NCBI RefSeq assembly: GCF_037179585.1 | Contig: NZ_JAPYKO010000004.1 | Span: 213,758 to 253,757 of the forward strand | Source of the DNA: Mesorhizobium argentiipisi | GTDB taxonomy: Bacteria > Pseudomonadota > Alphaproteobacteria > Rhizobiales > Rhizobiaceae | Length of the DNA stretch: 40,000 nucleotides | Direction of reading: 5' to 3' | In this document: positions 1-40,000 of the stretch, piece after piece | How the letters are laid out: every line of letters starts with the position of its first letter | How positions within the stretch are numbered: position 1 is the first letter of the stretch | Notes under the pieces: generated by a model | Told to the model about the DNA's origin: nothing | The model's database searches: none | The model's input: only the letters and a program-made list of their open reading frames with translations | Position numbers and translations under genes: made by a program

Positions 1-196
1 CCACGTCGAGGCTGTCATAGGACCGCGTTTCGCCAGCCCGAGCGCTGGTAAAGGGTAGCCAGTCGCTTTCGAAGCGGCCGGCCTTCACGCGGTAGCGCGC
101 TTTCGCGTGGTCGACCTGCGAAACCTTGCCCACAATGACCGAATTGGACACGCGGCGCTCAAGGTCCGTGATGTCCTTTTCGCGGCGCTCAAGCAT
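1..196 (-). CDS. baseplate assembly protein V-like (P2 gpV / Mu gp45 type), first 65 codons; continues past the left edge
   Basis: ATG at 196..194 overlaps the upstream stop (ATGCTTGA). My translation is MLERREKDITDLERRVSNSVIVGKVSQVDHAKARYRVKAGRFESDWLPFTSARAGETRSYDSLDV. This fits the gpV N-terminal pattern (G.V..vD..ar.RV...sDWLP...RAG). It is absent from the ORF track because there is no stop in the window. Confidence 0.5.
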   Translation of the reverse strand, partial: MLERREKDITDLERRVSNSVIVGKVSQVDHAKARYRVKAGRFESDWLPFTSARAGETRSYDSLDV

Positions 197-755
197 CGGG
201 CATCGCTCCCGTTACATCGGTGTAATCGGGCTCATGGCCTATGCCGGTTTCAGGATCATAGCCGAGCATGACGGTCGTCGGGCGCCGGCCCTCGACCTCT
301 ATCAGTTGCGTGTAATAGACCACGTCGAAGGTTAGGACCGAGGTCCACAACGCAACCTCGGCCGTTTCGGCGAAGGCTGTAACCGTTGAATTGATCGTGC
401 ACCACTCGACAAGATTGCCGAGCGTCGGGTTTGCGTGAAGCCAGTTTTCAACCTCAAAGGCGCAAGCGTCCACCGCCTCGGCGCCGTCATCGCCGACCGC
501 GTAGCACTCGACCATGAGCTTGAGAAACCGGCGCCTAACGCCGCCGTCATGGCGATAGTCCGGGTCGATGACATCGTCGCCGGTGTAGACCACTACCACG
601 GGCATGATGCGCGCGTCGGCGGGAAAGTCTCGGCTGTCATAGACGCGGGCTTTGGCCGCCGTAGGGAACACCGGCGGCGTGCTGGCATCGGGCGCCGCAA
701 GCAAGGCGGCGGCGGCGGCACGGATGAGCTTTCGCGGGTGCGGTGCCGAGGCCAT
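189..755 (-). CDS. phage head-tail connector / tail completion protein (loosely gpU-like), function uncertain
   Basis: 188-aa ORF directly after the FII-like gene and before the gpV-like gene. It is tightly packed, with its stop overlapping the next start. There is loose resemblance to tail terminator/completion proteins (DFPA..VVVY..G, LW.SVLTFDVVYY). Confidence 0.5.
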   Translation of the reverse strand: MASAPHPRKLIRAAAAALLAAPDASTPPVFPTAAKARVYDSRDFPADARIMPVVVVYTGDDVIDPDYRHDGGVRRRFLKLMVECYAVGDDGAEAVDACAFEVENWLHANPTLGNLVEWCTINSTVTAFAETAEVALWTSVLTFDVVYYTQLIEVEGRRPTTVMLGYDPETGIGHEPDYTDVTGAMPDA

Positions 756-758
756 CGC

Positions 759-1088
759 CTATTTCTTTCGCAGATGCAGCTTTGTGTTTTTGGACGAGTC
801 CGCAAAGGTGTCGATGACGCGGAAAACGCCCTGGCCGGAAATCGTCACTTCGTCATCGGGCAGCGGGTCGAATCCGAGGTCAGCGTTGCGCACGTCCAGC
901 ACCGGAATTCGGGACGTGGTGGACACCTTGCCGCCGGCCTGAAGCTCGGCGTGTTCGTAATCGAAGATTGCGATCAAGTCCGGCTTTACTTCGCCAGTCT
1001 CGGTACGCCTGTAGATGACGGCCACGGCCTCGCCGAACGTATCCCGAACTATGCCGGTCATATCGTCTAGGAGGCCGTGCCAATCCAT
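759..1088 (-). CDS. head-tail joining protein, lambda FII-like
   Basis: Internal ATG at 1088 gives MDWHGLLDDMTGIVRDTFGE...ISGQGVFRVIDTFADSSKNTKLHLRKK. This parallels lambda FII (FD.L.D...D..G...VFD...G..V...L.VR..D...D..TI...F.V). It lies immediately downstream of the capsid gene. Confidence 0.55.
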   Translation of the reverse strand: MDWHGLLDDMTGIVRDTFGEAVAVIYRRTETGEVKPDLIAIFDYEHAELQAGGKVSTTSRIPVLDVRNADLGFDPLPDDEVTISGQGVFRVIDTFADSSKNTKLHLRKK

Positions 1089-1108
1089 GGGAGTAAGCCG
1101 CCGCCGGA

Positions 1109-2191
1109 TTAACCGGCGGCCGTGGCCTTCGCGGTGAGCAGCATTTCCGGCCGCGTGCAGATGTACAGCGGATAGGAATAGACCTCGGGGCGAACCCAAA
1201 AGTTGCGCTTCTCGTCGCGGATCATCATCGCGTAGAGCGGGCGGCCGAGGGTGTTGACCATGTCGAAGGCCTCACCCGGCGCAAATGCCTTCTGAAAGAC
1301 ATCGGGCGCGTTCATCGGGAAGAACTTGCACTTGGTCGACTTGATACCCAGGCCGGCCTTGGTGCCCGGCGTGCCGGCATCGCTGAACGAGTCGCTGCCG
1401 CGATAGTTGATGAACAGAATACCGCCGTAGTCGAACACCGCATAAGAGCCGGCGTTGAACACGCTCTGAGTGGCAACGCCGAAGGCGCGGGAAAGGGTCT
1501 GCGCTTGCGAGGTGTTCAAGTAGATCTCGCGAACGGACTTGTGGCCGGTGAGCTTGTCGAAGAACGCGTCGCCGGCCAGGCCGATAACGCGGGTGCCCAT
1601 CGTCCAGGCGCCCCGGCTGGCTTCCATCATCGTGCGGATGATGGCGCGGCACTTCTGTTCGACGTCCGTGGTGGCGGTGTCCAGCGCGAAGTCGATTTCA
1701 TCGGGAACCGCGATTCCCCACTCGGAGAACCAATCAACGATCACGGTGCCGTCAGCGTCCAGAACCTTGCCCTGCAGCGCGCCAAGCTGCATGTTTTCCC
1801 AGGTCAGTTCCACGTCGCCGATAAGGCGCTGTTCGTAGCGGCCCACGTAACCAATCATGGTTTCGAGTTCCGACTCGGTGCCGAACGCGCGCATGTTCTG
1901 AATTTCGGATGCGCGGATGGTGTGGCCCTTGGCGATACGGCTGGTATCGTACTTGCGGATCGAGCGACCATCCCGCTTGCCCTCTTCCAGCGGCGAGCCG
2001 CGTTCCGAGGTCTGAATGATGCTCAAGACGTTGCCGGCGCGGCGCTCGACCGAGACGTGTTCCGTCGAAATCGGAACGTCCGTGAACAGGTTCATGGACC
2101 CGATCAGGTTCGGCTTGAATTCGTAGTCTTCAAGCGCCACGGTCATAGAGACGGCGGAAAACGCGTCGTCGTTGAAGATGTCCATATGCAT
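1109..2191 (-). CDS. major capsid protein, phage E family
   Basis: 360 aa with an AGGAA-type RBS. The sequence matches the lambda gpE-type capsid family pattern (MDIFNDDAF...YEFKPNLIGS...PEVYSYPLYICTRPE). It sits after the decoration protein. Confidence 0.9.
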   Translation of the reverse strand: MHMDIFNDDAFSAVSMTVALEDYEFKPNLIGSMNLFTDVPISTEHVSVERRAGNVLSIIQTSERGSPLEEGKRDGRSIRKYDTSRIAKGHTIRASEIQNMRAFGTESELETMIGYVGRYEQRLIGDVELTWENMQLGALQGKVLDADGTVIVDWFSEWGIAVPDEIDFALDTATTDVEQKCRAIIRTMMEASRGAWTMGTRVIGLAGDAFFDKLTGHKSVREIYLNTSQAQTLSRAFGVATQSVFNAGSYAVFDYGGILFINYRGSDSFSDAGTPGTKAGLGIKSTKCKFFPMNAPDVFQKAFAPGEAFDMVNTLGRPLYAMMIRDEKRNFWVRPEVYSYPLYICTRPEMLLTAKATAAG

Positions 2192-2224
2192 AGGTGCGGT
2201 TCCTCGTTTTCCCCGTCGCTGTTC

Positions 2225-2869
2225 TTAGCGAACGATGATTCCCTTTTTGCCGAGCGCGGCGATTGCGGCGGCCTTGTTCGTGTCCGAAATGCCCACCGGC
2301 CAGACGAGTTCGAAGTCGCTGACTTCGGATTCGCGGACGGTAAGAACCGCCTTCTGATCGGCGGTGGTGGCGTCAACGTCACCGAACAGAATGGCGGCGG
2401 CATTCTGCGAACCATCACCGGCGGCCGGATCAAGCTTCTTGAACTTCTTGGTGCCGGCGGCGACCGTGATGGTGAAGCCGTCACCCGCAACCATCGGGGT
2501 CGCGCCGGCCGTGATGGTGAAGCCGAGGTCGTCGGCATAGGCCGCGCCGGTGGCGCCGGACTTGATCTTGAAGCCGTCCGGGTCGGTCACGTCGAACTTG
2601 GTAGCGGCGGTAAAGTCCACCTTGTAGACGCCGGACTTTGCGCCAGCGCCGGTCGTCACCGCCGAAATCGTGGCGTTGCCGGTGTTGCCGCCATTGGCAG
2701 CGGCTACGGCGGCGCCGACCCCGACCTGGCCGAGCACGGTTCCATTCAAGAACTTGACGTTGCCGGTGAGCACGCCAACCTCACGCGAGCGCATGCCGCC
2801 GGTTTCGCCGGCCGACTCGCTGATGATGTGGGCGCCGATGCGGCGGCCTTCGGTGAGAACGGTAGACAT
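2225..2869 (-). CDS. head decoration protein (gpD-like) with a central Gly/Ala/Thr-rich insertion
   Basis: RBS AGGAGAA. The N-terminal region (REVGVLTGN..LNGTVLGQV) and the C-terminal region (AAAILFGDVDA...VSDFELVWPVGISD...GIIVR) follow the lambda gpD pattern. It lies between the protease and the capsid gene. Confidence 0.7.
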   Translation of the reverse strand: MSTVLTEGRRIGAHIISESAGETGGMRSREVGVLTGNVKFLNGTVLGQVGVGAAVAAANGGNTGNATISAVTTGAGAKSGVYKVDFTAATKFDVTDPDGFKIKSGATGAAYADDLGFTITAGATPMVAGDGFTITVAAGTKKFKKLDPAAGDGSQNAAAILFGDVDATTADQKAVLTVRESEVSDFELVWPVGISDTNKAAAIAALGKKGIIVR

Positions 2870-2893
2870 TGCGAAATTCTCCTGTTGCCGCGC

Positions 2894-3307
2894 TTACTTG
2901 CGCTTCATTGCCTTTGCCCACGCGCTGGCCTTGCCGGCCGCGTCGAGAACCTTGCTCGTTTCGGCCTTGGCCTTCGGGGCCGCGATGGGCGAAATGTTTT
3001 CGCCGTCGCCTGCCGCTGCCGCGTCCAGAACCTTGGAGCGGGCGTCGGCCACGCTCATTTTCGCCTTGATGGCCTCGCCCACGTTGAACGTGACGCCGAG
3101 GCGGTCGGCCTGGGCGGCGATGGCGGCGAGGCCTTCGCAACGCGCCGTCTCGGCGGACAGAAGCCTTTCCATTTCCTGGGCGGCTGCGGTGGTATCAACC
3201 GCTGCAGGGGCCGCCGGGGCGGGTGCCACGGGGGCCGGCGCCGGGGCCGGGGCGGGCTCGGGCTCCACAACGGGGGCCGGGGGAGTCTGTGCAAGAACCT
3301 TGGTCAT
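2894..3307 (-). CDS. possible nested in-frame scaffold protein (Nu3-like) translated from an internal start
   Basis: Internal ATG at 3307 is preceded by GAAGGTAGGG. The product starts MTKVLAQTPPAP. This is by analogy with lambda C/Nu3 and is not demonstrable from sequence alone. Confidence 0.3.
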   Translation of the reverse strand: MTKVLAQTPPAPVVEPEPAPAPAPAPVAPAPAAPAAVDTTAAAQEMERLLSAETARCEGLAAIAAQADRLGVTFNVGEAIKAKMSVADARSKVLDAAAAGDGENISPIAAPKAKAETSKVLDAAGKASAWAKAMKRK

Positions 3308-4234
3308 AAGCCCTACCTTCAATCTCGATTTTGACGACGCTTGAGGCGTAACCGTTTGCATTTCGTCAACGCTATTCGCGAACGCTTCCAAGGCTTCGTC
3401 GAATGTGCCGGACTTATCAGCCAGGCCAGACTCAACCGCTTCGGCACCGCGAAACATGCCTGCTTCCGTAGCACGGATCTTATCCGCGTCGATTCCACGA
3501 TGTTGCGAAACAAGCTGCACAAACATTTCGCCGAGGGCGTCAACATCGGCCTGCAATGATGCCCTGGCGCGGTCGCTCAACGGCTCATGCGGGTTGCCGT
3601 CCGCTTTCTCGGCGCCGAAGAAAATGTAATTCCAGCGAACGCCGGCCATCTTGTCCGCTTCGCTCACGTCCACATGCGCGGCCAGACAGCCAATTGAACC
3701 GACCTCGCCCGTGGTCGGCACCCATATTTGCGAGGCCGAGCTAGCGATTGCGTAGCCGGCCGAGGCCGCCACTTCGTTGACATGGCACCACACCGGTATG
3801 CCGGTGGCTTCGCTGGCGCTGCGAATGAAGCGCGCCAGGTCAAAGCATCCGTTCGCCTCACCGCCGGGGGAATCAAGCTCAAGCATGAGCCCGCGCGTCG
3901 CGGGGTCGTGCATGATTTCAGTGACCGCATCGGACAGCGCGGAATAGCTGGTAAGGCCGGACTCGGAGTCCAGCCAGGAACCGCGCCGTATCAGCGTTCC
4001 GAGCACCGGCAGAACGGCGATACCGTTGTCGGCCATATAGCCGCCGCTTCGGAAGGCTCGCCCTACGCCGCCTCGGGCCTCGCGTTGCGGGCGCGGGATA
4101 TCGCTGACACTCACCGCCATGCCGTCAAGGATGCGGGGGCCAATCGCGGTCAGGATGGTGTTCGCCTTGCCGCGATGGATGAGCAAGGGCGTATCGAAAA
4201 GCAAACTGGCGACTAGCGGAAGGTCACGCGGCAT
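2894..4234 (-). CDS. S49 (SppA/ClpP-fold) head maturation protease fused to a scaffold-like C-terminus (lambda gpC/Nu3 type)
   Basis: The start chosen at ATG 4234 (MPRDLPLVASLLFDTPLLI) overlaps the portal stop by 11 nt. S49 features are present (ELDSPGGEANG, NEVAASAGYAIAS). A PAPAPAP linker precedes an Ala/Lys-rich helical tail. Confidence 0.85.
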   Translation of the reverse strand: MPRDLPLVASLLFDTPLLIHRGKANTILTAIGPRILDGMAVSVSDIPRPQREARGGVGRAFRSGGYMADNGIAVLPVLGTLIRRGSWLDSESGLTSYSALSDAVTEIMHDPATRGLMLELDSPGGEANGCFDLARFIRSASEATGIPVWCHVNEVAASAGYAIASSASQIWVPTTGEVGSIGCLAAHVDVSEADKMAGVRWNYIFFGAEKADGNPHEPLSDRARASLQADVDALGEMFVQLVSQHRGIDADKIRATEAGMFRGAEAVESGLADKSGTFDEALEAFANSVDEMQTVTPQASSKSRLKVGLMTKVLAQTPPAPVVEPEPAPAPAPAPVAPAPAAPAAVDTTAAAQEMERLLSAETARCEGLAAIAAQADRLGVTFNVGEAIKAKMSVADARSKVLDAAAAGDGENISPIAAPKAKAETSKVLDAAGKASAWAKAMKRK

Positions 4235-5759
4235 TTGGGATATCCTCCGGCGGGTCGTCTTCGTTGTCAGCGGGGTCGTCGTTCGCGGGCGGCGGCGGCG
4301 CGCTCGGCGCGGCTGGCGGCGCGGTTCCGTCCGTATCGAATACAAGCGGGGTCTTCCGCCCCGCCGCCTCGGCGCGCTCTTCCTCGATCTCGTCGTCCAC
4401 GTCTTCGCGGTCATAGCCACGTTCGGCAATGGATTGCGTGCGGCTCTTCAAGCCGCCCTTGATCGCTTCCCTCTCGGCCGCGATGTCCTTAGCCGGGTCA
4501 ATCCATTCCTGGCGCGGCGGAAGGTGGTCGCATGCCCAATATTCGGTCGGGTCTTCGTCATAGCCGGGAAGCTCGATAAGACCGGCCATCACGGCGCGCT
4601 CAACGAAGGCAACCCACACCGGGCGGCAAAGCTGAAAGATCAGCGTGTTGTTCTGCCACTGCGAAACGCGGCGGCGGAACCGGATAATGTCGGTGCGGAC
4701 GTTGGCGAAATTGCCCTTGGTCATATCGCCGGTGACGTAGGAATATGGCACCCCGAGGCCGGCGCAAATCTTCAAGATGGTGCGATACTGGAACGCCTCA
4801 TAAGACCCACCCACCTCGGCCGGCGCCGAAAATTTGATGTCCTTATCGTCGCCGAGGTCGATGATTGCGCCGGGTTCCATGCCGGCAATCGGCGTTTCGT
4901 CTTCGTCTTCGTCTTCGTTCACAGACATGGGGTTTTCACCCCGGCCGATCAGGAACGCGGTAAAGAGCGCGGCGTTTTTCTTGCGGTCGATTTCGGCGTC
5001 GTCGTAGATCTCAAGACCGAAGATTTTGACCAGCGCGCGGGCGATTCGGGGGACACCGCGGATTTGCCCGCCCTGGCGCCCGTCAAAGACGTGGAACACC
5101 TCGGAAGCCGGCACGCGGACGCGGTCGCGTGCGTTCGCGGAGTTCGGCGGCCGTTCATCGGTCGGGTGATAGCGCCAGAAATGATAAGCGACGCGGGCGC
5201 CGAGCAAGTTGAATTCGATGCCGGCGACCACGAAATTGCCGCCAGGTAGCGAGGCGCTGAATCCCATGTCCAGCATTTCGGTCGTCAGAATCTGCAACTG
5301 AAAAGGTACGGTCCACATATCGCCAAGCCGGCGATTGCGAAGGCGCACGAAGCACTCGCCCGCTAGATAGGCCTCGCGGGCGACCTTCTCTTGGATGCCG
5401 AAATAATCGGTATTGCCCTCGGCGTCCGCTTCGTCCGTCCACTTCAAGAACAGGTTGAGCAGCGCCGCCTTTGCGGCCTTCTTTCCCTTGAAGCGGGGGC
5501 GGGGCTTGATGCCATCGCCAACGGCCTGCGAGGCCCATTCGTCCACGGCGTTGCCGGCGTAACCATCGTTTTCGTAAAGCCAGCGGCCACGGGCGACCAA
5601 GGTCGGGCCGGCGGCTCGGATGGCAACATTGATATGGTTGCGGGACGGGTTGAAGCCGCGCAAGCGCCGGCCGTTGCCGGCCGCCTCAAATGAGTTCGTG
5701 CCGCCGCCCGCCACGCGGAAAGCATGAGCTACCCGCCGGATGCCTGTAAAAATGCCCAT
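4224..5759 (-). CDS. portal protein, lambda family
   Basis: 511 aa. The N-terminus is typical of lambda gpB-type portals (SFEAAGNGRRLRGFNPS...GRWLYENDGYA..AVD.W). The TGATG junction with the gpW-like gene shares one nucleotide. Confidence 0.9.
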   Translation of the reverse strand: MGIFTGIRRVAHAFRVAGGGTNSFEAAGNGRRLRGFNPSRNHINVAIRAAGPTLVARGRWLYENDGYAGNAVDEWASQAVGDGIKPRPRFKGKKAAKAALLNLFLKWTDEADAEGNTDYFGIQEKVAREAYLAGECFVRLRNRRLGDMWTVPFQLQILTTEMLDMGFSASLPGGNFVVAGIEFNLLGARVAYHFWRYHPTDERPPNSANARDRVRVPASEVFHVFDGRQGGQIRGVPRIARALVKIFGLEIYDDAEIDRKKNAALFTAFLIGRGENPMSVNEDEDEDETPIAGMEPGAIIDLGDDKDIKFSAPAEVGGSYEAFQYRTILKICAGLGVPYSYVTGDMTKGNFANVRTDIIRFRRRVSQWQNNTLIFQLCRPVWVAFVERAVMAGLIELPGYDEDPTEYWACDHLPPRQEWIDPAKDIAAEREAIKGGLKSRTQSIAERGYDREDVDDEIEEERAEAAGRKTPLVFDTDGTAPPAAPSAPPPPANDDPADNEDDPPEDIPNAA

Positions 5760-5974
5760 CAGTAGCCCCGCCGAACGTCAAGGTAGAACACGCGCTTTCG
5801 AGGCCGGCCCTCGGCGGTGGCAATCTCGTCGTTGATGCCAGCCAGGGCCGACCTCAAATCCTCAATGCTGCGATACTGCACGCGCTTGTCGCCGTGCTGG
5901 ACGATAAGCGCGCCCGAGCGCATCGCCTTAAGCAGCGCCGCCTTGGTGGCAATGAGAATTTCCAAATCGGTCAT
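5759..5974 (-). CDS. head-tail joining protein gpW-like
   Basis: ATG at 5974 lies 4 nt after the TerL stop and gives a 71-aa product MTDLEILIATKAALLKAM...VQYRSIEDLRSAL. Size, position and pattern match lambda gpW. Confidence 0.7.
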   Translation of the reverse strand: MTDLEILIATKAALLKAMRSGALIVQHGDKRVQYRSIEDLRSALAGINDEIATAEGRPRKRVFYLDVRRGY

Positions 5975-5978
5975 GACA

Positions 5979-7970
5979 TCACATGTACGGGCTAGCGACG
6001 ACGCGACGCCGTTTCCGGTGCACTTTACCACTCGCCCGAGGCGGCTGAATTCCAGCATGTTGCGATTCGTCCGCCGGCTCGGCCGTGGGCGGGGCCTCGG
6101 GCGCGGGCGCCGGTGCTTCCGGGGCCGGCGGCAGCAGCGCCGGTGCGGGCTCGGCGGGGGCTAGCCTGCCCTCGACCTTGGTGGCCTCGCGGTTCAAAAC
6201 GATGCCGGCCGCGATCAACCCTTGCAATGCGGCATAGGCGTAGACGCGGCAGTCCAACGCCTCATTCCTGGCGTTGTCCGGCTTCCACCAATACACGTCT
6301 TTGAAGCCTTTGACGTACCGGGTTTTCTTCACCTCGGCCGTCATCTGATCGAAGTATTCTTTATCGCGTTCCATCGGGAAGTGACAGGCGCCGGCCCCGC
6401 TCACACCTGGCCCCGTCTTCTCGAGCCGCTTGGTTATGGTTTCCTTCGCGCTGTCCACGCCGATGGGGAAAAGGTTGATCCGGCCTTTGTTGTTTCGCGT
6501 CGGCTTTTTCGGCCACACCGGGCGCCTGCCGGCGTAACCCTTGATACCCCAAATGCGGCGGCCCTCGCGCGGCTTGACGAAGCGGTAAACGTCTTGCGTG
6601 TTCGCGCCACCGGTGTCGACCGAGGTGGCAGAAATCGCCATGCCACTCGGGAAGGCGGGGTGCGGGAAGCGCTCGCGCAAATAATCGTCAAGCTGATCCC
6701 AAACCTCTTGTTGAGACGGGTCGCCGTGGAAGACCTTGTAATCAAGCGACCACGATTCCTCGTCGCGTCCCCATCCCACGGTTTCGCATTCGAGGCGGTC
6801 GGGCTGCACGTCAACGCCGGAAGTGATGAGGGCGACGCGAGCGGGGCAGCCCGTGAAATCTTCGCGCTTCGAAAGCAGGGCCTCGGGGTCCGCCTTCTCG
6901 CCGCTGAGGTCTTCCCATGAATCGCCTAGAACGGTGTTGACGAAAATCTGTAGCAGCGCGGGGTCGTCTTTCGCCGCCAAGAATTCCGAGACGCATTCGG
7001 ACCATTTGAACCAAGGCGAGTAGAGCGCGGAAAGGTGATAGCTTCGGACGTTCGGCCGGATCGGCGTCGCGGTAGGAACCCATTCGGCGCCGCAGTCTTC
7101 GGACAGCAGGAACTTTTTGCGGGCTTCGGTGTGGCGGTGCTCGCAAAGCTCGCCGGTGTCCGGGTCCGCCGCCTGGCAAACGAAGGCCGCCGTTTCCGGT
7201 CGCCCCTTCTCCCATTTGATCGCGGCCCACATGATGGGCTGCAGGGTGCCGCACGCCTCACACTTCACGTTGTAATAGCGTTGGTCGCCGTCCTTAAAGG
7301 CTTTCTCGATACGGCTATTGATCTTGAGCTTTGGCGAAGACGTGATGAAAATTTTGCGACGCGGGAAGTTCGCCGTTCGCTTGATCGCGAGCATGGCGGG
7401 GTCGCCTTCGTCATCCGCCGATGCGGGGTAGGCGTCGACTTCGTCCAGCACCAAGCGGGACACCGGCGAGCCGCGAAGGCCGGAACCCGAGTTCGCGCCG
7501 GCCATGAACAGGGCGCCGCCGTCAAAGTCCTTTTGCTCAATCGTGTTGCCGCTATCGCGCGCCCGAGCTGGCTGTATCTTTTCGGAGAGCACGGGGCTTT
7601 CCGAAATCATCGGATCAATGCGCGTCTTGCTGAACTTTTTCGCCATGGCGATAGTCGGCAGGACGTACATAATCGGGCCGGGCGAATGGTGGATTGTGTA
7701 GCCGACGAAGTTGAAGCCAGCTTCCGAGGCGCCGATTTGCACGCCCTTCATGAGCGCCACGGTTTCAACCGCCGAATAGGTGGACAGCGAGTCCATGATT
7801 TCGCGGAGGTACGGGGTGCGCGAGGTCCGCCACTTGCCCGGTTCCGACGACGCCTTCGAACTTAGGAAACGGTGTTCGTCCGCCCATTCCGAAACGGTGA
7901 AGGGCGGGTCGGGCTCAATGGCCGCAATCCCTTCCTCAAACAGGTACTCAAAGGCGCCCTCGCTTAGCAC
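5979..7970 (-). CDS. terminase large subunit, gpA family
   Basis: 663 aa with a GTG start overlapping the TerS stop. GpA-type features are present (FTVSEWADEHR, KGVQIGASE, LVLDEVDAY). There is a Pro/Ala-rich C-terminal tail. Confidence 0.9.
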   Translation of the reverse strand: MLSEGAFEYLFEEGIAAIEPDPPFTVSEWADEHRFLSSKASSEPGKWRTSRTPYLREIMDSLSTYSAVETVALMKGVQIGASEAGFNFVGYTIHHSPGPIMYVLPTIAMAKKFSKTRIDPMISESPVLSEKIQPARARDSGNTIEQKDFDGGALFMAGANSGSGLRGSPVSRLVLDEVDAYPASADDEGDPAMLAIKRTANFPRRKIFITSSPKLKINSRIEKAFKDGDQRYYNVKCEACGTLQPIMWAAIKWEKGRPETAAFVCQAADPDTGELCEHRHTEARKKFLLSEDCGAEWVPTATPIRPNVRSYHLSALYSPWFKWSECVSEFLAAKDDPALLQIFVNTVLGDSWEDLSGEKADPEALLSKREDFTGCPARVALITSGVDVQPDRLECETVGWGRDEESWSLDYKVFHGDPSQQEVWDQLDDYLRERFPHPAFPSGMAISATSVDTGGANTQDVYRFVKPREGRRIWGIKGYAGRRPVWPKKPTRNNKGRINLFPIGVDSAKETITKRLEKTGPGVSGAGACHFPMERDKEYFDQMTAEVKKTRYVKGFKDVYWWKPDNARNEALDCRVYAYAALQGLIAAGIVLNREATKVEGRLAPAEPAPALLPPAPEAPAPAPEAPPTAEPADESQHAGIQPPRASGKVHRKRRRVVASPYM

Positions 7971-8527
7971 GCGGAGTCCCCGAAGGTTCCGGCGTCCAGC
8001 GGTGCCCGCGTCTTGGCAAGCTCGGCCAGGGCGACGCGCATGTACCCTTCAAGCGCACCGGCGAGTCGCACCGGGTCCGCCTCGACCTCGGCCGCGATAT
8101 CCGAGGCGTGGCGGTTTGCGAAATTCAGCATGGCGGCGCGGAAGACCAGCATAAGCGAGCGGATGGCGCGGCGCGCTTCCTCGCGGTCGACCGTGGCTTC
8201 CTTCAACCGCTCAAGGTTGATCTTGGCGGCCTCAAGATCGACGGCCATACGCTCAACCTTGAGGTCGTATTCGCTGTTTTCCTCGGCGCCCTCGGCCGCC
8301 TCGCGAAGCTTCGATGTCTTCGCCGCCGGCTTCCGGCGTTGCTGGTTTGGATTGCTATTTGCAAACCATTGGACCCGCGCTTTGACCGCGTCGACGGAAC
8401 CGTCCGCCAGGATGACCCCGGCCAGGCTTCCGCGCTGTACTCTTTGCCTCACCGCGTTAGGCGTAACGCCCATTTCTCGGGCAAACGCGGCAAGGCTGAC
8501 ACCCTCAAGGTTTTTCCGGCCGCCCAC
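7964..8527 (-). CDS. terminase small subunit (N-terminal HTH)
   Basis: 187 aa directly upstream of and overlapping TerL. An HTH-like N-terminus (SLAAFAREMGVTPNAVRQRVQRGSL) is followed by a coiled region. GTG start. Confidence 0.65.
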   Translation of the reverse strand: MGGRKNLEGVSLAAFAREMGVTPNAVRQRVQRGSLAGVILADGSVDAVKARVQWFANSNPNQQRRKPAAKTSKLREAAEGAEENSEYDLKVERMAVDLEAAKINLERLKEATVDREEARRAIRSLMLVFRAAMLNFANRHASDIAAEVEADPVRLAGALEGYMRVALAELAKTRAPLDAGTFGDSAC

Positions 8528-8576
8528 TTTTTTTGATCCTAGCTATATACATGGCGCATATTCGACGGTATGTAAT

Positions 8577-8593
8577 GTTTGCGAATTGCAAAC
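8577..8593. promoter_or_regulatory. exact palindromic motif GTTTGC-GAATT-GCAAAC in the divergent TerS / DUF3489 intergenic region
   Basis: Read directly from the sequence. It is a member of the 17-bp motif family described in the findings. The 90-bp intergenic region is also where a lambda-type cos site would be expected. Confidence 0.5.
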
Positions 8594-8617
8594 ACTCTAG
8601 CCGAATTGGAAACGACA

Positions 8618-9364
8618 ATGAAGTCCTTCAATGTGAAGTCGAATGCGAAGCGGTTTGCCAAGCAACTGGCGGGCAAGTTCCCCGGCTACATCGCTGATGA
8701 GCCGGTCGCGGTGAGCCCTGGCGCCCGCGAATGGTATCCCCATGTCGCCGCCCCGTCTAAGGTGCTGGCCGAGGGTATCCCCGCCGACATCGCTGCCGCC
8801 GCTTTCGTCAACGGCCGGCCCTATGATCCCGAGACGGCCGCCGCCTCGGCGGTTGAAATGCTTGCCAGCGAAACCAGCGGCAGCGTGCCGGGCGTGCTCA
8901 ACATCGAGGCCGAGGTCGCCAAGGTCGCGGACATGACGCCGACCGAGGTCGCTACCGCCACCAAGGCGAACAAGGCGAAGGTGAGCGAAGCCCGCAAGAT
9001 GACGCCGGCCGACATGAAGGCCGCCGTTGAGGACCTTCCGCCGACCAAGTCCACGCCCGAGGAAATCGAGGCACGCCGTGCCGCGCGGCGCCAGCGCATC
9101 GCGACCGAGGGTCCGAAGCCGGCGAAGGCGCCCAAGCAGACGAAGGCGGCTAAGATCATTGAGCTTGTGTCGCGCGAGAACGGCGCCACCTTCGCCGAGC
9201 TTATCGAAGGCACGGAATGGCAGGCCCATACCTTGCGCGGCTACATCGCCGGCACCCTTCGCAAGAAAGGCCACAACATCGTTTGCCGGAAGATCAAGGG
9301 TGAAGAAACGCGCTACTTGATCCCGGCGCCCGAGGTGGCGGCATGTGCGCGACGTCGGTTCTGA
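8618..9364 (+). CDS. DUF3489 domain protein
   Basis: ATG 8618 follows GGAAA. The C-terminus IIELVSRENGATFAELIEGTEWQAHTLRGYIAGTLRKKGHNIVCRKIKGEETRYLI matches the DUF3489 pattern common on alphaproteobacterial mobile DNA. Confidence 0.6.
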   Translation: MKSFNVKSNAKRFAKQLAGKFPGYIADEPVAVSPGAREWYPHVAAPSKVLAEGIPADIAAAAFVNGRPYDPETAAASAVEMLASETSGSVPGVLNIEAEVAKVADMTPTEVATATKANKAKVSEARKMTPADMKAAVEDLPPTKSTPEEIEARRAARRQRIATEGPKPAKAPKQTKAAKIIELVSRENGATFAELIEGTEWQAHTLRGYIAGTLRKKGHNIVCRKIKGEETRYLIPAPEVAACARRRF

Positions 9365-9423
9365 TTTGCAAGACGTGCGGCCGTCAGATGAGTTGAGCTA
9401 AGGCGAAGCTCATAGCTCCGTGA

Positions 9424-9906
9424 TCATGCTGGCCTTTGCCGCTGCATCACCCGCCATTCGTGCCAGATCAACACCATCACCACCGCGTCAAACACGGTCA
9501 GGACCAAAAGACCGGGGGAGTGGGTGTAGGACCAGCGGTAGACTTGGTAGACCATGAACGCTCCAAGCGCTATGAGCGAGGCAGGATACGACCACAACTT
9601 GCCTCGCAGAAGCCCGACGACCAACAGCAGTTTGATCAGGCCGTGGCTGAGGAGATAGAAGGCGTAGAATTCCTTGCTGGCGACCGAGAAACTGCTCGCC
9701 ATCTGCGACAGATGGCCCGCTATGAAATCGTTCGGGTCTTCGATCAACTCATCCTGTGTGAAGGCATTGACCCATGACGCAATCGCGCTCGTGGTGACGA
9801 AATAGAGCAGGACACCACCGAGACATTCGATCAGGGCGTGCGCACCCTTCAGCCAGACGCTGACTTCAAAAATCTGATGGATGCGGCGTTCGTTGACTTC
9901 TCTCAC
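9424..9906 (-). CDS. DUF2127-like integral membrane protein
   Basis: 160 aa with a GTG start after GAGGTGA. There are four predicted hydrophobic helices and the N-terminal IHQIFEVSVWLKGAHALIE pattern. Confidence 0.55.
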   Translation of the reverse strand: MREVNERRIHQIFEVSVWLKGAHALIECLGGVLLYFVTTSAIASWVNAFTQDELIEDPNDFIAGHLSQMASSFSVASKEFYAFYLLSHGLIKLLLVVGLLRGKLWSYPASLIALGAFMVYQVYRWSYTHSPGLLVLTVFDAVVMVLIWHEWRVMQRQRPA

Positions 9907-9945
9907 AAATCACCTCGCGGTTCACAACAACGGAAGCAACAACGA

Positions 9946-10488
9946 ATGGATGCAACCCTCACTCACTGGATCAACGCGGCGGCCGGGCTTCACCCGGTGC
10001 TCGACAAGGCAATGATCGGTATCTCGCAAATCGGTGTTCCCTTGATGGTGCTGGCGGTGGTCCTGCAATGGTGGGTGAAGGTCGACCGCCACCACGTTAG
10101 ACACGCGGCGCTGTCTTCGGGACTGGCGTTCCTGCTCGGGCTTGCGATCAACCAGTTCATCCTTTTGTTCGTTCATCGGATGAGGCCCTATGATGCCGGC
10201 GTGACGCATTTGCTGATCGCCCCCAGCGCCGACTGGTCGTTCCCGTCGGATCACGCGACCGCGACTGTAGCGATTGTCGCTGCGTTTGCGATGCAAGGTC
10301 TGCCGCGCCGGACGCTTGGCTTCGCTGTTCTGGCATTTCTGGTCTGCTGGTCGAGAGTCTACATCGGCACCCACTACCTCACTGACGTGATTGGTGGTGC
10401 TGCAACGGGCATCGCAGCTGCCAGTGTGGTCCGTTTGGCCTATCGCGAGAACTCCCGTTTGGACAGGCTGGTAACCAACATTCTTTAG
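9946..10488 (+). CDS. PAP2 family phosphatase (undecaprenyl-diphosphatase-like)
   Basis: ATG 9946 follows GGAAG. The three PAP2 motifs are present: HRMRPY, SFPSDHA and SRVYIGTHYLTDV. Multiple TM helices. Confidence 0.8.
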   Translation: MDATLTHWINAAAGLHPVLDKAMIGISQIGVPLMVLAVVLQWWVKVDRHHVRHAALSSGLAFLLGLAINQFILLFVHRMRPYDAGVTHLLIAPSADWSFPSDHATATVAIVAAFAMQGLPRRTLGFAVLAFLVCWSRVYIGTHYLTDVIGGAATGIAAASVVRLAYRENSRLDRLVTNIL

Positions 10489-10557
10489 AGCCGACCTTAC
10501 GGATTGGTATTATTTGTACGGTGGACGTTTCTCGAAACTGCGAGAAAATGAGCCACT

Positions 10558-10794
10558 ATGCCTACATTTTTCTTTGATGTTTCCGATGCCGGGGACGTCT
10601 ATCACGACGCACACGGAACCAGCCTCCCAAGCGAAGAGGCGGCCAAGATCAGAGGCTTCGCAATCGTCAGCAAACTTATGCTCCAAAAGGGCCGCACCGA
10701 GGGCGATGACGTAGTCTGTACAATCCGCGACATTACCGGCCACCAGATCATGCAGATTGCACTTGTGTCCGGAGCGCCCGTTGTCCGCGCTTAA
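10558..10794 (+). CDS. DUF6894-like small protein
   Basis: MPTFFFDVSDAGDVYHDAHGTSLPSEEAAKIRG matches the MP.yfFhv.dg....D..G.elpd..aA pattern of DUF6894. Confidence 0.5.
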   Translation: MPTFFFDVSDAGDVYHDAHGTSLPSEEAAKIRGFAIVSKLMLQKGRTEGDDVVCTIRDITGHQIMQIALVSGAPVVRA

Positions 10795-10980
10795 CCGTTG
10801 CGCTTTCGTCACCAATCCCGTCTTGCCGCGCTATTTCGTCTCGCAAGGCTCTGGGGGAAGCGGAGGAACGGGAAGGGGACGGGAACCAGACCCGTGGCGG
10901 CCCTACCCACCGCTGACGACGGAAGGAATTCGGAACTATTTTAGTAAATGCTGATTGAATCGCGTTCTTGCGAGTCAGTC

Positions 10981-11864
10981 ATGCGTCTTGTGTTCATTCC
11001 GCCAATGAAGCCCAAGCTCGTGAAGAGCCCACCCCTCGGCGACGACTGGATTCATGAGATCAAGCTGGACGGCTATCGAACGCAAGTCGTCATCAACAGC
11101 CCCGATGATATCCGCGCCTATTCGAGTTCCGGTGCGGACTGGACGAAACGTTACCTCGGCATCGTTGAGGCCGCCCGCGAGCTAGGCGTTGAGTCCGCCA
11201 TCATTGACGGCGAAGCCGTGGTGCCTGGCGACGATGGCCGGCCCGACTTCCACAAGATGCAACGGGTTATCCAGAAAGACCCGTACGCCGCCATCCTTGG
11301 CGCCTTCGATATCCTGCACCTCAATGGCCACGATTTGCGAGACATCGGCTGTAAGGCGAGGCGGGAAATGCTCTACAGCATCGTGAAGCCCGGCACCCGG
11401 ATTCAATTCAGCGAGGCGTTGCCAGGCGACGCCGCCTCGATCTTCTATCTGGTCGATCAAGCCGGGATTGAGGGCGTGGTGTCTAAGCGCGCTCATAGCA
11501 TCTATCGCAGCGGCCCGACTGCGAACTGGGTGAAGACGAAAAGTTACAAGCACACTGATCTTGATCTTGTCGGGGTCGAGCGCGAGGCCGGGAAGCCAAC
11601 CATTGCCAGGTTCGTGGAACCGGGCACCCACCATTATGCGGGGCCGCCGTCATCACCCTCGGCCGTGAAGCTCGCGAACGGCTATGGGCGAAGGTCAAGG
11701 CGAAGGCCGGCGGCGCCCCGCCAAGCGAGGCGATGCGAAAAAAATACCCGGCGACGCAATGGGTGAAACCTGGCTTGCGGGCCACAGTGAAACACTTGCG
11801 AGGCGAAGAGTTCTTGCGGCACGGGTCGGTTATAGGGTGGTCAAACGAAGCTACGAGCGGTTGA
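10981..11864 (+). pseudogene. ATP-dependent DNA ligase (LigD ligase-domain type) interrupted by a frameshift near 11640
   Basis: Frame 1 carries motif I EIKLDGYR, motif III IIDGEAVV, motif IV EGVVSKR and motif V WVKTK. After YAG at about 11640 the homology continues in another frame. My translation there is AAVITLGREARERLWAKVK...TQWVKPGLRATVKHLRGEEFLRHGSVIGW, with a stop at 11862..11864. Confidence 0.7.
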
Positions 11865-11917
11865 CTCTACATAAGATAACGCTAATGTTTTATTTTCGAA
11901 CAAGAGGGGGACGATCG

Positions 11918-12304
11918 ATGTCTATTCGTGCTTATCGTGACCTGTCCTTCGCACTTTCCCTGAGCGGGATCGACGACATAGCTTCGCAAGATGCATTTCT
12001 ACAAGAATTGAATGACGCGTATGATATTAAGTCAAATCCGGCGCTGGCGAAACCCGACGACGAAGAATTAAACGCCCTTGCGACACTTTTGCGCGCCTTA
12101 TTCGCCAAGTATGGTGTTTCGGATACGCAGGAGCAAGACTTTGCAATTTCTATTATAGGCGCTGTTGTCTTTCGTAATATCCACGACGATGCCGGGAAAT
12201 TCACGCCGTTTAACCCTGTTATTGTCGGGGCCGTTATTGCGGTTGGAGCCACCGTTGCGATTTACCTCGTCTGGAAGTATCTGGTTCGGTATCAGCCTCC
12301 ATGA
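11918..12304 (+). CDS. hypothetical tail-anchored membrane protein (low-GC moron)
   Basis: ATG 11918 follows the strong RBS AGAGGGGGA. 128 aa with a single C-terminal TM helix (PVIVGAVIAVGATVAIYLVW). The upstream part of track ORF 11684..12304 is read-through of the ligase remnant. Confidence 0.5.
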   Translation: MSIRAYRDLSFALSLSGIDDIASQDAFLQELNDAYDIKSNPALAKPDDEELNALATLLRALFAKYGVSDTQEQDFAISIIGAVVFRNIHDDAGKFTPFNPVIVGAVIAVGATVAIYLVWKYLVRYQPP

Positions 12305-12691
12305 TCTCGCGCCCGTGATATGTCGGCAGCATGCTGATGACCGCCACATGACGAAGTCTCACGGGCGCGCTATCGTCAACTGATTGATGTCGTTGTAGGA
12401 ATCCGCTGGGCTCGGGCACGCCGGGACCGGTGCGACGCATTCGCAAAATCAATGGATGATACACGCCGCGTATATTACAGGTATGCTTTTCCGGTTTTCA
12501 GACGCTAGAGAGAATGTGCGCCGCAGCGTCCCCCTCACCCCTGGCACCGCCGGCGGAGGACCCGCGAAATCGTAAGCGATTGATATGATTGATGTTTCGG
12601 CTCTTTGGCCCTCTGGCATTGATCCTTCCGCCGAGGGGTGCAGCGCGATAGGCCGAGGCCTGATGCATCAACGTTTGTGAAGGGTCGAGGA

Positions 12692-13240
12692 TCAACCCTT
12701 GAAGGCGTATCGCTTCAACTGCCGCACCACGTTGGCGGTGAGCCGGTCTTGAGCATCGGCGATGATCTCGCCTTGCTCAATGGCTTGGGTCATGACCTGG
12801 GTAACACCTGACCCCCATAGTTCTTTGATCGGGAATCGCTTTTTCGTGGTGCGGGCGAATACCCCCTCATGCCCTGACCGCATTATCGCAATGAAGGTGT
12901 GCTTATACAGCTTTCGGACGCCCCAGGCGTTTGCGGTGACACCCGCTTTCGTTTGCCTCGCCGCGAACTTTATCAGGGCGATGGGTCGGCCCGAACCTCG
13001 GATAACAGCGGTTAGGGTTGTGGGTTTCGAATAGGGATAGATGTGGATTGAGGGATCAACGTCGGCCCGCTTCAATCCCCCTTGCTTCGCTACGATGCGA
13101 GCCGCGTTGGTGCGGACCTGTTTAGCCGTGGTGTTGACTGCCACGGAAAGCGCCTGATGGAGCCGGGCGCCCTGCAGCTTGCGCATGAGGGCGCGGACCT
13201 CCGTCGTATTCCAGTCCGCGCGTATCTCAAGGCCGGACAT
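12692..13240 (-). CDS. minor tail protein Z-like (gpZ / HK97 gp10-like head-tail completion)
   Basis: 182 aa. Colinear resemblance to lambda gpZ (A.N..A......A..VA...R..V.....G.PI.LIKF.AR...GV....R....FIA....GH.GVF.R....R.PI.EL.G). Confidence 0.6.
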   Translation of the reverse strand: MSGLEIRADWNTTEVRALMRKLQGARLHQALSVAVNTTAKQVRTNAARIVAKQGGLKRADVDPSIHIYPYSKPTTLTAVIRGSGRPIALIKFAARQTKAGVTANAWGVRKLYKHTFIAIMRSGHEGVFARTTKKRFPIKELWGSGVTQVMTQAIEQGEIIADAQDRLTANVVRQLKRYAFKG

Positions 13241-13245
13241 CGGCC

Positions 13246-13437
13246 CTACTTCGTCTTGCCTTTGCGGACCTCGGCCACGGGCTCGACCTGGGCGACCTCG
13301 GCGGCCTCACGCGGCAGAGCACCGGCGCGGCGCAACCGGGCGATGGTATCGGCCCCGACATCCTCGGGTAGCGGGCCTTTGCGGAACTGCCTCGGGCTAC
13401 CACGGTCAGCCACGATCATGTCGCGTATGATGTCCAT
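13246..13437 (-). CDS. hypothetical protein (63 aa) in an operon with the gpZ-like gene
   Basis: ATG 13437 follows AAGGA. Its stop lies 6 nt before the gpZ-like start. Confidence 0.4.
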   Translation of the reverse strand: MDIIRDMIVADRGSPRQFRKGPLPEDVGADTIARLRRAGALPREAAEVAQVEPVAEVRKGKTK

Positions 13438-13473
13438 TGCGGGAATCCTTCTATGGGCTCGGGAATGACGCGC

Positions 13474-13503
13474 ATAAAGCCGGATTCGTTTGCGGTTCGT
13501 CAA
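13474..13503 (-). promoter_or_regulatory. candidate promoter TTGACG-N18-CTTTAT with GANTC in the spacer
   Basis: The minus strand reads GTTGACGAACCGCAAACGAATCCGGCTTTAT. It lies about 35 nt upstream of ATG 13437. It contains a motif-family copy at 13488..13504. Confidence 0.45.
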
Positions 13504-13582
13504 CATCCACGCTTCGCGGTTCGGCATGTATTTTTCCTGAAATCGTCCATACGCCCGAAAAATACAGCTAACCCGTTGTTTC

Positions 13583-13626
13583 TATATATATAAATTTATT
13601 TGTATGAAAATATATAAATAAATAAA
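13583..13626. other. 44-nt almost pure A/T tract with the duplicated word ATATATAAAT
   Basis: tatatatataaatttatttgtatgaaaatatataaataaataaa, sitting in roughly 63% GC DNA. It is non-coding and lies at the junction between minus-strand and plus-strand gene blocks. Confidence 0.6.
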
Positions 13627-13748
13627 CCCCGTCACGCTTATGCCTATGCGCTACGCGCCTCGCATTTGCCTGTATGCGCTGAATAGCTATTTGTTTTTGC
13701 CCGATTTTCCATACACTCAAATAAGCGCTGCGAAATCAGCGGATTAGG

Positions 13749-13783
13749 TGTATTTTCCGGCCTATTTTTCCTTGTATTTTCCG
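13749..13783 (+). repeat. direct repeat TGTATTTTCCG x2 (24-nt period) with a related CCTATTTTTCC between the copies
   Basis: Read directly at 13749..13759 and 13773..13783. A nearby pair is GCCTATGCGCT / GCCTGTATGCGCT at about 13642..13680. Confidence 0.55.
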
Positions 13784-13909
13784 CGATGTATACGTGTGGA
13801 CATGGCGTCATGGCCGAAAGAGTTGGCATTCTGCAAACTGGGCTCTTGCGCTTTCGATATTCGCAGCGTATATCAACGTTATCGAAACGCAAACGAACGA
13901 ATTGCCCCG

Positions 13910-14119
13910 ATGTCCGACACCGCCTTCAAGTCCGCGCCTTACGCCTCCTACACCACGATCGAGCTGGCCCGCGCCGCTGATGCCCCGCGCCTGTCCACGG
14001 CCGAGCGCATCCGCATGCTTGACGAAATCAGCCGCCGCGAGCGTGTCGAGGCCGGCGATATGGACAGCATGACTCCCGGCGAGCGGTTGCGCTTCATCAA
14101 GTCCGGCGAAGCCCGCTAA
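13910..14119 (+). CDS. hypothetical protein (69 aa)
   Basis: Internal ATG of track ORF 13748..14119. GC-rich codon usage begins here. The leader AAACGCAAACGAACG is shared with two other operon starts. RBS is weak. Confidence 0.4.
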   Translation: MSDTAFKSAPYASYTTIELARAADAPRLSTAERIRMLDEISRRERVEAGDMDSMTPGERLRFIKSGEAR

Positions 14120-14146
14120 CCCGCATCCGAACCGAGGGGCACCCGC

Positions 14147-14617
14147 ATGCCTAAGACCGTTTACACCGCCATTGACGCCAACGGGGTCGAGCACACCCGT
14201 AAGACCGACCGCACCTATACCCACACCGTTGTTTTCCAGCGCTCAAAGGACTCCGCGATTACCCGCGCCAACGAAGACGTCGCCCACAACACGAAGCACG
14301 CCCGCGAACAGTTCCACCACGCCGCCGCCACCATCGAAGAGAACAAGGGGTTTCTGCGGGCCAAGCGTTGCGACATCCTCTGCCGCGACGATGTCTACGC
14401 CACGAAGATGCAGACCGAGGGCAAGGGCTTCGTTGCCAAGTATGGCACGCCCGAGGGCTACGCCGCCGCCAAGCTCGCCGAAGCCCTGGCAGCTATCGAG
14501 GCCACCGACTGGACGGTCTGGCATAACGCGGGATGGTGTGGGCGCCACGACCTCGCCCTCAAGCTCGCCGCTCAATCCGGGCCTTCTGCCGTCATCCTCC
14601 CGGCGACCGCGAAGTAA
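14147..14617 (+). CDS. hypothetical phage protein (156 aa)
   Basis: RBS GAGGGG with good coding bias. No recognisable motif. Confidence 0.55.
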   Translation: MPKTVYTAIDANGVEHTRKTDRTYTHTVVFQRSKDSAITRANEDVAHNTKHAREQFHHAAATIEENKGFLRAKRCDILCRDDVYATKMQTEGKGFVAKYGTPEGYAAAKLAEALAAIEATDWTVWHNAGWCGRHDLALKLAAQSGPSAVILPATAK

Positions 14618-14679
14618 GGCCCACGGGGCTGGCGGGGATGACCCGCCGCCCCCTTCACCCCAACCCAGGAATCAGCACG

Positions 14680-14868
14680 ATGGCAAACCCCACTTTCCGC
14701 CGCGTCGTCCGCCTTTGGGATGACGCCACCAAGAGCGTTGTTACCCGCGAAATCGAGATCAACATTGACGTGGACTCGCTCGCCGTGGCGCTCGCGAAAA
14801 AAGCGATCAAGAATAAGTCCAAGAAATCGAAGCTGGTGGCCGGCGATATCACGGGGGCCTTGGTCTGA
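14680..14868 (+). CDS. hypothetical protein (62 aa)
   Basis: ATG 14680 follows AGGAA. The product is MANPTFRRVVRLWDD... Confidence 0.45.
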   Translation: MANPTFRRVVRLWDDATKSVVTREIEINIDVDSLAVALAKKAIKNKSKKSKLVAGDITGALV

Positions 14869-14910
14869 CGGCCGATACCCTCTATACGTGCCGGTTATTT
14901 GAGGGGGTGA

Positions 14911-15420
14911 ATGTCGATGCCTGATTGGCTTAGCAGTCTGTTCTCGCTTACCAAGGAGATAAGTTCCAAAGCCGCCCTGCCGATCTTCATCGCGACGTTT
15001 GTATTGCTGTTTTTGCCTGATCCCTACAGCCAAAAAATAGGACTCGATCAGTTTCGCGACACGTATCGAATTTGGGTGGGTGTTCTGTTGCTCCTATCGG
15101 GCGCCGCATTAATCACAAATGCGATATGGGCTATCGCTGGCTTTCTGAGGCCCAAAATAAACACATGGCTTTTCGTTCGCGAAAAAAGGAAAACGTTGCG
15201 CAGTCTGACCGCCGATGAAAAGGCGATACTTCGGCGGTTTATTATAGATGGCGAAGCATCCGTGCACGCCAATTTGAACAGCGGGCCGATCAACCTCCTG
15301 GAGCATAAGGAGATTGTAACCAGGGCCGCTAACGTATCCGTGAGGTTGACGATATTCTCTTACATCATGCAGCCGTGGGCTCGCGAATATCTTGAGCGGA
15401 ACAGAGACCTTCTGAATTGA
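14911..15420 (+). CDS. SieB-like superinfection exclusion membrane protein (candidate)
   Basis: RBS GAGGGGG in a low-GC segment. Two N-terminal TM helices are followed by LTADEKAILRRFIIDGEASVHANLNSGPINLLEHKEIVTRA and IMQPWAREYL. This resembles the architecture of superinfection exclusion protein B family members. Confidence 0.45.
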   Translation: MSMPDWLSSLFSLTKEISSKAALPIFIATFVLLFLPDPYSQKIGLDQFRDTYRIWVGVLLLLSGAALITNAIWAIAGFLRPKINTWLFVREKRKTLRSLTADEKAILRRFIIDGEASVHANLNSGPINLLEHKEIVTRAANVSVRLTIFSYIMQPWAREYLERNRDLLN

Positions 15421-15482
15421 AACACAAGGCTGGACCGCTCGACCTTTAAGCGAAAAAAGATCACATTCCGAGCGTTTGCATA

Positions 15483-15511
15483 TTGCAACCATGATATTCG
15501 CTATGTATATG
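15483..15511 (+). promoter_or_regulatory. candidate promoter TTGCAA-N17-TATATG (TG-extended) overlapping motif copy 15474..15490
   Basis: GTTTGCATATTGCAACCATGATATTCGCTATGTATATG, located 34 nt upstream of ATG 15545. Confidence 0.45.
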
Positions 15512-15544
15512 AGTGTTGTGGAAACGAAAACGAAGGCCGAAGCA

Positions 15545-15766
15545 ATGCACTACTTCTCTTTCCGCGCCGCCTGCCCGAACCGGGCGAAGCTCGCCACGAT
15601 GACGAAAGAGGCCGCCGCCGATTGGGCGGCCTCGGCCTCGACCGAGTGTTCGGAAGTCTCGCGCCTCGCCGAAATGGAAACGTTCTTCAACCTCACCCGC
15701 GCCGAAACCAATGCGCTGCACCGGGCCGCCGTTGACGCCCGCGTCGCCGCTCGCTTCGCGAACTAA
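15545..15766 (+). CDS. hypothetical protein (73 aa)
   Basis: ATG 15545 follows the GAAGG RBS in the leader GGAAACGAAAACGAAGGCC. The track ORF start at 15476 is a TTG inside the promoter motif. Confidence 0.4.
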   Translation: MHYFSFRAACPNRAKLATMTKEAAADWAASASTECSEVSRLAEMETFFNLTRAETNALHRAAVDARVAARFAN

Positions 15767-15776
15767 GGGGGCTGAC

Positions 15777-16643
15777 ATGGTGAACTTTGACGACCTCGAT
15801 ACGGACCCGATGACCTCGATCCCGGTGGCGCCTGTTGCCACCCCGGAAGAGATCCGCGCCGCCGCTCACATAGCCAACGGTGGCGACGCCTCATTCCCGT
15901 GCCCGAAGTGCAACGGAACTGGCCGGTGGGGTGCCGCCCGCTCTTACGATTGGAAGCCTTGTTTCAAGTGCCAGGGCAAAGGCAGGGTGTCCAAGGGTGT
16001 CGCCGCCGCCGCCAAGGGCAAGGTGACGCGGGCCGCGAACCTCGCGGCCGCTAAGGGCGAGTTTGAGGCAGCGAACCCGGACCTGATGAAAGGCCTTCGC
16101 GAAATCGCGGGCTGGCATTGTTTCGCCGGTGAACTGCTTTCGAAGTTCGAACAGTACGGCGAGCTAACCGCCGGCCAGGTCGGCGCCGCGTTGAACAGCC
16201 TCGCCGAGGTGAAGCGGAAGCGCGAGGAAAAGGCGGCGGCTCGAGCCTCGGAAACCGCCGATAGGTCCGGCGAGGTCGGCGTCGACCGGATTAACGCGCT
16301 GTTCGCCACCGCCATGGAATCCGGTTTGAAAAAGCCGCTGTTCCGCACCGAACGCCTCACGATCAAGCCGGCAAAGCTTCACCCCGGCACCCTCTACGTG
16401 ACCGACAAGACGGCCGGCGGTGAGTACGTGGGCAAGATCGTCAACGGCCAGTTCACGGCCCGGCGTGAGGCCGCCCCGGACACCCTGGCGCTGCTTTGCG
16501 CCATCGCAGCGGACCCGCTGAAAGCCGCCATCGACTACGGCCGGTCCACCGGGGTTTGCGGCTGCTGTGGCCGCGAGCTTACCGACACCAAATCCGTCAA
16601 GGCCGGCATCGGCCCGATTTGCGCAACCAAATGGGGCCTTTGA
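15777..16643 (+). CDS. zinc-finger protein with a C-terminal DUF6011-like motif
   Basis: RBS AAGGGGG. A DnaJ-type CxxCxGxG pair is present (CPKCNGTGR, CFKCQGKGR). The C-terminal CGCCGRELTDTKSVKAGIGPICATKWG matches the DUF6011 pattern. Confidence 0.6.
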   Translation: MVNFDDLDTDPMTSIPVAPVATPEEIRAAAHIANGGDASFPCPKCNGTGRWGAARSYDWKPCFKCQGKGRVSKGVAAAAKGKVTRAANLAAAKGEFEAANPDLMKGLREIAGWHCFAGELLSKFEQYGELTAGQVGAALNSLAEVKRKREEKAAARASETADRSGEVGVDRINALFATAMESGLKKPLFRTERLTIKPAKLHPGTLYVTDKTAGGEYVGKIVNGQFTARREAAPDTLALLCAIAADPLKAAIDYGRSTGVCGCCGRELTDTKSVKAGIGPICATKWGL

Positions 16644-16677
16644 GCCCACGCCTTCCCCTTGAAAAGGATCAACTGCA

Positions 16678-16899
16678 ATGGGCAAGACTACCCCGAAAGA
16701 AATGAACGACTCCGACGTCGTCGCCGCCGAGCAAGCATTGCTCGCCGCAAAGGTCCGCAACATCCTGATACGGGAATGCATGCGGATCGGCGACGATGGC
16801 AACCTAGAAACCGCCGGCCTTCTCGCGAAGGCTGTCCGCGCCCTTACCTCTGATCAGATTTTGCGGATGCGCCGCGCCATCCTGGGGGCGGGTCAATGA
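16678..16899 (+). CDS. hypothetical protein (73 aa)
   Basis: RBS AAAGGA. Last gene of the plus-strand operon. Confidence 0.45.
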   Translation: MGKTTPKEMNDSDVVAAEQALLAAKVRNILIRECMRIGDDGNLETAGLLAKAVRALTSDQILRMRRAILGAGQ

Positions 16900-16961
16900 A
16901 GCCGTACATTGGCGTCGTCTGGAAAACTGCCGGCCAAGGCCAAGACATCTCGGTCAAGCAA

Positions 16962-17477
16962 CTATTGGGCATGCGAAATAAGGTATTTGAGAGCATCCAC
17001 GGCATCACTGGCAGCTTGTTCGCTACAAAGTGAAAAGTCTTTCTCAATAACCACGTCCTTGTGCTTTACGTCCTTGTCGCAATTACCGTGCGGCCAGCAA
17101 TTGTGGCCAATAAATACGTTCCGCAAGCAAAGCCGGTCCTTCGTACAAAACACGGTTATATCAGTTCTGAGCGCTTCTTGTCGAACATCAATTTCATCCA
17201 AGTTACCCCATGTGGATTCAGAAATAATATTCTTCATGGCGCCCATCTCCGATTGGTCGAATGAAATCGATTTACGTACTACGCTGAATTTGGAGCGGTC
17301 GCCGCCATATTTATAAGCGGTCGACATGCCTGCCACTACACTTACCGGGCACCTGAATGATTGCGCCAGCAGTTGCAGGGCGTCGCCCGCCTCATCGCCA
17401 AAAGCGTTCGAGGACGGAGACACAGTCGTAAACACCGTGGTACAGACTATGGCGAAAATCGTGCCAATCGTGCGCAT
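16962..17477 (-). CDS. secreted hypothetical protein (low-GC island)
   Basis: 171 aa with an N-terminal signal-like segment MRTIGTIFAIVCTTVFTTVSPSSNAFG. Lies 17 nt downstream of the preceding gene. Confidence 0.5.
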   Translation of the reverse strand: MRTIGTIFAIVCTTVFTTVSPSSNAFGDEAGDALQLLAQSFRCPVSVVAGMSTAYKYGGDRSKFSVVRKSISFDQSEMGAMKNIISESTWGNLDEIDVRQEALRTDITVFCTKDRLCLRNVFIGHNCWPHGNCDKDVKHKDVVIEKDFSLCSEQAASDAVDALKYLISHAQ

Positions 17478-17494
17478 TCGGTCCGTCTCTGTTG

Positions 17495-18202
17495 TTATTC
17501 ATCATCCCGACAGTAAGTATACCTTATGCCGTTAATAACTCTCTGAGGCTCGCATTGAGAAGCTTGGCCGTCCCACCCATGAGTAAGCCAACACGTCACA
17601 TAGCCCTCACCATGGACAATGTGTGTACATCGCGTTAGGTCGAACTGCACCTCGGCGTTTCCATTTTTAAGCTGCTTACGCACCTCCGCAGTATGCCTCC
17701 GAACACTCTCTTCCAGACGCCTTCTAGCTTCCTCTGCTGTCGCTTCCTGCGCTTCGTCGGCTTGTAATTTTTCCTGCACCGCTGCTTCATAGCCTGAGCT
17801 GAGTGCATCACCGTTCCGTTTGTTGGTTTCTTCCGCGCCTTCAGCTCTCTTGGTTGCGTCCTTCAGCCGGTCCGAGAATTTGCTCTTCGTCGTCGTCTCC
17901 GGTCCGGAAGCTTTACTGCACTCATCCATGCGGTGGTTGTAGGCTCGAATCAGATCATTGCGGCGCCCAAATTCCTTGATGCAGTTGTCATGGTACGGCA
18001 TATCGCCCATACGCGTATGGTAATCCGGGCAAATCTCTATGACCTTTTTATAAACCGGAAGGTGGCCTGTGTTGCTGGGACAGGTTTTGCCGCGAACCGT
18101 TGCCTCGACCTGAGACATGCTGATGTCTTGCGACCGGGCAGGAATTTCCATCAGCGCGAGAAGAGCCAATACTGCGATCAATCGATCACATAGGAGGAAC
18201 AT
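17495..18202 (-). CDS. secreted Cys-rich protein with a central charged coiled coil (low-GC island)
   Basis: 235 aa with RBS GAGGATGGG and a signal-like N-terminus. Cys-containing N- and C-terminal domains flank an E/A/K/R-rich helix. Confidence 0.5.
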   Translation of the reverse strand: MFLLCDRLIAVLALLALMEIPARSQDISMSQVEATVRGKTCPSNTGHLPVYKKVIEICPDYHTRMGDMPYHDNCIKEFGRRNDLIRAYNHRMDECSKASGPETTTKSKFSDRLKDATKRAEGAEETNKRNGDALSSGYEAAVQEKLQADEAQEATAEEARRRLEESVRRHTAEVRKQLKNGNAEVQFDLTRCTHIVHGEGYVTCWLTHGWDGQASQCEPQRVINGIRYTYCRDDE

Positions 18203-18891
18203 TGCCCATCCTCTGGACGCGGCGCCCCTAGCGGCCCACAGTTCCGCGCGTTTGGTTCGTTGGGTTGAACCGCCGTAAATAACCGGCAGCTAAATTAGCG
18301 TCGTACATTAATATAGATTTCTATGCCTTTCCAGCGCTTTCGCTGAACTCGCCGCTGTGGCCCGCAAGCCTCGATGCATTACGAGGACATATAGGCCCCG
18401 AGTTCCACCCTACACCGGGGCATATTGAAGCGCTGCAAAGGGTCGCAGCTAGCAGATAGTACAACGCGGCCTATCGGCGGTTTCTTTTCTCTACTTCGGT
18501 GTCGTTGACGGAAGAAACGAGGCCGCTCACAAGTTAGTTTGTATTAGCGTGATGTAATAAGCATATTAGTTGCATCACGAATTGTTAAAAACTTTTGCTC
18601 GGCTTGTCATCTTAGTTGCACGGTAAATAATCCGTGATAGAAGCCTGATCGGGCTTAGCAACCCTGACGAGACTGAGGGCGCGACAACGCCCGAGAGTGC
18701 GCACGCTTAGCGGCGCCGCACAACCCTGGCTCTTCGGCCGGGGGCGGCGCGCGTATGTCCAAGCCTCCGGGCTAAAGGCGCGTCGGCTTGTCGTCTCGAT
18801 AAGTTGCTAACCCCCGGCTCGCCGCCCGAAGAACGCGGCCCTGCATGCCAGTGTCGTACAAAATGTACTATTGATTTCGTGCGGATTGTAC

Positions 18892-18906
18892 GTTCTAATT
18901 TCGTTC
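18892..18906 (+). promoter_or_regulatory. alphaproteobacterial LexA (SOS) box candidate GTTC-N7-GTTC
   Basis: GTTCTAATTTCGTTC, located 27 nt upstream of ATG 18933 in an AT-rich intergenic region. About one match per window is expected by chance. Confidence 0.4.
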
Positions 18907-18932
18907 TCACATTTGTTCGGAATCAATTCAGC

Positions 18933-19316
18933 ATGAAACGCCGCCTCAAACTCGCACTATCCGCCTTCACCAAACGGCCGCTCGCCGCGTGCTCGGCGCC
19001 GCATATCGAGGTGAGGCCTCGGGCCTCTACTCCCCGTCCTCTCTACATCGCCACTGGGCGAAGTTATCGCGCCAGGAACGGCGCCAGGATCGGCCCGCTT
19101 CGCCCCTTCCGCGACGAGGAGGACGGCCACCACAAAGATGAGGTCGGTCGGTCCGCATGGTTCTACGCCGATGGTATCGGCGCATATGATCGCTTCGGTC
19201 ACTTCCTATCCGGCCAAGCCGGGGAAAGCCCCCTGGATTGCGTGGCAGAGTGGAAACCAGCCCAAATCATCGGCTTCGATCAATTCTCTATCGTAGCGCC
19301 TTTCCTATCCCACTAA
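18933..19316 (+). CDS. hypothetical protein, paralogue of the 33839..34321 N-terminal domain
   Basis: Shares about 70 aa with the other copy. This copy reads GPLRPFRDEEDG...GRSAWFYADGIGAYDRFGHFLSG...VAEW. The other reads GPLRPYREGEDG...GRLAWFVAEGIGAFDKFGQWLSG...VAEW. Confidence 0.55.
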   Translation: MKRRLKLALSAFTKRPLAACSAPHIEVRPRASTPRPLYIATGRSYRARNGARIGPLRPFRDEEDGHHKDEVGRSAWFYADGIGAYDRFGHFLSGQAGESPLDCVAEWKPAQIIGFDQFSIVAPFLSH

Positions 19317-19334
19317 AGCAGCCGGGGAAAAATC

Positions 19335-19670
19335 ATGATCCAGCTACCGCAATCCGCCCCGTTGCCGTGGGCGATCAAAGAAAGCGCGGGCGTCGCCGAA
19401 TTGGTTGACGCCAACGGCGAACCCGTCATCACTTCGGACGACGAGGGGCTTGTCGCCCCTTCTGAGGTGTGGGCTTTCATTCTGGCCGCCGTCAACGCGT
19501 ACGCCTATGACCGCCGCCGCAACAGCGCCGGTGTGCTGATGCCGAAGCGGCCGGAATTGGCGATGGACACCGCCTTTATCGGCTACCTCAACGAATGCGA
19601 AGAGAAAGACATGATGCCAACAATCGCGGCACTCTGGCCCCGTTTGATCGACGCGGCCTTGAGACGATAG
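19335..19670 (+). CDS. hypothetical protein (111 aa)
   Basis: RBS GGGGAAA, 18 nt after the previous stop. Confidence 0.5.
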   Translation: MIQLPQSAPLPWAIKESAGVAELVDANGEPVITSDDEGLVAPSEVWAFILAAVNAYAYDRRRNSAGVLMPKRPELAMDTAFIGYLNECEEKDMMPTIAALWPRLIDAALRR

Positions 19671-19815
19671 AGCCGCGTCTACCTTTTGTCGTGGTGCCCG
19701 GTAAGAAGACGGCAAGTTGCGGGAAATGAGGCAGATTGAAAGTTACCAATAAAGGGTGTAGATTAGCAGTTGCTCACGATTGAACCGTTGCTACCCATCA
19801 CACCCGGAGGGGATC

Positions 19816-20130
19816 ATGTGGAGAGCAATCTTAGTTTTGTGCCTGATAGTGCCGCTGCCTAGCGGAAAAGCGAATTCAGCCAACTATGTAGTCTGCGTTG
19901 GGCAATACCATGACACGGGTGCGTGCATTTCCGCGAGAGGCAACCTTGCCTGTATAGGTGCAAATACTTGTATCGACTTTCCTTTCGATAAACAGCTAAG
20001 TTGTGGAATTTCATTGACCGATATTTGTAGAACCATGTGCCACGGTAATTCGGTCTGCACAATAAGCCCAGCCCATACCGGTGAGGGCGGCCATCAGTGC
20101 GGCTATGCATGGTTACATGTTCAATGCTGA
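19816..20130 (+). CDS. small secreted Cys-rich protein (104 aa, about 10 Cys in the mature part)
   Basis: ATG 19816 follows GGAGGGG. Signal peptide MWRAILVLCLIVPLPSGKA. Low GC. Confidence 0.5.
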   Translation: MWRAILVLCLIVPLPSGKANSANYVVCVGQYHDTGACISARGNLACIGANTCIDFPFDKQLSCGISLTDICRTMCHGNSVCTISPAHTGEGGHQCGYAWLHVQC

Positions 20131-20145
20131 GACCACAGCGCCCGT

Positions 20146-20397
20146 CTAGCCGGCGCGGTGGCCGTAGGCCCGGACGATGCAATTAGCCTTGCCCTGGCAC
20201 AGATAACAAGGCCGCTCGCATTTGCTATCACAGATCATAAGCGCGACCTCGGCGGCGGTTGGCTTCGCCGAGGCGGTCATTAGCTTGAGCCCCACAAAAT
20301 AGGCGGTGTCCGGTGCCAGCACGACGCGTCGGCACGCGTTTCCCCGAGCGATCAACAGCGCGGCTAAATCAGCCTCATTCGTCCACCGCCGTGACAT
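20146..20397 (-). CDS. hypothetical protein with a C-terminal Cys cluster
   Basis: 83 aa containing CDSKCERPCYLCQGKANC. Convergent with the preceding gene. Confidence 0.4.
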   Translation of the reverse strand: MSRRWTNEADLAALLIARGNACRRVVLAPDTAYFVGLKLMTASAKPTAAEVALMICDSKCERPCYLCQGKANCIVRAYGHRAG

Positions 20398-20481
20398 CGT
20401 TCCCGCCTCTGGAATTTATTCCTATGATGGGAACGCCCCGCAAACGGATCAAGCCCGAGCGATCAAAAAAGTTCGCGCAAC

Positions 20482-20522
20482 TGTAATCTATCAGTTGACA
20501 GTGTAATCAGATTGATTACAGT
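20482..20522 (+). promoter_or_regulatory. higBA promoter/operator candidate: TTGACA-N16-TACAGT with inverted repeat TGTAATC-N5-GATTACA plus a third half-site
   Basis: TTGACA at 20495..20500 and TACAGT at 20517..20522. The inverted repeat is at 20502..20508 and 20514..20520, with an extra TGTAATC at 20482..20488. ATG 20530 follows about 8 nt after the -10 with no RBS. Confidence 0.55.
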
Positions 20523-20529
20523 CAATTTC

Positions 20530-20805
20530 ATGATTATGACATTCAGAAACAAAGCCCTCGCCAACCTCTGGCTGACAAGCCGGTCAACCATTGATGCGCG
20601 GATGCACCGCCGCATTTTGGTCCGGCTAAACGCCATTGATGCAGCGGCTACGGTTGCCGACATCAATCTTCCGGGCTTCGATTTCCACGCGCTGCACGGC
20701 TTCAACCCGACCCGCTACAGCGTCCATGTGAATGGCCCGTGGTGCCTCACATTCGAGTTCGAAGGCGGCAACGCCTACCGCGTTGACTTCGAGCAATACC
20801 ACTAG
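20530..20805 (+). CDS. higB: HigB-like toxin (RelE/ParE superfamily, plasmid maintenance killer type)
   Basis: MIMTFRNKALANLW...INLPGFDFHALHGFNPTRYSVHVNGPWCLTFEFEGGNAYRVDFEQYH matches the HigB pattern ending in ..v.y.DYH. It is followed by a HigA-type antitoxin. Confidence 0.8.
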   Translation: MIMTFRNKALANLWLTSRSTIDARMHRRILVRLNAIDAAATVADINLPGFDFHALHGFNPTRYSVHVNGPWCLTFEFEGGNAYRVDFEQYH

Positions 20806-20817
20806 GAGAATAAGATC

Positions 20818-21153
20818 ATGGCTGATGACAAGACTAGGCGGAACACCGTAGACATCCCGGCTAAGGCGGACCCGAACCGCTGCCCCTCGCACCCCGGCGA
20901 GCTTATCGCGGATCTGTTGGAAGACGCCGGCAAGAGCAAGATGGCGGTGGCCGAAATGCTCGGGATTTCCCGCCAGCAGTTCCATTCGGTACTAGCGGGC
21001 CGGAAGCCCGTAACGCCGGACATGGCGGCGCGCCTCGGGAAGCTCTTCGGGAACGGCCCCGGCCTCTGGCTACGCATGCAGGCGAACTTTGATGCCTGGC
21101 ACGCCGCCCGCGAGGTGGATGTAAGCGCCATCCCTACGATCAAGGCGGCCTAG
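20818..21153 (+). CDS. higA: HigA-type antitoxin (XRE-family HTH)
   Basis: RBS AGGAGA. HPGELIADLLEDAGKSKMAVAEMLGISRQQFHSVLAGRKPVTPDMAARLGKLFGNGPGLWLRMQANFD is the canonical HigA HTH pattern. Confidence 0.85.
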   Translation: MADDKTRRNTVDIPAKADPNRCPSHPGELIADLLEDAGKSKMAVAEMLGISRQQFHSVLAGRKPVTPDMAARLGKLFGNGPGLWLRMQANFDAWHAAREVDVSAIPTIKAA

Positions 21154-21187
21154 CCCTACCGGCCGCCTTCGAGATATAATTGTTTAA

Positions 21188-22399
21188 ATGATTCCATTCG
21201 GCAGACCTACGGGCCTGTTCGCGAGTCCGATGGCTGACTACCCGCAACTAGGGTTTAGTATGAAGGCAGTCCGCAAGGCGGGAGACCGCTTGGCGCAAGA
21301 CATCGTCTTTAATCAAGACATGACCAGCACTGACTTTGCTTCCGTTATAGAAACCTTCGCGGTGGCAAATAGCTTTCGGGATTCGCACGTGATGCCAATG
21401 CGCTCGGTGTTCTACTCCGTGCGCCATAAGCTCCGCCAATACGGTATTCGCGGCGACATGGCCGCAAGGCCGAAAAGGATGCCGTCTATTAGAAGGAAAC
21501 TCAGCAGCAGTACTATCAAGTTCGATCAAATGAATGATCTCGGCGGGTGCCGCGCGATCATGCACGACATTCGTGGGGTTCGCACCTTGATAGCGGCCAT
21601 CGAGGATTCCTTCCCGCATCCAATCAGGCAGCGATACCCATACATTGAGAGGCCGAAGGCGGACGGTTATCGCAGCCATCATATCGTCTTCAATTTCAAC
21701 CCGAGCGGCGCGGAACAGGTTGCGTTTGCAGGCAGACGGATCGAGCTACAAATCCGCACTCGCCTACAGCATTCATGGGCAACCGCTGTCGAGGCCGCCA
21801 GTCTATATCGCGGCGAAGATTACAAGCACGGCCAAGGCGACCAAGATTGGCTGCGCTTGTTTGAATTGGCGGGCGCGGAATTTTCGCATGTCGAGGAATG
21901 CCCAATTGTTGAGGGCATGCCCAACCACGACGAGCGCGTAAAAGAGCTTAAAGACCTAAACCGGAAACTTCGCGCGACTAGCGTTCTTGAGAACATCAAG
22001 AATGCCACCCATTTCGCCGAAACAAATCGGCATGATGCTGGGAAATATTTCCTGATTAGATATCGGAAAGACCACACCGTCGCCGTTGAGGGCTACGATA
22101 GCATTATAGTCGCGACGCAAGAGCTTGGTGACGCCGAATTCAGGATCGCGTCCGGTCAGGACGACGATAGGGTCGTGCTGGTTGAGGTCGGGAAGATCAG
22201 CAAGCTTGTGCAGATGTACCCGAATTACTTTGGCGACGTGTCCCTGTTTGTCAGCAATCTCGGGGAAATTTGCGAAGGCAGAAAGCCGGTAGAGTACAGC
22301 ATGGCGAAGCCACAAGTCGTGGCCTCTAAGCCACGCGAAGTCGGCAGTACCACGGCGCTCTACCGGCGATATACGAAATGGTTCGAGAAGAAGCGCTAA
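21188..22399 (+). CDS. RelA/SpoT-domain protein (toxSAS / CapRel-like) with an unassigned ~190-aa C-terminal half
   Basis: Nucleotidyltransferase signature: DLGGCRAI, GYRSHHIVF, ELQIRTRLQHSWATAVE. A perfect TATAAT (21175..21180) ends 7 nt before ATG 21188. ATG 21230 is an alternative start. Confidence 0.75.
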   Translation: MIPFGRPTGLFASPMADYPQLGFSMKAVRKAGDRLAQDIVFNQDMTSTDFASVIETFAVANSFRDSHVMPMRSVFYSVRHKLRQYGIRGDMAARPKRMPSIRRKLSSSTIKFDQMNDLGGCRAIMHDIRGVRTLIAAIEDSFPHPIRQRYPYIERPKADGYRSHHIVFNFNPSGAEQVAFAGRRIELQIRTRLQHSWATAVEAASLYRGEDYKHGQGDQDWLRLFELAGAEFSHVEECPIVEGMPNHDERVKELKDLNRKLRATSVLENIKNATHFAETNRHDAGKYFLIRYRKDHTVAVEGYDSIIVATQELGDAEFRIASGQDDDRVVLVEVGKISKLVQMYPNYFGDVSLFVSNLGEICEGRKPVEYSMAKPQVVASKPREVGSTTALYRRYTKWFEKKR

Positions 22400-22436
22400 A
22401 ACTGACCCGCTAGGGCAGAAGCGCGATAGCGCCAGA

Positions 22437-22730
22437 TCAGCGCCACTCGGCGACGTCGACGCCGCCATCGGGCCGGAAGGTCAAACGATACTGGAAATCG
22501 CCGAACACGTTGTCGGTGCCGTCATCCGGCCCGCACCAAACCTTGACCACGTTGCCGCGAGCGGTGGCCGGCTTAGCCGAGGCCATCTTGACCAGAGGGC
22601 AATTGAAGCCCTTCCCCTTGATCAAAGCGGTCGTGTCTTTGACCATCACCGGGGTTAGCTCGATTTGAACCGCGAGCGCGGGCGTAGCTATAAACGAGCC
22701 GAGCGCGGCGACAGCGAGGATCTTTTTCAT
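22437..22730 (-). CDS. small secreted/periplasmic protein
   Basis: 97 aa with signal peptide MKKILAVAALGSFIATPALA. The start overlaps the upstream stop (ATGA). Confidence 0.5.
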   Translation of the reverse strand: MKKILAVAALGSFIATPALAVQIELTPVMVKDTTALIKGKGFNCPLVKMASAKPATARGNVVKVWCGPDDGTDNVFGDFQYRLTFRPDGGVDVAEWR

Positions 22731-23638
22731 ACCGCGAGGTCTAGCGTCGTTTCGGCCAGGTCCGCAAGCCCGGCGCGCTCTAGCGCCGGTTCTAGCAGCC
22801 GCAAGACCGCTTCGCGCTTTTTCGCCTTTAAAGACAAGTCTCCGTCCAGGCCGACCTCATGGAGCCAAGTTCCCCGCCATTCGCAATATGCCTGCCTGAG
22901 TTCGGCTCCCGGCAAAGCTGCGAATGAAGTGATCGGCCGTTGCGGCACGGTGTTAGGATCCGTGTGGCGATAGAGCACGTTCCAATTTGCACCGCCGGTA
23001 TCTAGGTGGTTGGCGAACCAGTCCAGTCCGAAATCCAGAGGCTCGCGGCCGACCGCATCAAATCGAAAGAAGCAATAGCCAGCCCAGAGAAACCACCGCG
23101 CGCCTGCCCAACGCAGATCGCCGTGAAAGGCCGCGTCTTTAAGGGGTTCGAAGGGGTCGCATGGCTGTGTCGGGAAAAGATCCTGGTCAAGGAATCCGAA
23201 TGCGGCCGGCGCGGCCGGCTTCAGAATGTTATGCCACATCCAATTCATTGCAGCGCCATGGGAGCGGCTGGCATTTCTTGCTGTCCATGGATTGACAGGC
23301 AGCCTGACATAGACGGCGCCATGTCTCGCGCACACTTGCTCGTTCTCATTGGCGGCCGCTTCGCCGACGCTGTTGTCCGCAATGATGTGCAGATCGTGGC
23401 GAACCAATCCCCGCGTCAATCGCAACTGCAAATCTAGGCATTGAGCATCGCTGAATGCTATGGTCAGCAATACACGGCGGTCCCGAGCGGCGGCGCGGAT
23501 AGCCTGGATGTCGCCTTTCCTTGCTCGTTGCCACAGAAATCGCGCGTCAGTAGCTCTATAGCGAATAGATTTATATGCATGGGTGATGGGCCGAAGGCGG
23601 CTCCAATCCTGCAATTTGTACTCTCGTAATCTGATCAT
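22727..23638 (-). CDS. GT-A fold (family 2-like) glycosyltransferase candidate
   Basis: ATG 23638 follows AAGGG. Motifs: IIADNS, SRSHGAAMNW, FGFLDQDLFP (DxD). No TM segments. Confidence 0.45.
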   Translation of the reverse strand: MIRLREYKLQDWSRLRPITHAYKSIRYRATDARFLWQRARKGDIQAIRAAARDRRVLLTIAFSDAQCLDLQLRLTRGLVRHDLHIIADNSVGEAAANENEQVCARHGAVYVRLPVNPWTARNASRSHGAAMNWMWHNILKPAAPAAFGFLDQDLFPTQPCDPFEPLKDAAFHGDLRWAGARWFLWAGYCFFRFDAVGREPLDFGLDWFANHLDTGGANWNVLYRHTDPNTVPQRPITSFAALPGAELRQAYCEWRGTWLHEVGLDGDLSLKAKKREAVLRLLEPALERAGLADLAETTLDLAV

Positions 23639-23813
23639 GGCGGCAGCCCTTACCCTCCAATGGCAGCGCCCGCAACAATTCCGTAGGGCGGCACGTCCAT
23701 TGTGACAACCGAGCCCGCCCAACATGCACGGGTGAGCCTGGCGCGGTCCACCGCGCCGCTATCCTGAATAGCCAGGTAGGCGAACGGCGTGCCTTCGGCC
23801 CATTCGGGCGAAT

Positions 23814-23890
23814 TGGTTGCGGGGGGCGGATTTGAACCGCCGGCCTGTCGGGCATGAACCGACCGCGCTACCGGGCTGCGCTACCCCGCG
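23814..23890 (-). tRNA. tRNA-Met (anticodon CAT), initiator-like, with an atypical anticodon loop
   Basis: Hand-folded 77-nt cloverleaf CGCGGGGTAGCGCAGCCCGGTAGCGCGGTCGGTTCATGCCCGACAGGCCGGCGGTTCAAATCCGCCCCCCGCAACCA. It has a C1xA72 mismatch, a GGTTCAAATCC T-arm and an encoded CCA. The loop is UUCAUGC (G37). Confidence 0.8.
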
Positions 23891-23898
23891 AGAAGGGC

Positions 23899-23928
23899 AC
23901 TAAGCCCGAGTCGTTTGCGTTTCTTCAA
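23899..23928 (-). promoter_or_regulatory. candidate tRNA-Met promoter TTGAAG-N18-CTTAGT with GANTC in the spacer
   Basis: The minus strand reads GTTGAAGAAACGCAAACGACTCGGGCTTAGT and ends 8 nt before the tRNA 5-prime end. It is homologous to the 24372..24401 element. Confidence 0.45.
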
Positions 23929-23939
23929 CGGCCGCAACG

Positions 23940-23966
23940 AAAAAACCCGGGATCGCTGCCGGGTTT
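23940..23966 (-). terminator. Rho-independent terminator after the 101-aa secreted-protein gene
   Basis: The minus strand reads AACCCGG-CAGCGATC-CCGGGTT followed by T6. Confidence 0.65.
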
Positions 23967-23990
23967 CGAGACATAGTGTAATCGGCGCGA

Positions 23991-24296
23991 TCAGGTCGCC
24001 CACGGAACCGCGAAAGTTCGATGCCAGTCGGCAGCGCGGGGTTTGAAGCGGTAGTCGGCAAAGGTAGCGGCGACGGTACGCTTGGCGCCGAGCGTCGCGG
24101 GTTTTCGCACCATGTCTTCCGAAGCCCGCATGATCGCGAAGCCGCCGGGAACCGCGAGAATGGGCGGGGCCGGTAGTTCATGCTTCATGCTGGCGACCGA
24201 GACGGTGGCGAACTCGGCGGCCGGTGCAGCACAAGCCGGGAAGGCGAGGCAGCAAACCGCGAAGATAGCAGACACGAGAAAGCTTCTCTTGAGCAT
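23991..24296 (-). CDS. small secreted hypothetical protein
   Basis: 101 aa with RBS AGGGAA and signal peptide MLKRSFLVSAIFAVCCLAFPACA. Confidence 0.5.
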   Translation of the reverse strand: MLKRSFLVSAIFAVCCLAFPACAAPAAEFATVSVASMKHELPAPPILAVPGGFAIMRASEDMVRKPATLGAKRTVAATFADYRFKPRAADWHRTFAVPWAT

Positions 24297-24320
24297 CTTG
24301 GTTCCCTGGTTTCATCAGTC

Positions 24321-24362
24321 AAAAAAAGCGGCCCGCCCTGGGAGGTCTATAGAGCGGGCCGC
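24321..24362 (-). terminator. strong Rho-independent terminator downstream of the primase gene
   Basis: Perfect 9-bp GC stem GCGGCCCGC / GCGGGCCGC (24354..24362 and 24328..24336) with a 17-nt loop. T7 follows on the minus strand (24321..24327). Confidence 0.75.
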
Positions 24363-24371
24363 AACATCACG

Positions 24372-24401
24372 ATAATCAACGAGTCGTTTGCAATTTGTCA
24401 A
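24372..24401 (-). promoter_or_regulatory. promoter-like element TTGACA-N18-GATTAT between the primase stop and the terminator
   Basis: The minus strand reads GTTGACAAATTGCAAACGACTCGTTGATTAT. It contains motif copy 24386..24402 and GAGTC at 24381..24385. Confidence 0.45.
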
Positions 24402-24404
24402 CGA

Positions 24405-27272
24405 TCAATCCGCGTCTTCACCGGGCTCGCGCTCGCCGAGCAAGGCGTTAAGCGGGACCGTTACAAACGGCGTATTGATCCCGCTGGAAAAGTAGCGGTT
24501 CCCCTTGCCTGGGATCGCGCCAGGTATCGCCTTCAAGATGTCTCGATACTTGGTTGCCCCCCATTCCGTGTTTTTTAGGATCAACCGTTTGAAGCTTTCG
24601 TGCGACGTTGTGATGTCCGCGACCATGCCGTCCGGCCCACGCCATACGCGAATGCCGAGGCGGGCCAGGGCGGACACCGCAGACGCTTTTTTCTTGTTCG
24701 GTTCCTGGGTGCCGTAGCCGTCATTAGGCGGCATCATATCGGCGGCGAAAGCGGCCAGTTCCAAAAGCTCGCCAATGGTGCGTTCCCATTGTCCGCCCTC
24801 GGGCGTGTTGTGCCGGACAAGGTAGCCGGTGACATGCTGCAAAAACCGTTCGGAATCCTTTGTCGCGCCCTTCGCGGTGTGATCCGTCCAGTCGTTGGCA
24901 CGAAGCCACTTCAAGGCCTCTTCCACCGTTACCGGCTTGGTCGTGTTGAGAAGGTAGGCGCCGGCCAGCATCGGCCCGAGCTGGTCGCCGAGGCGTTGTG
25001 TCCCGAGGTGCTGAGTAGCCGCCACGGTGAACACGTCCACGTAAGCGCGTAGCGTCGGCAGATGGGCGATGGTGCGGGCTAGAAGGCGCTTCGAAAAGCT
25101 CGGCGAGAGCAGGCCCACGATATCGGACAGAAGCTTTTCATAGTGCTTTTTATTCATCGCCTTTTCTTCGTCCGTATCCCGTGACGGGTCCGCGAGCGAC
25201 AATTGCGTGATGCGGGTTTCGTCCGCGTACCCTTCAATCTGAGTGAAGATGGAGGCAAACACGAACATTGATCGCGCTCGGAAGCCCTTCGTTTTCTGGC
25301 CGGCGGTGCCCTTCAAAATCATGCCGTCACTTTCCGAGGCGGCGACGCGCGCCAGGTCCATAATCGCCCTGATGCGGTTTTGATTGTTTTGATCCTTCGG
25401 CTCGACTTCGTCAAAGATGATGGGCAAGGCATCCATGCCGAGGGCGCCGCGCACGCCGGCCTCGGTCGTATTGCCCACAACGCTTAAGCCGGTGACGCCG
25501 AGGCAGCGCTTGATTATTTGATCCATCACAGTCGACTTGCCCGAGCCCGCCGGGCCGTTCACCCAGATATGCGGGCGCCATTTCAGGAAGCCGCACACCG
25601 GGGCCACAACGCACCATCCCGCTAACAAGTAGCCGGACAGCGGGGAAACCCACCGAAGGCTTTTGCAAAGCTCTAGCAGGCGCCGGGCTTCGTTCGTTGA
25701 AACAGGCTCGTCAACCTCAACGGCTAGGGCCTCGCCTTCGTCATAGACGTACCGGCCCCGGTGGTCGTGGAATGATGTCTCTTGACCGTCCACGATTAGC
25801 CGGTCGCCGGCATGGTAGACGGCGGTTTCGCCTTCGAACCATGCGCCCCGGCCGCGCACCGAATTGTGCGGCACGAACTTGCGGCGGGCCATGCAAGCTT
25901 GCATGCAAGCGTTGATCGCCGCGTGCCAGTCGACGCCGCTCTTCGAACCGGGGAATTCCGATTCCCACCATTGGAGCTTGGCGAGTCGCATCATGTTGTT
26001 TGATGACATTTGCGAGGCGTTGAGGGCGATGACTTGCGCCACGTTGGAGGGCTGAAAGAACAGCGTCGTTTCATCCACGCCAAGGCACCGGAAATGAGGG
26101 GCGCCGAAGTCAGCTAGTGGGTGCTCGGCCTTCGCCACGCGCTCGCGCGGCGCCGGCTCGCCGAAGTCTTCGCTTGGTCCTTCACCGCCCCGGTAATAAT
26201 CGTCGGGGTCCGTGGGCAGCGGCGGGTTTTCGTCCGCCGCCGGTTTCGGGTTGAGCGCGGCGTCGATGACTTCGCGGACCGCGTCGAGGCCGCTTTTGCG
26301 GGCGAGGTCATCGAAGTCGGTAAGCTCGATTTCGGCGTCGTCAAACACGGGGAAGGCGACGACGCCGCCCACGGCTTCCGCCGCGTCCTTCGCTTTCGTG
26401 ACGCCTGGGTTGAACCGCCCGTCTGGCATCTTCACAAGCCGGTCGTTATCCGCCGCGAACAGAATGCGGGCCTTCGGATACTTCGCCCTTATCGCCTTTG
26501 AAGCCGGGCCGAGGTTGCCGGCGTCGAACGCCGTAATAGTGAGGTAGCCGGTAGCCTGATGAACGCGGGCGGCGGTGCTGTAGCCTTCGGCGATGGTGAT
26601 AACGAAGTCGGCGCCAGGATCTTCGGGCCGCTTGCCGATCGGATGATAATTCCCCTCTTTCGCAGTGCCCTTGAGAAACCGTTTCGTGCCGTCATCGCCG
26701 ATAAGCTGGACGCTCGCCAGTTCGGCGCCAGGCGTGTACAGCGGCACGACAAGGGAACCGGCGCGGGCGGTGCGCGGGTCTTCCTCGGGGTCTACCACGT
26801 ATTTGACGTTTTGCTTCAGGCGCCGAAGGCCAGGGAAGGGCGGCAGACCCTTTTTCGCGAGGTAGGGGTGTGAAGCCGGCGCCTTCTCTGTAGCGGCCAT
26901 GATGAGGCCGGCAGCGGCGGCAGCGGCGGCATTGAGCGCGGCCCGCTCTTCCTCGCGTTGCTTTTGCGTTTCCGCCATGCGCTTTTTCAGTTCGGCGCGT
27001 TCCGCCGCCGTCATGCTGGACGGGCGCTTTTCCGTCCATGTATCCTGAATTCCAGTTTGCAGGTCGCCGAAGGCGCCCGAGGCCGGGGTGTCGAGGTGCA
27101 GCACATACCAAACGTGTTGGTTCTTCGCCTTTTTCTTGCCCTGGGCGTTGGCGCGGTGCACCTTTCCATCGGCTATCGGGTGCGATGCCCCGCGCGAGTT
27201 GGCGGTGTCCATATGGACGCCCGCCGAGCGCATTGCGTCGAGGAATTCGAGGATTTTCTTTTCACTGTCCAC
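24405..27272 (-). CDS. bifunctional DNA primase/helicase (Toprim + P-loop; P4 alpha / DUF927-like)
   Basis: 955 aa with a GTG start overlapping the VRR-NUC stop. Toprim-like region ITIAEGYSTA...LFAADNDR. Walker A is VNGPAGSGKST and Walker B-like is PIIFDEVEP. Confidence 0.85.
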   Translation of the reverse strand: MDSEKKILEFLDAMRSAGVHMDTANSRGASHPIADGKVHRANAQGKKKAKNQHVWYVLHLDTPASGAFGDLQTGIQDTWTEKRPSSMTAAERAELKKRMAETQKQREEERAALNAAAAAAAGLIMAATEKAPASHPYLAKKGLPPFPGLRRLKQNVKYVVDPEEDPRTARAGSLVVPLYTPGAELASVQLIGDDGTKRFLKGTAKEGNYHPIGKRPEDPGADFVITIAEGYSTAARVHQATGYLTITAFDAGNLGPASKAIRAKYPKARILFAADNDRLVKMPDGRFNPGVTKAKDAAEAVGGVVAFPVFDDAEIELTDFDDLARKSGLDAVREVIDAALNPKPAADENPPLPTDPDDYYRGGEGPSEDFGEPAPRERVAKAEHPLADFGAPHFRCLGVDETTLFFQPSNVAQVIALNASQMSSNNMMRLAKLQWWESEFPGSKSGVDWHAAINACMQACMARRKFVPHNSVRGRGAWFEGETAVYHAGDRLIVDGQETSFHDHRGRYVYDEGEALAVEVDEPVSTNEARRLLELCKSLRWVSPLSGYLLAGWCVVAPVCGFLKWRPHIWVNGPAGSGKSTVMDQIIKRCLGVTGLSVVGNTTEAGVRGALGMDALPIIFDEVEPKDQNNQNRIRAIMDLARVAASESDGMILKGTAGQKTKGFRARSMFVFASIFTQIEGYADETRITQLSLADPSRDTDEEKAMNKKHYEKLLSDIVGLLSPSFSKRLLARTIAHLPTLRAYVDVFTVAATQHLGTQRLGDQLGPMLAGAYLLNTTKPVTVEEALKWLRANDWTDHTAKGATKDSERFLQHVTGYLVRHNTPEGGQWERTIGELLELAAFAADMMPPNDGYGTQEPNKKKASAVSALARLGIRVWRGPDGMVADITTSHESFKRLILKNTEWGATKYRDILKAIPGAIPGKGNRYFSSGINTPFVTVPLNALLGEREPGEDAD

Positions 27273-27681
27273 GGTATGCCTTGAGACTTTCTAGCGCGTC
27301 CGCTTCACTTCTGATGATCGTTCCGATGCCCCCGGCCGAGGCCACGAAACCGGCGAAATGGGCCTGTTCGGTCGTGGGTCGCCCCGTCCCGTCTTTCACT
27401 TCCCAAGACCCGAACACGGCGACCCGCTTGCCGATCATGTCCGGGGTTATATCGATGGTGAGGAGTCCGATGATGTCACCGGACCCGGTGCAAAGCCCTG
27501 CTTTGATGGGGTAGGCGTCGAGCACGACTCGCTCGCCACCTCGAGCACGGTAGACCTCGCCGGGCGACAATGAAAACGATTTGCCCGCCCATCCCTTTGC
27601 CGTTGTGTTTCTCCACACCGTAGCGCCGGCCTTGGAAAGCGCGATCAGGCAACGGTTCATAAGATTGGTGCCGGTGCTCAT
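27262..27681 (-). CDS. VRR-NUC domain nuclease
   Basis: ATG 27681 overlaps the upstream stop (ATGA). Motifs GSGDIIGL and FGSWEVKDGTGRPTTEQAHF give the D...E.K...Q signature. Confidence 0.7.
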   Translation of the reverse strand: MSTGTNLMNRCLIALSKAGATVWRNTTAKGWAGKSFSLSPGEVYRARGGERVVLDAYPIKAGLCTGSGDIIGLLTIDITPDMIGKRVAVFGSWEVKDGTGRPTTEQAHFAGFVASAGGIGTIIRSEADALESLKAYRGQ

Positions 27682-28517
27682 AGCAGCGCCGCCGTGGGCT
27701 TGAACGCCTCGCCCGGTTCCGCCGGCTTCCATTTGTCAAAGTCCGCCTCGACCTGGCCGTAGTTGACCGGGTGAGCGGCGCGAAGGTTGAGCGGCGAGCG
27801 GCCAGGAATGTAGCGCCCCCGTTCCTCGGCGTGGGCGAGCCACCGCATATCAAGCCACCGCTTGCGATCAATCTTGAGGTGCTTGAAATCGCCAGGCGTG
27901 ACGAAGCCCCGGCGCTCCAAAACTATGCAAATCTTGATCGCCTTAATCTTCCACTCGGAAAGCTGAGACGGCCCCGAGGCGCCGGCCGCGACGTCTGGCA
28001 CATAGTCCGGCACCTTGCACCGTTCCGCCGGGCAATGGTCCGCCCACTCTTCCCGCCAATCATATTTGCCAAGCGCCGGCAGTTCCGGGGTGAACACCGG
28101 CTTATCACTGTCACGGGAACGCCAAGAGGTAAGGCCCCATCGCTCCGCTTGCGCCCGCGCCTCTTCGTCCCGCGAGGCCTGGCTTTGCACCTCAACCACG
28201 GTGATGCCGAGGTATCGAGCAATCGCCTTCATTTCCACACCGGCAGCGCCGTAGGGCACCAAGGCGGCGCGGAAGTCCGGCGCCGCCCGCTCGCCATTGC
28301 CCCGGCCCGCGTACAGGCCTTCGGCGGCCTGCAACAGCACCTTGGCGTTGAGGGTCATTTTTGCCTCAACGCCGATTTGGGCGCCTTCGGTCTGGCGCAC
28401 CAAGAGGATGTCGAAACCGGCGGTTTCCGCGTAAGCGGTCCAGCCGTCCGGCAGGCCAGCAATGAAGGCGGCGCAAAGCGCGGCCTCATTCTCAAAAACG
28501 GACTTGACCTTAGCCAT
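27678..28517 (-). CDS. hypothetical protein with an N-terminal PD-(D/E)xK-like motif
   Basis: ATG 28517 (MAKVKSVFENEAALCAAF). GFDILLVRQTEGAQIGVEAKMTLN resembles a restriction-endonuclease-fold core. The C-terminal half is unassigned. Confidence 0.45.
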   Translation of the reverse strand: MAKVKSVFENEAALCAAFIAGLPDGWTAYAETAGFDILLVRQTEGAQIGVEAKMTLNAKVLLQAAEGLYAGRGNGERAAPDFRAALVPYGAAGVEMKAIARYLGITVVEVQSQASRDEEARAQAERWGLTSWRSRDSDKPVFTPELPALGKYDWREEWADHCPAERCKVPDYVPDVAAGASGPSQLSEWKIKAIKICIVLERRGFVTPGDFKHLKIDRKRWLDMRWLAHAEERGRYIPGRSPLNLRAAHPVNYGQVEADFDKWKPAEPGEAFKPTAALL

Positions 28518-28803
28518 TGGTGGCCGCCGGCTTCTGCCGCTCGCACACCTCGGCGTAATGCCGCAAGACCTCGCCGGCAGCGGCGGGGCCGTACCATTCG
28601 ACAAGCTTCACCGCCAGGGCGTCAAGAACACCGAAGGCGGCAGCGTCCGCCGGTAGGCCGTCCCGAACGTGAGCGGCGAGCACGGCGGCCATGGCAACCT
28701 GTCCGCCCTTGCGCACGGTGTTGTGCTTGATCGCGTCAAGCTGTGTCATCTGTCCGGATTTGATGTAGTCGGAATAAGAGCGGGGCATTGCTTCACCTTT
28801 CAT
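28510..28803 (-). CDS. hypothetical protein
   Basis: ATG 28803 overlaps the helicase stop (ATGA). An alternative ATG at 28788 follows AGGTGA. Confidence 0.45.
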   Translation of the reverse strand: MKGEAMPRSYSDYIKSGQMTQLDAIKHNTVRKGGQVAMAAVLAAHVRDGLPADAAAFGVLDALAVKLVEWYGPAAAGEVLRHYAEVCERQKPAATNG

Positions 28804-30278
28804 CGAACGTATCGGGTTTGGGATTTCGCCATGCGGGCGGCGTGAACGTGCTTCGCCCACCCGTGGGGGTTCTTCATGCCGCGCATCTTCCCGAGCGCGA
28901 CGAGGTCTTCGAATGACTTTGCTTGGCTTTGCTCGCGCCTGGCCTCAACCCGCTTGGCGCGGTCGACTTCCGCCAGTTCGCCGGCCAGTTCCTGCACGGT
29001 GCGGCCCATCGTGGGGTAAACATGATCGCATTGCGGACAGGTCGGCGCCGGCTGATGGACGCGGAAACAATTCGGGCACTGGCGGGTCGTTACGGCAGGC
29101 TCGTCGTCGTCATCGTCTTTCGAGCGTTTCTTTTTCTTGTGGCCCTCAAGCGTCCACTCGCGGTCGTCATCCGGCAGGCCGTGGCCGCGCCCGCCCTGAT
29201 CCTTCGGAATGCTGTTGCCGGCGTGGTCGAGGATAAGCGCGAAAGGCTTCGGACCCGCTGCAATCGCCATGAGGCGGCCGGCCTGGGTTTCGAGGTCAAA
29301 GCCCGGCGCGTAGACGGGGCGAAGCACACGGCCGACTTGCTGTAGGAACAGCGCCAGCGAGTGGGTCGGCCTCAAGAAAATGGCGACCTCAATCGCCGGC
29401 AAATCGAAGCCCTCTGACACAAGGTCGACCGAGGAAAGCACCTGAATTTCGCCGCGCTCGTAAGCCTTGAGAAGCGCGTCGCGGTTCGGGGAATCGCCGT
29501 CAATGTGGGCGGCCCGATAGCCTGCAGCTTGGAACTGCTCGACAACGCTCAAGCTGTGTTTGATCGAGACGCAAAACACCATTGCCTTGCGGCCATGGGC
29601 GAGGCGCCGGTAATGCTCGACCGCGTTGCCAGTGATGGCGGTCGCGCCCATGCGCTTCTCAAGCTCGGCTTTGTTGAAGTCCGTGCCGGACCGCTTGACC
29701 CCGCCGAGATCCGGCGAGGAAGGCGCGTACATGCGATAGGTGGACAGGTAGCCTTGTTCCATCAGCCAGGCCACGCTTGGGCCTGTCACCATCCGCCCGA
29801 ACCATTTCCCTAGCCCGGTGCCGTCAAGGCGTTCCGGCGTGGCGGACAGCCCGACTATCTTCGCCTTTTTGGCGGCGTATTCTTCGATGATGTCGGCCCA
29901 CGTCTTCGCCCCGGCGTGGTGCGCTTCGTCCGGCACATAGAGGTCGGGGGCGCCGTATTGATCCATGCGCTTGCCGAGCGTCCCGATGCTGGCGATTTGC
30001 ACGGGCTGGCGCCGGTCGCCGGTCATGCCGGAAGCGATGATCCCGTAAGGAATGCCGACCTTGTCGAAGGTGAGCGCGGTTTGCTTGATAAGCTCGCGCC
30101 GGTGGACGCCGAACACGACCCGCTTGCCTCGCGCCGCCGCCGACTTCGCCATGTAAGCGGCGAGCCCGGTTTTGCCGCCGCCGGTCGCCATCTGGACAAG
30201 CACGGCATTGACTTCGCGAAGCGCGTCCCGCGCCTCAACGATTAGCTCTTGCTGGTAGGGGCGAAGAACGAAGGCCAT
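28800..30278 (-). CDS. SF2 DEAD/DEAH-box DNA helicase with a C-terminal zinc ribbon
   Basis: Motif I is MATGGGKTG and motif II is VPDEAHHAG. Motif III is LSATP and motif VI is FLQQVGRVLR. The zinc ribbon is CPNCFRVHQPAPTCPQC. Confidence 0.85.
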   Translation of the reverse strand: MAFVLRPYQQELIVEARDALREVNAVLVQMATGGGKTGLAAYMAKSAAARGKRVVFGVHRRELIKQTALTFDKVGIPYGIIASGMTGDRRQPVQIASIGTLGKRMDQYGAPDLYVPDEAHHAGAKTWADIIEEYAAKKAKIVGLSATPERLDGTGLGKWFGRMVTGPSVAWLMEQGYLSTYRMYAPSSPDLGGVKRSGTDFNKAELEKRMGATAITGNAVEHYRRLAHGRKAMVFCVSIKHSLSVVEQFQAAGYRAAHIDGDSPNRDALLKAYERGEIQVLSSVDLVSEGFDLPAIEVAIFLRPTHSLALFLQQVGRVLRPVYAPGFDLETQAGRLMAIAAGPKPFALILDHAGNSIPKDQGGRGHGLPDDDREWTLEGHKKKKRSKDDDDDEPAVTTRQCPNCFRVHQPAPTCPQCDHVYPTMGRTVQELAGELAEVDRAKRVEARREQSQAKSFEDLVALGKMRGMKNPHGWAKHVHAARMAKSQTRYVR

Positions 30279-30279
30279 C

Positions 30280-30771
30280 TTACGCCGCCACCGCCTCGCG
30301 CTCGTCGGTAGCGATAGCGTCGCGGACCGCGCGGCGCTCGGAAGGGGTGCCCCGGCCAGTCGTCAAAGCGTCATTGAAACGGCAGTACGGCGCCCGGCTG
30401 TCGAGATTCCGCGGTGCCCCGCAAAACAGCGAAGTTTCGCGGTCGTAGTGTTCATGATGGCCCCAAAGCGGGAACTCGCACCCGCATGAGGTCAGGCGGC
30501 CACGGGGCACGCCGTCAAAGCCTGGCGCCTTCTCGGGGAATCTTGCTTTGAAAGCCTTCGGCGCCGGCCCCTCGACATGAGTCTTCGGCGCCATCGTCTT
30601 GTGAAAGCGGTTCGAACCGTGTCCACGCGGCCGGAACTTCTCGGGGTTGCGGCGAGCCAGGCCGTAAAGCTCTTCCGGGCTTGACCCGCAAAGCTCGGCG
30701 ATCTCGGCGCCGTTCATTCCTGTGGCCCAAAGGCGCGCGGCCTCGGCCTTGTTTTCGGCTGTCCATTTCAT
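30280..30771 (-). CDS. GcrA-like cell-cycle regulator homologue
   Basis: RBS GGAGAA. The N-terminus MKWTAENKAEAARLWATGMNGAEIAELCG and the C-terminus CGCEFPLWGH...SLFCGAPRNLDSRAPYC parallel the two conserved GcrA regions. Confidence 0.65.
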   Translation of the reverse strand: MKWTAENKAEAARLWATGMNGAEIAELCGSSPEELYGLARRNPEKFRPRGHGSNRFHKTMAPKTHVEGPAPKAFKARFPEKAPGFDGVPRGRLTSCGCEFPLWGHHEHYDRETSLFCGAPRNLDSRAPYCRFNDALTTGRGTPSERRAVRDAIATDEREAVAA

Positions 30772-30788
30772 GCGTCAATTCTCCGAAT

Positions 30789-30807
30789 CGTTTGCATTTT
30801 GCAAACG
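30789..30807. promoter_or_regulatory. perfect 19-bp palindrome CGTTTGCA-TTT-TGCAAACG between the methylase and the gcrA-like gene
   Basis: Read directly. GAATC (30785..30789) abuts it. It lies 18-36 nt upstream of ATG 30771. Confidence 0.55.
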
Positions 30808-30811
30808 CTTG

Positions 30812-32461
30812 TTACGCGGCAACGGCCTTCCGGGCGTTGATTTGCGAGACGTGGGCGACGGTGTCATCGCCGAAGAGCGGTAGGCCCTCGGCGGGCTCTA
30901 TCTCTGTCCGCGCACGTTTCTTCGTTTCCGGGCCGGCGAGCATAAGCGACATGCGCTTCGCAATATCGGCTTGGTATTCTTCCTCCCGCTCTATCAGGAT
31001 GGCGTTGCACCCTTCCCAAAAGGCGGCCTCGCCAGTGGTGCCGGTGCCAGCGAACGGGTCGAGCACGGTTCCGCCCTTGTGGCAGATGAGACGGACAAGC
31101 CAGCGCATCAGGTCCACCGGCTTAACCGTGGGGTGTTTTGAGCCGAGGCGGTCGTCGCCGTCCGCCTTCGCCGAATAGAAGAACCTGGACGCGCTGCCGG
31201 CGTCGAGCCGAGGCGGGAAGGGGTCACGCGCGCCAATCGGGTTATAGACGTTGTTCCGCTTCCGCTCGCCATGCTCGGGGCCTACGGCGCCCTTCTGGCC
31301 CGACGCATCGGGGAACGCGGCCACAACTTCCGCGCTGCCATCGTGCAGGATATTGGCCGGGTAGCGGCCGTCGACCGGGCGGGCCTCGCCCTCTTTCCCG
31401 AGGCCGGAATTCGACTCGTTCCATGTGTTGCCGCCGCCGGCCTTGCCGCCCCATCCCGTGGGCTTCTCGGCGTCAATGCGGCAAGCGTCCACGTTGATGC
31501 CGCCGGTTCCGTGGGCCAGGGTGTTTTCCGCTACGGTGCCAATCATCGGCTTGCGGGCCAGGCATATCGGTTCCCATGCCGGTTTAAGCGCGGTGCCCCA
31601 TCCATCCCATTCGGCGGCCTCGGGCGTCCCGTGCGAATAGATATCGCGCTCATAGGCGGGACGCTCTTCGCCCTTCCCGGCGCTGAGAAGCGCGCTGTTG
31701 CGCATATCGTTGACAAGGGTTTCAGTGCCAAGGAAATGGCCGAGGAAACCGCCCTTGCGGCGGAACGCCTTGTCGATCCGGCCGCGCAAGCCTTTGGACA
31801 CCTTGCGCTTGTCCCGGCTCTTCGCCCATTTGATAAGCCGGTCGTACCTGGCGCGCACCTCGGCCCGTTCGTCCAGCCATTGCCGGAACAGATGGTCGTC
31901 AATGCCCTTTGAAACGCTATGGTTCTTCGGGAAGCCGGTTCCGTAGCACCATGCCAGCATCCCGCCGAATTGGCTGTCTTCGATGCAGCGGAAGAACGCT
32001 TCAACCTGGGCCGACGAAAGGGTTTCGAGGAACCGCACAACGGGGGTGTCACTGGCGAGCATGTTGAGAATGTTGTCGCGGACTTCGAAGCCGGCGCGAG
32101 CGATGGCGGACGCCATGTCGTGATAAGTCCGGGTGCCCGAGAAGGCCACCAAGTAGCCGCCAGGTTTCAGCACGCGAAGCACCTTTGCCCATAGGTCCGA
32201 ACGGAAGGCGATATCGCCGCCGTCCCATGTCTTGCCCATGAAGCCAGCGCTAGACCTGGCAAACACGCCCGCGCTGCCTTCCTTCGGCTCGGACGGCGCC
32301 GCGTCTTCGGCGCCGAAGCGGGCCACAATCGAGGTGAGGTGGTAGGGCGGGTCGCAGCATACCGCGTCGACCGAGCCCTCGGGGATATCGTCAAGGCGGG
32401 CGAAGCAATCGCCGCCGAGTAGGACGACCCGGCCGTCCAGAAATTCCGTTCGGTTCTTCAT
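30812..32461 (-). CDS. beta-class N6-adenine (or N4-cytosine) DNA methyltransferase, CcrM/M.HinfI-like motif order, with a large central insertion
   Basis: ATG 32461 (MKNRTEFLDGRVV). DPPY is near the N-terminus (AVCCDPPYHL). HPTVKPVDLMRWLVRL and LDPFAGTGTTGEAA are near the C-terminus. Confidence 0.85.
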   Translation of the reverse strand: MKNRTEFLDGRVVLLGGDCFARLDDIPEGSVDAVCCDPPYHLTSIVARFGAEDAAPSEPKEGSAGVFARSSAGFMGKTWDGGDIAFRSDLWAKVLRVLKPGGYLVAFSGTRTYHDMASAIARAGFEVRDNILNMLASDTPVVRFLETLSSAQVEAFFRCIEDSQFGGMLAWCYGTGFPKNHSVSKGIDDHLFRQWLDERAEVRARYDRLIKWAKSRDKRKVSKGLRGRIDKAFRRKGGFLGHFLGTETLVNDMRNSALLSAGKGEERPAYERDIYSHGTPEAAEWDGWGTALKPAWEPICLARKPMIGTVAENTLAHGTGGINVDACRIDAEKPTGWGGKAGGGNTWNESNSGLGKEGEARPVDGRYPANILHDGSAEVVAAFPDASGQKGAVGPEHGERKRNNVYNPIGARDPFPPRLDAGSASRFFYSAKADGDDRLGSKHPTVKPVDLMRWLVRLICHKGGTVLDPFAGTGTTGEAAFWEGCNAILIEREEEYQADIAKRMSLMLAGPETKKRARTEIEPAEGLPLFGDDTVAHVSQINARKAVAA

Positions 32462-32462
32462 G

Positions 32463-32681
32463 CTAAAACAAGTCCCCTTGTTGCGGTTCGGGTGCCGGGG
32501 GCTTCGGCGCCGGGGGGTCCACCGGCTCGGCCTTGCGCACCGTTTGCATTTCGTCAACGCGATGCGCGTAGCATCGCCAATTCCCGAGGCGGCCAGCCAA
32601 AAGTTTGACGTTGTAACCGAAGCTCGCGGCGCCGCCGCACACTTCACAAACAAAATCCCCAGGGCCGGCGACTCGTGTCAC
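32463..32681 (-). CDS. small hypothetical protein (possible zinc ribbon), start uncertain
   Basis: GTG 32681 gives VTRVAGPGDFVCEVCGG...WRCYAHRVDEMQTV. There is no RBS. The upstream 60 nt of the track ORF contains a promoter-like motif. Confidence 0.35.
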   Translation of the reverse strand: MTRVAGPGDFVCEVCGGAASFGYNVKLLAGRLGNWRCYAHRVDEMQTVRKAEPVDPPAPKPPAPEPQQGDLF

Positions 32682-32768
32682 GATTGATATAATCCGATAA
32701 TCGTTGACAAAATGCAAACCATGTTCCCCGCCGGAACGCAAGGCCCCAAAATGGCCCCATTAAAAAGA

Positions 32769-33002
32769 TCAACTCGGAAGCAATTTCGCTAGGTCCACCG
32801 TGAGCCCCCTTTTTACCGCGATCTTAAGCAGTTTTGGCACATATGCGGCCGGAACAGTGCCCGCCATCCCCGGCGGCCGGCGCTTCGCGTTATCCCATCC
32901 GGCGATTGTGGAAGGGCTTAGGCTGAGTAACCGGGCGAGGTCCGCGCGTTTTCCGTTTGCAAACAAAAGAGTGACATATTGCAAAGGCGTGTTAACTTTC
33001 AT
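32769..33002 (-). CDS. Cro/YdaS-like HTH regulator
   Basis: 77 aa, divergent from the cI-like gene. GKRADLARLLSLSPSTIAGW is an HTH pattern as in the YdaS/Cro family. Confidence 0.55.
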   Translation of the reverse strand: MKVNTPLQYVTLLFANGKRADLARLLSLSPSTIAGWDNAKRRPPGMAGTVPAAYVPKLLKIAVKRGLTVDLAKLLPS

Positions 33003-33012
33003 TGCTGATACC

Positions 33013-33029
33013 GTTTGCTATTTGTTAAC
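33013..33029. promoter_or_regulatory. operator candidate GTTTGC-TATTT-GTTAAC flanked by direct repeats GCTGATAC (33004..33011, 33033..33040)
   Basis: Read directly in the 79-bp divergent cro/cI intergenic region. Confidence 0.5.
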
Positions 33030-33081
33030 AAGGCTGATACGGACTTGATTCGTTAAGTGCATGAGGGGAGTGTTGAGCGTA

Positions 33082-33711
33082 ATGACGAAGCCCGACGTCG
33101 ACTGGTTTCGCCGCAAGCTTGAAGAGCACCGGCTTTCGCAATCCGGCCTTGGCCGTATGCTTGGTATCGATAAATCGAGCATGAGCTTGCTTTTGGCCGG
33201 CAAGCGCAAACTCACTCTTACCGCCGCCGCCGATATGGCCCGCATCTTGGGCGTTACCGCGACCGAGGTCATGGAACGTTTCGGAGTTCGCGTTGACGGC
33301 ATCCGGGCCGGCGATGATGTCACGCCCCAAATGCTGCCCTTTGAGGGCTGGATTGATGAAAGCTCCCATGTGATCCCCGACTCGTCCGGGCGCCGCAAGC
33401 GCATGGTTGACGTGGGAACGAACGTTGAGCCCGGTTCCAGCGCTTTCCAGTGGCGGACGCCGCAAAGCAAAATGGACGTTCTGGACGGCTGGATAGTGGT
33501 GTCTGGCCCGAGGCGCGAGGCCGACGACAAGATGATCGGCCGGGGATGCGTGGTAGGCCTCAAGGGCGGCGACATCATGCTTCGGCTTGTCCGCCGGGGC
33601 TACTCGCCAGGTACGCACCTTCTCTTCGGCATCATGGGCACGCCGGACGTGACCGAAGGCGAGGTCGAGTGGTACGCGCCCATTGTGATGATGAAGCCCG
33701 CGACGGCCTGA
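33082..33711 (+). CDS. cI-like repressor (XRE HTH + LexA/S24-like C-terminal domain, catalytic residues unclear)
   Basis: ATG 33082 follows GAGGGGAG. The HTH is LSQSGLGRMLGIDKSSMSLLLAGKRKLTLTAAADMARILG. The C-terminal beta-rich domain follows the S24 layout, but GxSM is absent and the Lys position reads R. Confidence 0.65.
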   Translation: MTKPDVDWFRRKLEEHRLSQSGLGRMLGIDKSSMSLLLAGKRKLTLTAAADMARILGVTATEVMERFGVRVDGIRAGDDVTPQMLPFEGWIDESSHVIPDSSGRRKRMVDVGTNVEPGSSAFQWRTPQSKMDVLDGWIVVSGPRREADDKMIGRGCVVGLKGGDIMLRLVRRGYSPGTHLLFGIMGTPDVTEGEVEWYAPIVMMKPATA

Positions 33712-33768
33712 TACAGCGCACGTCCGGTTGATAATCTCAAATTCTATCAATCTGTCGCACTTTCCCGA

Positions 33769-33831
33769 TTGACGGCCTCGATAGCGTGTTTGCATATTAC
33801 AAACAGTTGGCAAAACGCAAACGAAGGATTC
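33769..33831 (+). promoter_or_regulatory. candidate early-left-type promoter (TTGACG at 33769..33774) with two tandem operator motifs
   Basis: TTGACG-N17-GCATAT. The motifs are GTTTGCATATTACAAAC (33788..33804) and GTTGGCAAAACGCAAAC (33806..33822). GATTC lies at 33827..33831 and ATG at 33839. Confidence 0.5.
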
Positions 33832-33838
33832 GGGGTAC

Positions 33839-34321
33839 ATGTTGGTTTCTACAGGCGGGGTTTATCGCTCCCAAGGCGGCAAAAAGGTCGGGCCGTTGCG
33901 CCCTTATCGGGAAGGTGAAGACGGGCCGGCGCGCGATATCCTGGGCCGCCTGGCATGGTTTGTAGCCGAGGGTATCGGCGCCTTCGATAAATTCGGCCAG
34001 TGGCTAAGCGGCGGTCTTGAAGACGCGAACCACCTTGTCGCGGAATGGGAAGGCCCCGCCGCCATCGACGGCCATATCGAGCGCGGCGCCGCCGACTACG
34101 ACCTCACCATCGGAACCCTGATCCCGCTCGGAACATTGCTGGCCGAGGTCCGTGTCGCCGGCACGGAAGTGCGGGTCGACGAGGCATGGATTGAAGTTCC
34201 GGGCCTCATGCTTACCCTCACCGGCCAACAAATCGGAACACTCGGAGTATACCACGCCGGCCGCTGGCGCACTTATCGCGCCATCATCGAAGCGGCGGCG
34301 CTCGCCGAGGTGCGCGCATGA
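33839..34321 (+). CDS. hypothetical protein, first gene downstream of cI; N-terminal domain paralogous to 18933..19316
   Basis: RBS GAAGGA. 160 aa. Its stop overlaps the exonuclease start (ATGA). Confidence 0.55.
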   Translation: MLVSTGGVYRSQGGKKVGPLRPYREGEDGPARDILGRLAWFVAEGIGAFDKFGQWLSGGLEDANHLVAEWEGPAAIDGHIERGAADYDLTIGTLIPLGTLLAEVRVAGTEVRVDEAWIEVPGLMLTLTGQQIGTLGVYHAGRWRTYRAIIEAAALAEVRA

Positions 34322-35301
34322 GCAAGGCGCCATATTCCGCCGAGGCCGAATGGTGTTGGCCGCGCAAAGAAAGCACCTGGCACAAACTCCGCAAGCCGGA
34401 CATCACCGCGACTAGCGCGGCGGCGCTCTTCGGGTGCTCACCCTACATGACGCCGTTTGACATGTTCCACCGGATGGCGGGGAACATCACGGTCGAGTTC
34501 GAAGAAACCGAGCGTATGCTTTGGGGTAAGCGTTTGCAAAATGCAATCGCCCTCGGCGTGTGCGCCGACAACGGATGGGAAATCGTAGACGCTCACCCCT
34601 TCCTCTACGCCAGGTCCAAGACCGTGGCCGGCATGGGGGCTTCGCCCGACTACATCATCACGGATCCCGCGAGGCCCGAACTTGGGTACGGCGTGCTTGA
34701 GATCAAGAACGTCGACCTGTTCGTGGCCGGCAAAGACTGGTCAGAAGACGAAGCCCCGCCGCACATCGAGTTTCAAGTGCAGCATCAGCTTGCCGTCACC
34801 GGCTTTATGTGGGGCGTTGTGGCCGGCCTTATCGGCGGCAACACTGTCAAGGCGTTCCGACGCGAGCGTGACGCCGAGGTGATCGCGGAAATCATCAGCC
34901 GCGTTGAAGACATGCACGGCCGAGTGAAGCGCGGCGAAGCCCCCGCGGCTGACTACCTCGCCGATTATGAAACCATCCGCACGCTTTACCGGCATGCCAC
35001 GGTGGCGAAGTCCTTCAACCTCGACCTGCCTGGCGAAGAGCCCGAGCTTGACCCGGCGAAGCTGCAGGAACTTTTCGCCGCGAAGTACGCCGCCGACATC
35101 GCGTTCAAAAACGCCAAGGAAGACAAGGAACGCACCTCGGCGGAATTGCTCGATTTCATCAAAGACACGGAAACCGTGTTCGGCGGCGGCTGGAAGCTTT
35201 CCGCCAGCACCGTGCACCGCGAAGCGTCGACCGTCACCTACCCCGCAACCTCTTATCGCAACCTTCGGCTTTCGAAGCCGAAGCCAAAGAAAGGCAATTG
35301 A
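34318..35301 (+). CDS. YqaJ-type viral recombinase exonuclease (lambda Exo-like PD-(D/E)xK)
   Basis: ITATSAAALFGCSPYMTPFDMFHRM, SPDYII and LEIKNV are typical YqaJ motifs. It is followed by RecT. Confidence 0.85.
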   Translation: MSKAPYSAEAEWCWPRKESTWHKLRKPDITATSAAALFGCSPYMTPFDMFHRMAGNITVEFEETERMLWGKRLQNAIALGVCADNGWEIVDAHPFLYARSKTVAGMGASPDYIITDPARPELGYGVLEIKNVDLFVAGKDWSEDEAPPHIEFQVQHQLAVTGFMWGVVAGLIGGNTVKAFRRERDAEVIAEIISRVEDMHGRVKRGEAPAADYLADYETIRTLYRHATVAKSFNLDLPGEEPELDPAKLQELFAAKYAADIAFKNAKEDKERTSAELLDFIKDTETVFGGGWKLSASTVHREASTVTYPATSYRNLRLSKPKPKKGN

Positions 35302-35303
35302 CT

Positions 35304-36266
35304 ATGACGAATTCAACCGCCGTTGCCGTGGCTTCGCCCCAGGCGCACCGCACCGTTTCCGTGTTCTCCAGTGAAGCCGATTTCACCGCCGGCCAGCGGC
35401 TTTGTAAGGCGCTGACAAGCTCCAACCTTGTGCCCGCGAACTATCAGGGTGAGGGCAACATGGGTAACGCCCTGATCGCCCTCGACATGGCGAACCGGAT
35501 GGGGATTCCGCCCATCATGGTTATGCAGAACCTCAACGTGATCGAGGGCCGGCCTTCGTGGGCCTCGCAATTCGTTATCGGTGCCCTCAACTCTTGCGGC
35601 CTGTTTTCGCCGATCCGCTTCCGCAAAGTGAAGCTCGGCGAGCAAGAGGTAACTTATGAGCGATGGGCCGGTCCGAAGGGCAATCGCACGAAAGAGAAGG
35701 TCAAGGCCAAGGTCATCAATATCGAGTGCACCGCTTACGCGGTCGAGAAGGCCACCGGCGAAACGCTTGAAGGGCCGACCGTGTCCATCGCCATGGCGGT
35801 AGCCGAAGGCTGGTATTTCCGCCCCGGTTCGAAGTGGGTGACGATGCCCGACCTTATGCTGATGTACCGCGCCGCCGCGTTCTTCGGCCGTCTCTACGCC
35901 CCGCACATTCTCAACGGCATGCCGAGCGCCGACGAGGTCGCGGACCTCATGGAAATGCGGGACATCACCCCGGCAGCGGCCGAGACGCCGGCAGTAGCGG
36001 CCGAGACGGTGGCGCCGAAGGCGAAGCCCGCCGGCCGGCCTCGGGGAGTGCATGCCGCGATGTCAGCGGCGAAGGAAGCCGAGAAGCCGAAGGACAAGGC
36101 CCCGGTTGCCGGCCAGGTCATCGACGCCGAGGCGGAAGAGATCCCGCACGACGAGGAAACCGGCGAAATCCTCGATACCGACCCGGACGGTGACGCCGAG
36201 CGCGGCGCCGGTGCCGACGATGTCTTCGGCGTTGACGAAGACGACGACGATTTCACCCCGGCTTGA
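35304..36266 (+). CDS. recT: RecT family single-strand annealing protein
   Basis: ATG 35304 follows AAAGG (the track start 35298 is a TTG). LVPANYQGEGNMGNALIALDMANRMGIPPIMVMQNLNVIEGRPSW is the RecT pattern. Acidic C-terminal tail. Confidence 0.85.
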   Translation: MTNSTAVAVASPQAHRTVSVFSSEADFTAGQRLCKALTSSNLVPANYQGEGNMGNALIALDMANRMGIPPIMVMQNLNVIEGRPSWASQFVIGALNSCGLFSPIRFRKVKLGEQEVTYERWAGPKGNRTKEKVKAKVINIECTAYAVEKATGETLEGPTVSIAMAVAEGWYFRPGSKWVTMPDLMLMYRAAAFFGRLYAPHILNGMPSADEVADLMEMRDITPAAAETPAVAAETVAPKAKPAGRPRGVHAAMSAAKEAEKPKDKAPVAGQVIDAEAEEIPHDEETGEILDTDPDGDAERGAGADDVFGVDEDDDDFTPA

Positions 36267-36277
36267 GGTGAACCGCA

Positions 36278-36643
36278 ATGACCGGGATTGAATTTGCTCG
36301 CGACCTCCAAATCGCAGCGACCGGCGCCCGCCGGGCGCTGGCGGTGGCGGAAAAGGCGGTTGCGGATTTGACCGCGAAGGCCGAGGCGTTCGCGCTTTCG
36401 CTCGGTCAGCCCGGCGACGCCGCCCTGGCCGCTGTAGCCGCTAACGGCGACGCGCTTCTCACTGGCGATGACGTCGCCAGCATCTTGCGGGTGAGCAAAG
36501 CCACGCTCGCCCGCTGGCGGGTGCTCGGCACCGGCCCCGGCTATGTCAAGAAACAGGGCCGTATCCTTTACCGGGCCGAGACGGTGGAAAAGTTCGTGAC
36601 CTCCAAAGAGCGCACCAAGACGCGCGAAGAGGCCAAGTCATGA
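36278..36643 (+). CDS. excisionase-type (HTH_17/AlpA-like) DNA-binding protein
   Basis: RBS GAGGTGA. The C-terminus is LLTGDDVASILRVSKATLARWRVLGTGPGYVKKQGRILYRAETVEKFV. Confidence 0.6.
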   Translation: MTGIEFARDLQIAATGARRALAVAEKAVADLTAKAEAFALSLGQPGDAALAAVAANGDALLTGDDVASILRVSKATLARWRVLGTGPGYVKKQGRILYRAETVEKFVTSKERTKTREEAKS

Positions 36644-36840
36644 GCGTGGGCGCCGAGGTCTATACGCGCACCGTCAAGGTGCTTGACGCCTACGAACGGG
36701 CCGCCCTGGTCCGTGACAACGATACGGGCCGCGAGGGCTGGATTTCCCTAGCTCACGCGGACCTGTCACCCGCCGGCCCGCTCCACGTCTTGACGGTCTC
36801 GGTCGAGGTGGCCCGCGAGGCGGGCTTACTTCCAAACTGA
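36640..36840 (+). CDS. hypothetical protein (66 aa)
   Basis: ATGA overlap with the upstream gene. Good coding bias. Confidence 0.45.
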   Translation: MSVGAEVYTRTVKVLDAYERAALVRDNDTGREGWISLAHADLSPAGPLHVLTVSVEVAREAGLLPN

Positions 36841-36852
36841 TGCGGGGAACCA

Positions 36853-37104
36853 ATGAACGCGGCCGAAGACCTTTCGTTGATCGATGAATTTGACCTTAGC
36901 CAGCAATGCCGGGCGATGTCCGCTTTGCAGGCCGAGCGCCAGCGCATCGCCATGCCGGTGGCGGTGATGGAGTTGAAATCGGGCGTTTGCATGAATTCCT
37001 TTTACGCCTGGCATGGTGGCTTGAGGGAACCGACCCTTGGTTGCCTGGTCGCCGTGGCTCAAACGCTCGGCTTCGACATCATCATGAGGCGCCGGAAAAA
37101 GTGA
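36853..37104 (+). CDS. small XRE-like HTH protein
   Basis: RBS GGGGAA. LKSGVCMNSFYAWHGGLREPTLGCLVAVAQTLGFDI is HTH-like. Confidence 0.5.
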   Translation: MNAAEDLSLIDEFDLSQQCRAMSALQAERQRIAMPVAVMELKSGVCMNSFYAWHGGLREPTLGCLVAVAQTLGFDIIMRRRKK

Positions 37105-37343
37105 CAACCCTTTCAGAATTGCACGCCGCCGCCGAGCGTAAGGCGGCGGCGGCCGAGGCCATCGTTGCCAAAGAACATGCCGCGCTAGAGGCCGACTTAG
37201 CCTTCGCCCGCGAGCACAAGCAAGCGATGGGCGCCGGCTACTGGCAACCCCTTCACCGGGCGAAGCTTCAGGCGAAAACGGCCCGAGCCCTCGCCGATTC
37301 CTACGCCGAACTTTTGGGAGAATTGCAGAATGAAAACTCTTGA
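37101..37343 (+). CDS. hypothetical helical protein (80 aa)
   Basis: GTG 37101 overlaps the upstream stop (GTGA). It lies in the frame of track ORF 36906..37343. Ala/Glu/Lys-rich. Confidence 0.4.
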   Translation: MTTLSELHAAAERKAAAAEAIVAKEHAALEADLAFAREHKQAMGAGYWQPLHRAKLQAKTARALADSYAELLGELQNENS

Positions 37344-37470
37344 TCGCATCGTCCACGGCATGGCCTACGCCTACGGCGCCGTGCTCGGCGTGGGCTTGGC
37401 CTGCACAAGCGGCTCGCTTTTGCCGATCGGCTTGCAAGCGGCCTGCCGATTGCTGGCGCCGCTGTTTTGA
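37330..37470 (+). CDS. 46-aa hydrophobic peptide (too short for the ORF track)
   Basis: ATG 37330 follows GGGAGAA. My translation is MKTLDRIVHGMAYAYGAVLGVGLACTSGSLLPIGLQAACRLLAPLF, with TGA at 37468..37470. Confidence 0.35.
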   Translation: MKTLDRIVHGMAYAYGAVLGVGLACTSGSLLPIGLQAACRLLAPLF

Positions 37471-37555
37471 CAGCCCCGAGACCATGGCGGCGGCGCTCGC
37501 GGGCGCCGCTGTGAGGCGTGACGAATGGGGCAAGCGTCGCGCCGTAAAGCTCCTT

Positions 37556-37987
37556 CTATTCTGAGACTAGGGAAGCGGGCGGGCGGGTTGAGGTTATCGG
37601 ATCGGCATGACGAAGGATGATCCTCCACGCGCCTTCTTCACGTCGGAAAATGGTAGTGACCCGAAGCGCTAGGGGCACCAATTTGTTGCTCCCGCCGACT
37701 TTGGATCGGTATCGCTCGATCTCGATTATGTAGCCTAAATCCGCCGTCGCATACTCGGAGATACGCTCAAAGCCAGTTGCTTGGCCGTCCCGGTAATGGG
37801 TGGCGGCCCCATCCATGGTGGCGGCGGCATTTTCCCAGCCCTTCGCCGGGGGCCCGAACGGATTGGCGATAATAACGTCATCCTGTCGCGAGTAGAGATG
37901 TTTCAGTGGTTCAGAATCGCCCTTCGCGAAGGCGTCCAAAGCCAGATGATTTTGCTCGATAAATTGAGTCAGGTCAGAGGTTAACAT
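37556..37987 (-). CDS. SnoaL-like / DUF4440 (NTF2-fold) protein
   Basis: LALDAFAKGDSEPLKHLYSRQDDVIIANPFG...LRVTTIFRREEGAWRIILRHADP is an NTF2-like pattern. The start is ambiguous (ATG 37987 or GTG 37999). Confidence 0.55.
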   Translation of the reverse strand: MLTSDLTQFIEQNHLALDAFAKGDSEPLKHLYSRQDDVIIANPFGPPAKGWENAAATMDGAATHYRDGQATGFERISEYATADLGYIIEIERYRSKVGGSNKLVPLALRVTTIFRREEGAWRIILRHADPITSTRPPASLVSE

Positions 37988-38093
37988 CTTAGCGCCCACG
38001 GGTGATCAGTGAGAGAACTTTATCCGAAAAGTCTGTCCGCTGCTCGCGCTATCTCACTTCCTGAAGTACATACACGAGCCTGGGGCCGCGGCT

Positions 38094-38639
38094 TCAGCCC
38101 TTTTCGCGGTAGCCGGCAGTAACCTCGTCTTTGTGCGCGGCGAAGGCTGCCAATACCTCGTCCTTCTCGGGCTTCGGAACCTTGAAGTGGTCCAGGGTGC
38201 GCCCGAGCTCGGCTGCGACCTCATCAAATTCCGCAGGAGAGATTTTGAGGCGGCGGTGGGCTTCCTCAAGGCCGAGCGGAGTCGAACCCGGCTTGGTGGC
38301 CACAAACTTAAAGGGGCCGCCCGAAACATCGCAGACCCAAAGCGTGCGCATAAACTTGAGGCCGGGCAGCCGTTCGAGGTTCTTGGTGTGCCATTCCCGT
38401 AGCTGCGGGTTCTTGGATTTTTGGCCGACAATTGGGTTCTTCACGACGGCGTCGCTGAAGTAATCTACCACGGCCGCGATGGCAAACACGCCACCCAGCC
38501 GCTCATACAGACTTTTCTCCGTGGTCTGCTTGGTCTGAGCGAGCGCTTCAGCGGGCAATATAGCCGTCGACGCGGCTGCTGCCGCCAGCACAGCGACGAC
38601 GCCCCGTCTTGTGAGAGGAATCGAAACAGTCGTTTTCAT
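38094..38639 (-). CDS. group 1 truncated haemoglobin with a Tat/Sec-type signal
   Basis: RBS GGAGGAG and ATG 38639. The signal is MKTTVSIPLTRRGVVAVLAAAAAS...ALA. SLYERLGGVFAIAAVVDYF...ISPAEFDEVAAEL follows the trHbN pattern. Confidence 0.75.
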   Translation of the reverse strand: MKTTVSIPLTRRGVVAVLAAAAASTAILPAEALAQTKQTTEKSLYERLGGVFAIAAVVDYFSDAVVKNPIVGQKSKNPQLREWHTKNLERLPGLKFMRTLWVCDVSGGPFKFVATKPGSTPLGLEEAHRRLKISPAEFDEVAAELGRTLDHFKVPKPEKDEVLAAFAAHKDEVTAGYREKG

Positions 38640-38963
38640 CTCTGGTCTCCTCCAAGCCAACCAGAGCAAGCCGCAGCATGTCTGGCGGCAAATATCCTAG
38701 TGCGTGCTGCACATGTAGGAGAGTCTGGTGCGGCCTTTGGCTTCGTCAAGCTGCTGCTAATGGAACATCATGACATGGGAGAAATTGATTAAATCAGCCG
38801 GCGCGGGCAAAGCTATCGCTCTAGGGCGCCGTTGAGGTGTCCAGCCGAAAGCCTTTTGAGATGTTGAAAAAGGCGAACAAATGAGGGCCGGAAATAGTTG
38901 GCAGGCTGTTGGCAGGCGTTTTTTCGCTCTAGCCGCTGAAACCCGCAAAGCCTTGAGAAATAT

Positions 38964-39039
38964 TGGTGCCGCTTGCGTGACTCGAACACGCGACCCCATC
39001 ATTACGAATGATGTGCTCTACCAACTGAGCTAAAGCGGC
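38964..39039 (-). tRNA. tRNA-Thr (anticodon CGT)
   Basis: Hand-folded 76-nt cloverleaf GCCGCTTTAGCTCAGTTGGTAGAGCACATCATTCGTAATGATGGGGTCGCGTGTTCGAGTCACGCAAGCGGCACCA. All four stems pair. Confidence 0.9.
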
Positions 39040-39375
39040 CCGGGAAGCGCTGAGCTTCCAGAATGGGCTGGGTGATAGACTCAACCGCTCGCTAATTCAA
39101 GATGGGCAGCGCTGAATTCCGGTCTTGCCGGCGGCAATTCCGATCTACGGTTACCGCGCGATGGGCGCGGTCGCGGCCCGTGGCGACGTGCGGGCCGGCC
39201 GTCCTTTGTGCCCGGCTGGCCGGCGCGGTCGTGCCGGCGGTGACGAAAAATGTTGATTCTTCAACAAAAAATGCCGAAATGGCTTTGGCCGGCAAGGCAG
39301 CCGCTCGCCGTTGATTGATTGGTCGTCCGCGGGCAACGATCAGACAACCGGGAGCGAACGCGCAGAGGAGCTCGC

Positions 39376-40000
39376 TTGGACCCCATCGAGAAAGCGATCC
39401 GGAATGCCTTCGAGAAAGGCAATGCCGAGGACCGTGCGTTCCGAGAGAAGGTCTATCGATCGGCCTTTGCCGCGCTCGACCGCGTCCTGCAAGCCAATCC
39501 GAACGTCACGGTCGAGGCCGCCATCAGCCGCCGAAAGGCAGTCCAGGCCAAGATCACCGAGATCGAATCGGAGTTCCTGCCGGCCGTGCCAGAGGTGACG
39601 CTGCCGCCGGAAAACGTCGCGCCCGCCGGCCATGGCGCGCCGGATCCCCGCGTCGAAGCGCCAGCCGAATCGGCCGCGCCGGCGGTCGATGCGCCGCTAC
39701 CGCCGTCGCAATCAGCACCCTCCCCCTCGATCACCGTCGACGGCCCGGTACAGCCCGATGCTTCGGACCGGCCGCGCTCGCGCGTGCTGCCGCGCGTGCC
39801 CGACATAATGCCGGATGAGACAGCGCTTCCCGATGCGCCCTCGCTCGATGATTCGCCGGGCGCTCCCGTCGGCAACGGCGCCCAGGTCGCGCCTGACCGG
39901 GACGAGCGGCGGATCAGGGGCCGGCGCTTGCCGCTGACCGCGATCTTCGTCGTCGCGACATTGCTCGCGGCCGCCGGCATCGGCCTCTATTTCGCCAAGC
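39376..40000 (+). CDS. hypothetical membrane-anchored protein, 5-prime partial (runs off the right edge)
   Basis: TTG 39376 follows GAGGAG. My translation is LDPIEKAIRNAFEKGNAEDRAFREKVYRSAFAALDRVLQANPNV...RRLPLTAIFVVATLLAAAGIGLYFAK, open to the end of the window. High third-position GC. Absent from the track because there is no stop. Confidence 0.5.
   Translation, partial: MDPIEKAIRNAFEKGNAEDRAFREKVYRSAFAALDRVLQANPNVTVEAAISRRKAVQAKITEIESEFLPAVPEVTLPPENVAPAGHGAPDPRVEAPAESAAPAVDAPLPPSQSAPSPSITVDGPVQPDASDRPRSRVLPRVPDIMPDETALPDAPSLDDSPGAPVGNGAQVAPDRDERRIRGRRLPLTAIFVVATLLAAAGIGLYFAK

Follow-up and report, generated by a model that had tools for sequence, protein, structure and literature searches.

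A 17-bp near-palindrome dispersed over a prophage

The 40,000-nucleotide stretch of Mesorhizobium argentiipisi DNA that we analysed, hereafter the window, is a lambda-like prophage. Besides genes for a cI-like, a Cro-like and a GcrA-like protein and for an adenine methylase, it carries 17 copies of a near-palindrome, GTT(T/G)(G/A)C-N5-G(C/T)(C/A)AAC, where about 0.3 would be expected (Table 1). The two 6-bp half-sites are inverted and lie 11 bp apart, centre to centre, around an A/T-rich N5 core. Their pairings TG/TG, GA/TG and GA/GA are all represented.

Nine distinct sites match GTTTGC-N5-GYMAAC exactly, where 100 dinucleotide shuffles would lead one to expect 0.01. In a symmetric position weight matrix (PWM) scan the 17 sites score at least 17.7 bits and the next-ranked one 13.0, with 0.29 matches at 14 bits or more in shuffled sequence. 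These statistics are partly circular, the matrix having been trained on the same window sites that it scored, and the clean gap in scores outweighs the counts.

A sequence-only reading of the window had listed 15 of the copies. All are present at the coordinates given, including the two exact palindromes (8577 and 30790) and the five exact GTTTGC-N5-GTCAAC sites (3354, 13488, 24386, 32542 and 32703). Its total of "15 or more" thus holds, but the listing was incomplete: 13822 (exact) and 32948 (one mismatch), both kept in relatives, bring the number to 17. The scan with shuffled controls that it had proposed, run within the window, sets these 17 clear of the background. The copies had been placed mostly at operon starts and many of them in intergenic gaps; 12 do lie in such gaps, but five (3354, 8350, 32542, 32948 and 34532) are inside genes. 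The intragenic sites are more conserved at synonymous positions (14/20, compared with 120/279), though at a modest Fisher p = 0.02.

The motif had also been called phage-specific, and the wider distribution agrees: we find 145 matches in 326 kb of family loci (4.45 per 10 kb), one in 97 kb of unrelated phage loci (0.10 per 10 kb) and none in the 11 kb of host flanks scanned. The sites are syntenic across more than 12 related prophages, even where cI identity is as low as 37-41% and GC content as low as 54%. In the window no site lies right of 34548, in keeping with the earlier statement that copies are missing from host-like DNA right of 37.5 kb; that stretch is not clearly host, however. As the right flank common to sister prophages begins only at ~38816, adjoining a tRNA-Thr, the segment at 37.5-38.8 kb is probably still prophage cargo.

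Table 1 Predicted operators and genes of interest in the window (., no strand assigned).
Feature	Position	Strand	Remarks
Putative operator, exact	3354..3370	-	Inside protease/scaffold gene; minus strand reads GTTGACGAAATGCAAAC
Putative operator, one mismatch	8350..8366	-	In 5' part of terminase small subunit (TerS) gene
Putative operator, exact palindrome	8577..8593	.	Gap between divergent TerS (start 8527) and DUF3489 (ATG 8618) genes
Putative promoter-embedded operator, exact	13488..13504	-	Precedes 63-aa gene (ATG 13437); TTGACG 13503-13498, GATTC 13483-13487, -10-like CTTTAT 13479-13474
Putative upstream operator of 13910 gene, exact	13822..13838	+	Ends 6 nt before conserved CTTGCG -35
Putative downstream operator of 13910 gene	13878..13894	+	Starts 4 nt past GTATAT -10; 15 nt before ATG
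Putative operator of 15545 gene	15474..15490	+	Over -35 region of promoter
Degenerate second putative operator of 15545 gene	15515..15531	+	Past GTATAT -10; 11.1 bits
Putative promoter-embedded operator	23913..23929	-	Before tRNA-Met; TTGAAG -35, conserved GAGTC 23908-23912, -10-like CTTAGT 23904-23899
Putative operator, exact	24386..24402	-	2 nt past primase stop codon; TTGACA -35, conserved GAGTC 24381-24385, GATTAT 24377-24372
GcrA-like gene	30280..30771	-	Candidate reader of GANTC beside four sites
Putative operator, exact palindrome	30790..30806	.	40-bp gap between methylase stop (30812) and GcrA-like ATG (30771)
N6-adenine DNA methyltransferase gene	30812..32461	-	PF01555
Putative operator, exact	32542..32558	-	Inside small zinc-finger ORF; 80 nt upstream of methylase start (32461)
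Putative operator, exact	32703..32719	-	Before zinc-finger ORF (GTG 32681); conserved GATTAT 32694-32689
Cro-like gene, 77 aa	32769..33002	-	Possible second binder; weak family matches only
Putative operator, one mismatch	32948..32964	-	In cro-like gene, codons 13-18
Putative operator	33013..33029	.	Between divergent cro-like (ATG 33002) and cI-like (ATG 33082) genes
cI-like repressor gene	33082..33711	+	Proposed motif binder; HTH_3/HTH_31
First tandem putative operator	33788..33804	+	Over -10 (GCATAT, 33792-33797) of early-right promoter (-35 TTGACG, 33769-33774)
Second tandem putative operator	33806..33822	+	~+10 to +26 of early-right promoter; 16 nt before 33839 ATG
Putative operator	34532..34548	+	In YqaJ-like exonuclease gene, codons 72-77

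Position of the sites relative to genes and promoters

The sites around the cro-like and cI-like genes have the classic layout of an immunity region. Directly past cI, the tandem pair covers the -10 and the early transcribed region of the near-consensus early-right promoter (TTGACG-N17-GCATAT), and the same layout is found in L025, L037 and L043. Site 34532 recurs in nine close relatives and in L025. The gap that holds 30790 has no room for a promoter; its equivalent is occupied in L010, L032, L040 and L050.

On the packaging side, the site inside the TerS gene (assigned by phrog_57) is kept in five relatives and the palindrome at 8577 is invariant in 6/6 aligned ones. An in-frame ATG inside the protease/scaffold gene, at 3307, is 47 nt downstream of site 3354, which has no -10-like hexamer after it; the half-sites of 3354 are kept in L011, L012, L013, L014 and L016, with a variable spacer. 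The degenerate second copy before the 15545 gene reads GTTGTGGAAACGAAAAC, and GTTATCGAAACGCAAAC in relatives.

Three sites had been read earlier as supplying a promoter -35 at 18 nt from a plausible -10, and each reading is correct: TTGACG-18-CTTTAT (13503..13474), TTGAAG-18-CTTAGT (23928..23899) and TTGACA-18-GATTAT (24401..24372). A partial role as -35 element fits this subset, and relatives have a -10-like hexamer at the same spacing. The 5' end of tRNA-Met (23890) is 8 nt past the hexamer, with the same geometry in the distant relative L032, while site 24386 has a terminator hairpin (24362-24328) with a T7 run downstream.

Altogether, the placement of the motif relative to promoter elements is variable: it may lie over the -35, the -10 or the +1, downstream of them, or within a gene. 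Asymmetric sites for which the direction of transcription is known are biased in orientation, the GTTGxx half being upstream in 7/8 sites of the window and 6/6 of L032.

A lambda-cI-like repressor as the predicted binder

We consider it likely, on comparative grounds, that the 17-bp element serves the prophage's own repressor, a lambda-cI-like HTH protein, as its operator. The N-terminal domain of this protein has the lambda cI N-terminal domain as its top solved-structure match. Since its C-terminal domain bears no detectable S24/LexA-like signature and has an AlphaFold2 pLDDT of ~30, dimerisation is deduced from the symmetry of the DNA alone: inverted half-sites spaced by roughly one helical turn make a dimer the probable binding form. 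The other role proposed by the sequence-only reading, an operator for a dimeric HTH protein, is the more general interpretation, given the variable placement and the covariation with the recognition helix of the cI-like protein.

This covariation is the decisive test. Relatives that retain S-x-x-S-L-L-L-x-G-K-R retain the canonical motif. The converse case rests on two heteroimmune relatives, L044 and L048. YqaJ (61%), RecT (61%) and helicase (66%) are common to L044 and the window, whereas the recognition helix (helix 3) of the cI-family repressor differs, being NRSTISRVFQGGR in L044 versus DKSSMSLLLAGKR. L044 has no canonical site; instead, three perfect GTTGCC-N5-GGCAAC sites, of a type absent from the window, flank the repressor gene. 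In L048, where helix 3 is DPAAITLMLRGDR, GTTGAG-N5-CTCAAC occurs directly past the repressor gene and three more times (4 against 0.55 expected). Both palindromes are different 6-N5-6 sequences at the same places as the canonical motif elsewhere, and only the cI-family N-terminal domain varies in step with them. For L046 (cI 29% identical) a motif was sought and none identified.

In a lysogen, the repressor would occlude those promoters whose -35, -10 or start is overlapped by a site, and would keep RNA polymerase off those in which the GTTGAC half-site provides the -35 (13488, 23913 and 24386). At sites within operons or genes (30790, 32542, 3354, 8350 and 34532) it would act as a roadblock. 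With at least 17 operators, nearly every transcription unit, whether early-left, early-right, packaging/late, accessory or phage tRNA, would have at least one, and a single protein could thereby silence the whole prophage.

Competing explanations

Could the motif instead be a phage-specific promoter module for host RNA polymerase, with no repressor involved? The GTTGAC half would then be the -35, and GCAAAC together with GANTC a spacer element for the phage GcrA-like protein, acting as a sigma-70 cofactor after adenine methylation. We find this improbable, although several observations speak for it. The constant 18-nt spacing between TTGAC(R) and the -10-like hexamer at 13488, 23913 and 24386 is kept in relatives while the sequence drifts, the tRNA-Met end is fixed in both the window and L032, and most asymmetric sites have their GTTGAC half on the upstream side. 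Although the window is poor in GANTC (79 copies against 167 expected), this sequence occurs at an identical offset beside 4/17 sites, which hints at a coupling to GcrA and methylation. At two of them CGAGTCG is invariant in relatives and fits the Caulobacter GcrA preference YGAKTCK; its location, ~-20 to -16, is of the class that has been reported for GcrA targets (PMC4647560).

Most sites, however, cannot be promoters. At 30790 and its orthologues, 14-22 nt that include a Shine-Dalgarno sequence separate the end of the site from a start codon; 33788 covers the -10, and 33806 a stretch past the start, of a separate and better promoter; and no A/T-rich hexamer follows 3354, 32542, 8350 or 34532. 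A transcript from 24386 would be predicted to enter the terminator hairpin directly. GANTC is missing from 13/17 sites. The motif also persists in L043, which has neither GcrA-like nor methylase genes, and is absent from L044 despite a GcrA-like gene there. Above all, a promoter module leaves the change of motif with repressor helix 3 unexplained. The best reading is that some predicted operators also serve as -35 elements. Three or four sites look like genuine promoters. Given these sites and the orientation bias, part of the constraint may stem from RNA polymerase and not from the repressor. The most invariant half, GCAAAC, speaks for an operator, since it sits in the promoter spacer, a part left unread by sigma-70.

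It is also doubtful that the binder is another phage protein, such as the Cro-like, HTH_17, DUF3489 or zinc-finger one, acting as a general activator or a second repressor, with the cI-like protein recognising something else. In lambdoid phages Cro and cI have operators in common, and some of the sites here may well be shared by the Cro-like protein. But the motif-bearing L032 has no cro homologue by tblastn and ORF search, and L010/L025 has no ORF of at least 70 aa at that position. Sites stand directly before the DUF3489 and zinc-finger genes, and every motif-bearing relative examined has HTH_17 (Xis-like) and YqaJ/RecT homologues; L044, where the motif is absent, nevertheless has an HTH_17 homologue (46%) as well. 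Sites over the -10 and +1 count against a pure activator, and no domain other than that of the cI family follows the operator sequence. Among the binders named by the sequence-only reading, the cI-like protein is thus backed by covariation, and the Cro-like and GcrA-like ones are unlikely to be essential.

A host transcription-factor site or a structural element is very hard to reconcile with the data: the motif is nearly confined to family loci, and the LexA, CtrA, FNR/FixK and sigma-54 consensus sequences seem to differ from the 17-mer in spacing and half-sites. Palindromic copies could form a 6-bp RNA hairpin, but in the common GTCAAC variant two stem pairs are lost and nothing compensates for them; one site beside the terminase genes and one beside the primase gene may recall a packaging or replication signal, which a spread over 31 kb does not fit, and the unrelated flanks of different copies argue against a small mobile repeat.

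Comparison with known systems

The GANTC sites recall Caulobacter GcrA/CcrM promoters, with their fixed offset at four sites, two of them fitting the GcrA preference at ~-20 of a predicted promoter, and with a GcrA-like protein and an N6-adenine methylase encoded by the phage. Unlike there, only 4/17 sites are concerned and the 17-mer itself contains no GANTC. The GcrA-like protein matches Pfam GcrA at 17.7 bits, under the 26.9 cut-off, with N- and C-terminal motifs conserved (alignment A3), and the methylase, at 56 bits, falls far short of the 830 required by the CcrM equivalog model.

The predicted dispersed operators of the cI-like repressor resemble lambda OL/OR in being 17-bp pseudo-palindromes with 6-bp arms, located between divergent cro-like and cI-like genes and over early promoters; the repressor N-terminal domain aligns with that of lambda cI. 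Lambda, however, has 3 + 3 sites, at OL and OR only, against 17 over 31 kb in the prophage, where they are also intragenic and at late, accessory and tRNA units. The prophage cI is co-oriented with the recombination operon, its C-terminal domain is not recognisably S24-like, and relatives lack cro. Conserved 17-bp inverted repeats (CIRs) at many early-region loci are bound by the c repressor of Streptomyces phage phiC31, although phage, host and repressor are unrelated to ours.

Dispersion over the genome is shared with P1 C1, which has 22 scattered 17-bp operators of consensus ATTGCTCTAATAAATTT, each controlling a separate operon (PMC8546580). The P1 operator is asymmetric, in contrast to the dyad-symmetric one of the prophage, and P1 is a plasmid prophage of enterobacteria. 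In Cluster A mycobacteriophages (L5/Bxb1), dozens of stoperators occur genome-wide, a minority of them in promoters; they are oriented with transcription and block elongation, and their motif drifts with the repressor among relatives (PMC6550527, PMC9283540). Stoperators are 13-14 bp long, asymmetric and monomer-bound, unlike the 17-bp inverted repeat; the elongation block is known for stoperators, and host phylum and repressor fold family differ. The prophage nonetheless resembles them in its intra-operon and intragenic sites, its orientation bias and the drift of its motif with cI divergence.

The 17-bp inverted repeat and its distribution

The 17-mer is a 6-N5-6 inverted repeat, in which the half-sites GTT(T/G)(G/A)C and G(C/T)(C/A)AAC flank a 5-bp A/T-rich core and have their centres 11 bp apart, about one helical turn; two copies in the window, and many in relatives, are perfect palindromes. 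Exact matches to GTTTGC-N5-GYMAAC occur at nine distinct places in the 40-kb window, compared with 0.01 expected from dinucleotide shuffles, and with up to two mismatches allowed there are 40 strand-matches where 12 would be expected. Under a symmetric position weight matrix (PWM), 17 sites stand apart with scores of 17.7-28.1 bits, the next best candidate reaching 13.0 bits; shuffled sequence gives 0.29 matches at 14 bits or more. As the matrix was trained on these same 17 sites, the clean score gap and the external controls carry more weight than the shuffle figure. The excess over chance noticed in the sequence-only reading is thus borne out, and pattern matching found all 15 coordinates that it listed to be correct; the list nonetheless missed an exact copy at 13822 and one with a single mismatch at 32948. 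A count of exact 5-mer palindromes failed to detect the motif, and a de novo dyad count was discarded because GC-rich dyads swamped its positive control. A literature search on the motif strings found no mention of it.

The sites span 3354 to 34548, at about ten transcription units. Twelve lie in short intergenic gaps and five are intragenic (3354, 8350, 32542, 32948 and 34532). In the half-sites of the latter, 14 of 20 third-codon positions are invariant, compared with 120 of 279 for the flanking sequence (Fisher p = 0.02), which modestly supports selection acting at the DNA level. Within 2894-4429, an internal ATG in frame with the gene (MTKVLAQ...) is found at 3307 (-), 47 nt downstream of intragenic site 3354; by analogy with lambda Nu3 within C, it could start a nested scaffold protein.

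Features of the prophage, with short motifs in the window and in a relative (window positions, except for L048)
Feature	Position	Direction or strand	Content or remark
Capsid, protease/scaffold, portal, terminase large and small subunit genes	1.1-8.5 kb	all leftward	
DUF3489 gene	8618-9364	rightward	
Accessory block	9.4-23.8 kb		lower GC; gpZ-like gene, SieB, DUF6011
HigBA-like and RelA/SpoT-like genes	in accessory block		from translations only
tRNA-Met	between accessory block and early operon		
Early operon	33002 down to 24405	leftward	cro-like gene, small zinc-finger ORF, N6-adenine methylase, GcrA-like gene, helicase, others, primase
cI-like gene	33082-33711	rightward	
Operon downstream of cI		rightward	unknown gene, YqaJ exonuclease, RecT-like gene, HTH_17 gene
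GA(A/T)AT(T/G)CGC-N3-GTATAT	8545-8562	-	
GA(A/T)AT(T/G)CGC-N3-GTATAT	13856-13873	+	
GA(A/T)AT(T/G)CGC-N3-GTATAT	15493-15510	+	
GA(A/T)AT(T/G)CGC-N3-GTATAT	12458-12475	+	weaker
GANTC adjoining operators	13483, 23908, 24381, 30785		
GTTGAG-N5-CTCAAC in L048	2837-2853, 11215-11231		

The window (60.5% G+C) is a lambda-like prophage of Mesorhizobium, whose cI-like protein is 100% identical to a M. argentiipisi regulator. Megablast against 50,697 phage records returned no match, i.e. no cultured phage similar at the DNA level. No integrase is found within the window. The right flank from ~38816, adjoining tRNA-Thr (38964-39039), is common to the sister prophages in loci L001, L028 and L004, so all of them share one insertion locus with the window. 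Among the accessory genes, the translations of 9838-12304 and 20512-22399 suggest a membrane protein of PAP2 type, a short ORF that resembles ATP-dependent ligases (KxDG motif), a pair resembling HigB/HigA and a RelA/SpoT-like protein. A small ORF rich in Cys, whose product ends in QGDLF (32463-32681, -), missing as a called gene from the annotations of several relatives, is kept as far as L010 and L032; its GTG start is where a leaderless transcript from site 32703 would begin. In relative L005, the helicase orthologue (2782-5298) is an 838-aa protein with intein/homing-endonuclease domains (Hom_end, LAGLIDADG), and an extra C5 methylase gene is inserted beside it.

Relatives were gathered through homologues of cI, the GcrA-like protein, TerL, YqaJ, primase and helicase. 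A single-sequence cI search found nothing in viral contigs; cI-based searches gave one locus in GTDB genomes and one 2.5-kb fragment in metagenomes, and heteroimmune relatives were finally found with a helicase profile. In every family member collected, the sites stand at the same syntenic places: on the left early side, behind the primase, between the methylase and GcrA-like genes, within the zinc-finger ORF and in front of it, and at the 5' end of cro; on the cI side, between cro and cI, as a tandem pair following cI and inside YqaJ; on the packaging side, in the TerS/DUF3489 gap, at the 5' end of TerS and inside the protease/scaffold gene. These placements persist down to 37-41% cI identity and 54% G+C (L025/L010, L032, L040/L050). 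Family loci hold 145 matches in 326 kb, compared with one in 97 kb of unrelated phage loci and none in 11 kb of host flanks, in agreement with the earlier description of the motif as phage-specific. The DNA right of 37.5 kb, which that description had called host-like, fares otherwise: the segment 37.5-38.8 kb differs between sister prophages and is probably phage cargo rather than host DNA.

Covariation of half-sites with the repressor

We consider the 17-mer a likely operator of the cI-like repressor. The symmetry of the repeat suits a dimeric HTH protein, and the cI-like protein belongs to HTH_3/HTH_31, with a PDB profile match to 1LLI, lambda repressor. In hhalign, its N-terminal domain matches residues 23-78 of lambda cI (E = 2.4e-5), and AlphaFold2 models this domain as five helices (pLDDT 62-89). 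The hhalign match covers this domain only, and no Peptidase_S24 match was obtained for the protein; the C-terminal 140 residues carry no S24/LexA signature, and their AlphaFold2 model (mdf01a05d236a, pLDDT about 30) is unreliable; induction could run through RecA-type cleavage or through an antirepressor. In phages of Burkholderia, Ralstonia and Klebsiella, distant homologues with 26-31% identity carry the annotation cI-like repressor.

Helix 3 reads x-x-S-x-(M/L)-S-L-L-L-x-G-K-R in the window, L025, L032 and L040, all of which keep the canonical motif. Near-canonical sites are also kept in L043 (S-K-S-L-L-S-L-V-L-D-G-K-R), a relative whose early operon has neither a methylase nor a GcrA-like gene, and in L045 (E-R-S-L-M-S-L-I-F-A-G-K-R) the half-sites have drifted to GATGAC, GATTGC and GTTTAC. 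Relative L044 shares YqaJ (61%), RecT (61%) and helicase (66%) with the window; its cI-family repressor has the helix 3 N-R-S-T-I-S-R-V-F-Q-G-G-R. No canonical site occurs in its 21 kb. In their stead are three perfect GTTGCC-N5-GGCAAC palindromes, a sequence absent from the window, two of them in the interval from the repressor gene to the YqaJ operon, the third in front of the repressor gene (8408-8424, 8507-8523 and 9324-9340 of L044). All three adjoin the repressor gene, so dispersal across the genome is not universal in the family. In L048 (helix 3 D-P-A-A-I-T-L-M-L-R-G-D-R), GTTGAG-N5-CTCAAC directly follows the repressor gene and recurs three more times (four copies versus 0.55 expected). 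The inner half-site bases of both relatives are thus altered at syntenic sites, together with helix 3. What remains constant is the outer GTT...AAC together with the geometry; the inner bases vary in step with the recognition helix, a hallmark of a repressor-operator pair.

Promoters, GANTC and other candidate binders

The position of the 17-mer relative to promoter elements is variable. Immediately downstream of cI, two sites cover a near-consensus promoter, TTGACG-N17-GCATAT (33769-33797): 33788 lies over its -10 and 33806 at about +10 to +26, and a Shine-Dalgarno sequence and the ATG at 33839 come next; the same tandem-site unit recurs in L025, L037 and L043. Site 33013 lies between cro and cI, flanked by direct repeats CTGATAC (33006-33012 and 33035-33041) that relatives retain as TGATA(C/T) and that L025 has too (TTGATACGGTTTGATAC). 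Site 13878 and a degenerate copy at 15515 start 4-5 nt past a conserved GTATAT -10, and their partners 13822 and 15474 lie upstream of, or over, the -35. At 13488, 23913 and 24386, the GTTGAC/GTTGAA half itself supplies TTGAC(R), with a -10-like hexamer at 18-nt spacing whose position, not sequence, is kept in relatives. The 5' end of tRNA-Met lies 8 nt past such a hexamer, both in the window and in L032. Finally, site 30790 stands 5 nt past the methylase stop and 18 nt ahead of the GcrA-like ATG, and in L010 and L032 the orthologous copies end 14-22 nt ahead of the start codon, with a Shine-Dalgarno sequence in between.

Sigma-70-type hexamers at 16-18-nt spacing are clear at 24401..24372 (10 of 12 matches) and 33769..33798, and weaker at 13488 and 23913. 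The GTTGxx half is upstream in seven of the eight asymmetric window sites and in all six of L032, many other sites being symmetric. As judged from the sequence, however, a promoter cannot be fitted to site 30790 or to the intragenic copies, downstream of which there is no A/T-rich hexamer; altogether six window sites are intra-operon or intragenic, without a -10. The most invariant half, GCAAAC, would lie in the spacer between the promoter hexamers, which is not read by sigma-70. These variable positions fit repressor operators, not a promoter element or an activator site. The dual interpretation first offered, part -35 and part operator, was therefore essentially right, with the operator as the general function and the promoter confined to a subset of sites.

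Two further elements were noticed alongside. At the promoter-like post-primase site (24321-24377, -), a strong terminator comes at once after the -10 (24377-24372); it consists of a GC stem of 9 bp (24362-24354 with 24336-24328) and a T7 run, and the predicted transcript would be a hairpin RNA of only ~45 nt; the site may be the source of a small RNA or have another role at the operon end. The second conserved element, GA(A/T)AT(T/G)CGC-N3-GTATAT (five matches versus 0.2 expected), forms the spacer and -10 of the TerS, 13910-gene and 15545-gene promoters and is nearly invariant in relatives. It may mark a separate promoter class, possibly late or activator-dependent.

As the operator of the cI-like repressor, the 17-mer would act as follows. 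In the lysogen, the repressor would occupy about 17 operators and keep both early operons, right and left, silent along with the packaging/late unit, the DUF3489 gene, several of the accessory genes and the tRNA of the phage. Promoters would be occluded where sites overlap the -35, -10 or +1, and at sites within operons and genes the repressor would probably form a roadblock.

Other phage proteins could be considered for the same DNA. In lambda, Cro shares operator sites with cI, and the Cro-like protein may likewise share them here. It is an unlikely essential binder, since no cro homologue was found in L032 (tblastn and ORFs) and no ORF of at least 70 aa exists at the cro position of L010/L025. 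Equally unlikely as essential is the GcrA-like protein, because its gene is present in L044, which lacks the canonical motif; conversely, L043 has the motif without the gene.

A further GcrA-like role would involve methylation. GANTC occurs about half as often in the window as expected (79 versus 167). Even so, it adjoins the GTTTGC arm at four of the 17 sites, always at the identical offset of -5, and is absent from the other 13. In Caulobacter, the preferred sequence of GcrA is YGAKTCK, with targets concentrated near -20 or between +2 and +30 (PMC4647560). At sites 23913 and 24386, CGAGTCG fits YGAKTCK, is invariant in all relatives and would occupy roughly -20 to -16 in the predicted promoters; at 13488 and 30790 the agreement (YGAKTCK, within 40 bp of a predicted start) is partial. 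This arrangement suggests that a subset of predicted promoters is also methylation- and GcrA-responsive. We regard as rather doubtful the stronger proposal of a dual-purpose switch, in which the operator embeds the -35 of lytic promoters and is fused, at a subset of sites, to a GANTC at about -20 read by the GcrA-like sigma-70 cofactor that the phage itself encodes. The GcrA-like protein scores 17.7 bits, below the Pfam cut-off of 26.9, and the phage methylase 56 bits, far off the 830 of the CcrM equivalog model. If true, a temperate phage would join immunity-repressor control with alphaproteobacterial CcrM/GcrA cell-cycle methylation, e.g. for timed expression of the tRNA, accessory genes or the short RNA after induction or replication.

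An RNA hairpin was rejected as the GTCAAC variant is not compensatory, and known host consensuses, compared by eye, misfit in spacing or arm order (LexA GTTC-N7-GTTC, CtrA TTAA-N7-TTAA, FNR/FixK TTGA-N6-TCAA, sigma-54 GG-N10-GC and PurR-type GCAAAC·GTTTGC).

Relation to known dispersed operators

The repressor-operator reading yields a testable regulatory map for an uncharacterised Mesorhizobium prophage family without a cultured relative: an operator sequence, a probable repressor, some ten promoter regions and three or more immunity specificities, among them GTT(T/G)(G/A)C, GTTGCC and GTTGAG. The pairs of helix 3 and half-site make a small natural dataset on HTH recognition rules. The motif is also a good marker to find and delimit these prophages in rhizobial genomes, and useful to predict superinfection immunity groups among inoculant strains.

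The conserved inverted repeats of phiC31 form a dispersed repressor-operator network, and in dispersal and number the sites described here resemble them, as well as P1 C1 operators and Cluster A mycobacteriophage stoperators. We file the motif with these phage immunity repressor operators of the dispersed type. The prophage would then have a genome-wide network, otherwise a feature of P1, Cluster A mycobacteriophages and phiC31, run by a lambda-cI-type and probably dimeric repressor. With lambda-type operators it shares the sequence logic, the layout of the immunity region, the inverted-repeat geometry and the HTH N-terminal domain of the repressor; it differs in that the S24 (LexA-like) C-terminal domain of cI is not recognisable. 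Like P1 C1, it has many operators (more than ten, here 17) dispersed at separate operons. Those of P1 are 22 dispersed 17-bp sites and asymmetric (PMC8546580). In contrast, the 17-mer has dyad symmetry, and in profile searches its repressor matches HTH_3 and lambda cI, not a C1 family. Cluster A stoperators are oriented and mostly outside promoters, halt transcription elongation when the repressor is bound, and have a motif that drifts with the repressor (PMC6550527); they are asymmetric 13-14-bp sites of a monomeric two-domain repressor, whereas the prophage carries a 17-bp inverted repeat.

Follow-up and report, generated by a model that had tools for sequence, protein, structure and literature searches.

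In a prophage of Mesorhizobium argentiipisi, the genes for a HigB-type toxin, a HigA-type antitoxin and a RelA/SpoT-domain protein follow one another on the same strand. The arrangement raises the question of whether the three genes form one three-part system, with the RelA/SpoT toxin neutralised or specifically regulated by HigA or by the HigBA complex, or whether the third gene encodes a self-inhibited, CapRel-like fused toxin-antitoxin that adjoins an ordinary type II pair. An earlier note on this DNA had proposed both as possible. Here we analyzed the whole stretch of 40,000 nucleotides (the window) and conclude, with a probability of roughly 0.8, that two independent known modules lie next to each other in the prophage cargo: an autonomous higB-higA operon and a single-gene toxin-antitoxin of the CapRel family. 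The features discussed below are collected in Table 1.

Prophage context of the three genes

The window is a lambda-like prophage encoding capsid, portal, terminase and primase genes, which supports the view that the locus is a prophage defence cassette, as the earlier note had suggested. All three co-directional genes (higB, higA and the RelA/SpoT-domain gene) are present as ORFs in the ORF listing, and each has a family profile match. The GC content across the cassette is 0.55–0.58 versus 0.62–0.65 in the structural and replication modules, so that the lower GC noted earlier is real, though the low-GC cargo zone spans approximately 9.5–23 kb of the window and is wider than the three genes. 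It was also borne out that no antitoxin or hydrolase gene lies 3′ of the RelA/SpoT-domain gene, where only a short gap precedes a convergent gene. A PADLOC scan of ten further cargo ORFs (10.9–20.4 kb) returned no matches, and neither did a megablast search of window positions 16000–24500 against the phage collection.

Table 1 Features of the higB-higA-capRel region, in window positions. Residue numbers refer to the 389-aa protein.
Feature	Position	Strand	Basis and remarks
higBA promoter/putative operator	20480–20522	+	Promoter scan, 10/12 matches; palindrome search
higB, RelE-fold HigB-type toxin, 91 aa	20530–20805	+	Pfam PF05015 HigB-like_toxin, 4.4e-12; phrog_3066, 4.9e-26
higA, XRE/HTH HigA antitoxin, 111 aa	20818–21153	+	TIGR02607 antidote_HigA; Pfam HTH_31
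GC-rich hairpin, 9 bp, 10-nt loop	21142–21169	+	Arms AAGGCGGCC/GGCCGCCTT; MFE −19.1 kcal/mol, z = −2.8
capRel cassette, 1289 bp	21154–22442	+	Absent from the CA4 prophage, which has 240 unrelated bp there
capRel-like gene, fused toxSAS toxin-antitoxin, 389 aa	21230–22399	+	PDC-S33, phrog_4773, 7ZTB/9ERV, Foldseek
toxSYNTH (RelA/SpoT nucleotidyltransferase) domain	21326–21811	+	Residues ~33–194; Pfam RelA_SpoT
Alpha-helical linker/anchor region	21812–22015	+	Residues ~195–262; AF2 helices 205–221, 233–247, 249–259
Pseudo-ZFD antitoxin/sensor domain	22016–22189	+	Residues ~263–320; AF2 secondary structure
YXXY neutralisation motif, Y330-P-N-Y333	22217–22228	+	Aligns with CapRelSJ46 Y352-P-N-Y355
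Clade-specific C-terminal tail	22280–22396	+	Residues 351–389; predicted disordered, pLDDT 45–64
Convergent 97-aa gene	22437–22730	opposite to capRel	37 nt beyond the capRel stop (22399)

The higB-higA module is a canonical type II operon

Together, the first two genes are a type II toxin-antitoxin operon of canonical make-up that stands on its own, with the toxin gene first and a spacing of 12 nt. HigA scores 75.3 bits (2.5e-21) against the TIGR02607 model, well above its cut-off of 47.7, and an AGGAG ribosome-binding site lies 9 nt 5′ of higA. Other Mesorhizobium carry homologues that are 91–95% identical and annotated as HigA; an exact look-up of the closest of the HigA homologues (P0122) found nothing on record. 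The start of higB is most likely the ATG at 20530, judging from the 91-aa calls made in three related assemblies (L085, L166 and L167). The ORF can be extended upstream to a TTG at 20512.

The putative promoter of the operon has a −35 box TTGACA (20495–20500), a 16-nt spacer and a −10 box TACAGT (20517–20522). Since 7 nt separate the end of the −10 box from ATG 20530, the higB mRNA may be leaderless. A perfect 8+8 palindrome, TGTAATCA-gat-TGATTACA, lies between the promoter hexamers at 20502–20520, with a second, imperfect copy at 20482–20500; 0.51 palindrome matches are expected by chance. Type II toxin-antitoxin operons are usually autoregulated, and by this analogy the palindromes are a putative HigA operator. 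The earlier note had begun the cassette at 20482, but no gene starts at this position, which is the left edge of the promoter/operator. One chance match to the palindrome, with 3 mismatches, occurs at 23977. Compared with HigBA type II modules in general, the pair has the same family-model matches, gene order and promoter palindromes, and nothing about it is unusual; its sole special feature is the capRel cassette directly downstream.

The third gene is a distant member of the CapRel family

The RelA/SpoT-domain gene had been described as encoding 403 aa, 34 nt after higA. This description has been revised, as the ATG at 21188 appears to over-extend the ORF and the start is probably the ATG at 21230, giving 389 aa and therefore a gap of 76 nt. 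The 403-aa start was rejected on three grounds: the family N-terminal consensus MxxYPxL fits ATG 21230, the closest relatives match at the DNA level only from 21228–21230 onward, and an independent gene call gave 389 aa.

The protein matches the PADLOC candidate family PDC-S33 end to end (337 bits, 3.7e-101) and phrog_4773 at 1.1e-64. CapRelSJ46, a fused toxSAS toxin-antitoxin from Salmonella phage SJ46 (PDB 7ZTB, 9ERV), which has the homologues CapRelEbc and CapRelKp (PMC9712102, PMC11578894), also matches PDC-S33 (290 bits, 7e-87), and on these profile scores PDC-S33 is the CapRel family. The two CapRelSJ46 structures are also the best PDB sequence matches (1.2e-22), with an alignment that runs from toxSYNTH through YPNYFG. 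By BLASTP, the identity to CapRelSJ46 is 25% (E 2e-27, query 41–340, subject 38–362). The AF2 model of the protein (pLDDT 87.6, pTM 0.84) has the CapRel structures as top-ranked Foldseek matches, led by 7ztb_B at 2.1e-19 over 361 columns, and the 7ZTB/9ERV alignments cover 359–369 columns. The gene is thus a new and distant addition to an already known family, the fused CapRel toxSAS proteins, and 113 confirmed relatives are on viral or prophage contigs.

The N-terminal half is a toxSYNTH domain. The Pfam RelA_SpoT model matches at 5.2e-19 (residues 94–209 in the 403-aa numbering), and the RelA/SpoT signature strings named previously (DLGGCRAI, GYRSHHIVF and ELQIRTRLQHSWATAVE) are present in the translation. 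In the 389-aa numbering, the motifs are R80-x-K82-xxx-S86-xxx-K90, D103-xx-G106-x-R108, the G-loop G146-Y147, and E172-x-Q174-x-R176-T177. Their residues are invariant or nearly so in 100 homologues, with R80, K82, S86, K90, D103, G106, R108, Q174, R176 and T177 invariant and a column entropy of 0.3–0.6 bits across the catalytic motifs. R80, R108 and Y147 align with R79, R116 and Y155 of CapRelSJ46, in which Y155 is the G-loop catalytic Tyr and R79 and R116 coordinate ATP (PMC9712102). The counterparts of CapRelSJ46 A77 (A78 here), R79, R116, Y155, Y352 and Y355 are all invariant among the 100 homologues.

The C-terminal half resembles the CapRel antitoxin and sensor domain

The C-terminal half, which the earlier note could not assign and proposed to compare with CapRel antitoxin domains, corresponds to the CapRel pseudo-zinc-finger antitoxin/sensor domain (pseudo-ZFD) by profile, Foldseek and AF2 model. 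A profile of this half alone matches the CapRelSJ46 C-terminus at 21.6 bits, versus no more than 8.0 bits for 2000 shuffles. The preceding helical linker has its counterpart, by alignment, in the helices that connect toxSYNTH to the pseudo-ZFD in CapRelSJ46. The predicted pseudo-ZFD has strands at residues 273–278, 283–289 and 314–319, with a helix at 292–307 between strands 2 and 3, and this beta-beta-alpha-beta order agrees with the CapRel pseudo-ZFD topology (PMC9712102). In the AF2 model, a C-terminal helical extension follows (helix 338–348).

Variation within the protein peaks in the pseudo-ZFD, with a column entropy of 2.1–2.4 bits at residues 291–310. The block at 331–340 has the lowest entropy (0.28 bits), and all 100 homologues share Y330, Y333 and G335. 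A variable pseudo-ZFD with a conserved YXXY block has likewise been reported for CapRel (PMC9712102), and the YXXY motif has a neutralisation role in CapRelSJ46 (PMC9712102, PMC11782079). Among prophage-borne relatives, 75 of 80 contain YxxY, and almost every C-terminal tail examined shows YPNY(F). CapRelSJ46 V338/L339 correspond to V316/L317 by phmmer, though BLASTP places the alignment gap elsewhere, and the interface residues A341 and A351 correspond to E319 and M329, a mapping that varies with gap placement. Beyond the motif is a tail of approximately 40 aa that has no CapRelSJ46 counterpart and carries a conserved RRYxxW, with R379, Y381 and W384 each conserved in at least 90% of the 100 homologues. 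RRYxxW is found in 26 of 43 close relatives versus 3 of 37 more distant ones.

Like CapRelSJ46, the Mesorhizobium protein thus combines toxSYNTH at the N-terminus, helical anchors and a pseudo-ZFD at the C-terminus in one polypeptide, and it shares the G-loop Tyr, the donor-site Arg pair, YPNYFG and the variable sensor domain. Both are also prophage-borne, lack a partner gene and match PDC-S33. They differ in that the Mesorhizobium protein is only 25% identical and belongs to an alphaproteobacterial (Rhizobiales) clade, its prophage is lambda-like rather than P1-like, and it has the extra RRYxxW tail as well as E and M at the A341 and A351 positions. The tail and the E and M residues count against the CapRel reading, as does the low identity. 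In the bipartite toxSAS systems FaRel2/ATfaRel2 and PhRel/ATphRel (from mycobacteriophage Phrann), toxSYNTH is also neutralised by a pZFD-type element, with the YXXY 3-10 helix entering the ATP donor site (PMC11782079). There the antitoxin is a separate small adjacent gene, whereas here the toxin itself carries the pZFD in cis, and no adjacent small antitoxin ORF was found; the 76-nt and 37-nt flanks of capRel contain no ORFs.

The RelA/SpoT nucleotidyltransferase fold is common to several enzymes, and the protein could in principle be a (pp)pApp-making toxSAS of the FaRel/Tas1 type or a small alarmone synthetase (SAS) that makes (p)ppGpp as a housekeeping enzyme rather than a tRNA pyrophosphokinase. 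RelP/RelQ structures are significant fold matches (1e-7), and there are weak matches to NCBIfam RelA/SpoT models. These scores are far under the cut-offs, however, at 32.9 versus 320 for YjbM (NF053588) and 41.5 versus 499 for another model. Ordinary SAS enzymes align over only ~190 N-terminal columns in Foldseek, and RelP, RelQ and YjbM share just the core fold; in place of their C-terminal tetramerisation helices the window protein has the pseudo-ZFD, and it is encoded on an accessory, mobile prophage cassette. A housekeeping SAS identity was rejected on the YjbM score and the pseudo-ZFD nature of the C-terminus. Donor-site blocking by pZFD/YXXY is tied to tRNA-targeting toxSAS, and (pp)pApp producers are instead neutralised at the acceptor site by Tis1-type domains (PMC11782079). 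We therefore consider another substrate very unlikely, although the choice between tRNA and (pp)pApp is extrapolated, since the only relatives that have been characterised are just 25% identical.

The capRel cassette was inserted independently of higBA

The three-part reading has in its favor the adjacency and shared direction of the genes, the 76-nt gap, and the lack of a canonical terminator or a clear promoter of capRel's own between them. To examine synteny, HigB and HigA were searched by tblastn against 164 CapRel loci. None of the 164 has higBA upstream of capRel. Only two have higBA-like genes within 5 kb, in both cases downstream and on the opposite strand, with a HigA-like match in both and HigB in one. 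The three closest CapRel homologues (86%, 80% and 79% identity) also lack higBA. Nor does capRel travel with another partner, as all-against-all clustering of the neighboring ORFs across 80 genomic loci showed no conserved neighbor gene; the largest cluster, a transposase, occurred in 16.

The HigBA side gives the same picture. A sister prophage of Mesorhizobium sp. CA4 (L166) is colinear with the window and 83–93% identical over aligned blocks from approximately 15.8 to 25.3 kb. It has higBA at the same site (HigA 95% identical to the window copy) and no capRel. By blastn, window positions 20156–21153 correspond to L166 3337–4339 at 86.6% identity, and positions 22443–23816 correspond to L166 4580–5945 at 93.4%. 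The two prophages cease to match precisely at the stop codon of higA, and the match is taken up again 1289 bp further on, where the convergent gene ends. CapRel is also absent from a chromosomal higBA locus (L167), in which HigA is 82% identical, so that both of the close HigBA loci examined have higBA without capRel. HigBA therefore occurs as an autonomous two-gene unit, and the capRel cassette was inserted independently of it. DNA homology with the closest capRel loci is limited to the coding sequence, and transposon-like ends of the cassette are thus not definable.

These genes are not syntenic in relatives, the sister prophage differs by a clean 1289-bp indel, capRel has its own antitoxin domain in cis with an invariant YXXY, and the higBA operator palindrome matches only at the higB promoter, with no copy upstream of capRel. 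A three-part system with HigA acting for the RelA/SpoT protein is accordingly not supported, the missing synteny being one of the refuting outcomes that the earlier note had named, and we regard it as highly improbable. Since capRel was inserted separately and has a built-in antitoxin/sensor domain, the locus is better described as two known modules, with direct support from the domain architecture, homology over both halves, conservation of catalytic and neutralisation residues, prophage location, the lack of a conserved partner, and the independent insertion.

Transcription signals at the junction

Mechanistic independence would still allow transcriptional coupling, with read-through from the higBA promoter, which HigA would repress, so that HigBA status sets the level of CapRel. 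No convincing capRel promoter was found in the 76-nt gap, which holds a TATAAT (21174–21179) with a poor −35. Homology to other capRel loci ends at the start codon, so that no conserved promoter arrived with the gene, and the nearest relatives instead have 500–700 nt of upstream spacer. The terminator scan found no canonical terminator after higA and did not call the hairpin at the junction, which has no canonical U-tract and is a doubtful terminator. However, this stable, GC-rich hairpin spans the higA stop codon exactly at the junction, with its right arm inside the inserted cassette, and may terminate or attenuate transcription. A sigma-70 scan captures alphaproteobacterial promoters poorly, which also weakens the case for coupling. 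The arrangement is found in this prophage alone, and any coupling would thus be accidental and unselected. We consider coupling unlikely overall, though the most plausible of the alternatives.

The ribosome-binding site and promoter signals of capRel are weak, as might be seen in a decaying or inactive remnant without current function. The ORF is intact and of family-typical length, its catalytic and neutralisation residues are all conserved, and its structure is predicted with confidence, all of which make a remnant exceedingly unlikely.

A proposed mechanism for the CapRel-like protein

For the CapRel-like protein as a self-inhibited fused toxSAS, a proposal of the earlier note that is strongly supported by the homology to CapRelSJ46 over both halves, the pseudo-ZFD topology and the invariant YPNY, a mechanism can be suggested by analogy. 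In the uninfected cell, the pseudo-ZFD would dock on toxSYNTH as in CapRelSJ46, with YPNY (Y330/Y333) inserting between R80 and R108, which would block the site for ATP, the pyrophosphate donor. On infection, a phage protein would bind the variable pseudo-ZFD and keep it off the active site. The opened enzyme would move pyrophosphate from ATP to the 3′ CCA ends of tRNA, and this modification would halt translation and abort the infection. The auto-inhibition, tRNA substrate, phage-protein trigger and defence phenotype are all predicted in this way from the characterised relatives. The trigger and the abortive-infection phenotype have indirect support from the variability of the sensor domain and from the prophage location.

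More speculatively, a promoterless capRel insertion may depend on the putatively HigA-autoregulated higBA promoter and form an accidental two-layer, coupled abortive-infection unit; separately, the conserved RRYxxW tail, which is specific to the Rhizobiales clade, could add a regulatory or sensing function absent from CapRelSJ46. We give these ideas little weight. If the modules were coupled, destabilisation of HigA by stress or infection would release HigB and at the same time increase the amount of CapRel.

Significance

The locus reveals no new mechanism and no new toxin-antitoxin architecture. Our literature searches turned up no mention of PDC-S33 by name, nor any paper on CapRel together with Mesorhizobium; the analysis adds a distant homologue of CapRel from a prophage carried by a nitrogen-fixing symbiont. 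The CA4 prophage and the window prophage are a natural presence/absence pair that differs at this site by a clean 1.3-kb cassette, and could serve as a neat test for the defence phenotype and as a way to find the trigger in rhizobiophages.

The RelA/SpoT protein is a distant CapRel

Three ORFs run in the same direction between positions 20482 and 22399, and family matches bear out their earlier description as HigB, HigA and a RelA/SpoT protein. The first matches the Pfam HigB-like_toxin family (4.4e-12) and phrog_3066, "toxin of TA system" (4.9e-26); the second scores 75.3 bits against NCBIfam TIGR02607 antidote_HigA, above the cut-off of 47.7; and the third matches Pfam RelA_SpoT (5.2e-19, residues 94–209 in the numbering of a 403-aa ORF), with the RelA/SpoT signature strings quoted earlier present in its translation. 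For the RelA/SpoT gene, ATG 21230 is the most likely start, giving a protein of 389 aa, since the N-terminal consensus of its family is MxxYPxL, DNA homology with the closest relatives begins at 21228–21230, and an independent gene call also gives 389 aa. This start sets the gap after higA at 76 nt and replaces the 34-nt gap and 403-aa length proposed before. Residue numbers here refer to the 389-aa protein; adding 14 converts them to the 403-aa ORF. The ATG at 20530 is the most likely start of higB (91 aa), as it is called likewise in three related assemblies, and position 20482, once taken as the gene start, is instead the left boundary of the higBA promoter/operator.

The 389-aa protein, which is 100% identical to an NCBI entry from Mesorhizobium argentiipisi, matches PADLOC model PDC-S33 end to end (3.7e-101, profile positions 3–343 of 349) and PHROG 4773 (1.1e-64). 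CapRelSJ46, the characterised fused toxSAS of Salmonella phage SJ46 (KU760857), matches the same PADLOC model at 7e-87, which by sequence identifies PDC-S33 as the CapRel family. In a search of all PDB sequences the CapRelSJ46 entries 7ZTB and 9ERV come first (1.2e-22), and the alignment runs well beyond the nucleotidyltransferase domain to a common YPNYFG near the C-terminus. BLASTP against CapRelSJ46 gives 25% identity (E 2e-27, query 41–340, subject 38–362). A profile built from residues 216–389 only (100 homologues) scores 21.6 bits against the C-terminal region of CapRelSJ46, while the top score among 2000 composition-matched shuffles was 8.0 bits; the C-terminal half is thus homologous to CapRelSJ46 in its own right. 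The CapRel-like fused reading therefore holds for both halves, and the protein adds a distant new member, adjoining an ordinary HigBA module, to the known CapRel family.

An AlphaFold2 model built from a 100-sequence alignment has a mean pLDDT of 87.6 and a pTM of 0.84. After the toxSYNTH core it places three linker helices, strands 273–278 and 283–289, helix 292–307, strand 314–319, the YPNY turn at 330–333 and helix 338–348. In the pseudo-zinc-finger domain (pseudo-ZFD) described for CapRel (PMC9712102), three antiparallel strands form a sheet, a helix lies between the second and third of them, and a helical extension follows at the C-terminus; the predicted topology here is the same. A Foldseek search of the PDB returned 7ZTB and 9ERV on top (E 2.1e-19 to 3.8e-17, 359–369 columns, TM 0.58–0.69), followed by ordinary small alarmone synthetases at about 1e-7, with only about 190 columns covered. 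The rmsd between the model and 7ZTB is 10 Å, as would be expected if a closed-state model were compared with an open-state crystal.

Work on CapRelSJ46 (PMC9712102) assigned catalysis to the G-loop tyrosine Y155, ATP coordination to R79 and R116, and auto-inhibition to the YXXY motif of Y352 and Y355, which inserts between both arginines; A77 lies at an interface. By alignment these correspond to Y147, R80 and R108, Y330 and Y333, and A78, all invariant in 100 homologues, in which the motifs RxKxxxSxxxK, DxxGxR and ExQxRT do not vary either. The YPNYF block is the protein's most conserved stretch (entropy 0.28 bits). Of the 80 prophage-borne relatives, 75 have YxxY in the C-terminal region, and nearly all of the C-terminal tails displayed have the YPNY(F) form. 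Variability peaks in the pseudo-ZFD helix (2.1–2.4 bits), as in CapRel, whose sensor domain is reported to evolve fastest (PMC9712102). Two interface positions differ from CapRelSJ46, A341 being E319 and A351 being M329 here, a mapping that hinges on alignment gap placement. The C-terminal tail of about 40 residues has no counterpart in CapRelSJ46; it is basic, modelled at low confidence and predicted disordered, and carries a conserved RRYxxW largely limited to close relatives (Rhizobiales clade).

Features of the prophage and its cargo region
Feature	Position	Strand	Remarks
Structural genes	1.1–8 kb	−	major capsid E (Phage_cap_E, 1109–2191), S49 protease, lambda-type portal, gpA terminase
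PAP2-family phosphatase	9838–10488	+	cargo
ATP-dependent DNA ligase domain protein	10948–11766	+	cargo
SieB superinfection-exclusion gene	14911–15420	+	Pfam PF14163, 2.4e-28
Presence/absence block	16890–18358		GC ~0.51
Two genes in this block	16962–17477, 17495–18202	−	no family match in profile searches
Presence/absence block	19679–20155		Cys-rich 116-aa ORF, 19780–20130
higBA −10 region to higB ATG	20517–20532		
higB	20530–20805	+	
higA	20818–21153	+	
capRel cassette	21154–22442		1289 bp
TATAAT in the higA–capRel gap	21174–21179		
capRel	21230–22399	+	
C-terminal tail	22280–22396		residues 351–389
tRNA-Met (CAT)	23814–23890	−	inside prophage, between cargo region and primase gene
Replication and modification genes	24–36 kb		primase, helicase, methylase, YqaJ exonuclease
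~24-nt motif, six copies	3348–3371, 13482–13505, 23907–23930, 24380–24403, 30784–30807, 32536–32559		

HigBA is not part of the system

The earlier note left two options for control of this protein: self-inhibition as in CapRel, or service by HigA in a three-part system. The latter is not supported. Loci encoding relatives were gathered, 80 genomic and 80 on viral contigs. In a tblastn search with HigB and HigA as queries, only 2 of 164 loci had HigBA-like genes less than 5 kb from a CapRel relative, in both cases downstream and on the opposite strand. No conserved partner gene emerged when all neighbouring ORFs of the genomic loci were clustered; the largest cluster was an IS-type transposase (16/80). 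The three closest CapRel homologues (M. australicum, 86% identity; Mesorhizobium sp. ORM8.1, 80%; M. loti UFLA 01-765, 79%) stand alone in unrelated contexts, with DNA similarity limited to the coding sequence. The closest HigA homologues (82–95% identity) adjoin HigB and have no RelA/SpoT gene. We therefore reject HigBA as a component.

The most telling case is L166, the sister prophage of Mesorhizobium sp. CA4, which is colinear with the window, holds one of these HigA homologues and keeps higBA without capRel. Window 20156–21153 aligns to it at 86.6% and the alignment ends exactly at the higA stop codon, restarting at 22443 (93.4%), the 3' end of a convergent 97-aa gene. Between the breakpoints, the window has the CapRel gene with its 76- and 43-nt flanks, and L166 has 240 unrelated bp. 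In L167, a chromosomal higBA locus, no gap separates the higA stop from a sequence related to the convergent gene's 3' end. The breakpoints and this junction indicate that the CapRel gene is an independent single-gene cassette between two convergent genes, at a site that varies among related prophages. HigBA and the RelA/SpoT gene are thus not syntenic in related genomes, an outcome that the earlier note itself had named as refuting its proposal.

The 240-bp segment of L166 (4340–4579) has coding potential for a hydrophobic peptide of 25 aa (MNLYLFGFIAVGVAMWWMRENGITR). In 12–16 of the 80 genomic CapRel loci (L007, L008, L011, L013, L039, L043 and others), the CapRel homologue is closely followed by two ORFs, a small convergent one of 60–73 aa (KPKKAEKLSQKEQSERFKEAARELEADESG...) and a transposase-like one of IS type, which may mean that an insertion sequence carries some of the family along. 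The window contains neither ORF.

Transcription across the junction

The higBA promoter consists of TTGACA, a 16-nt spacer and TACAGT, with a perfect palindrome, TGTAATCA-gat-TGATTACA, between the hexamers and an imperfect copy just upstream. Only 7 nt separate the −10 hexamer from the higB ATG and a Shine-Dalgarno sequence is absent, so the higB mRNA may be leaderless. In the higA–capRel gap, the TATAAT has a poor −35, and the GC-rich hairpin across the higA stop (−19.1 kcal/mol, z = −2.8) lacks a U-tract. Because of these two features, capRel could conceivably be read by read-through from the higBA promoter, which would be an accidental coupling in this prophage only.

A lambda-like prophage with exchangeable cargo

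The window is a lambda-like prophage, with the cargo region between its structural and replication modules. The three-gene interval has a GC content of 0.55–0.58 against 0.62–0.65 in the flanking modules. This confirms the GC drop reported earlier for the three genes, except that the low-GC zone reaches beyond them, from about 9.5 to 23 kb. The same region holds SieB, a second candidate anti-phage function of the prophage, along with the PAP2 phosphatase, the ligase and a tRNA-Met. Two more blocks are present here and absent from L166, and the region as a whole is a cargo-exchange hotspot. At the tRNA-Met spot (window 23817–23936), L166 has an outer-membrane beta-barrel gene instead, and a short-read assembly of the same prophage stops just before the tRNA. 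Several copies of the ~24-nt motif (rough consensus CGnnTCGTTTGCAnTTCGTCAACG; minus-strand reading CGTTGACGAAATGCAAACG) directly precede genes on the minus strand, among them the tRNA-Met and the gene at 30280–30771, and the motif may be a phage-specific promoter or operator.

Proposed mechanism

By homology with described systems (PMC9712102, PMC11782079), the pseudo-ZFD would dock on toxSYNTH and place YPNY between R80 and R108, blocking the ATP donor site. Binding of the variable pseudo-ZFD by a protein from an infecting phage would keep the enzyme open, and the open enzyme would pyrophosphorylate tRNA 3' CCA ends, halting translation and aborting the infection. We favour tRNA pyrophosphorylation over (pp)pApp as the probable product for one reason, by analogy: donor-site blockade by the pZFD/YXXY element is the control mode associated with tRNA-targeting toxSAS, whereas in (pp)pApp producers Tis1-type domains control at the acceptor site (PMC11782079). 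The main practical value of the finding is that the sister prophages form a natural plus/minus pair for the cassette, which could be used to test defence and to find triggers in rhizobia.

Follow-up and report, generated by a model that had tools for sequence, protein, structure and literature searches.

Does a Mesorhizobium phage itself supply the methylation circuit of the alphaproteobacterial cell cycle, or does it tap the one already present in its host? The question is raised by a 40,000-nt stretch of Mesorhizobium argentiipisi DNA (hereafter, the window) in which the genes for a DNA methylase and a GcrA-like protein adjoin and in which GANTC pentamers abut copies of a repeated palindrome. 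The methylase CcrM and the regulator GcrA of the host are conserved across Alphaproteobacteria (PMC9437464). The original prediction was that the phage methylase writes m6A at GANTC and that the GcrA-like protein reads this mark in the promoter spacer, so that a family of phage promoters is timed after induction. In the literature searched, phage GcrA homologs and phage methylases with CcrM specificity were reported separately and were linked neither together nor to phage promoters. Described here are a gene order of methylase, GcrA-like, and helicase that is conserved across 11 related (pro)phage loci and independently echoed in the Caulobacter phage DMCA, and three candidate promoters (Table 1) whose GANTC lies close to where GcrA sites are found, one of which is anchored by a tRNA gene. 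Together, they offer a small and directly testable system for phages that tap, or carry, this circuit.

The methylase and GcrA-like genes are neighbors in an early phage operon

The window contains head, terminase, portal, RecET, and CI/Cro-like genes, and all homologs of the GcrA-like protein come from Mesorhizobium, which bears out the description of the locus as phage-borne. The operon opens with the cro-like gene, followed by ORF92, the methylase gene, whose ATG begins one base past the stop codon of the upstream ORF, the GcrA-like gene, a helicase gene, and further genes, with primase last. The phage is a temperate one of Mesorhizobium, and in its early (replication) operon, on the cro side, the methylase and GcrA-like genes come one after the other. 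In 11 of the 11 related loci that hold both genes, the methylase lies directly upstream of the GcrA-like gene, across 36-93% GcrA-like identity; one further locus begins just upstream of the GcrA-like gene and retains only the last 20 codons of the methylase. Scanning one genome per species for GcrA-like relatives gave one locus only.

Table 1. Positions of the genes, palindromes, and candidate promoters within the window
Feature	Position	Strand	Basis or remark
Candidate promoter: -35 TTGACG, GCAAAC, GAATC 13487-13483, CGG, -10 CTTTAT 13479-13474	13474..13504	-	
tRNA-Met (CAT)	23814..23890	-	ARAGORN; Rfam RF00005, 60.1 bits
Candidate tRNA-Met promoter: -35 TTGAAG, GCAAAC, GACTC 23912-23908, GGG, -10 CTTAGT 23904-23899	23899..23929	-	
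Intrinsic-terminator hairpin, 12-bp stem, loop AUAGACCUCCC, U7 tail	24320..24365	-	~7 nt past -10 GATTAT
Candidate promoter: -35 TTGACA 24401-24396, GCAAAC, GACTC 24385-24381, -10 GATTAT 24377-24372	24372..24402	-	sigma70 scan
Divergent GcrA-family protein, 163 aa, intact ORF	30280..30771	-	PF07750 (sub-threshold), fold, 18/18 relatives
Perfect 17-bp palindrome GTTTGCATTTTGCAAAC	30790..30806	.	Between methylase and GcrA-like genes
Beta-class DNA methyltransferase, orphan, 549 aa	30812..32461	-	PF01555, phrog_67
Four putative operator copies (32542, 32703, 32948, 33013)	32542..33029	.	In and around cro-like gene and ORF92
Cro-like gene, first of the methylase/GcrA-like operon	32769..33002	-	Divergent from CI-like gene; 77 aa in relatives
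CI-like repressor, XRE-type helix-turn-helix and C-terminal domain	33061..33711	+	HTH_31/HTH_3, phrog_4
Candidate promoter driving orf160-recE-recT, -10 CATATT	33769-33798	+	sigma70 scan
Two adjacent putative operator palindromes	33788..33822	.	Overlap the -10 and start region of the 33769-33798 promoter

The methylase resembles CcrM at its catalytic motifs

The methylase matches PF01555 (N6_N4_Mtase) with 78.5 bits and phrog_67 at 1.6e-57. As the original prediction had it, DPPY (motif IV, aa 37-40) comes first and FAGTG (motif I, aa 470-474) last, which is the beta-class order, with ~300 aa of family-specific sequence in the interval between them. Given the DPPY motif, the modification is probably N6-adenine. 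That CcrM has this order too is uninformative on specificity: all beta-class enzymes have it, M.RsrI, M.MboIIA, and DpnA among them, and M.RsrI (GAATTC) matches the phage methylase as well as CcrM does. Against both CcrM (PDB 6pbd_A) and M.RsrI, the aligned stretches are confined to aa 11-43 and 441-506, and the score with the CcrM equivalog NF050803 was 56 bits versus a cut-off of 830. By these comparisons, the methylase is not a CcrM ortholog, and its likeness is limited to generic catalytic motifs. It shares the beta class with the Caulobacter enzyme but has another target-recognition region and is without the CcrM C-terminal domain.

Phage methylases with CcrM-like GANTC specificity have been described, namely phiLM21_p027, Phi2LM21_p21, Phi3LM21_p21, and PhiOC_p213 (PMC5537653, PMC7139368). 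The gene in the window is like these in heading the replication module of an alphaproteobacterial (pro)phage but unlike them in that its CcrM likeness is at the motif level only; it has no BLASTP similarity to phiLM21_p027 or its larger homolog PPF1_81 (E at least 0.3), whereas the comparison of these two with each other gave 4e-11. The methylase family extends to 687 phage records in a tblastn search, mostly from Mycobacterium, Gordonia, and Arthrobacter phages, and our literature search found no characterized member of it and no Mesorhizobium methylome that gives it a motif. An apparent truncation of the methylase in one relative (L012) is due to an assembly gap of 10 N.

A GcrA-like layout with a replaced recognition helix

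From its N to its C terminus, the GcrA-like protein has a three-helix, DNA-binding-like domain (aa 1-45), a linker modeled with low confidence, and a zinc-finger-like CCC(H) region, an arrangement that resembles the small three-helix and Cys/His zinc-finger protein GcrA of Caulobacter crescentus (PMC3667746, PMC4647560, PMC5887438, PMC9976885). Its match to PF07750 (17.7 bits, E = 0.0049) does not reach the gathering threshold of 26.9 bits; all 18 of its 18 relatives match the same family at E<0.01, the best at 6.7e-7. The AF2 model of aa 1-45 has a pLDDT of 84-91, and Foldseek aligns this domain to 7ye1_G with a probability of 0.99 and an rmsd of 1.2 Å over 42 columns, at an E-value of 0.39. 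The clade profile matched PDB GcrA at E = 0.11, and hhalign against the GcrA of DMCA covered the first 28 residues only, with a probability of 14%. The C-terminal region is modeled with a pLDDT <50, too low for a comparison of its fold with the sigma70-binding domain. Sequence alone does not settle GcrA membership, and the assignment holds at the superfamily level. PHROGs lists the clade as phrog_16311, function unknown.

The claim that both conserved GcrA regions are present was upheld in that the N-terminal domain with W3 and W15 and the pattern C98..C117..C130-x2-(H) are recognizable. The three cysteines are invariant across the relatives, in a region that AF2 models with low confidence, and the fourth ligand position is His in 17 of 18 relatives and Asn133 in the window. 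In GcrA, the CCCH zinc finger of the sigma70-interacting domain is formed by C118, C133, C143, and H146, and changing the His ligand to Ala abolishes sigma70 binding (PMC5887438). The aromatic residues through which GcrA contacts sigma70 (PMC5887438) are partly kept (W120 as F100, F132 as F116, and Y142 as Y129), and the equivalents of F130 and Y151 are not.

A further departure concerns DNA recognition. GcrA reads GANTC and m6A through R33, N34, I37, G38, H41, and R42, and R33 and N34 contact the G of GANTC and form both m6A pockets (PMC5887438). The alignment places P32, E33, Y36, G37, R40, and R41 at these positions, so that only the equivalents of G38 and R42 are kept, and helix 3 varies among the relatives. 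GcrA-family genes are also borne by phiCbK-like and other Caulobacter phages (PMC3556154, PMC13459779), but there the Pfam score exceeds the threshold and the recognition helix is of the canonical kind, which is VSRSAVIGK in DMCA.

The repeated palindrome is most likely a repressor operator

A search for GTTTGC-N5-GCAAAC with no more than 2 mismatches gave 16 matches in the window versus 2.5 +/- 1.5 in shuffles, and a copy at 23913 with 3 mismatches brings the total to 17. The original prediction took this motif as a shared promoter element. A repressor operator is the better reading, one that overlaps differing promoter parts: at 33769-33798 these are the -10 and start region, and at three other promoters the -35. 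The motif is most likely a dimer-type 17-bp operator for the CI-like repressor, because palindromes overlap the -10 and start on the recET side and because the CI-like recognition helix is constant where the motif is kept, in contrast to the variable helix 3 of the GcrA-like protein; the residues S42, L43, G47, K48, and R49 of the CI-like helix are invariant at 38-40% overall identity in the phages that keep the motif. Copies syntenic to the 32542-33029 operators are found in all close relatives. Lambda-type 17-bp operators and the 'stoperators' of mycobacteriophage L5 are multi-copy inverted repeats that cluster in the immunity region, are scattered between genes, and overlap core promoters. 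The phage repeat is of the same length, copy behavior, and clustering, and also occurs in short intergenic gaps, but differs in that some copies double as a -35 hexamer; CI-like binding here is inferred. The GcrA-like protein is an unlikely binder, given that GcrA is monomeric, that helix 3 varies against a constant motif, and that the distance from the motif to the -35 and -10 differs. A sigma54 reading (GG-N10-GC) does not fit the motif, in which the spacing is GG-N6-GC.

The copy between the methylase and GcrA-like genes is kept in position in 13 of the 13 relatives that include this region. It is abutted by GAATC (30785-30789) and then by the GGAG ribosome-binding site of the GcrA-like gene. 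It was rejected as a promoter of that gene, since a spacer of 18 nt leads to no -10 and GGAGAA, which is conserved, fits a ribosome-binding site better. A leaderless promoter with a 16-nt spacer is conceivable at this copy.

GANTC abuts the putative operator in three candidate promoters

Each of the four GANTC pentamers named in the original prediction (13483, 23908, 24381, and 30785) is there and adjoins the motif without a gap. GANTC is otherwise sparse, with 79 sites in the window versus 165 expected from shuffles, or 0.2% per position, and its density differs little between intergenic (2.6 per kb) and coding (1.9) DNA, which is not decisive. At offset 0, it occurs at 4 of 19 oriented half-sites versus ~0.04 expected, an excess (binomial P ~6e-8, or ~6e-7 when conditioned on the G that usually follows GCAAAC) that agrees with the earlier estimate of far above expectation, with the reservation that the binomial treats as independent draws sites that are related promoter cassettes. 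GANTC at this offset is missing from all 24 unpaired GCAAAC hexamers. The GcrA motif YGAKTCG, whose elements center at -20 +/- 1 or -30 +/- 2 in the spacer (PMC9976885), is fitted on one strand by three of the four abutting sites, compared with 19 of the 79 across the window.

At three of these sites, the left operator half doubles as a -35 (TTGACn), followed after 18 nt by a -10 (GATTAT, CTTAGT, or CTTTAT), a combination found only at these sites among the 19 oriented copies. GANTC occupies positions 11-15 of the 18-nt spacer and, from the predicted starts, lies at ~-20 to -16, centered near -18. Thus the claim that GANTC sits between -35 and -10 holds for three of four sites, which are convincing sigma70-type promoters, and fails at 30785. 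The placement within the spacer of sigma70 promoters resembles that in Caulobacter, whereas its center is ~2 bp off the published -20 optimum; a further difference from Caulobacter is that the two genes adjoin in a phage operon.

In a sigma70 scan of 22.5-34.5 kb, the promoter at 24401-24372 ranked first, agreeing at 10 of 12 positions with an 18-nt spacer. Its GACTC is kept in six of nine loci despite differing 3' sequence, and the hairpin that follows it (-26.4 kcal/mol, z = -3.4) is conserved in L002 and L005. From this arrangement, the promoter would drive a short terminated RNA, with orf101 after it. The 5' end of tRNA-Met lies ~8 nt downstream of the -10 of the second promoter, the right promoter distance in five phages, and the same arrangement precedes tRNA-Met in L002, L003, L005, and L015. 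The third promoter lies upstream of a small ORF and a neck/tail-completion gene. An IMG/VR scan for TTGAC-N5-GCAAAC-GANTC returned 60 matches, including 3 contigs from this phage group, and the others look like chance for 15 fixed bases.

Our preferred reading, which we hold tentatively and at a little below even confidence, is that the three GANTC promoters are under the control of host CcrM and GcrA and that the phage GcrA-like protein is probably not a reader of m6A-GANTC. Host CcrM, at least, would methylate these sites, and GANTC would place the promoters for tRNA-Met, for the short terminated RNA and then orf101, and for the neck module under GcrA-type methylation-sensitive control, for which the canonical host GcrA is a competent reader. 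The host pair would be the simplest reader of these sites, as it would suffice both to write and to read them. The phage methylase may keep the fast-replicating phage DNA methylated, provided that its target includes GANTC. The GcrA-like protein more probably binds sigma70 as a cofactor or competitor, its DNA specificity altered or lost, than reads m6A-GANTC.

Conservation of the pentamer and roles of the gene pair

Across relatives, the pentamer is less constant than the promoters. L007 keeps the tRNA-Met promoter and the tRNA with GTTTT in place of GANTC; orthologs of the 13474 promoter keep the -35 and -10, with GAATC only in L081 and GATTG in L082 and L083; and GANTC is likewise not conserved in the orthologous promoters of L012/L013. 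At 30785, GANTC is confined to the window, L002, L012, and L013, and five of nine relatives have GATTT or another pentamer there. None of five more distant phages with the gene pair and the operator has GANTC abutting it, and offset-0 GANTC occurs at 0 of 26 oriented half-sites in L006 and L086-L088; therefore, an epigenetic role would be lineage-restricted or dispensable.

In one alternative, GANTC would have no epigenetic role and would be part of a TTGAC-N5-GCAAAC-GAnTCG cassette that multiplied by duplication and moved by recombination where modules meet, an explanation that we regard as possible but rather unlikely. The N never varies between orthologous copies, with the pentamer kept whole or lost, so that selection on GANTC itself is not separable from conservation of a longer block. 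In 11 of 19 copies the base after GCAAAC is G, which extends the conserved block past 17 bp. Mosaic breakpoints fall just past GCAAACG in L012/L013 and just past GACTCG in other loci, and the distant relatives function without GANTC. However, the three paralogous promoters have different N5 sequences, do not agree on the N of GANTC (A, C, C), and vary in the three bases that come next and in the -10, yet keep G-A-n-T-C; GANTC is otherwise depleted two-fold in the window; and it accompanies three of three copies that bear a -10 compared with 1 of 16 others.

The genes might also act apart from the promoters, the methylase in anti-restriction and the GcrA-like protein by occupying sigma70 region 2 and shifting host cell-cycle transcription, which we likewise think doubtful without being remote. 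The phiCbK GcrA homolog has been proposed as a host-takeover factor, an interpretation given to phage GcrA homologs in the literature (PMC3556154, PMC13459779). Members of the methylase family are common among phages whose hosts have no CcrM or GcrA, and a diverged and variable helix together with partly kept aromatics would suit a protein that mainly contacts sigma70. Against this, the F130 and Y151 equivalents are gone, the window copy carries H133N, and both the strict adjacency of the genes and the association of GANTC with promoters are left unexplained. Should the link between pair and promoters fail, the phrog_16311 clade would represent a scaffold for binding sigma70 whose DNA-binding helix has been re-tooled, and the motif would be an ordinary repressor operator.

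The writer and reader pair of the original prediction is improbable as it was worded. What stands of it is the adjacency of the genes, the beta class of the methylase, and the superfamily assignment of the GcrA-like protein, to which can be added the three spacer pentamers, the several unrelated alphaproteobacterial phage methylases beside replication modules that proved GANTC-specific (PMC5537653, PMC7139368), and DMCA, whose GcrA is canonical (74.8 bits), is placed two genes away from a methylase of 42% identity, and precedes the replicative helicase. What counts against it is, for the reader, P32 and E33 for R33 and N34, Y36 for I37, and Asn at the zinc ligand whose loss abolishes sigma70 binding in GcrA (PMC5887438), and, for the writer, an enzyme that has only catalytic motifs in common with CcrM, nothing in common with phiLM21_p027 or PPF1_81, and a family found mostly in actinobacterial phages; phages that keep the pair also have these promoters without GANTC. 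Its elaboration into a rhizobial-phage cassette, in which the methylase would mark GANTC or an overlapping site on phage DNA as it replicates and the GcrA-like protein, bound to sigma70, would switch on the operator-controlled promoters for tRNA-Met, the short RNA, and the neck module in a methylation-gated middle stage, is less probable still. A profile search from the GcrA-like clade retrieved 1877 relatives, some of which have the canonical VSRNAVIG helix.

A conserved methylase and GcrA-like gene pair in a Mesorhizobium prophage

The window (60.5% G+C over 40 kb) is a Mesorhizobium prophage, as indicated by its phage gene set, the opposed CI-like and cro-like genes, a GcrA-like protein whose close homologues are all from Mesorhizobium, and a tRNA-Thr gene found again at the border of related loci. 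The structural and packaging genes encode a major head protein, head decoration protein, portal, large and small terminase subunits, and neck protein, and these are accompanied by genes for DNA ligase, RecE/RecT-like proteins, an excisionase-like protein, primase, and helicase. The tRNA-Thr gene is probably the attachment site for integration and the prophage boundary; at the edge of L015, a related locus, tRNA-Lys takes its place.

The methylase and GcrA-like genes are members of the cro-side early operon, which runs entirely on the minus strand in the order cro-like, ORF92, methylase, GcrA-like, helicase, two further genes, endonuclease, and primase, with the methylase ATG one base past the ORF92 stop codon. 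In each of the 11 related (pro)phage loci holding both genes (L002-L007, L012, L013, and L086-L088), the methylase immediately precedes the GcrA-like gene, whose product is 36-93% identical across this set. L015 duplicates L003; L014 starts shortly before the GcrA-like gene and includes only the last 20 codons of the methylase. In Caulobacter phage DMCA, moreover, a homologue of the methylase lies two genes away from a canonical GcrA, and the pairing is thus conserved.

Features of the prophage discussed in the text
Feature	Position	Strand	Remark
Promoter candidate	13504-13474	-	upstream of small ORF and neck gene
tRNA-Met	23890-23814	-	
tRNA-Met promoter candidate	23929-23899	-	ends about 8 nt before tRNA-Met
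Terminator hairpin	24320-24365	-	12-bp GC stem, loop AUAGACCUCCC, U7 tail
Promoter candidate	24401-24372	-	best sigma70 match in 12 kb
Codon 133 of GcrA-like gene	30373-30375		
Methylase gene	30812-32461	-	549 aa; PF01555, 78.5 bits; phrog_67
cro-like gene	32769-33002	-	opposes CI-like gene
CI-like gene	33061-33711	+	faces cro-like gene
Promoter of orf160-recE-recT	33769-33798	+	promoter-like site; TTGACG, 18 nt, CATATT
tRNA-Thr (CGT)	38964-39039	-	recurs at edge of related loci L002 and L012

Operators and candidate GANTC-bearing promoters

The motif GTTTGC-N5-GCAAAC, allowing up to two mismatches, occurs 16 times in the window against 2.5 expected, with an additional weaker copy at 23913; the copies cluster at the CI-like and cro-like genes, and the remainder lie in short intergenic gaps. 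It is an operator and not a promoter element, as its position relative to the core promoter differs between sites: at 33769-33822, the first of two adjacent palindromes covers the -10 of the orf160-recE-recT promoter and the second its start region, whereas at other promoters the palindrome overlaps the -35. Among phages with an unchanged motif, the recognition helix of the CI-like protein is invariant at 38-40% overall identity, whereas helix 3 of the GcrA-like protein varies freely, which argues that the operator would be bound by the CI-like repressor. A GATTC also lies at 33827, 4 nt past the second orf160-recE-recT palindrome. In the distant relative L087 (16706-16750), only 8 nt separate an operator from the tRNA gene that follows it, and a CATTAT within the palindrome is the likely -10, so that here too the operator overlaps a different part of the promoter. 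A second perfect palindrome, GTTTGCGAATTGCAAAC (8577-8593), is found between the divergent small-terminase gene and the plus-strand gene at 8579, and is kept in the related loci L081-L083.

The original prediction placed four GANTC pentamers directly against this motif, far more often than chance would allow, and both points held. The window contains about half as many GANTC sites as shuffled sequence (79 against 165 ± 12), a depletion somewhat stronger in coding (1.9 per kb) than in intergenic sequence (2.6 per kb), so that GANTC abutment at 4 of 19 oriented half-sites is highly improbable by chance (P about 1e-7). Three of the four sites, all on the minus strand, share the layout TTGACn, N4, GCAAAC, GANTC, three bases, and a -10-like hexamer (CTTTAT, CTTAGT, or GATTAT), with a spacer of 18 nt and TTGACn formed by the left half of the palindrome; a -10 at the matching position is absent from all the other 16 oriented motif copies. 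These three units are real promoter candidates. G-A-n-T-C is the sole constant among these paralogous promoters, which differ everywhere else, and it occupies spacer positions 11-15, about -20 to -16. Published GcrA sites are centred at -20 ± 1 or -30 ± 2 and prefer YGAKTCG (PMC9976885), a sequence present on one strand at three of the four sites compared with 24% of the GANTC sites across the window as a whole. The fourth site, at 30785, falls in the gap separating the methylase gene from the GcrA-like gene; the GGAG ribosome-binding site follows after 13 nt, and no -10 is present at 18 nt.

The tRNA-Met promoter and its tRNA are kept together in L002, L003, L005, and L015. Downstream of the best sigma70 match, a strong terminator hairpin begins about 7 nt past the -10 and is kept in L002 and L005; this arrangement would produce an RNA of about 45 nt or constitute a unit resembling lambda PR'/tR'. 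The hairpin loop contains an anti-Shine-Dalgarno-like CCUCC.

Abutment of GANTC is less conserved than the gene pairing. Upstream of the GcrA-like gene the pentamer is GATTC in four loci, GATTT in L003, L005, L007, and L015, and ACTTT in L004; after the primase, six of nine loci have GACTC. The tRNA promoter retains GANTC in five of six cases, L007 having GTTTT with promoter and tRNA unchanged, and the neck promoter in two of four, with GATTG in L083, which is on the same contig as L004, where the pair is present. L006 and L086-L088 keep the operator, also between the methylase and GcrA-like genes, and none of their 26 oriented half-sites carries GANTC directly abutting GCAAAC. The N of GANTC does not vary between orthologous copies, and there is thus no evidence of the compensatory type that GANTC itself is under selection.

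Possible writers and readers of GANTC

It had been proposed that the phage methylase writes GANTC methylation that the GcrA-like protein reads, thereby timing these promoters. The methylase does have the beta-class motif order (DPPY at aa 37-40, FAGTG at aa 470-474), but this CcrM order is uninformative: the CcrM equivalog model scores 56 bits against a cut-off of 830, among solved structures CcrM is matched no better than M.RsrI (GAATTC; E about 1e-11 for each) and both only at aa 11-43 and 441-506, and the phage methylases proven by experiment to be GANTC specific belong to two other families (PMC5537653, PMC7139368). No similarity was found to phiLM21_p027 or its larger homologue PPF1_81 (E at least 0.3); these two match each other at 4e-11. 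Specificity in such methylases resides between the catalytic and SAM-binding motifs, and the ~300 residues there resemble nothing characterised. A GANTC target for this enzyme lacks sequence support. The family occurs in 687 phage records (tblastn), mostly Mycobacterium, Gordonia, and Arthrobacter phages, and also in Caulobacter phage DMCA, Dinoroseobacter phage R4C, and Rhodobacter Cronus-type phages.

Both GcrA regions are indeed present in the putative reader. Its N-terminal 45 residues are confidently modelled as three helices that fit GcrA in the RNA polymerase complex 7ye1 (rmsd 1.2 Å over 42 columns, probability 0.99), and the C-terminal pattern CxFPLWG...SLFCGAP...PYCxFH mirrors the CCCH zinc finger of GcrA (C118, C133, C143, and H146), which is required for sigma70 binding (PMC5887438). 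The Pfam GcrA model gives 17.7 bits, below its 26.9 threshold, and all 18 clade members match that family. A profile from the clade alignment retrieved 1877 relatives, some with the canonical GcrA helix VSRNAVIG; many of the 1877 are longer proteins, with 2-13 tandem copies of the N-terminal helix-turn-helix domain. Reading of m6A-GANTC, however, finds no backing in the protein sequence. R33 of GcrA hydrogen bonds to the G of GANTC, and R33, N34, and I37 make up the m6A pockets (PMC5887438); alignment to canonical members places P32, E33, and Y36 at these positions. The proposed function is further weakened by Asn133 at the zinc-ligand position of H146, where 17 of 18 relatives have His, as does the 93% identical P0001. 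Replacement of this His with Ala in GcrA abolished sigma70 binding (PMC5887438), and the window allele may be impaired by H133N.

A phage-encoded writer/reader pair is improbable. More likely, the phage GcrA-like protein rides on sigma70 with a different DNA preference or none. CcrM and GcrA are conserved in Alphaproteobacteria (PMC9437464), and the host CcrM would methylate the GANTC sites of the phage promoters, on which the canonical host GcrA could act. Phage GcrA homologues (PMC3556154, PMC13459779) and phage methylases of CcrM-like specificity (PMC5537653, PMC7139368) are already known, and one study that examined the genomes of alphaproteobacterial phages for an asymmetry of GcrA sites saw none (PMC9437464). 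We found no paper in which a GcrA-like gene of a phage is connected with an adjacent methylase or with GANTC at phage promoters.

In the closest relatives, L012 (18085-20319) and L013 (16984-19233), the primase region is followed by an MmeI-like restriction-modification gene, at the position occupied in the window by orf101 and tRNA-Met. Their mosaic junction falls immediately 3' of the operator (GCAAACG), and the GANTC is lost at this junction.
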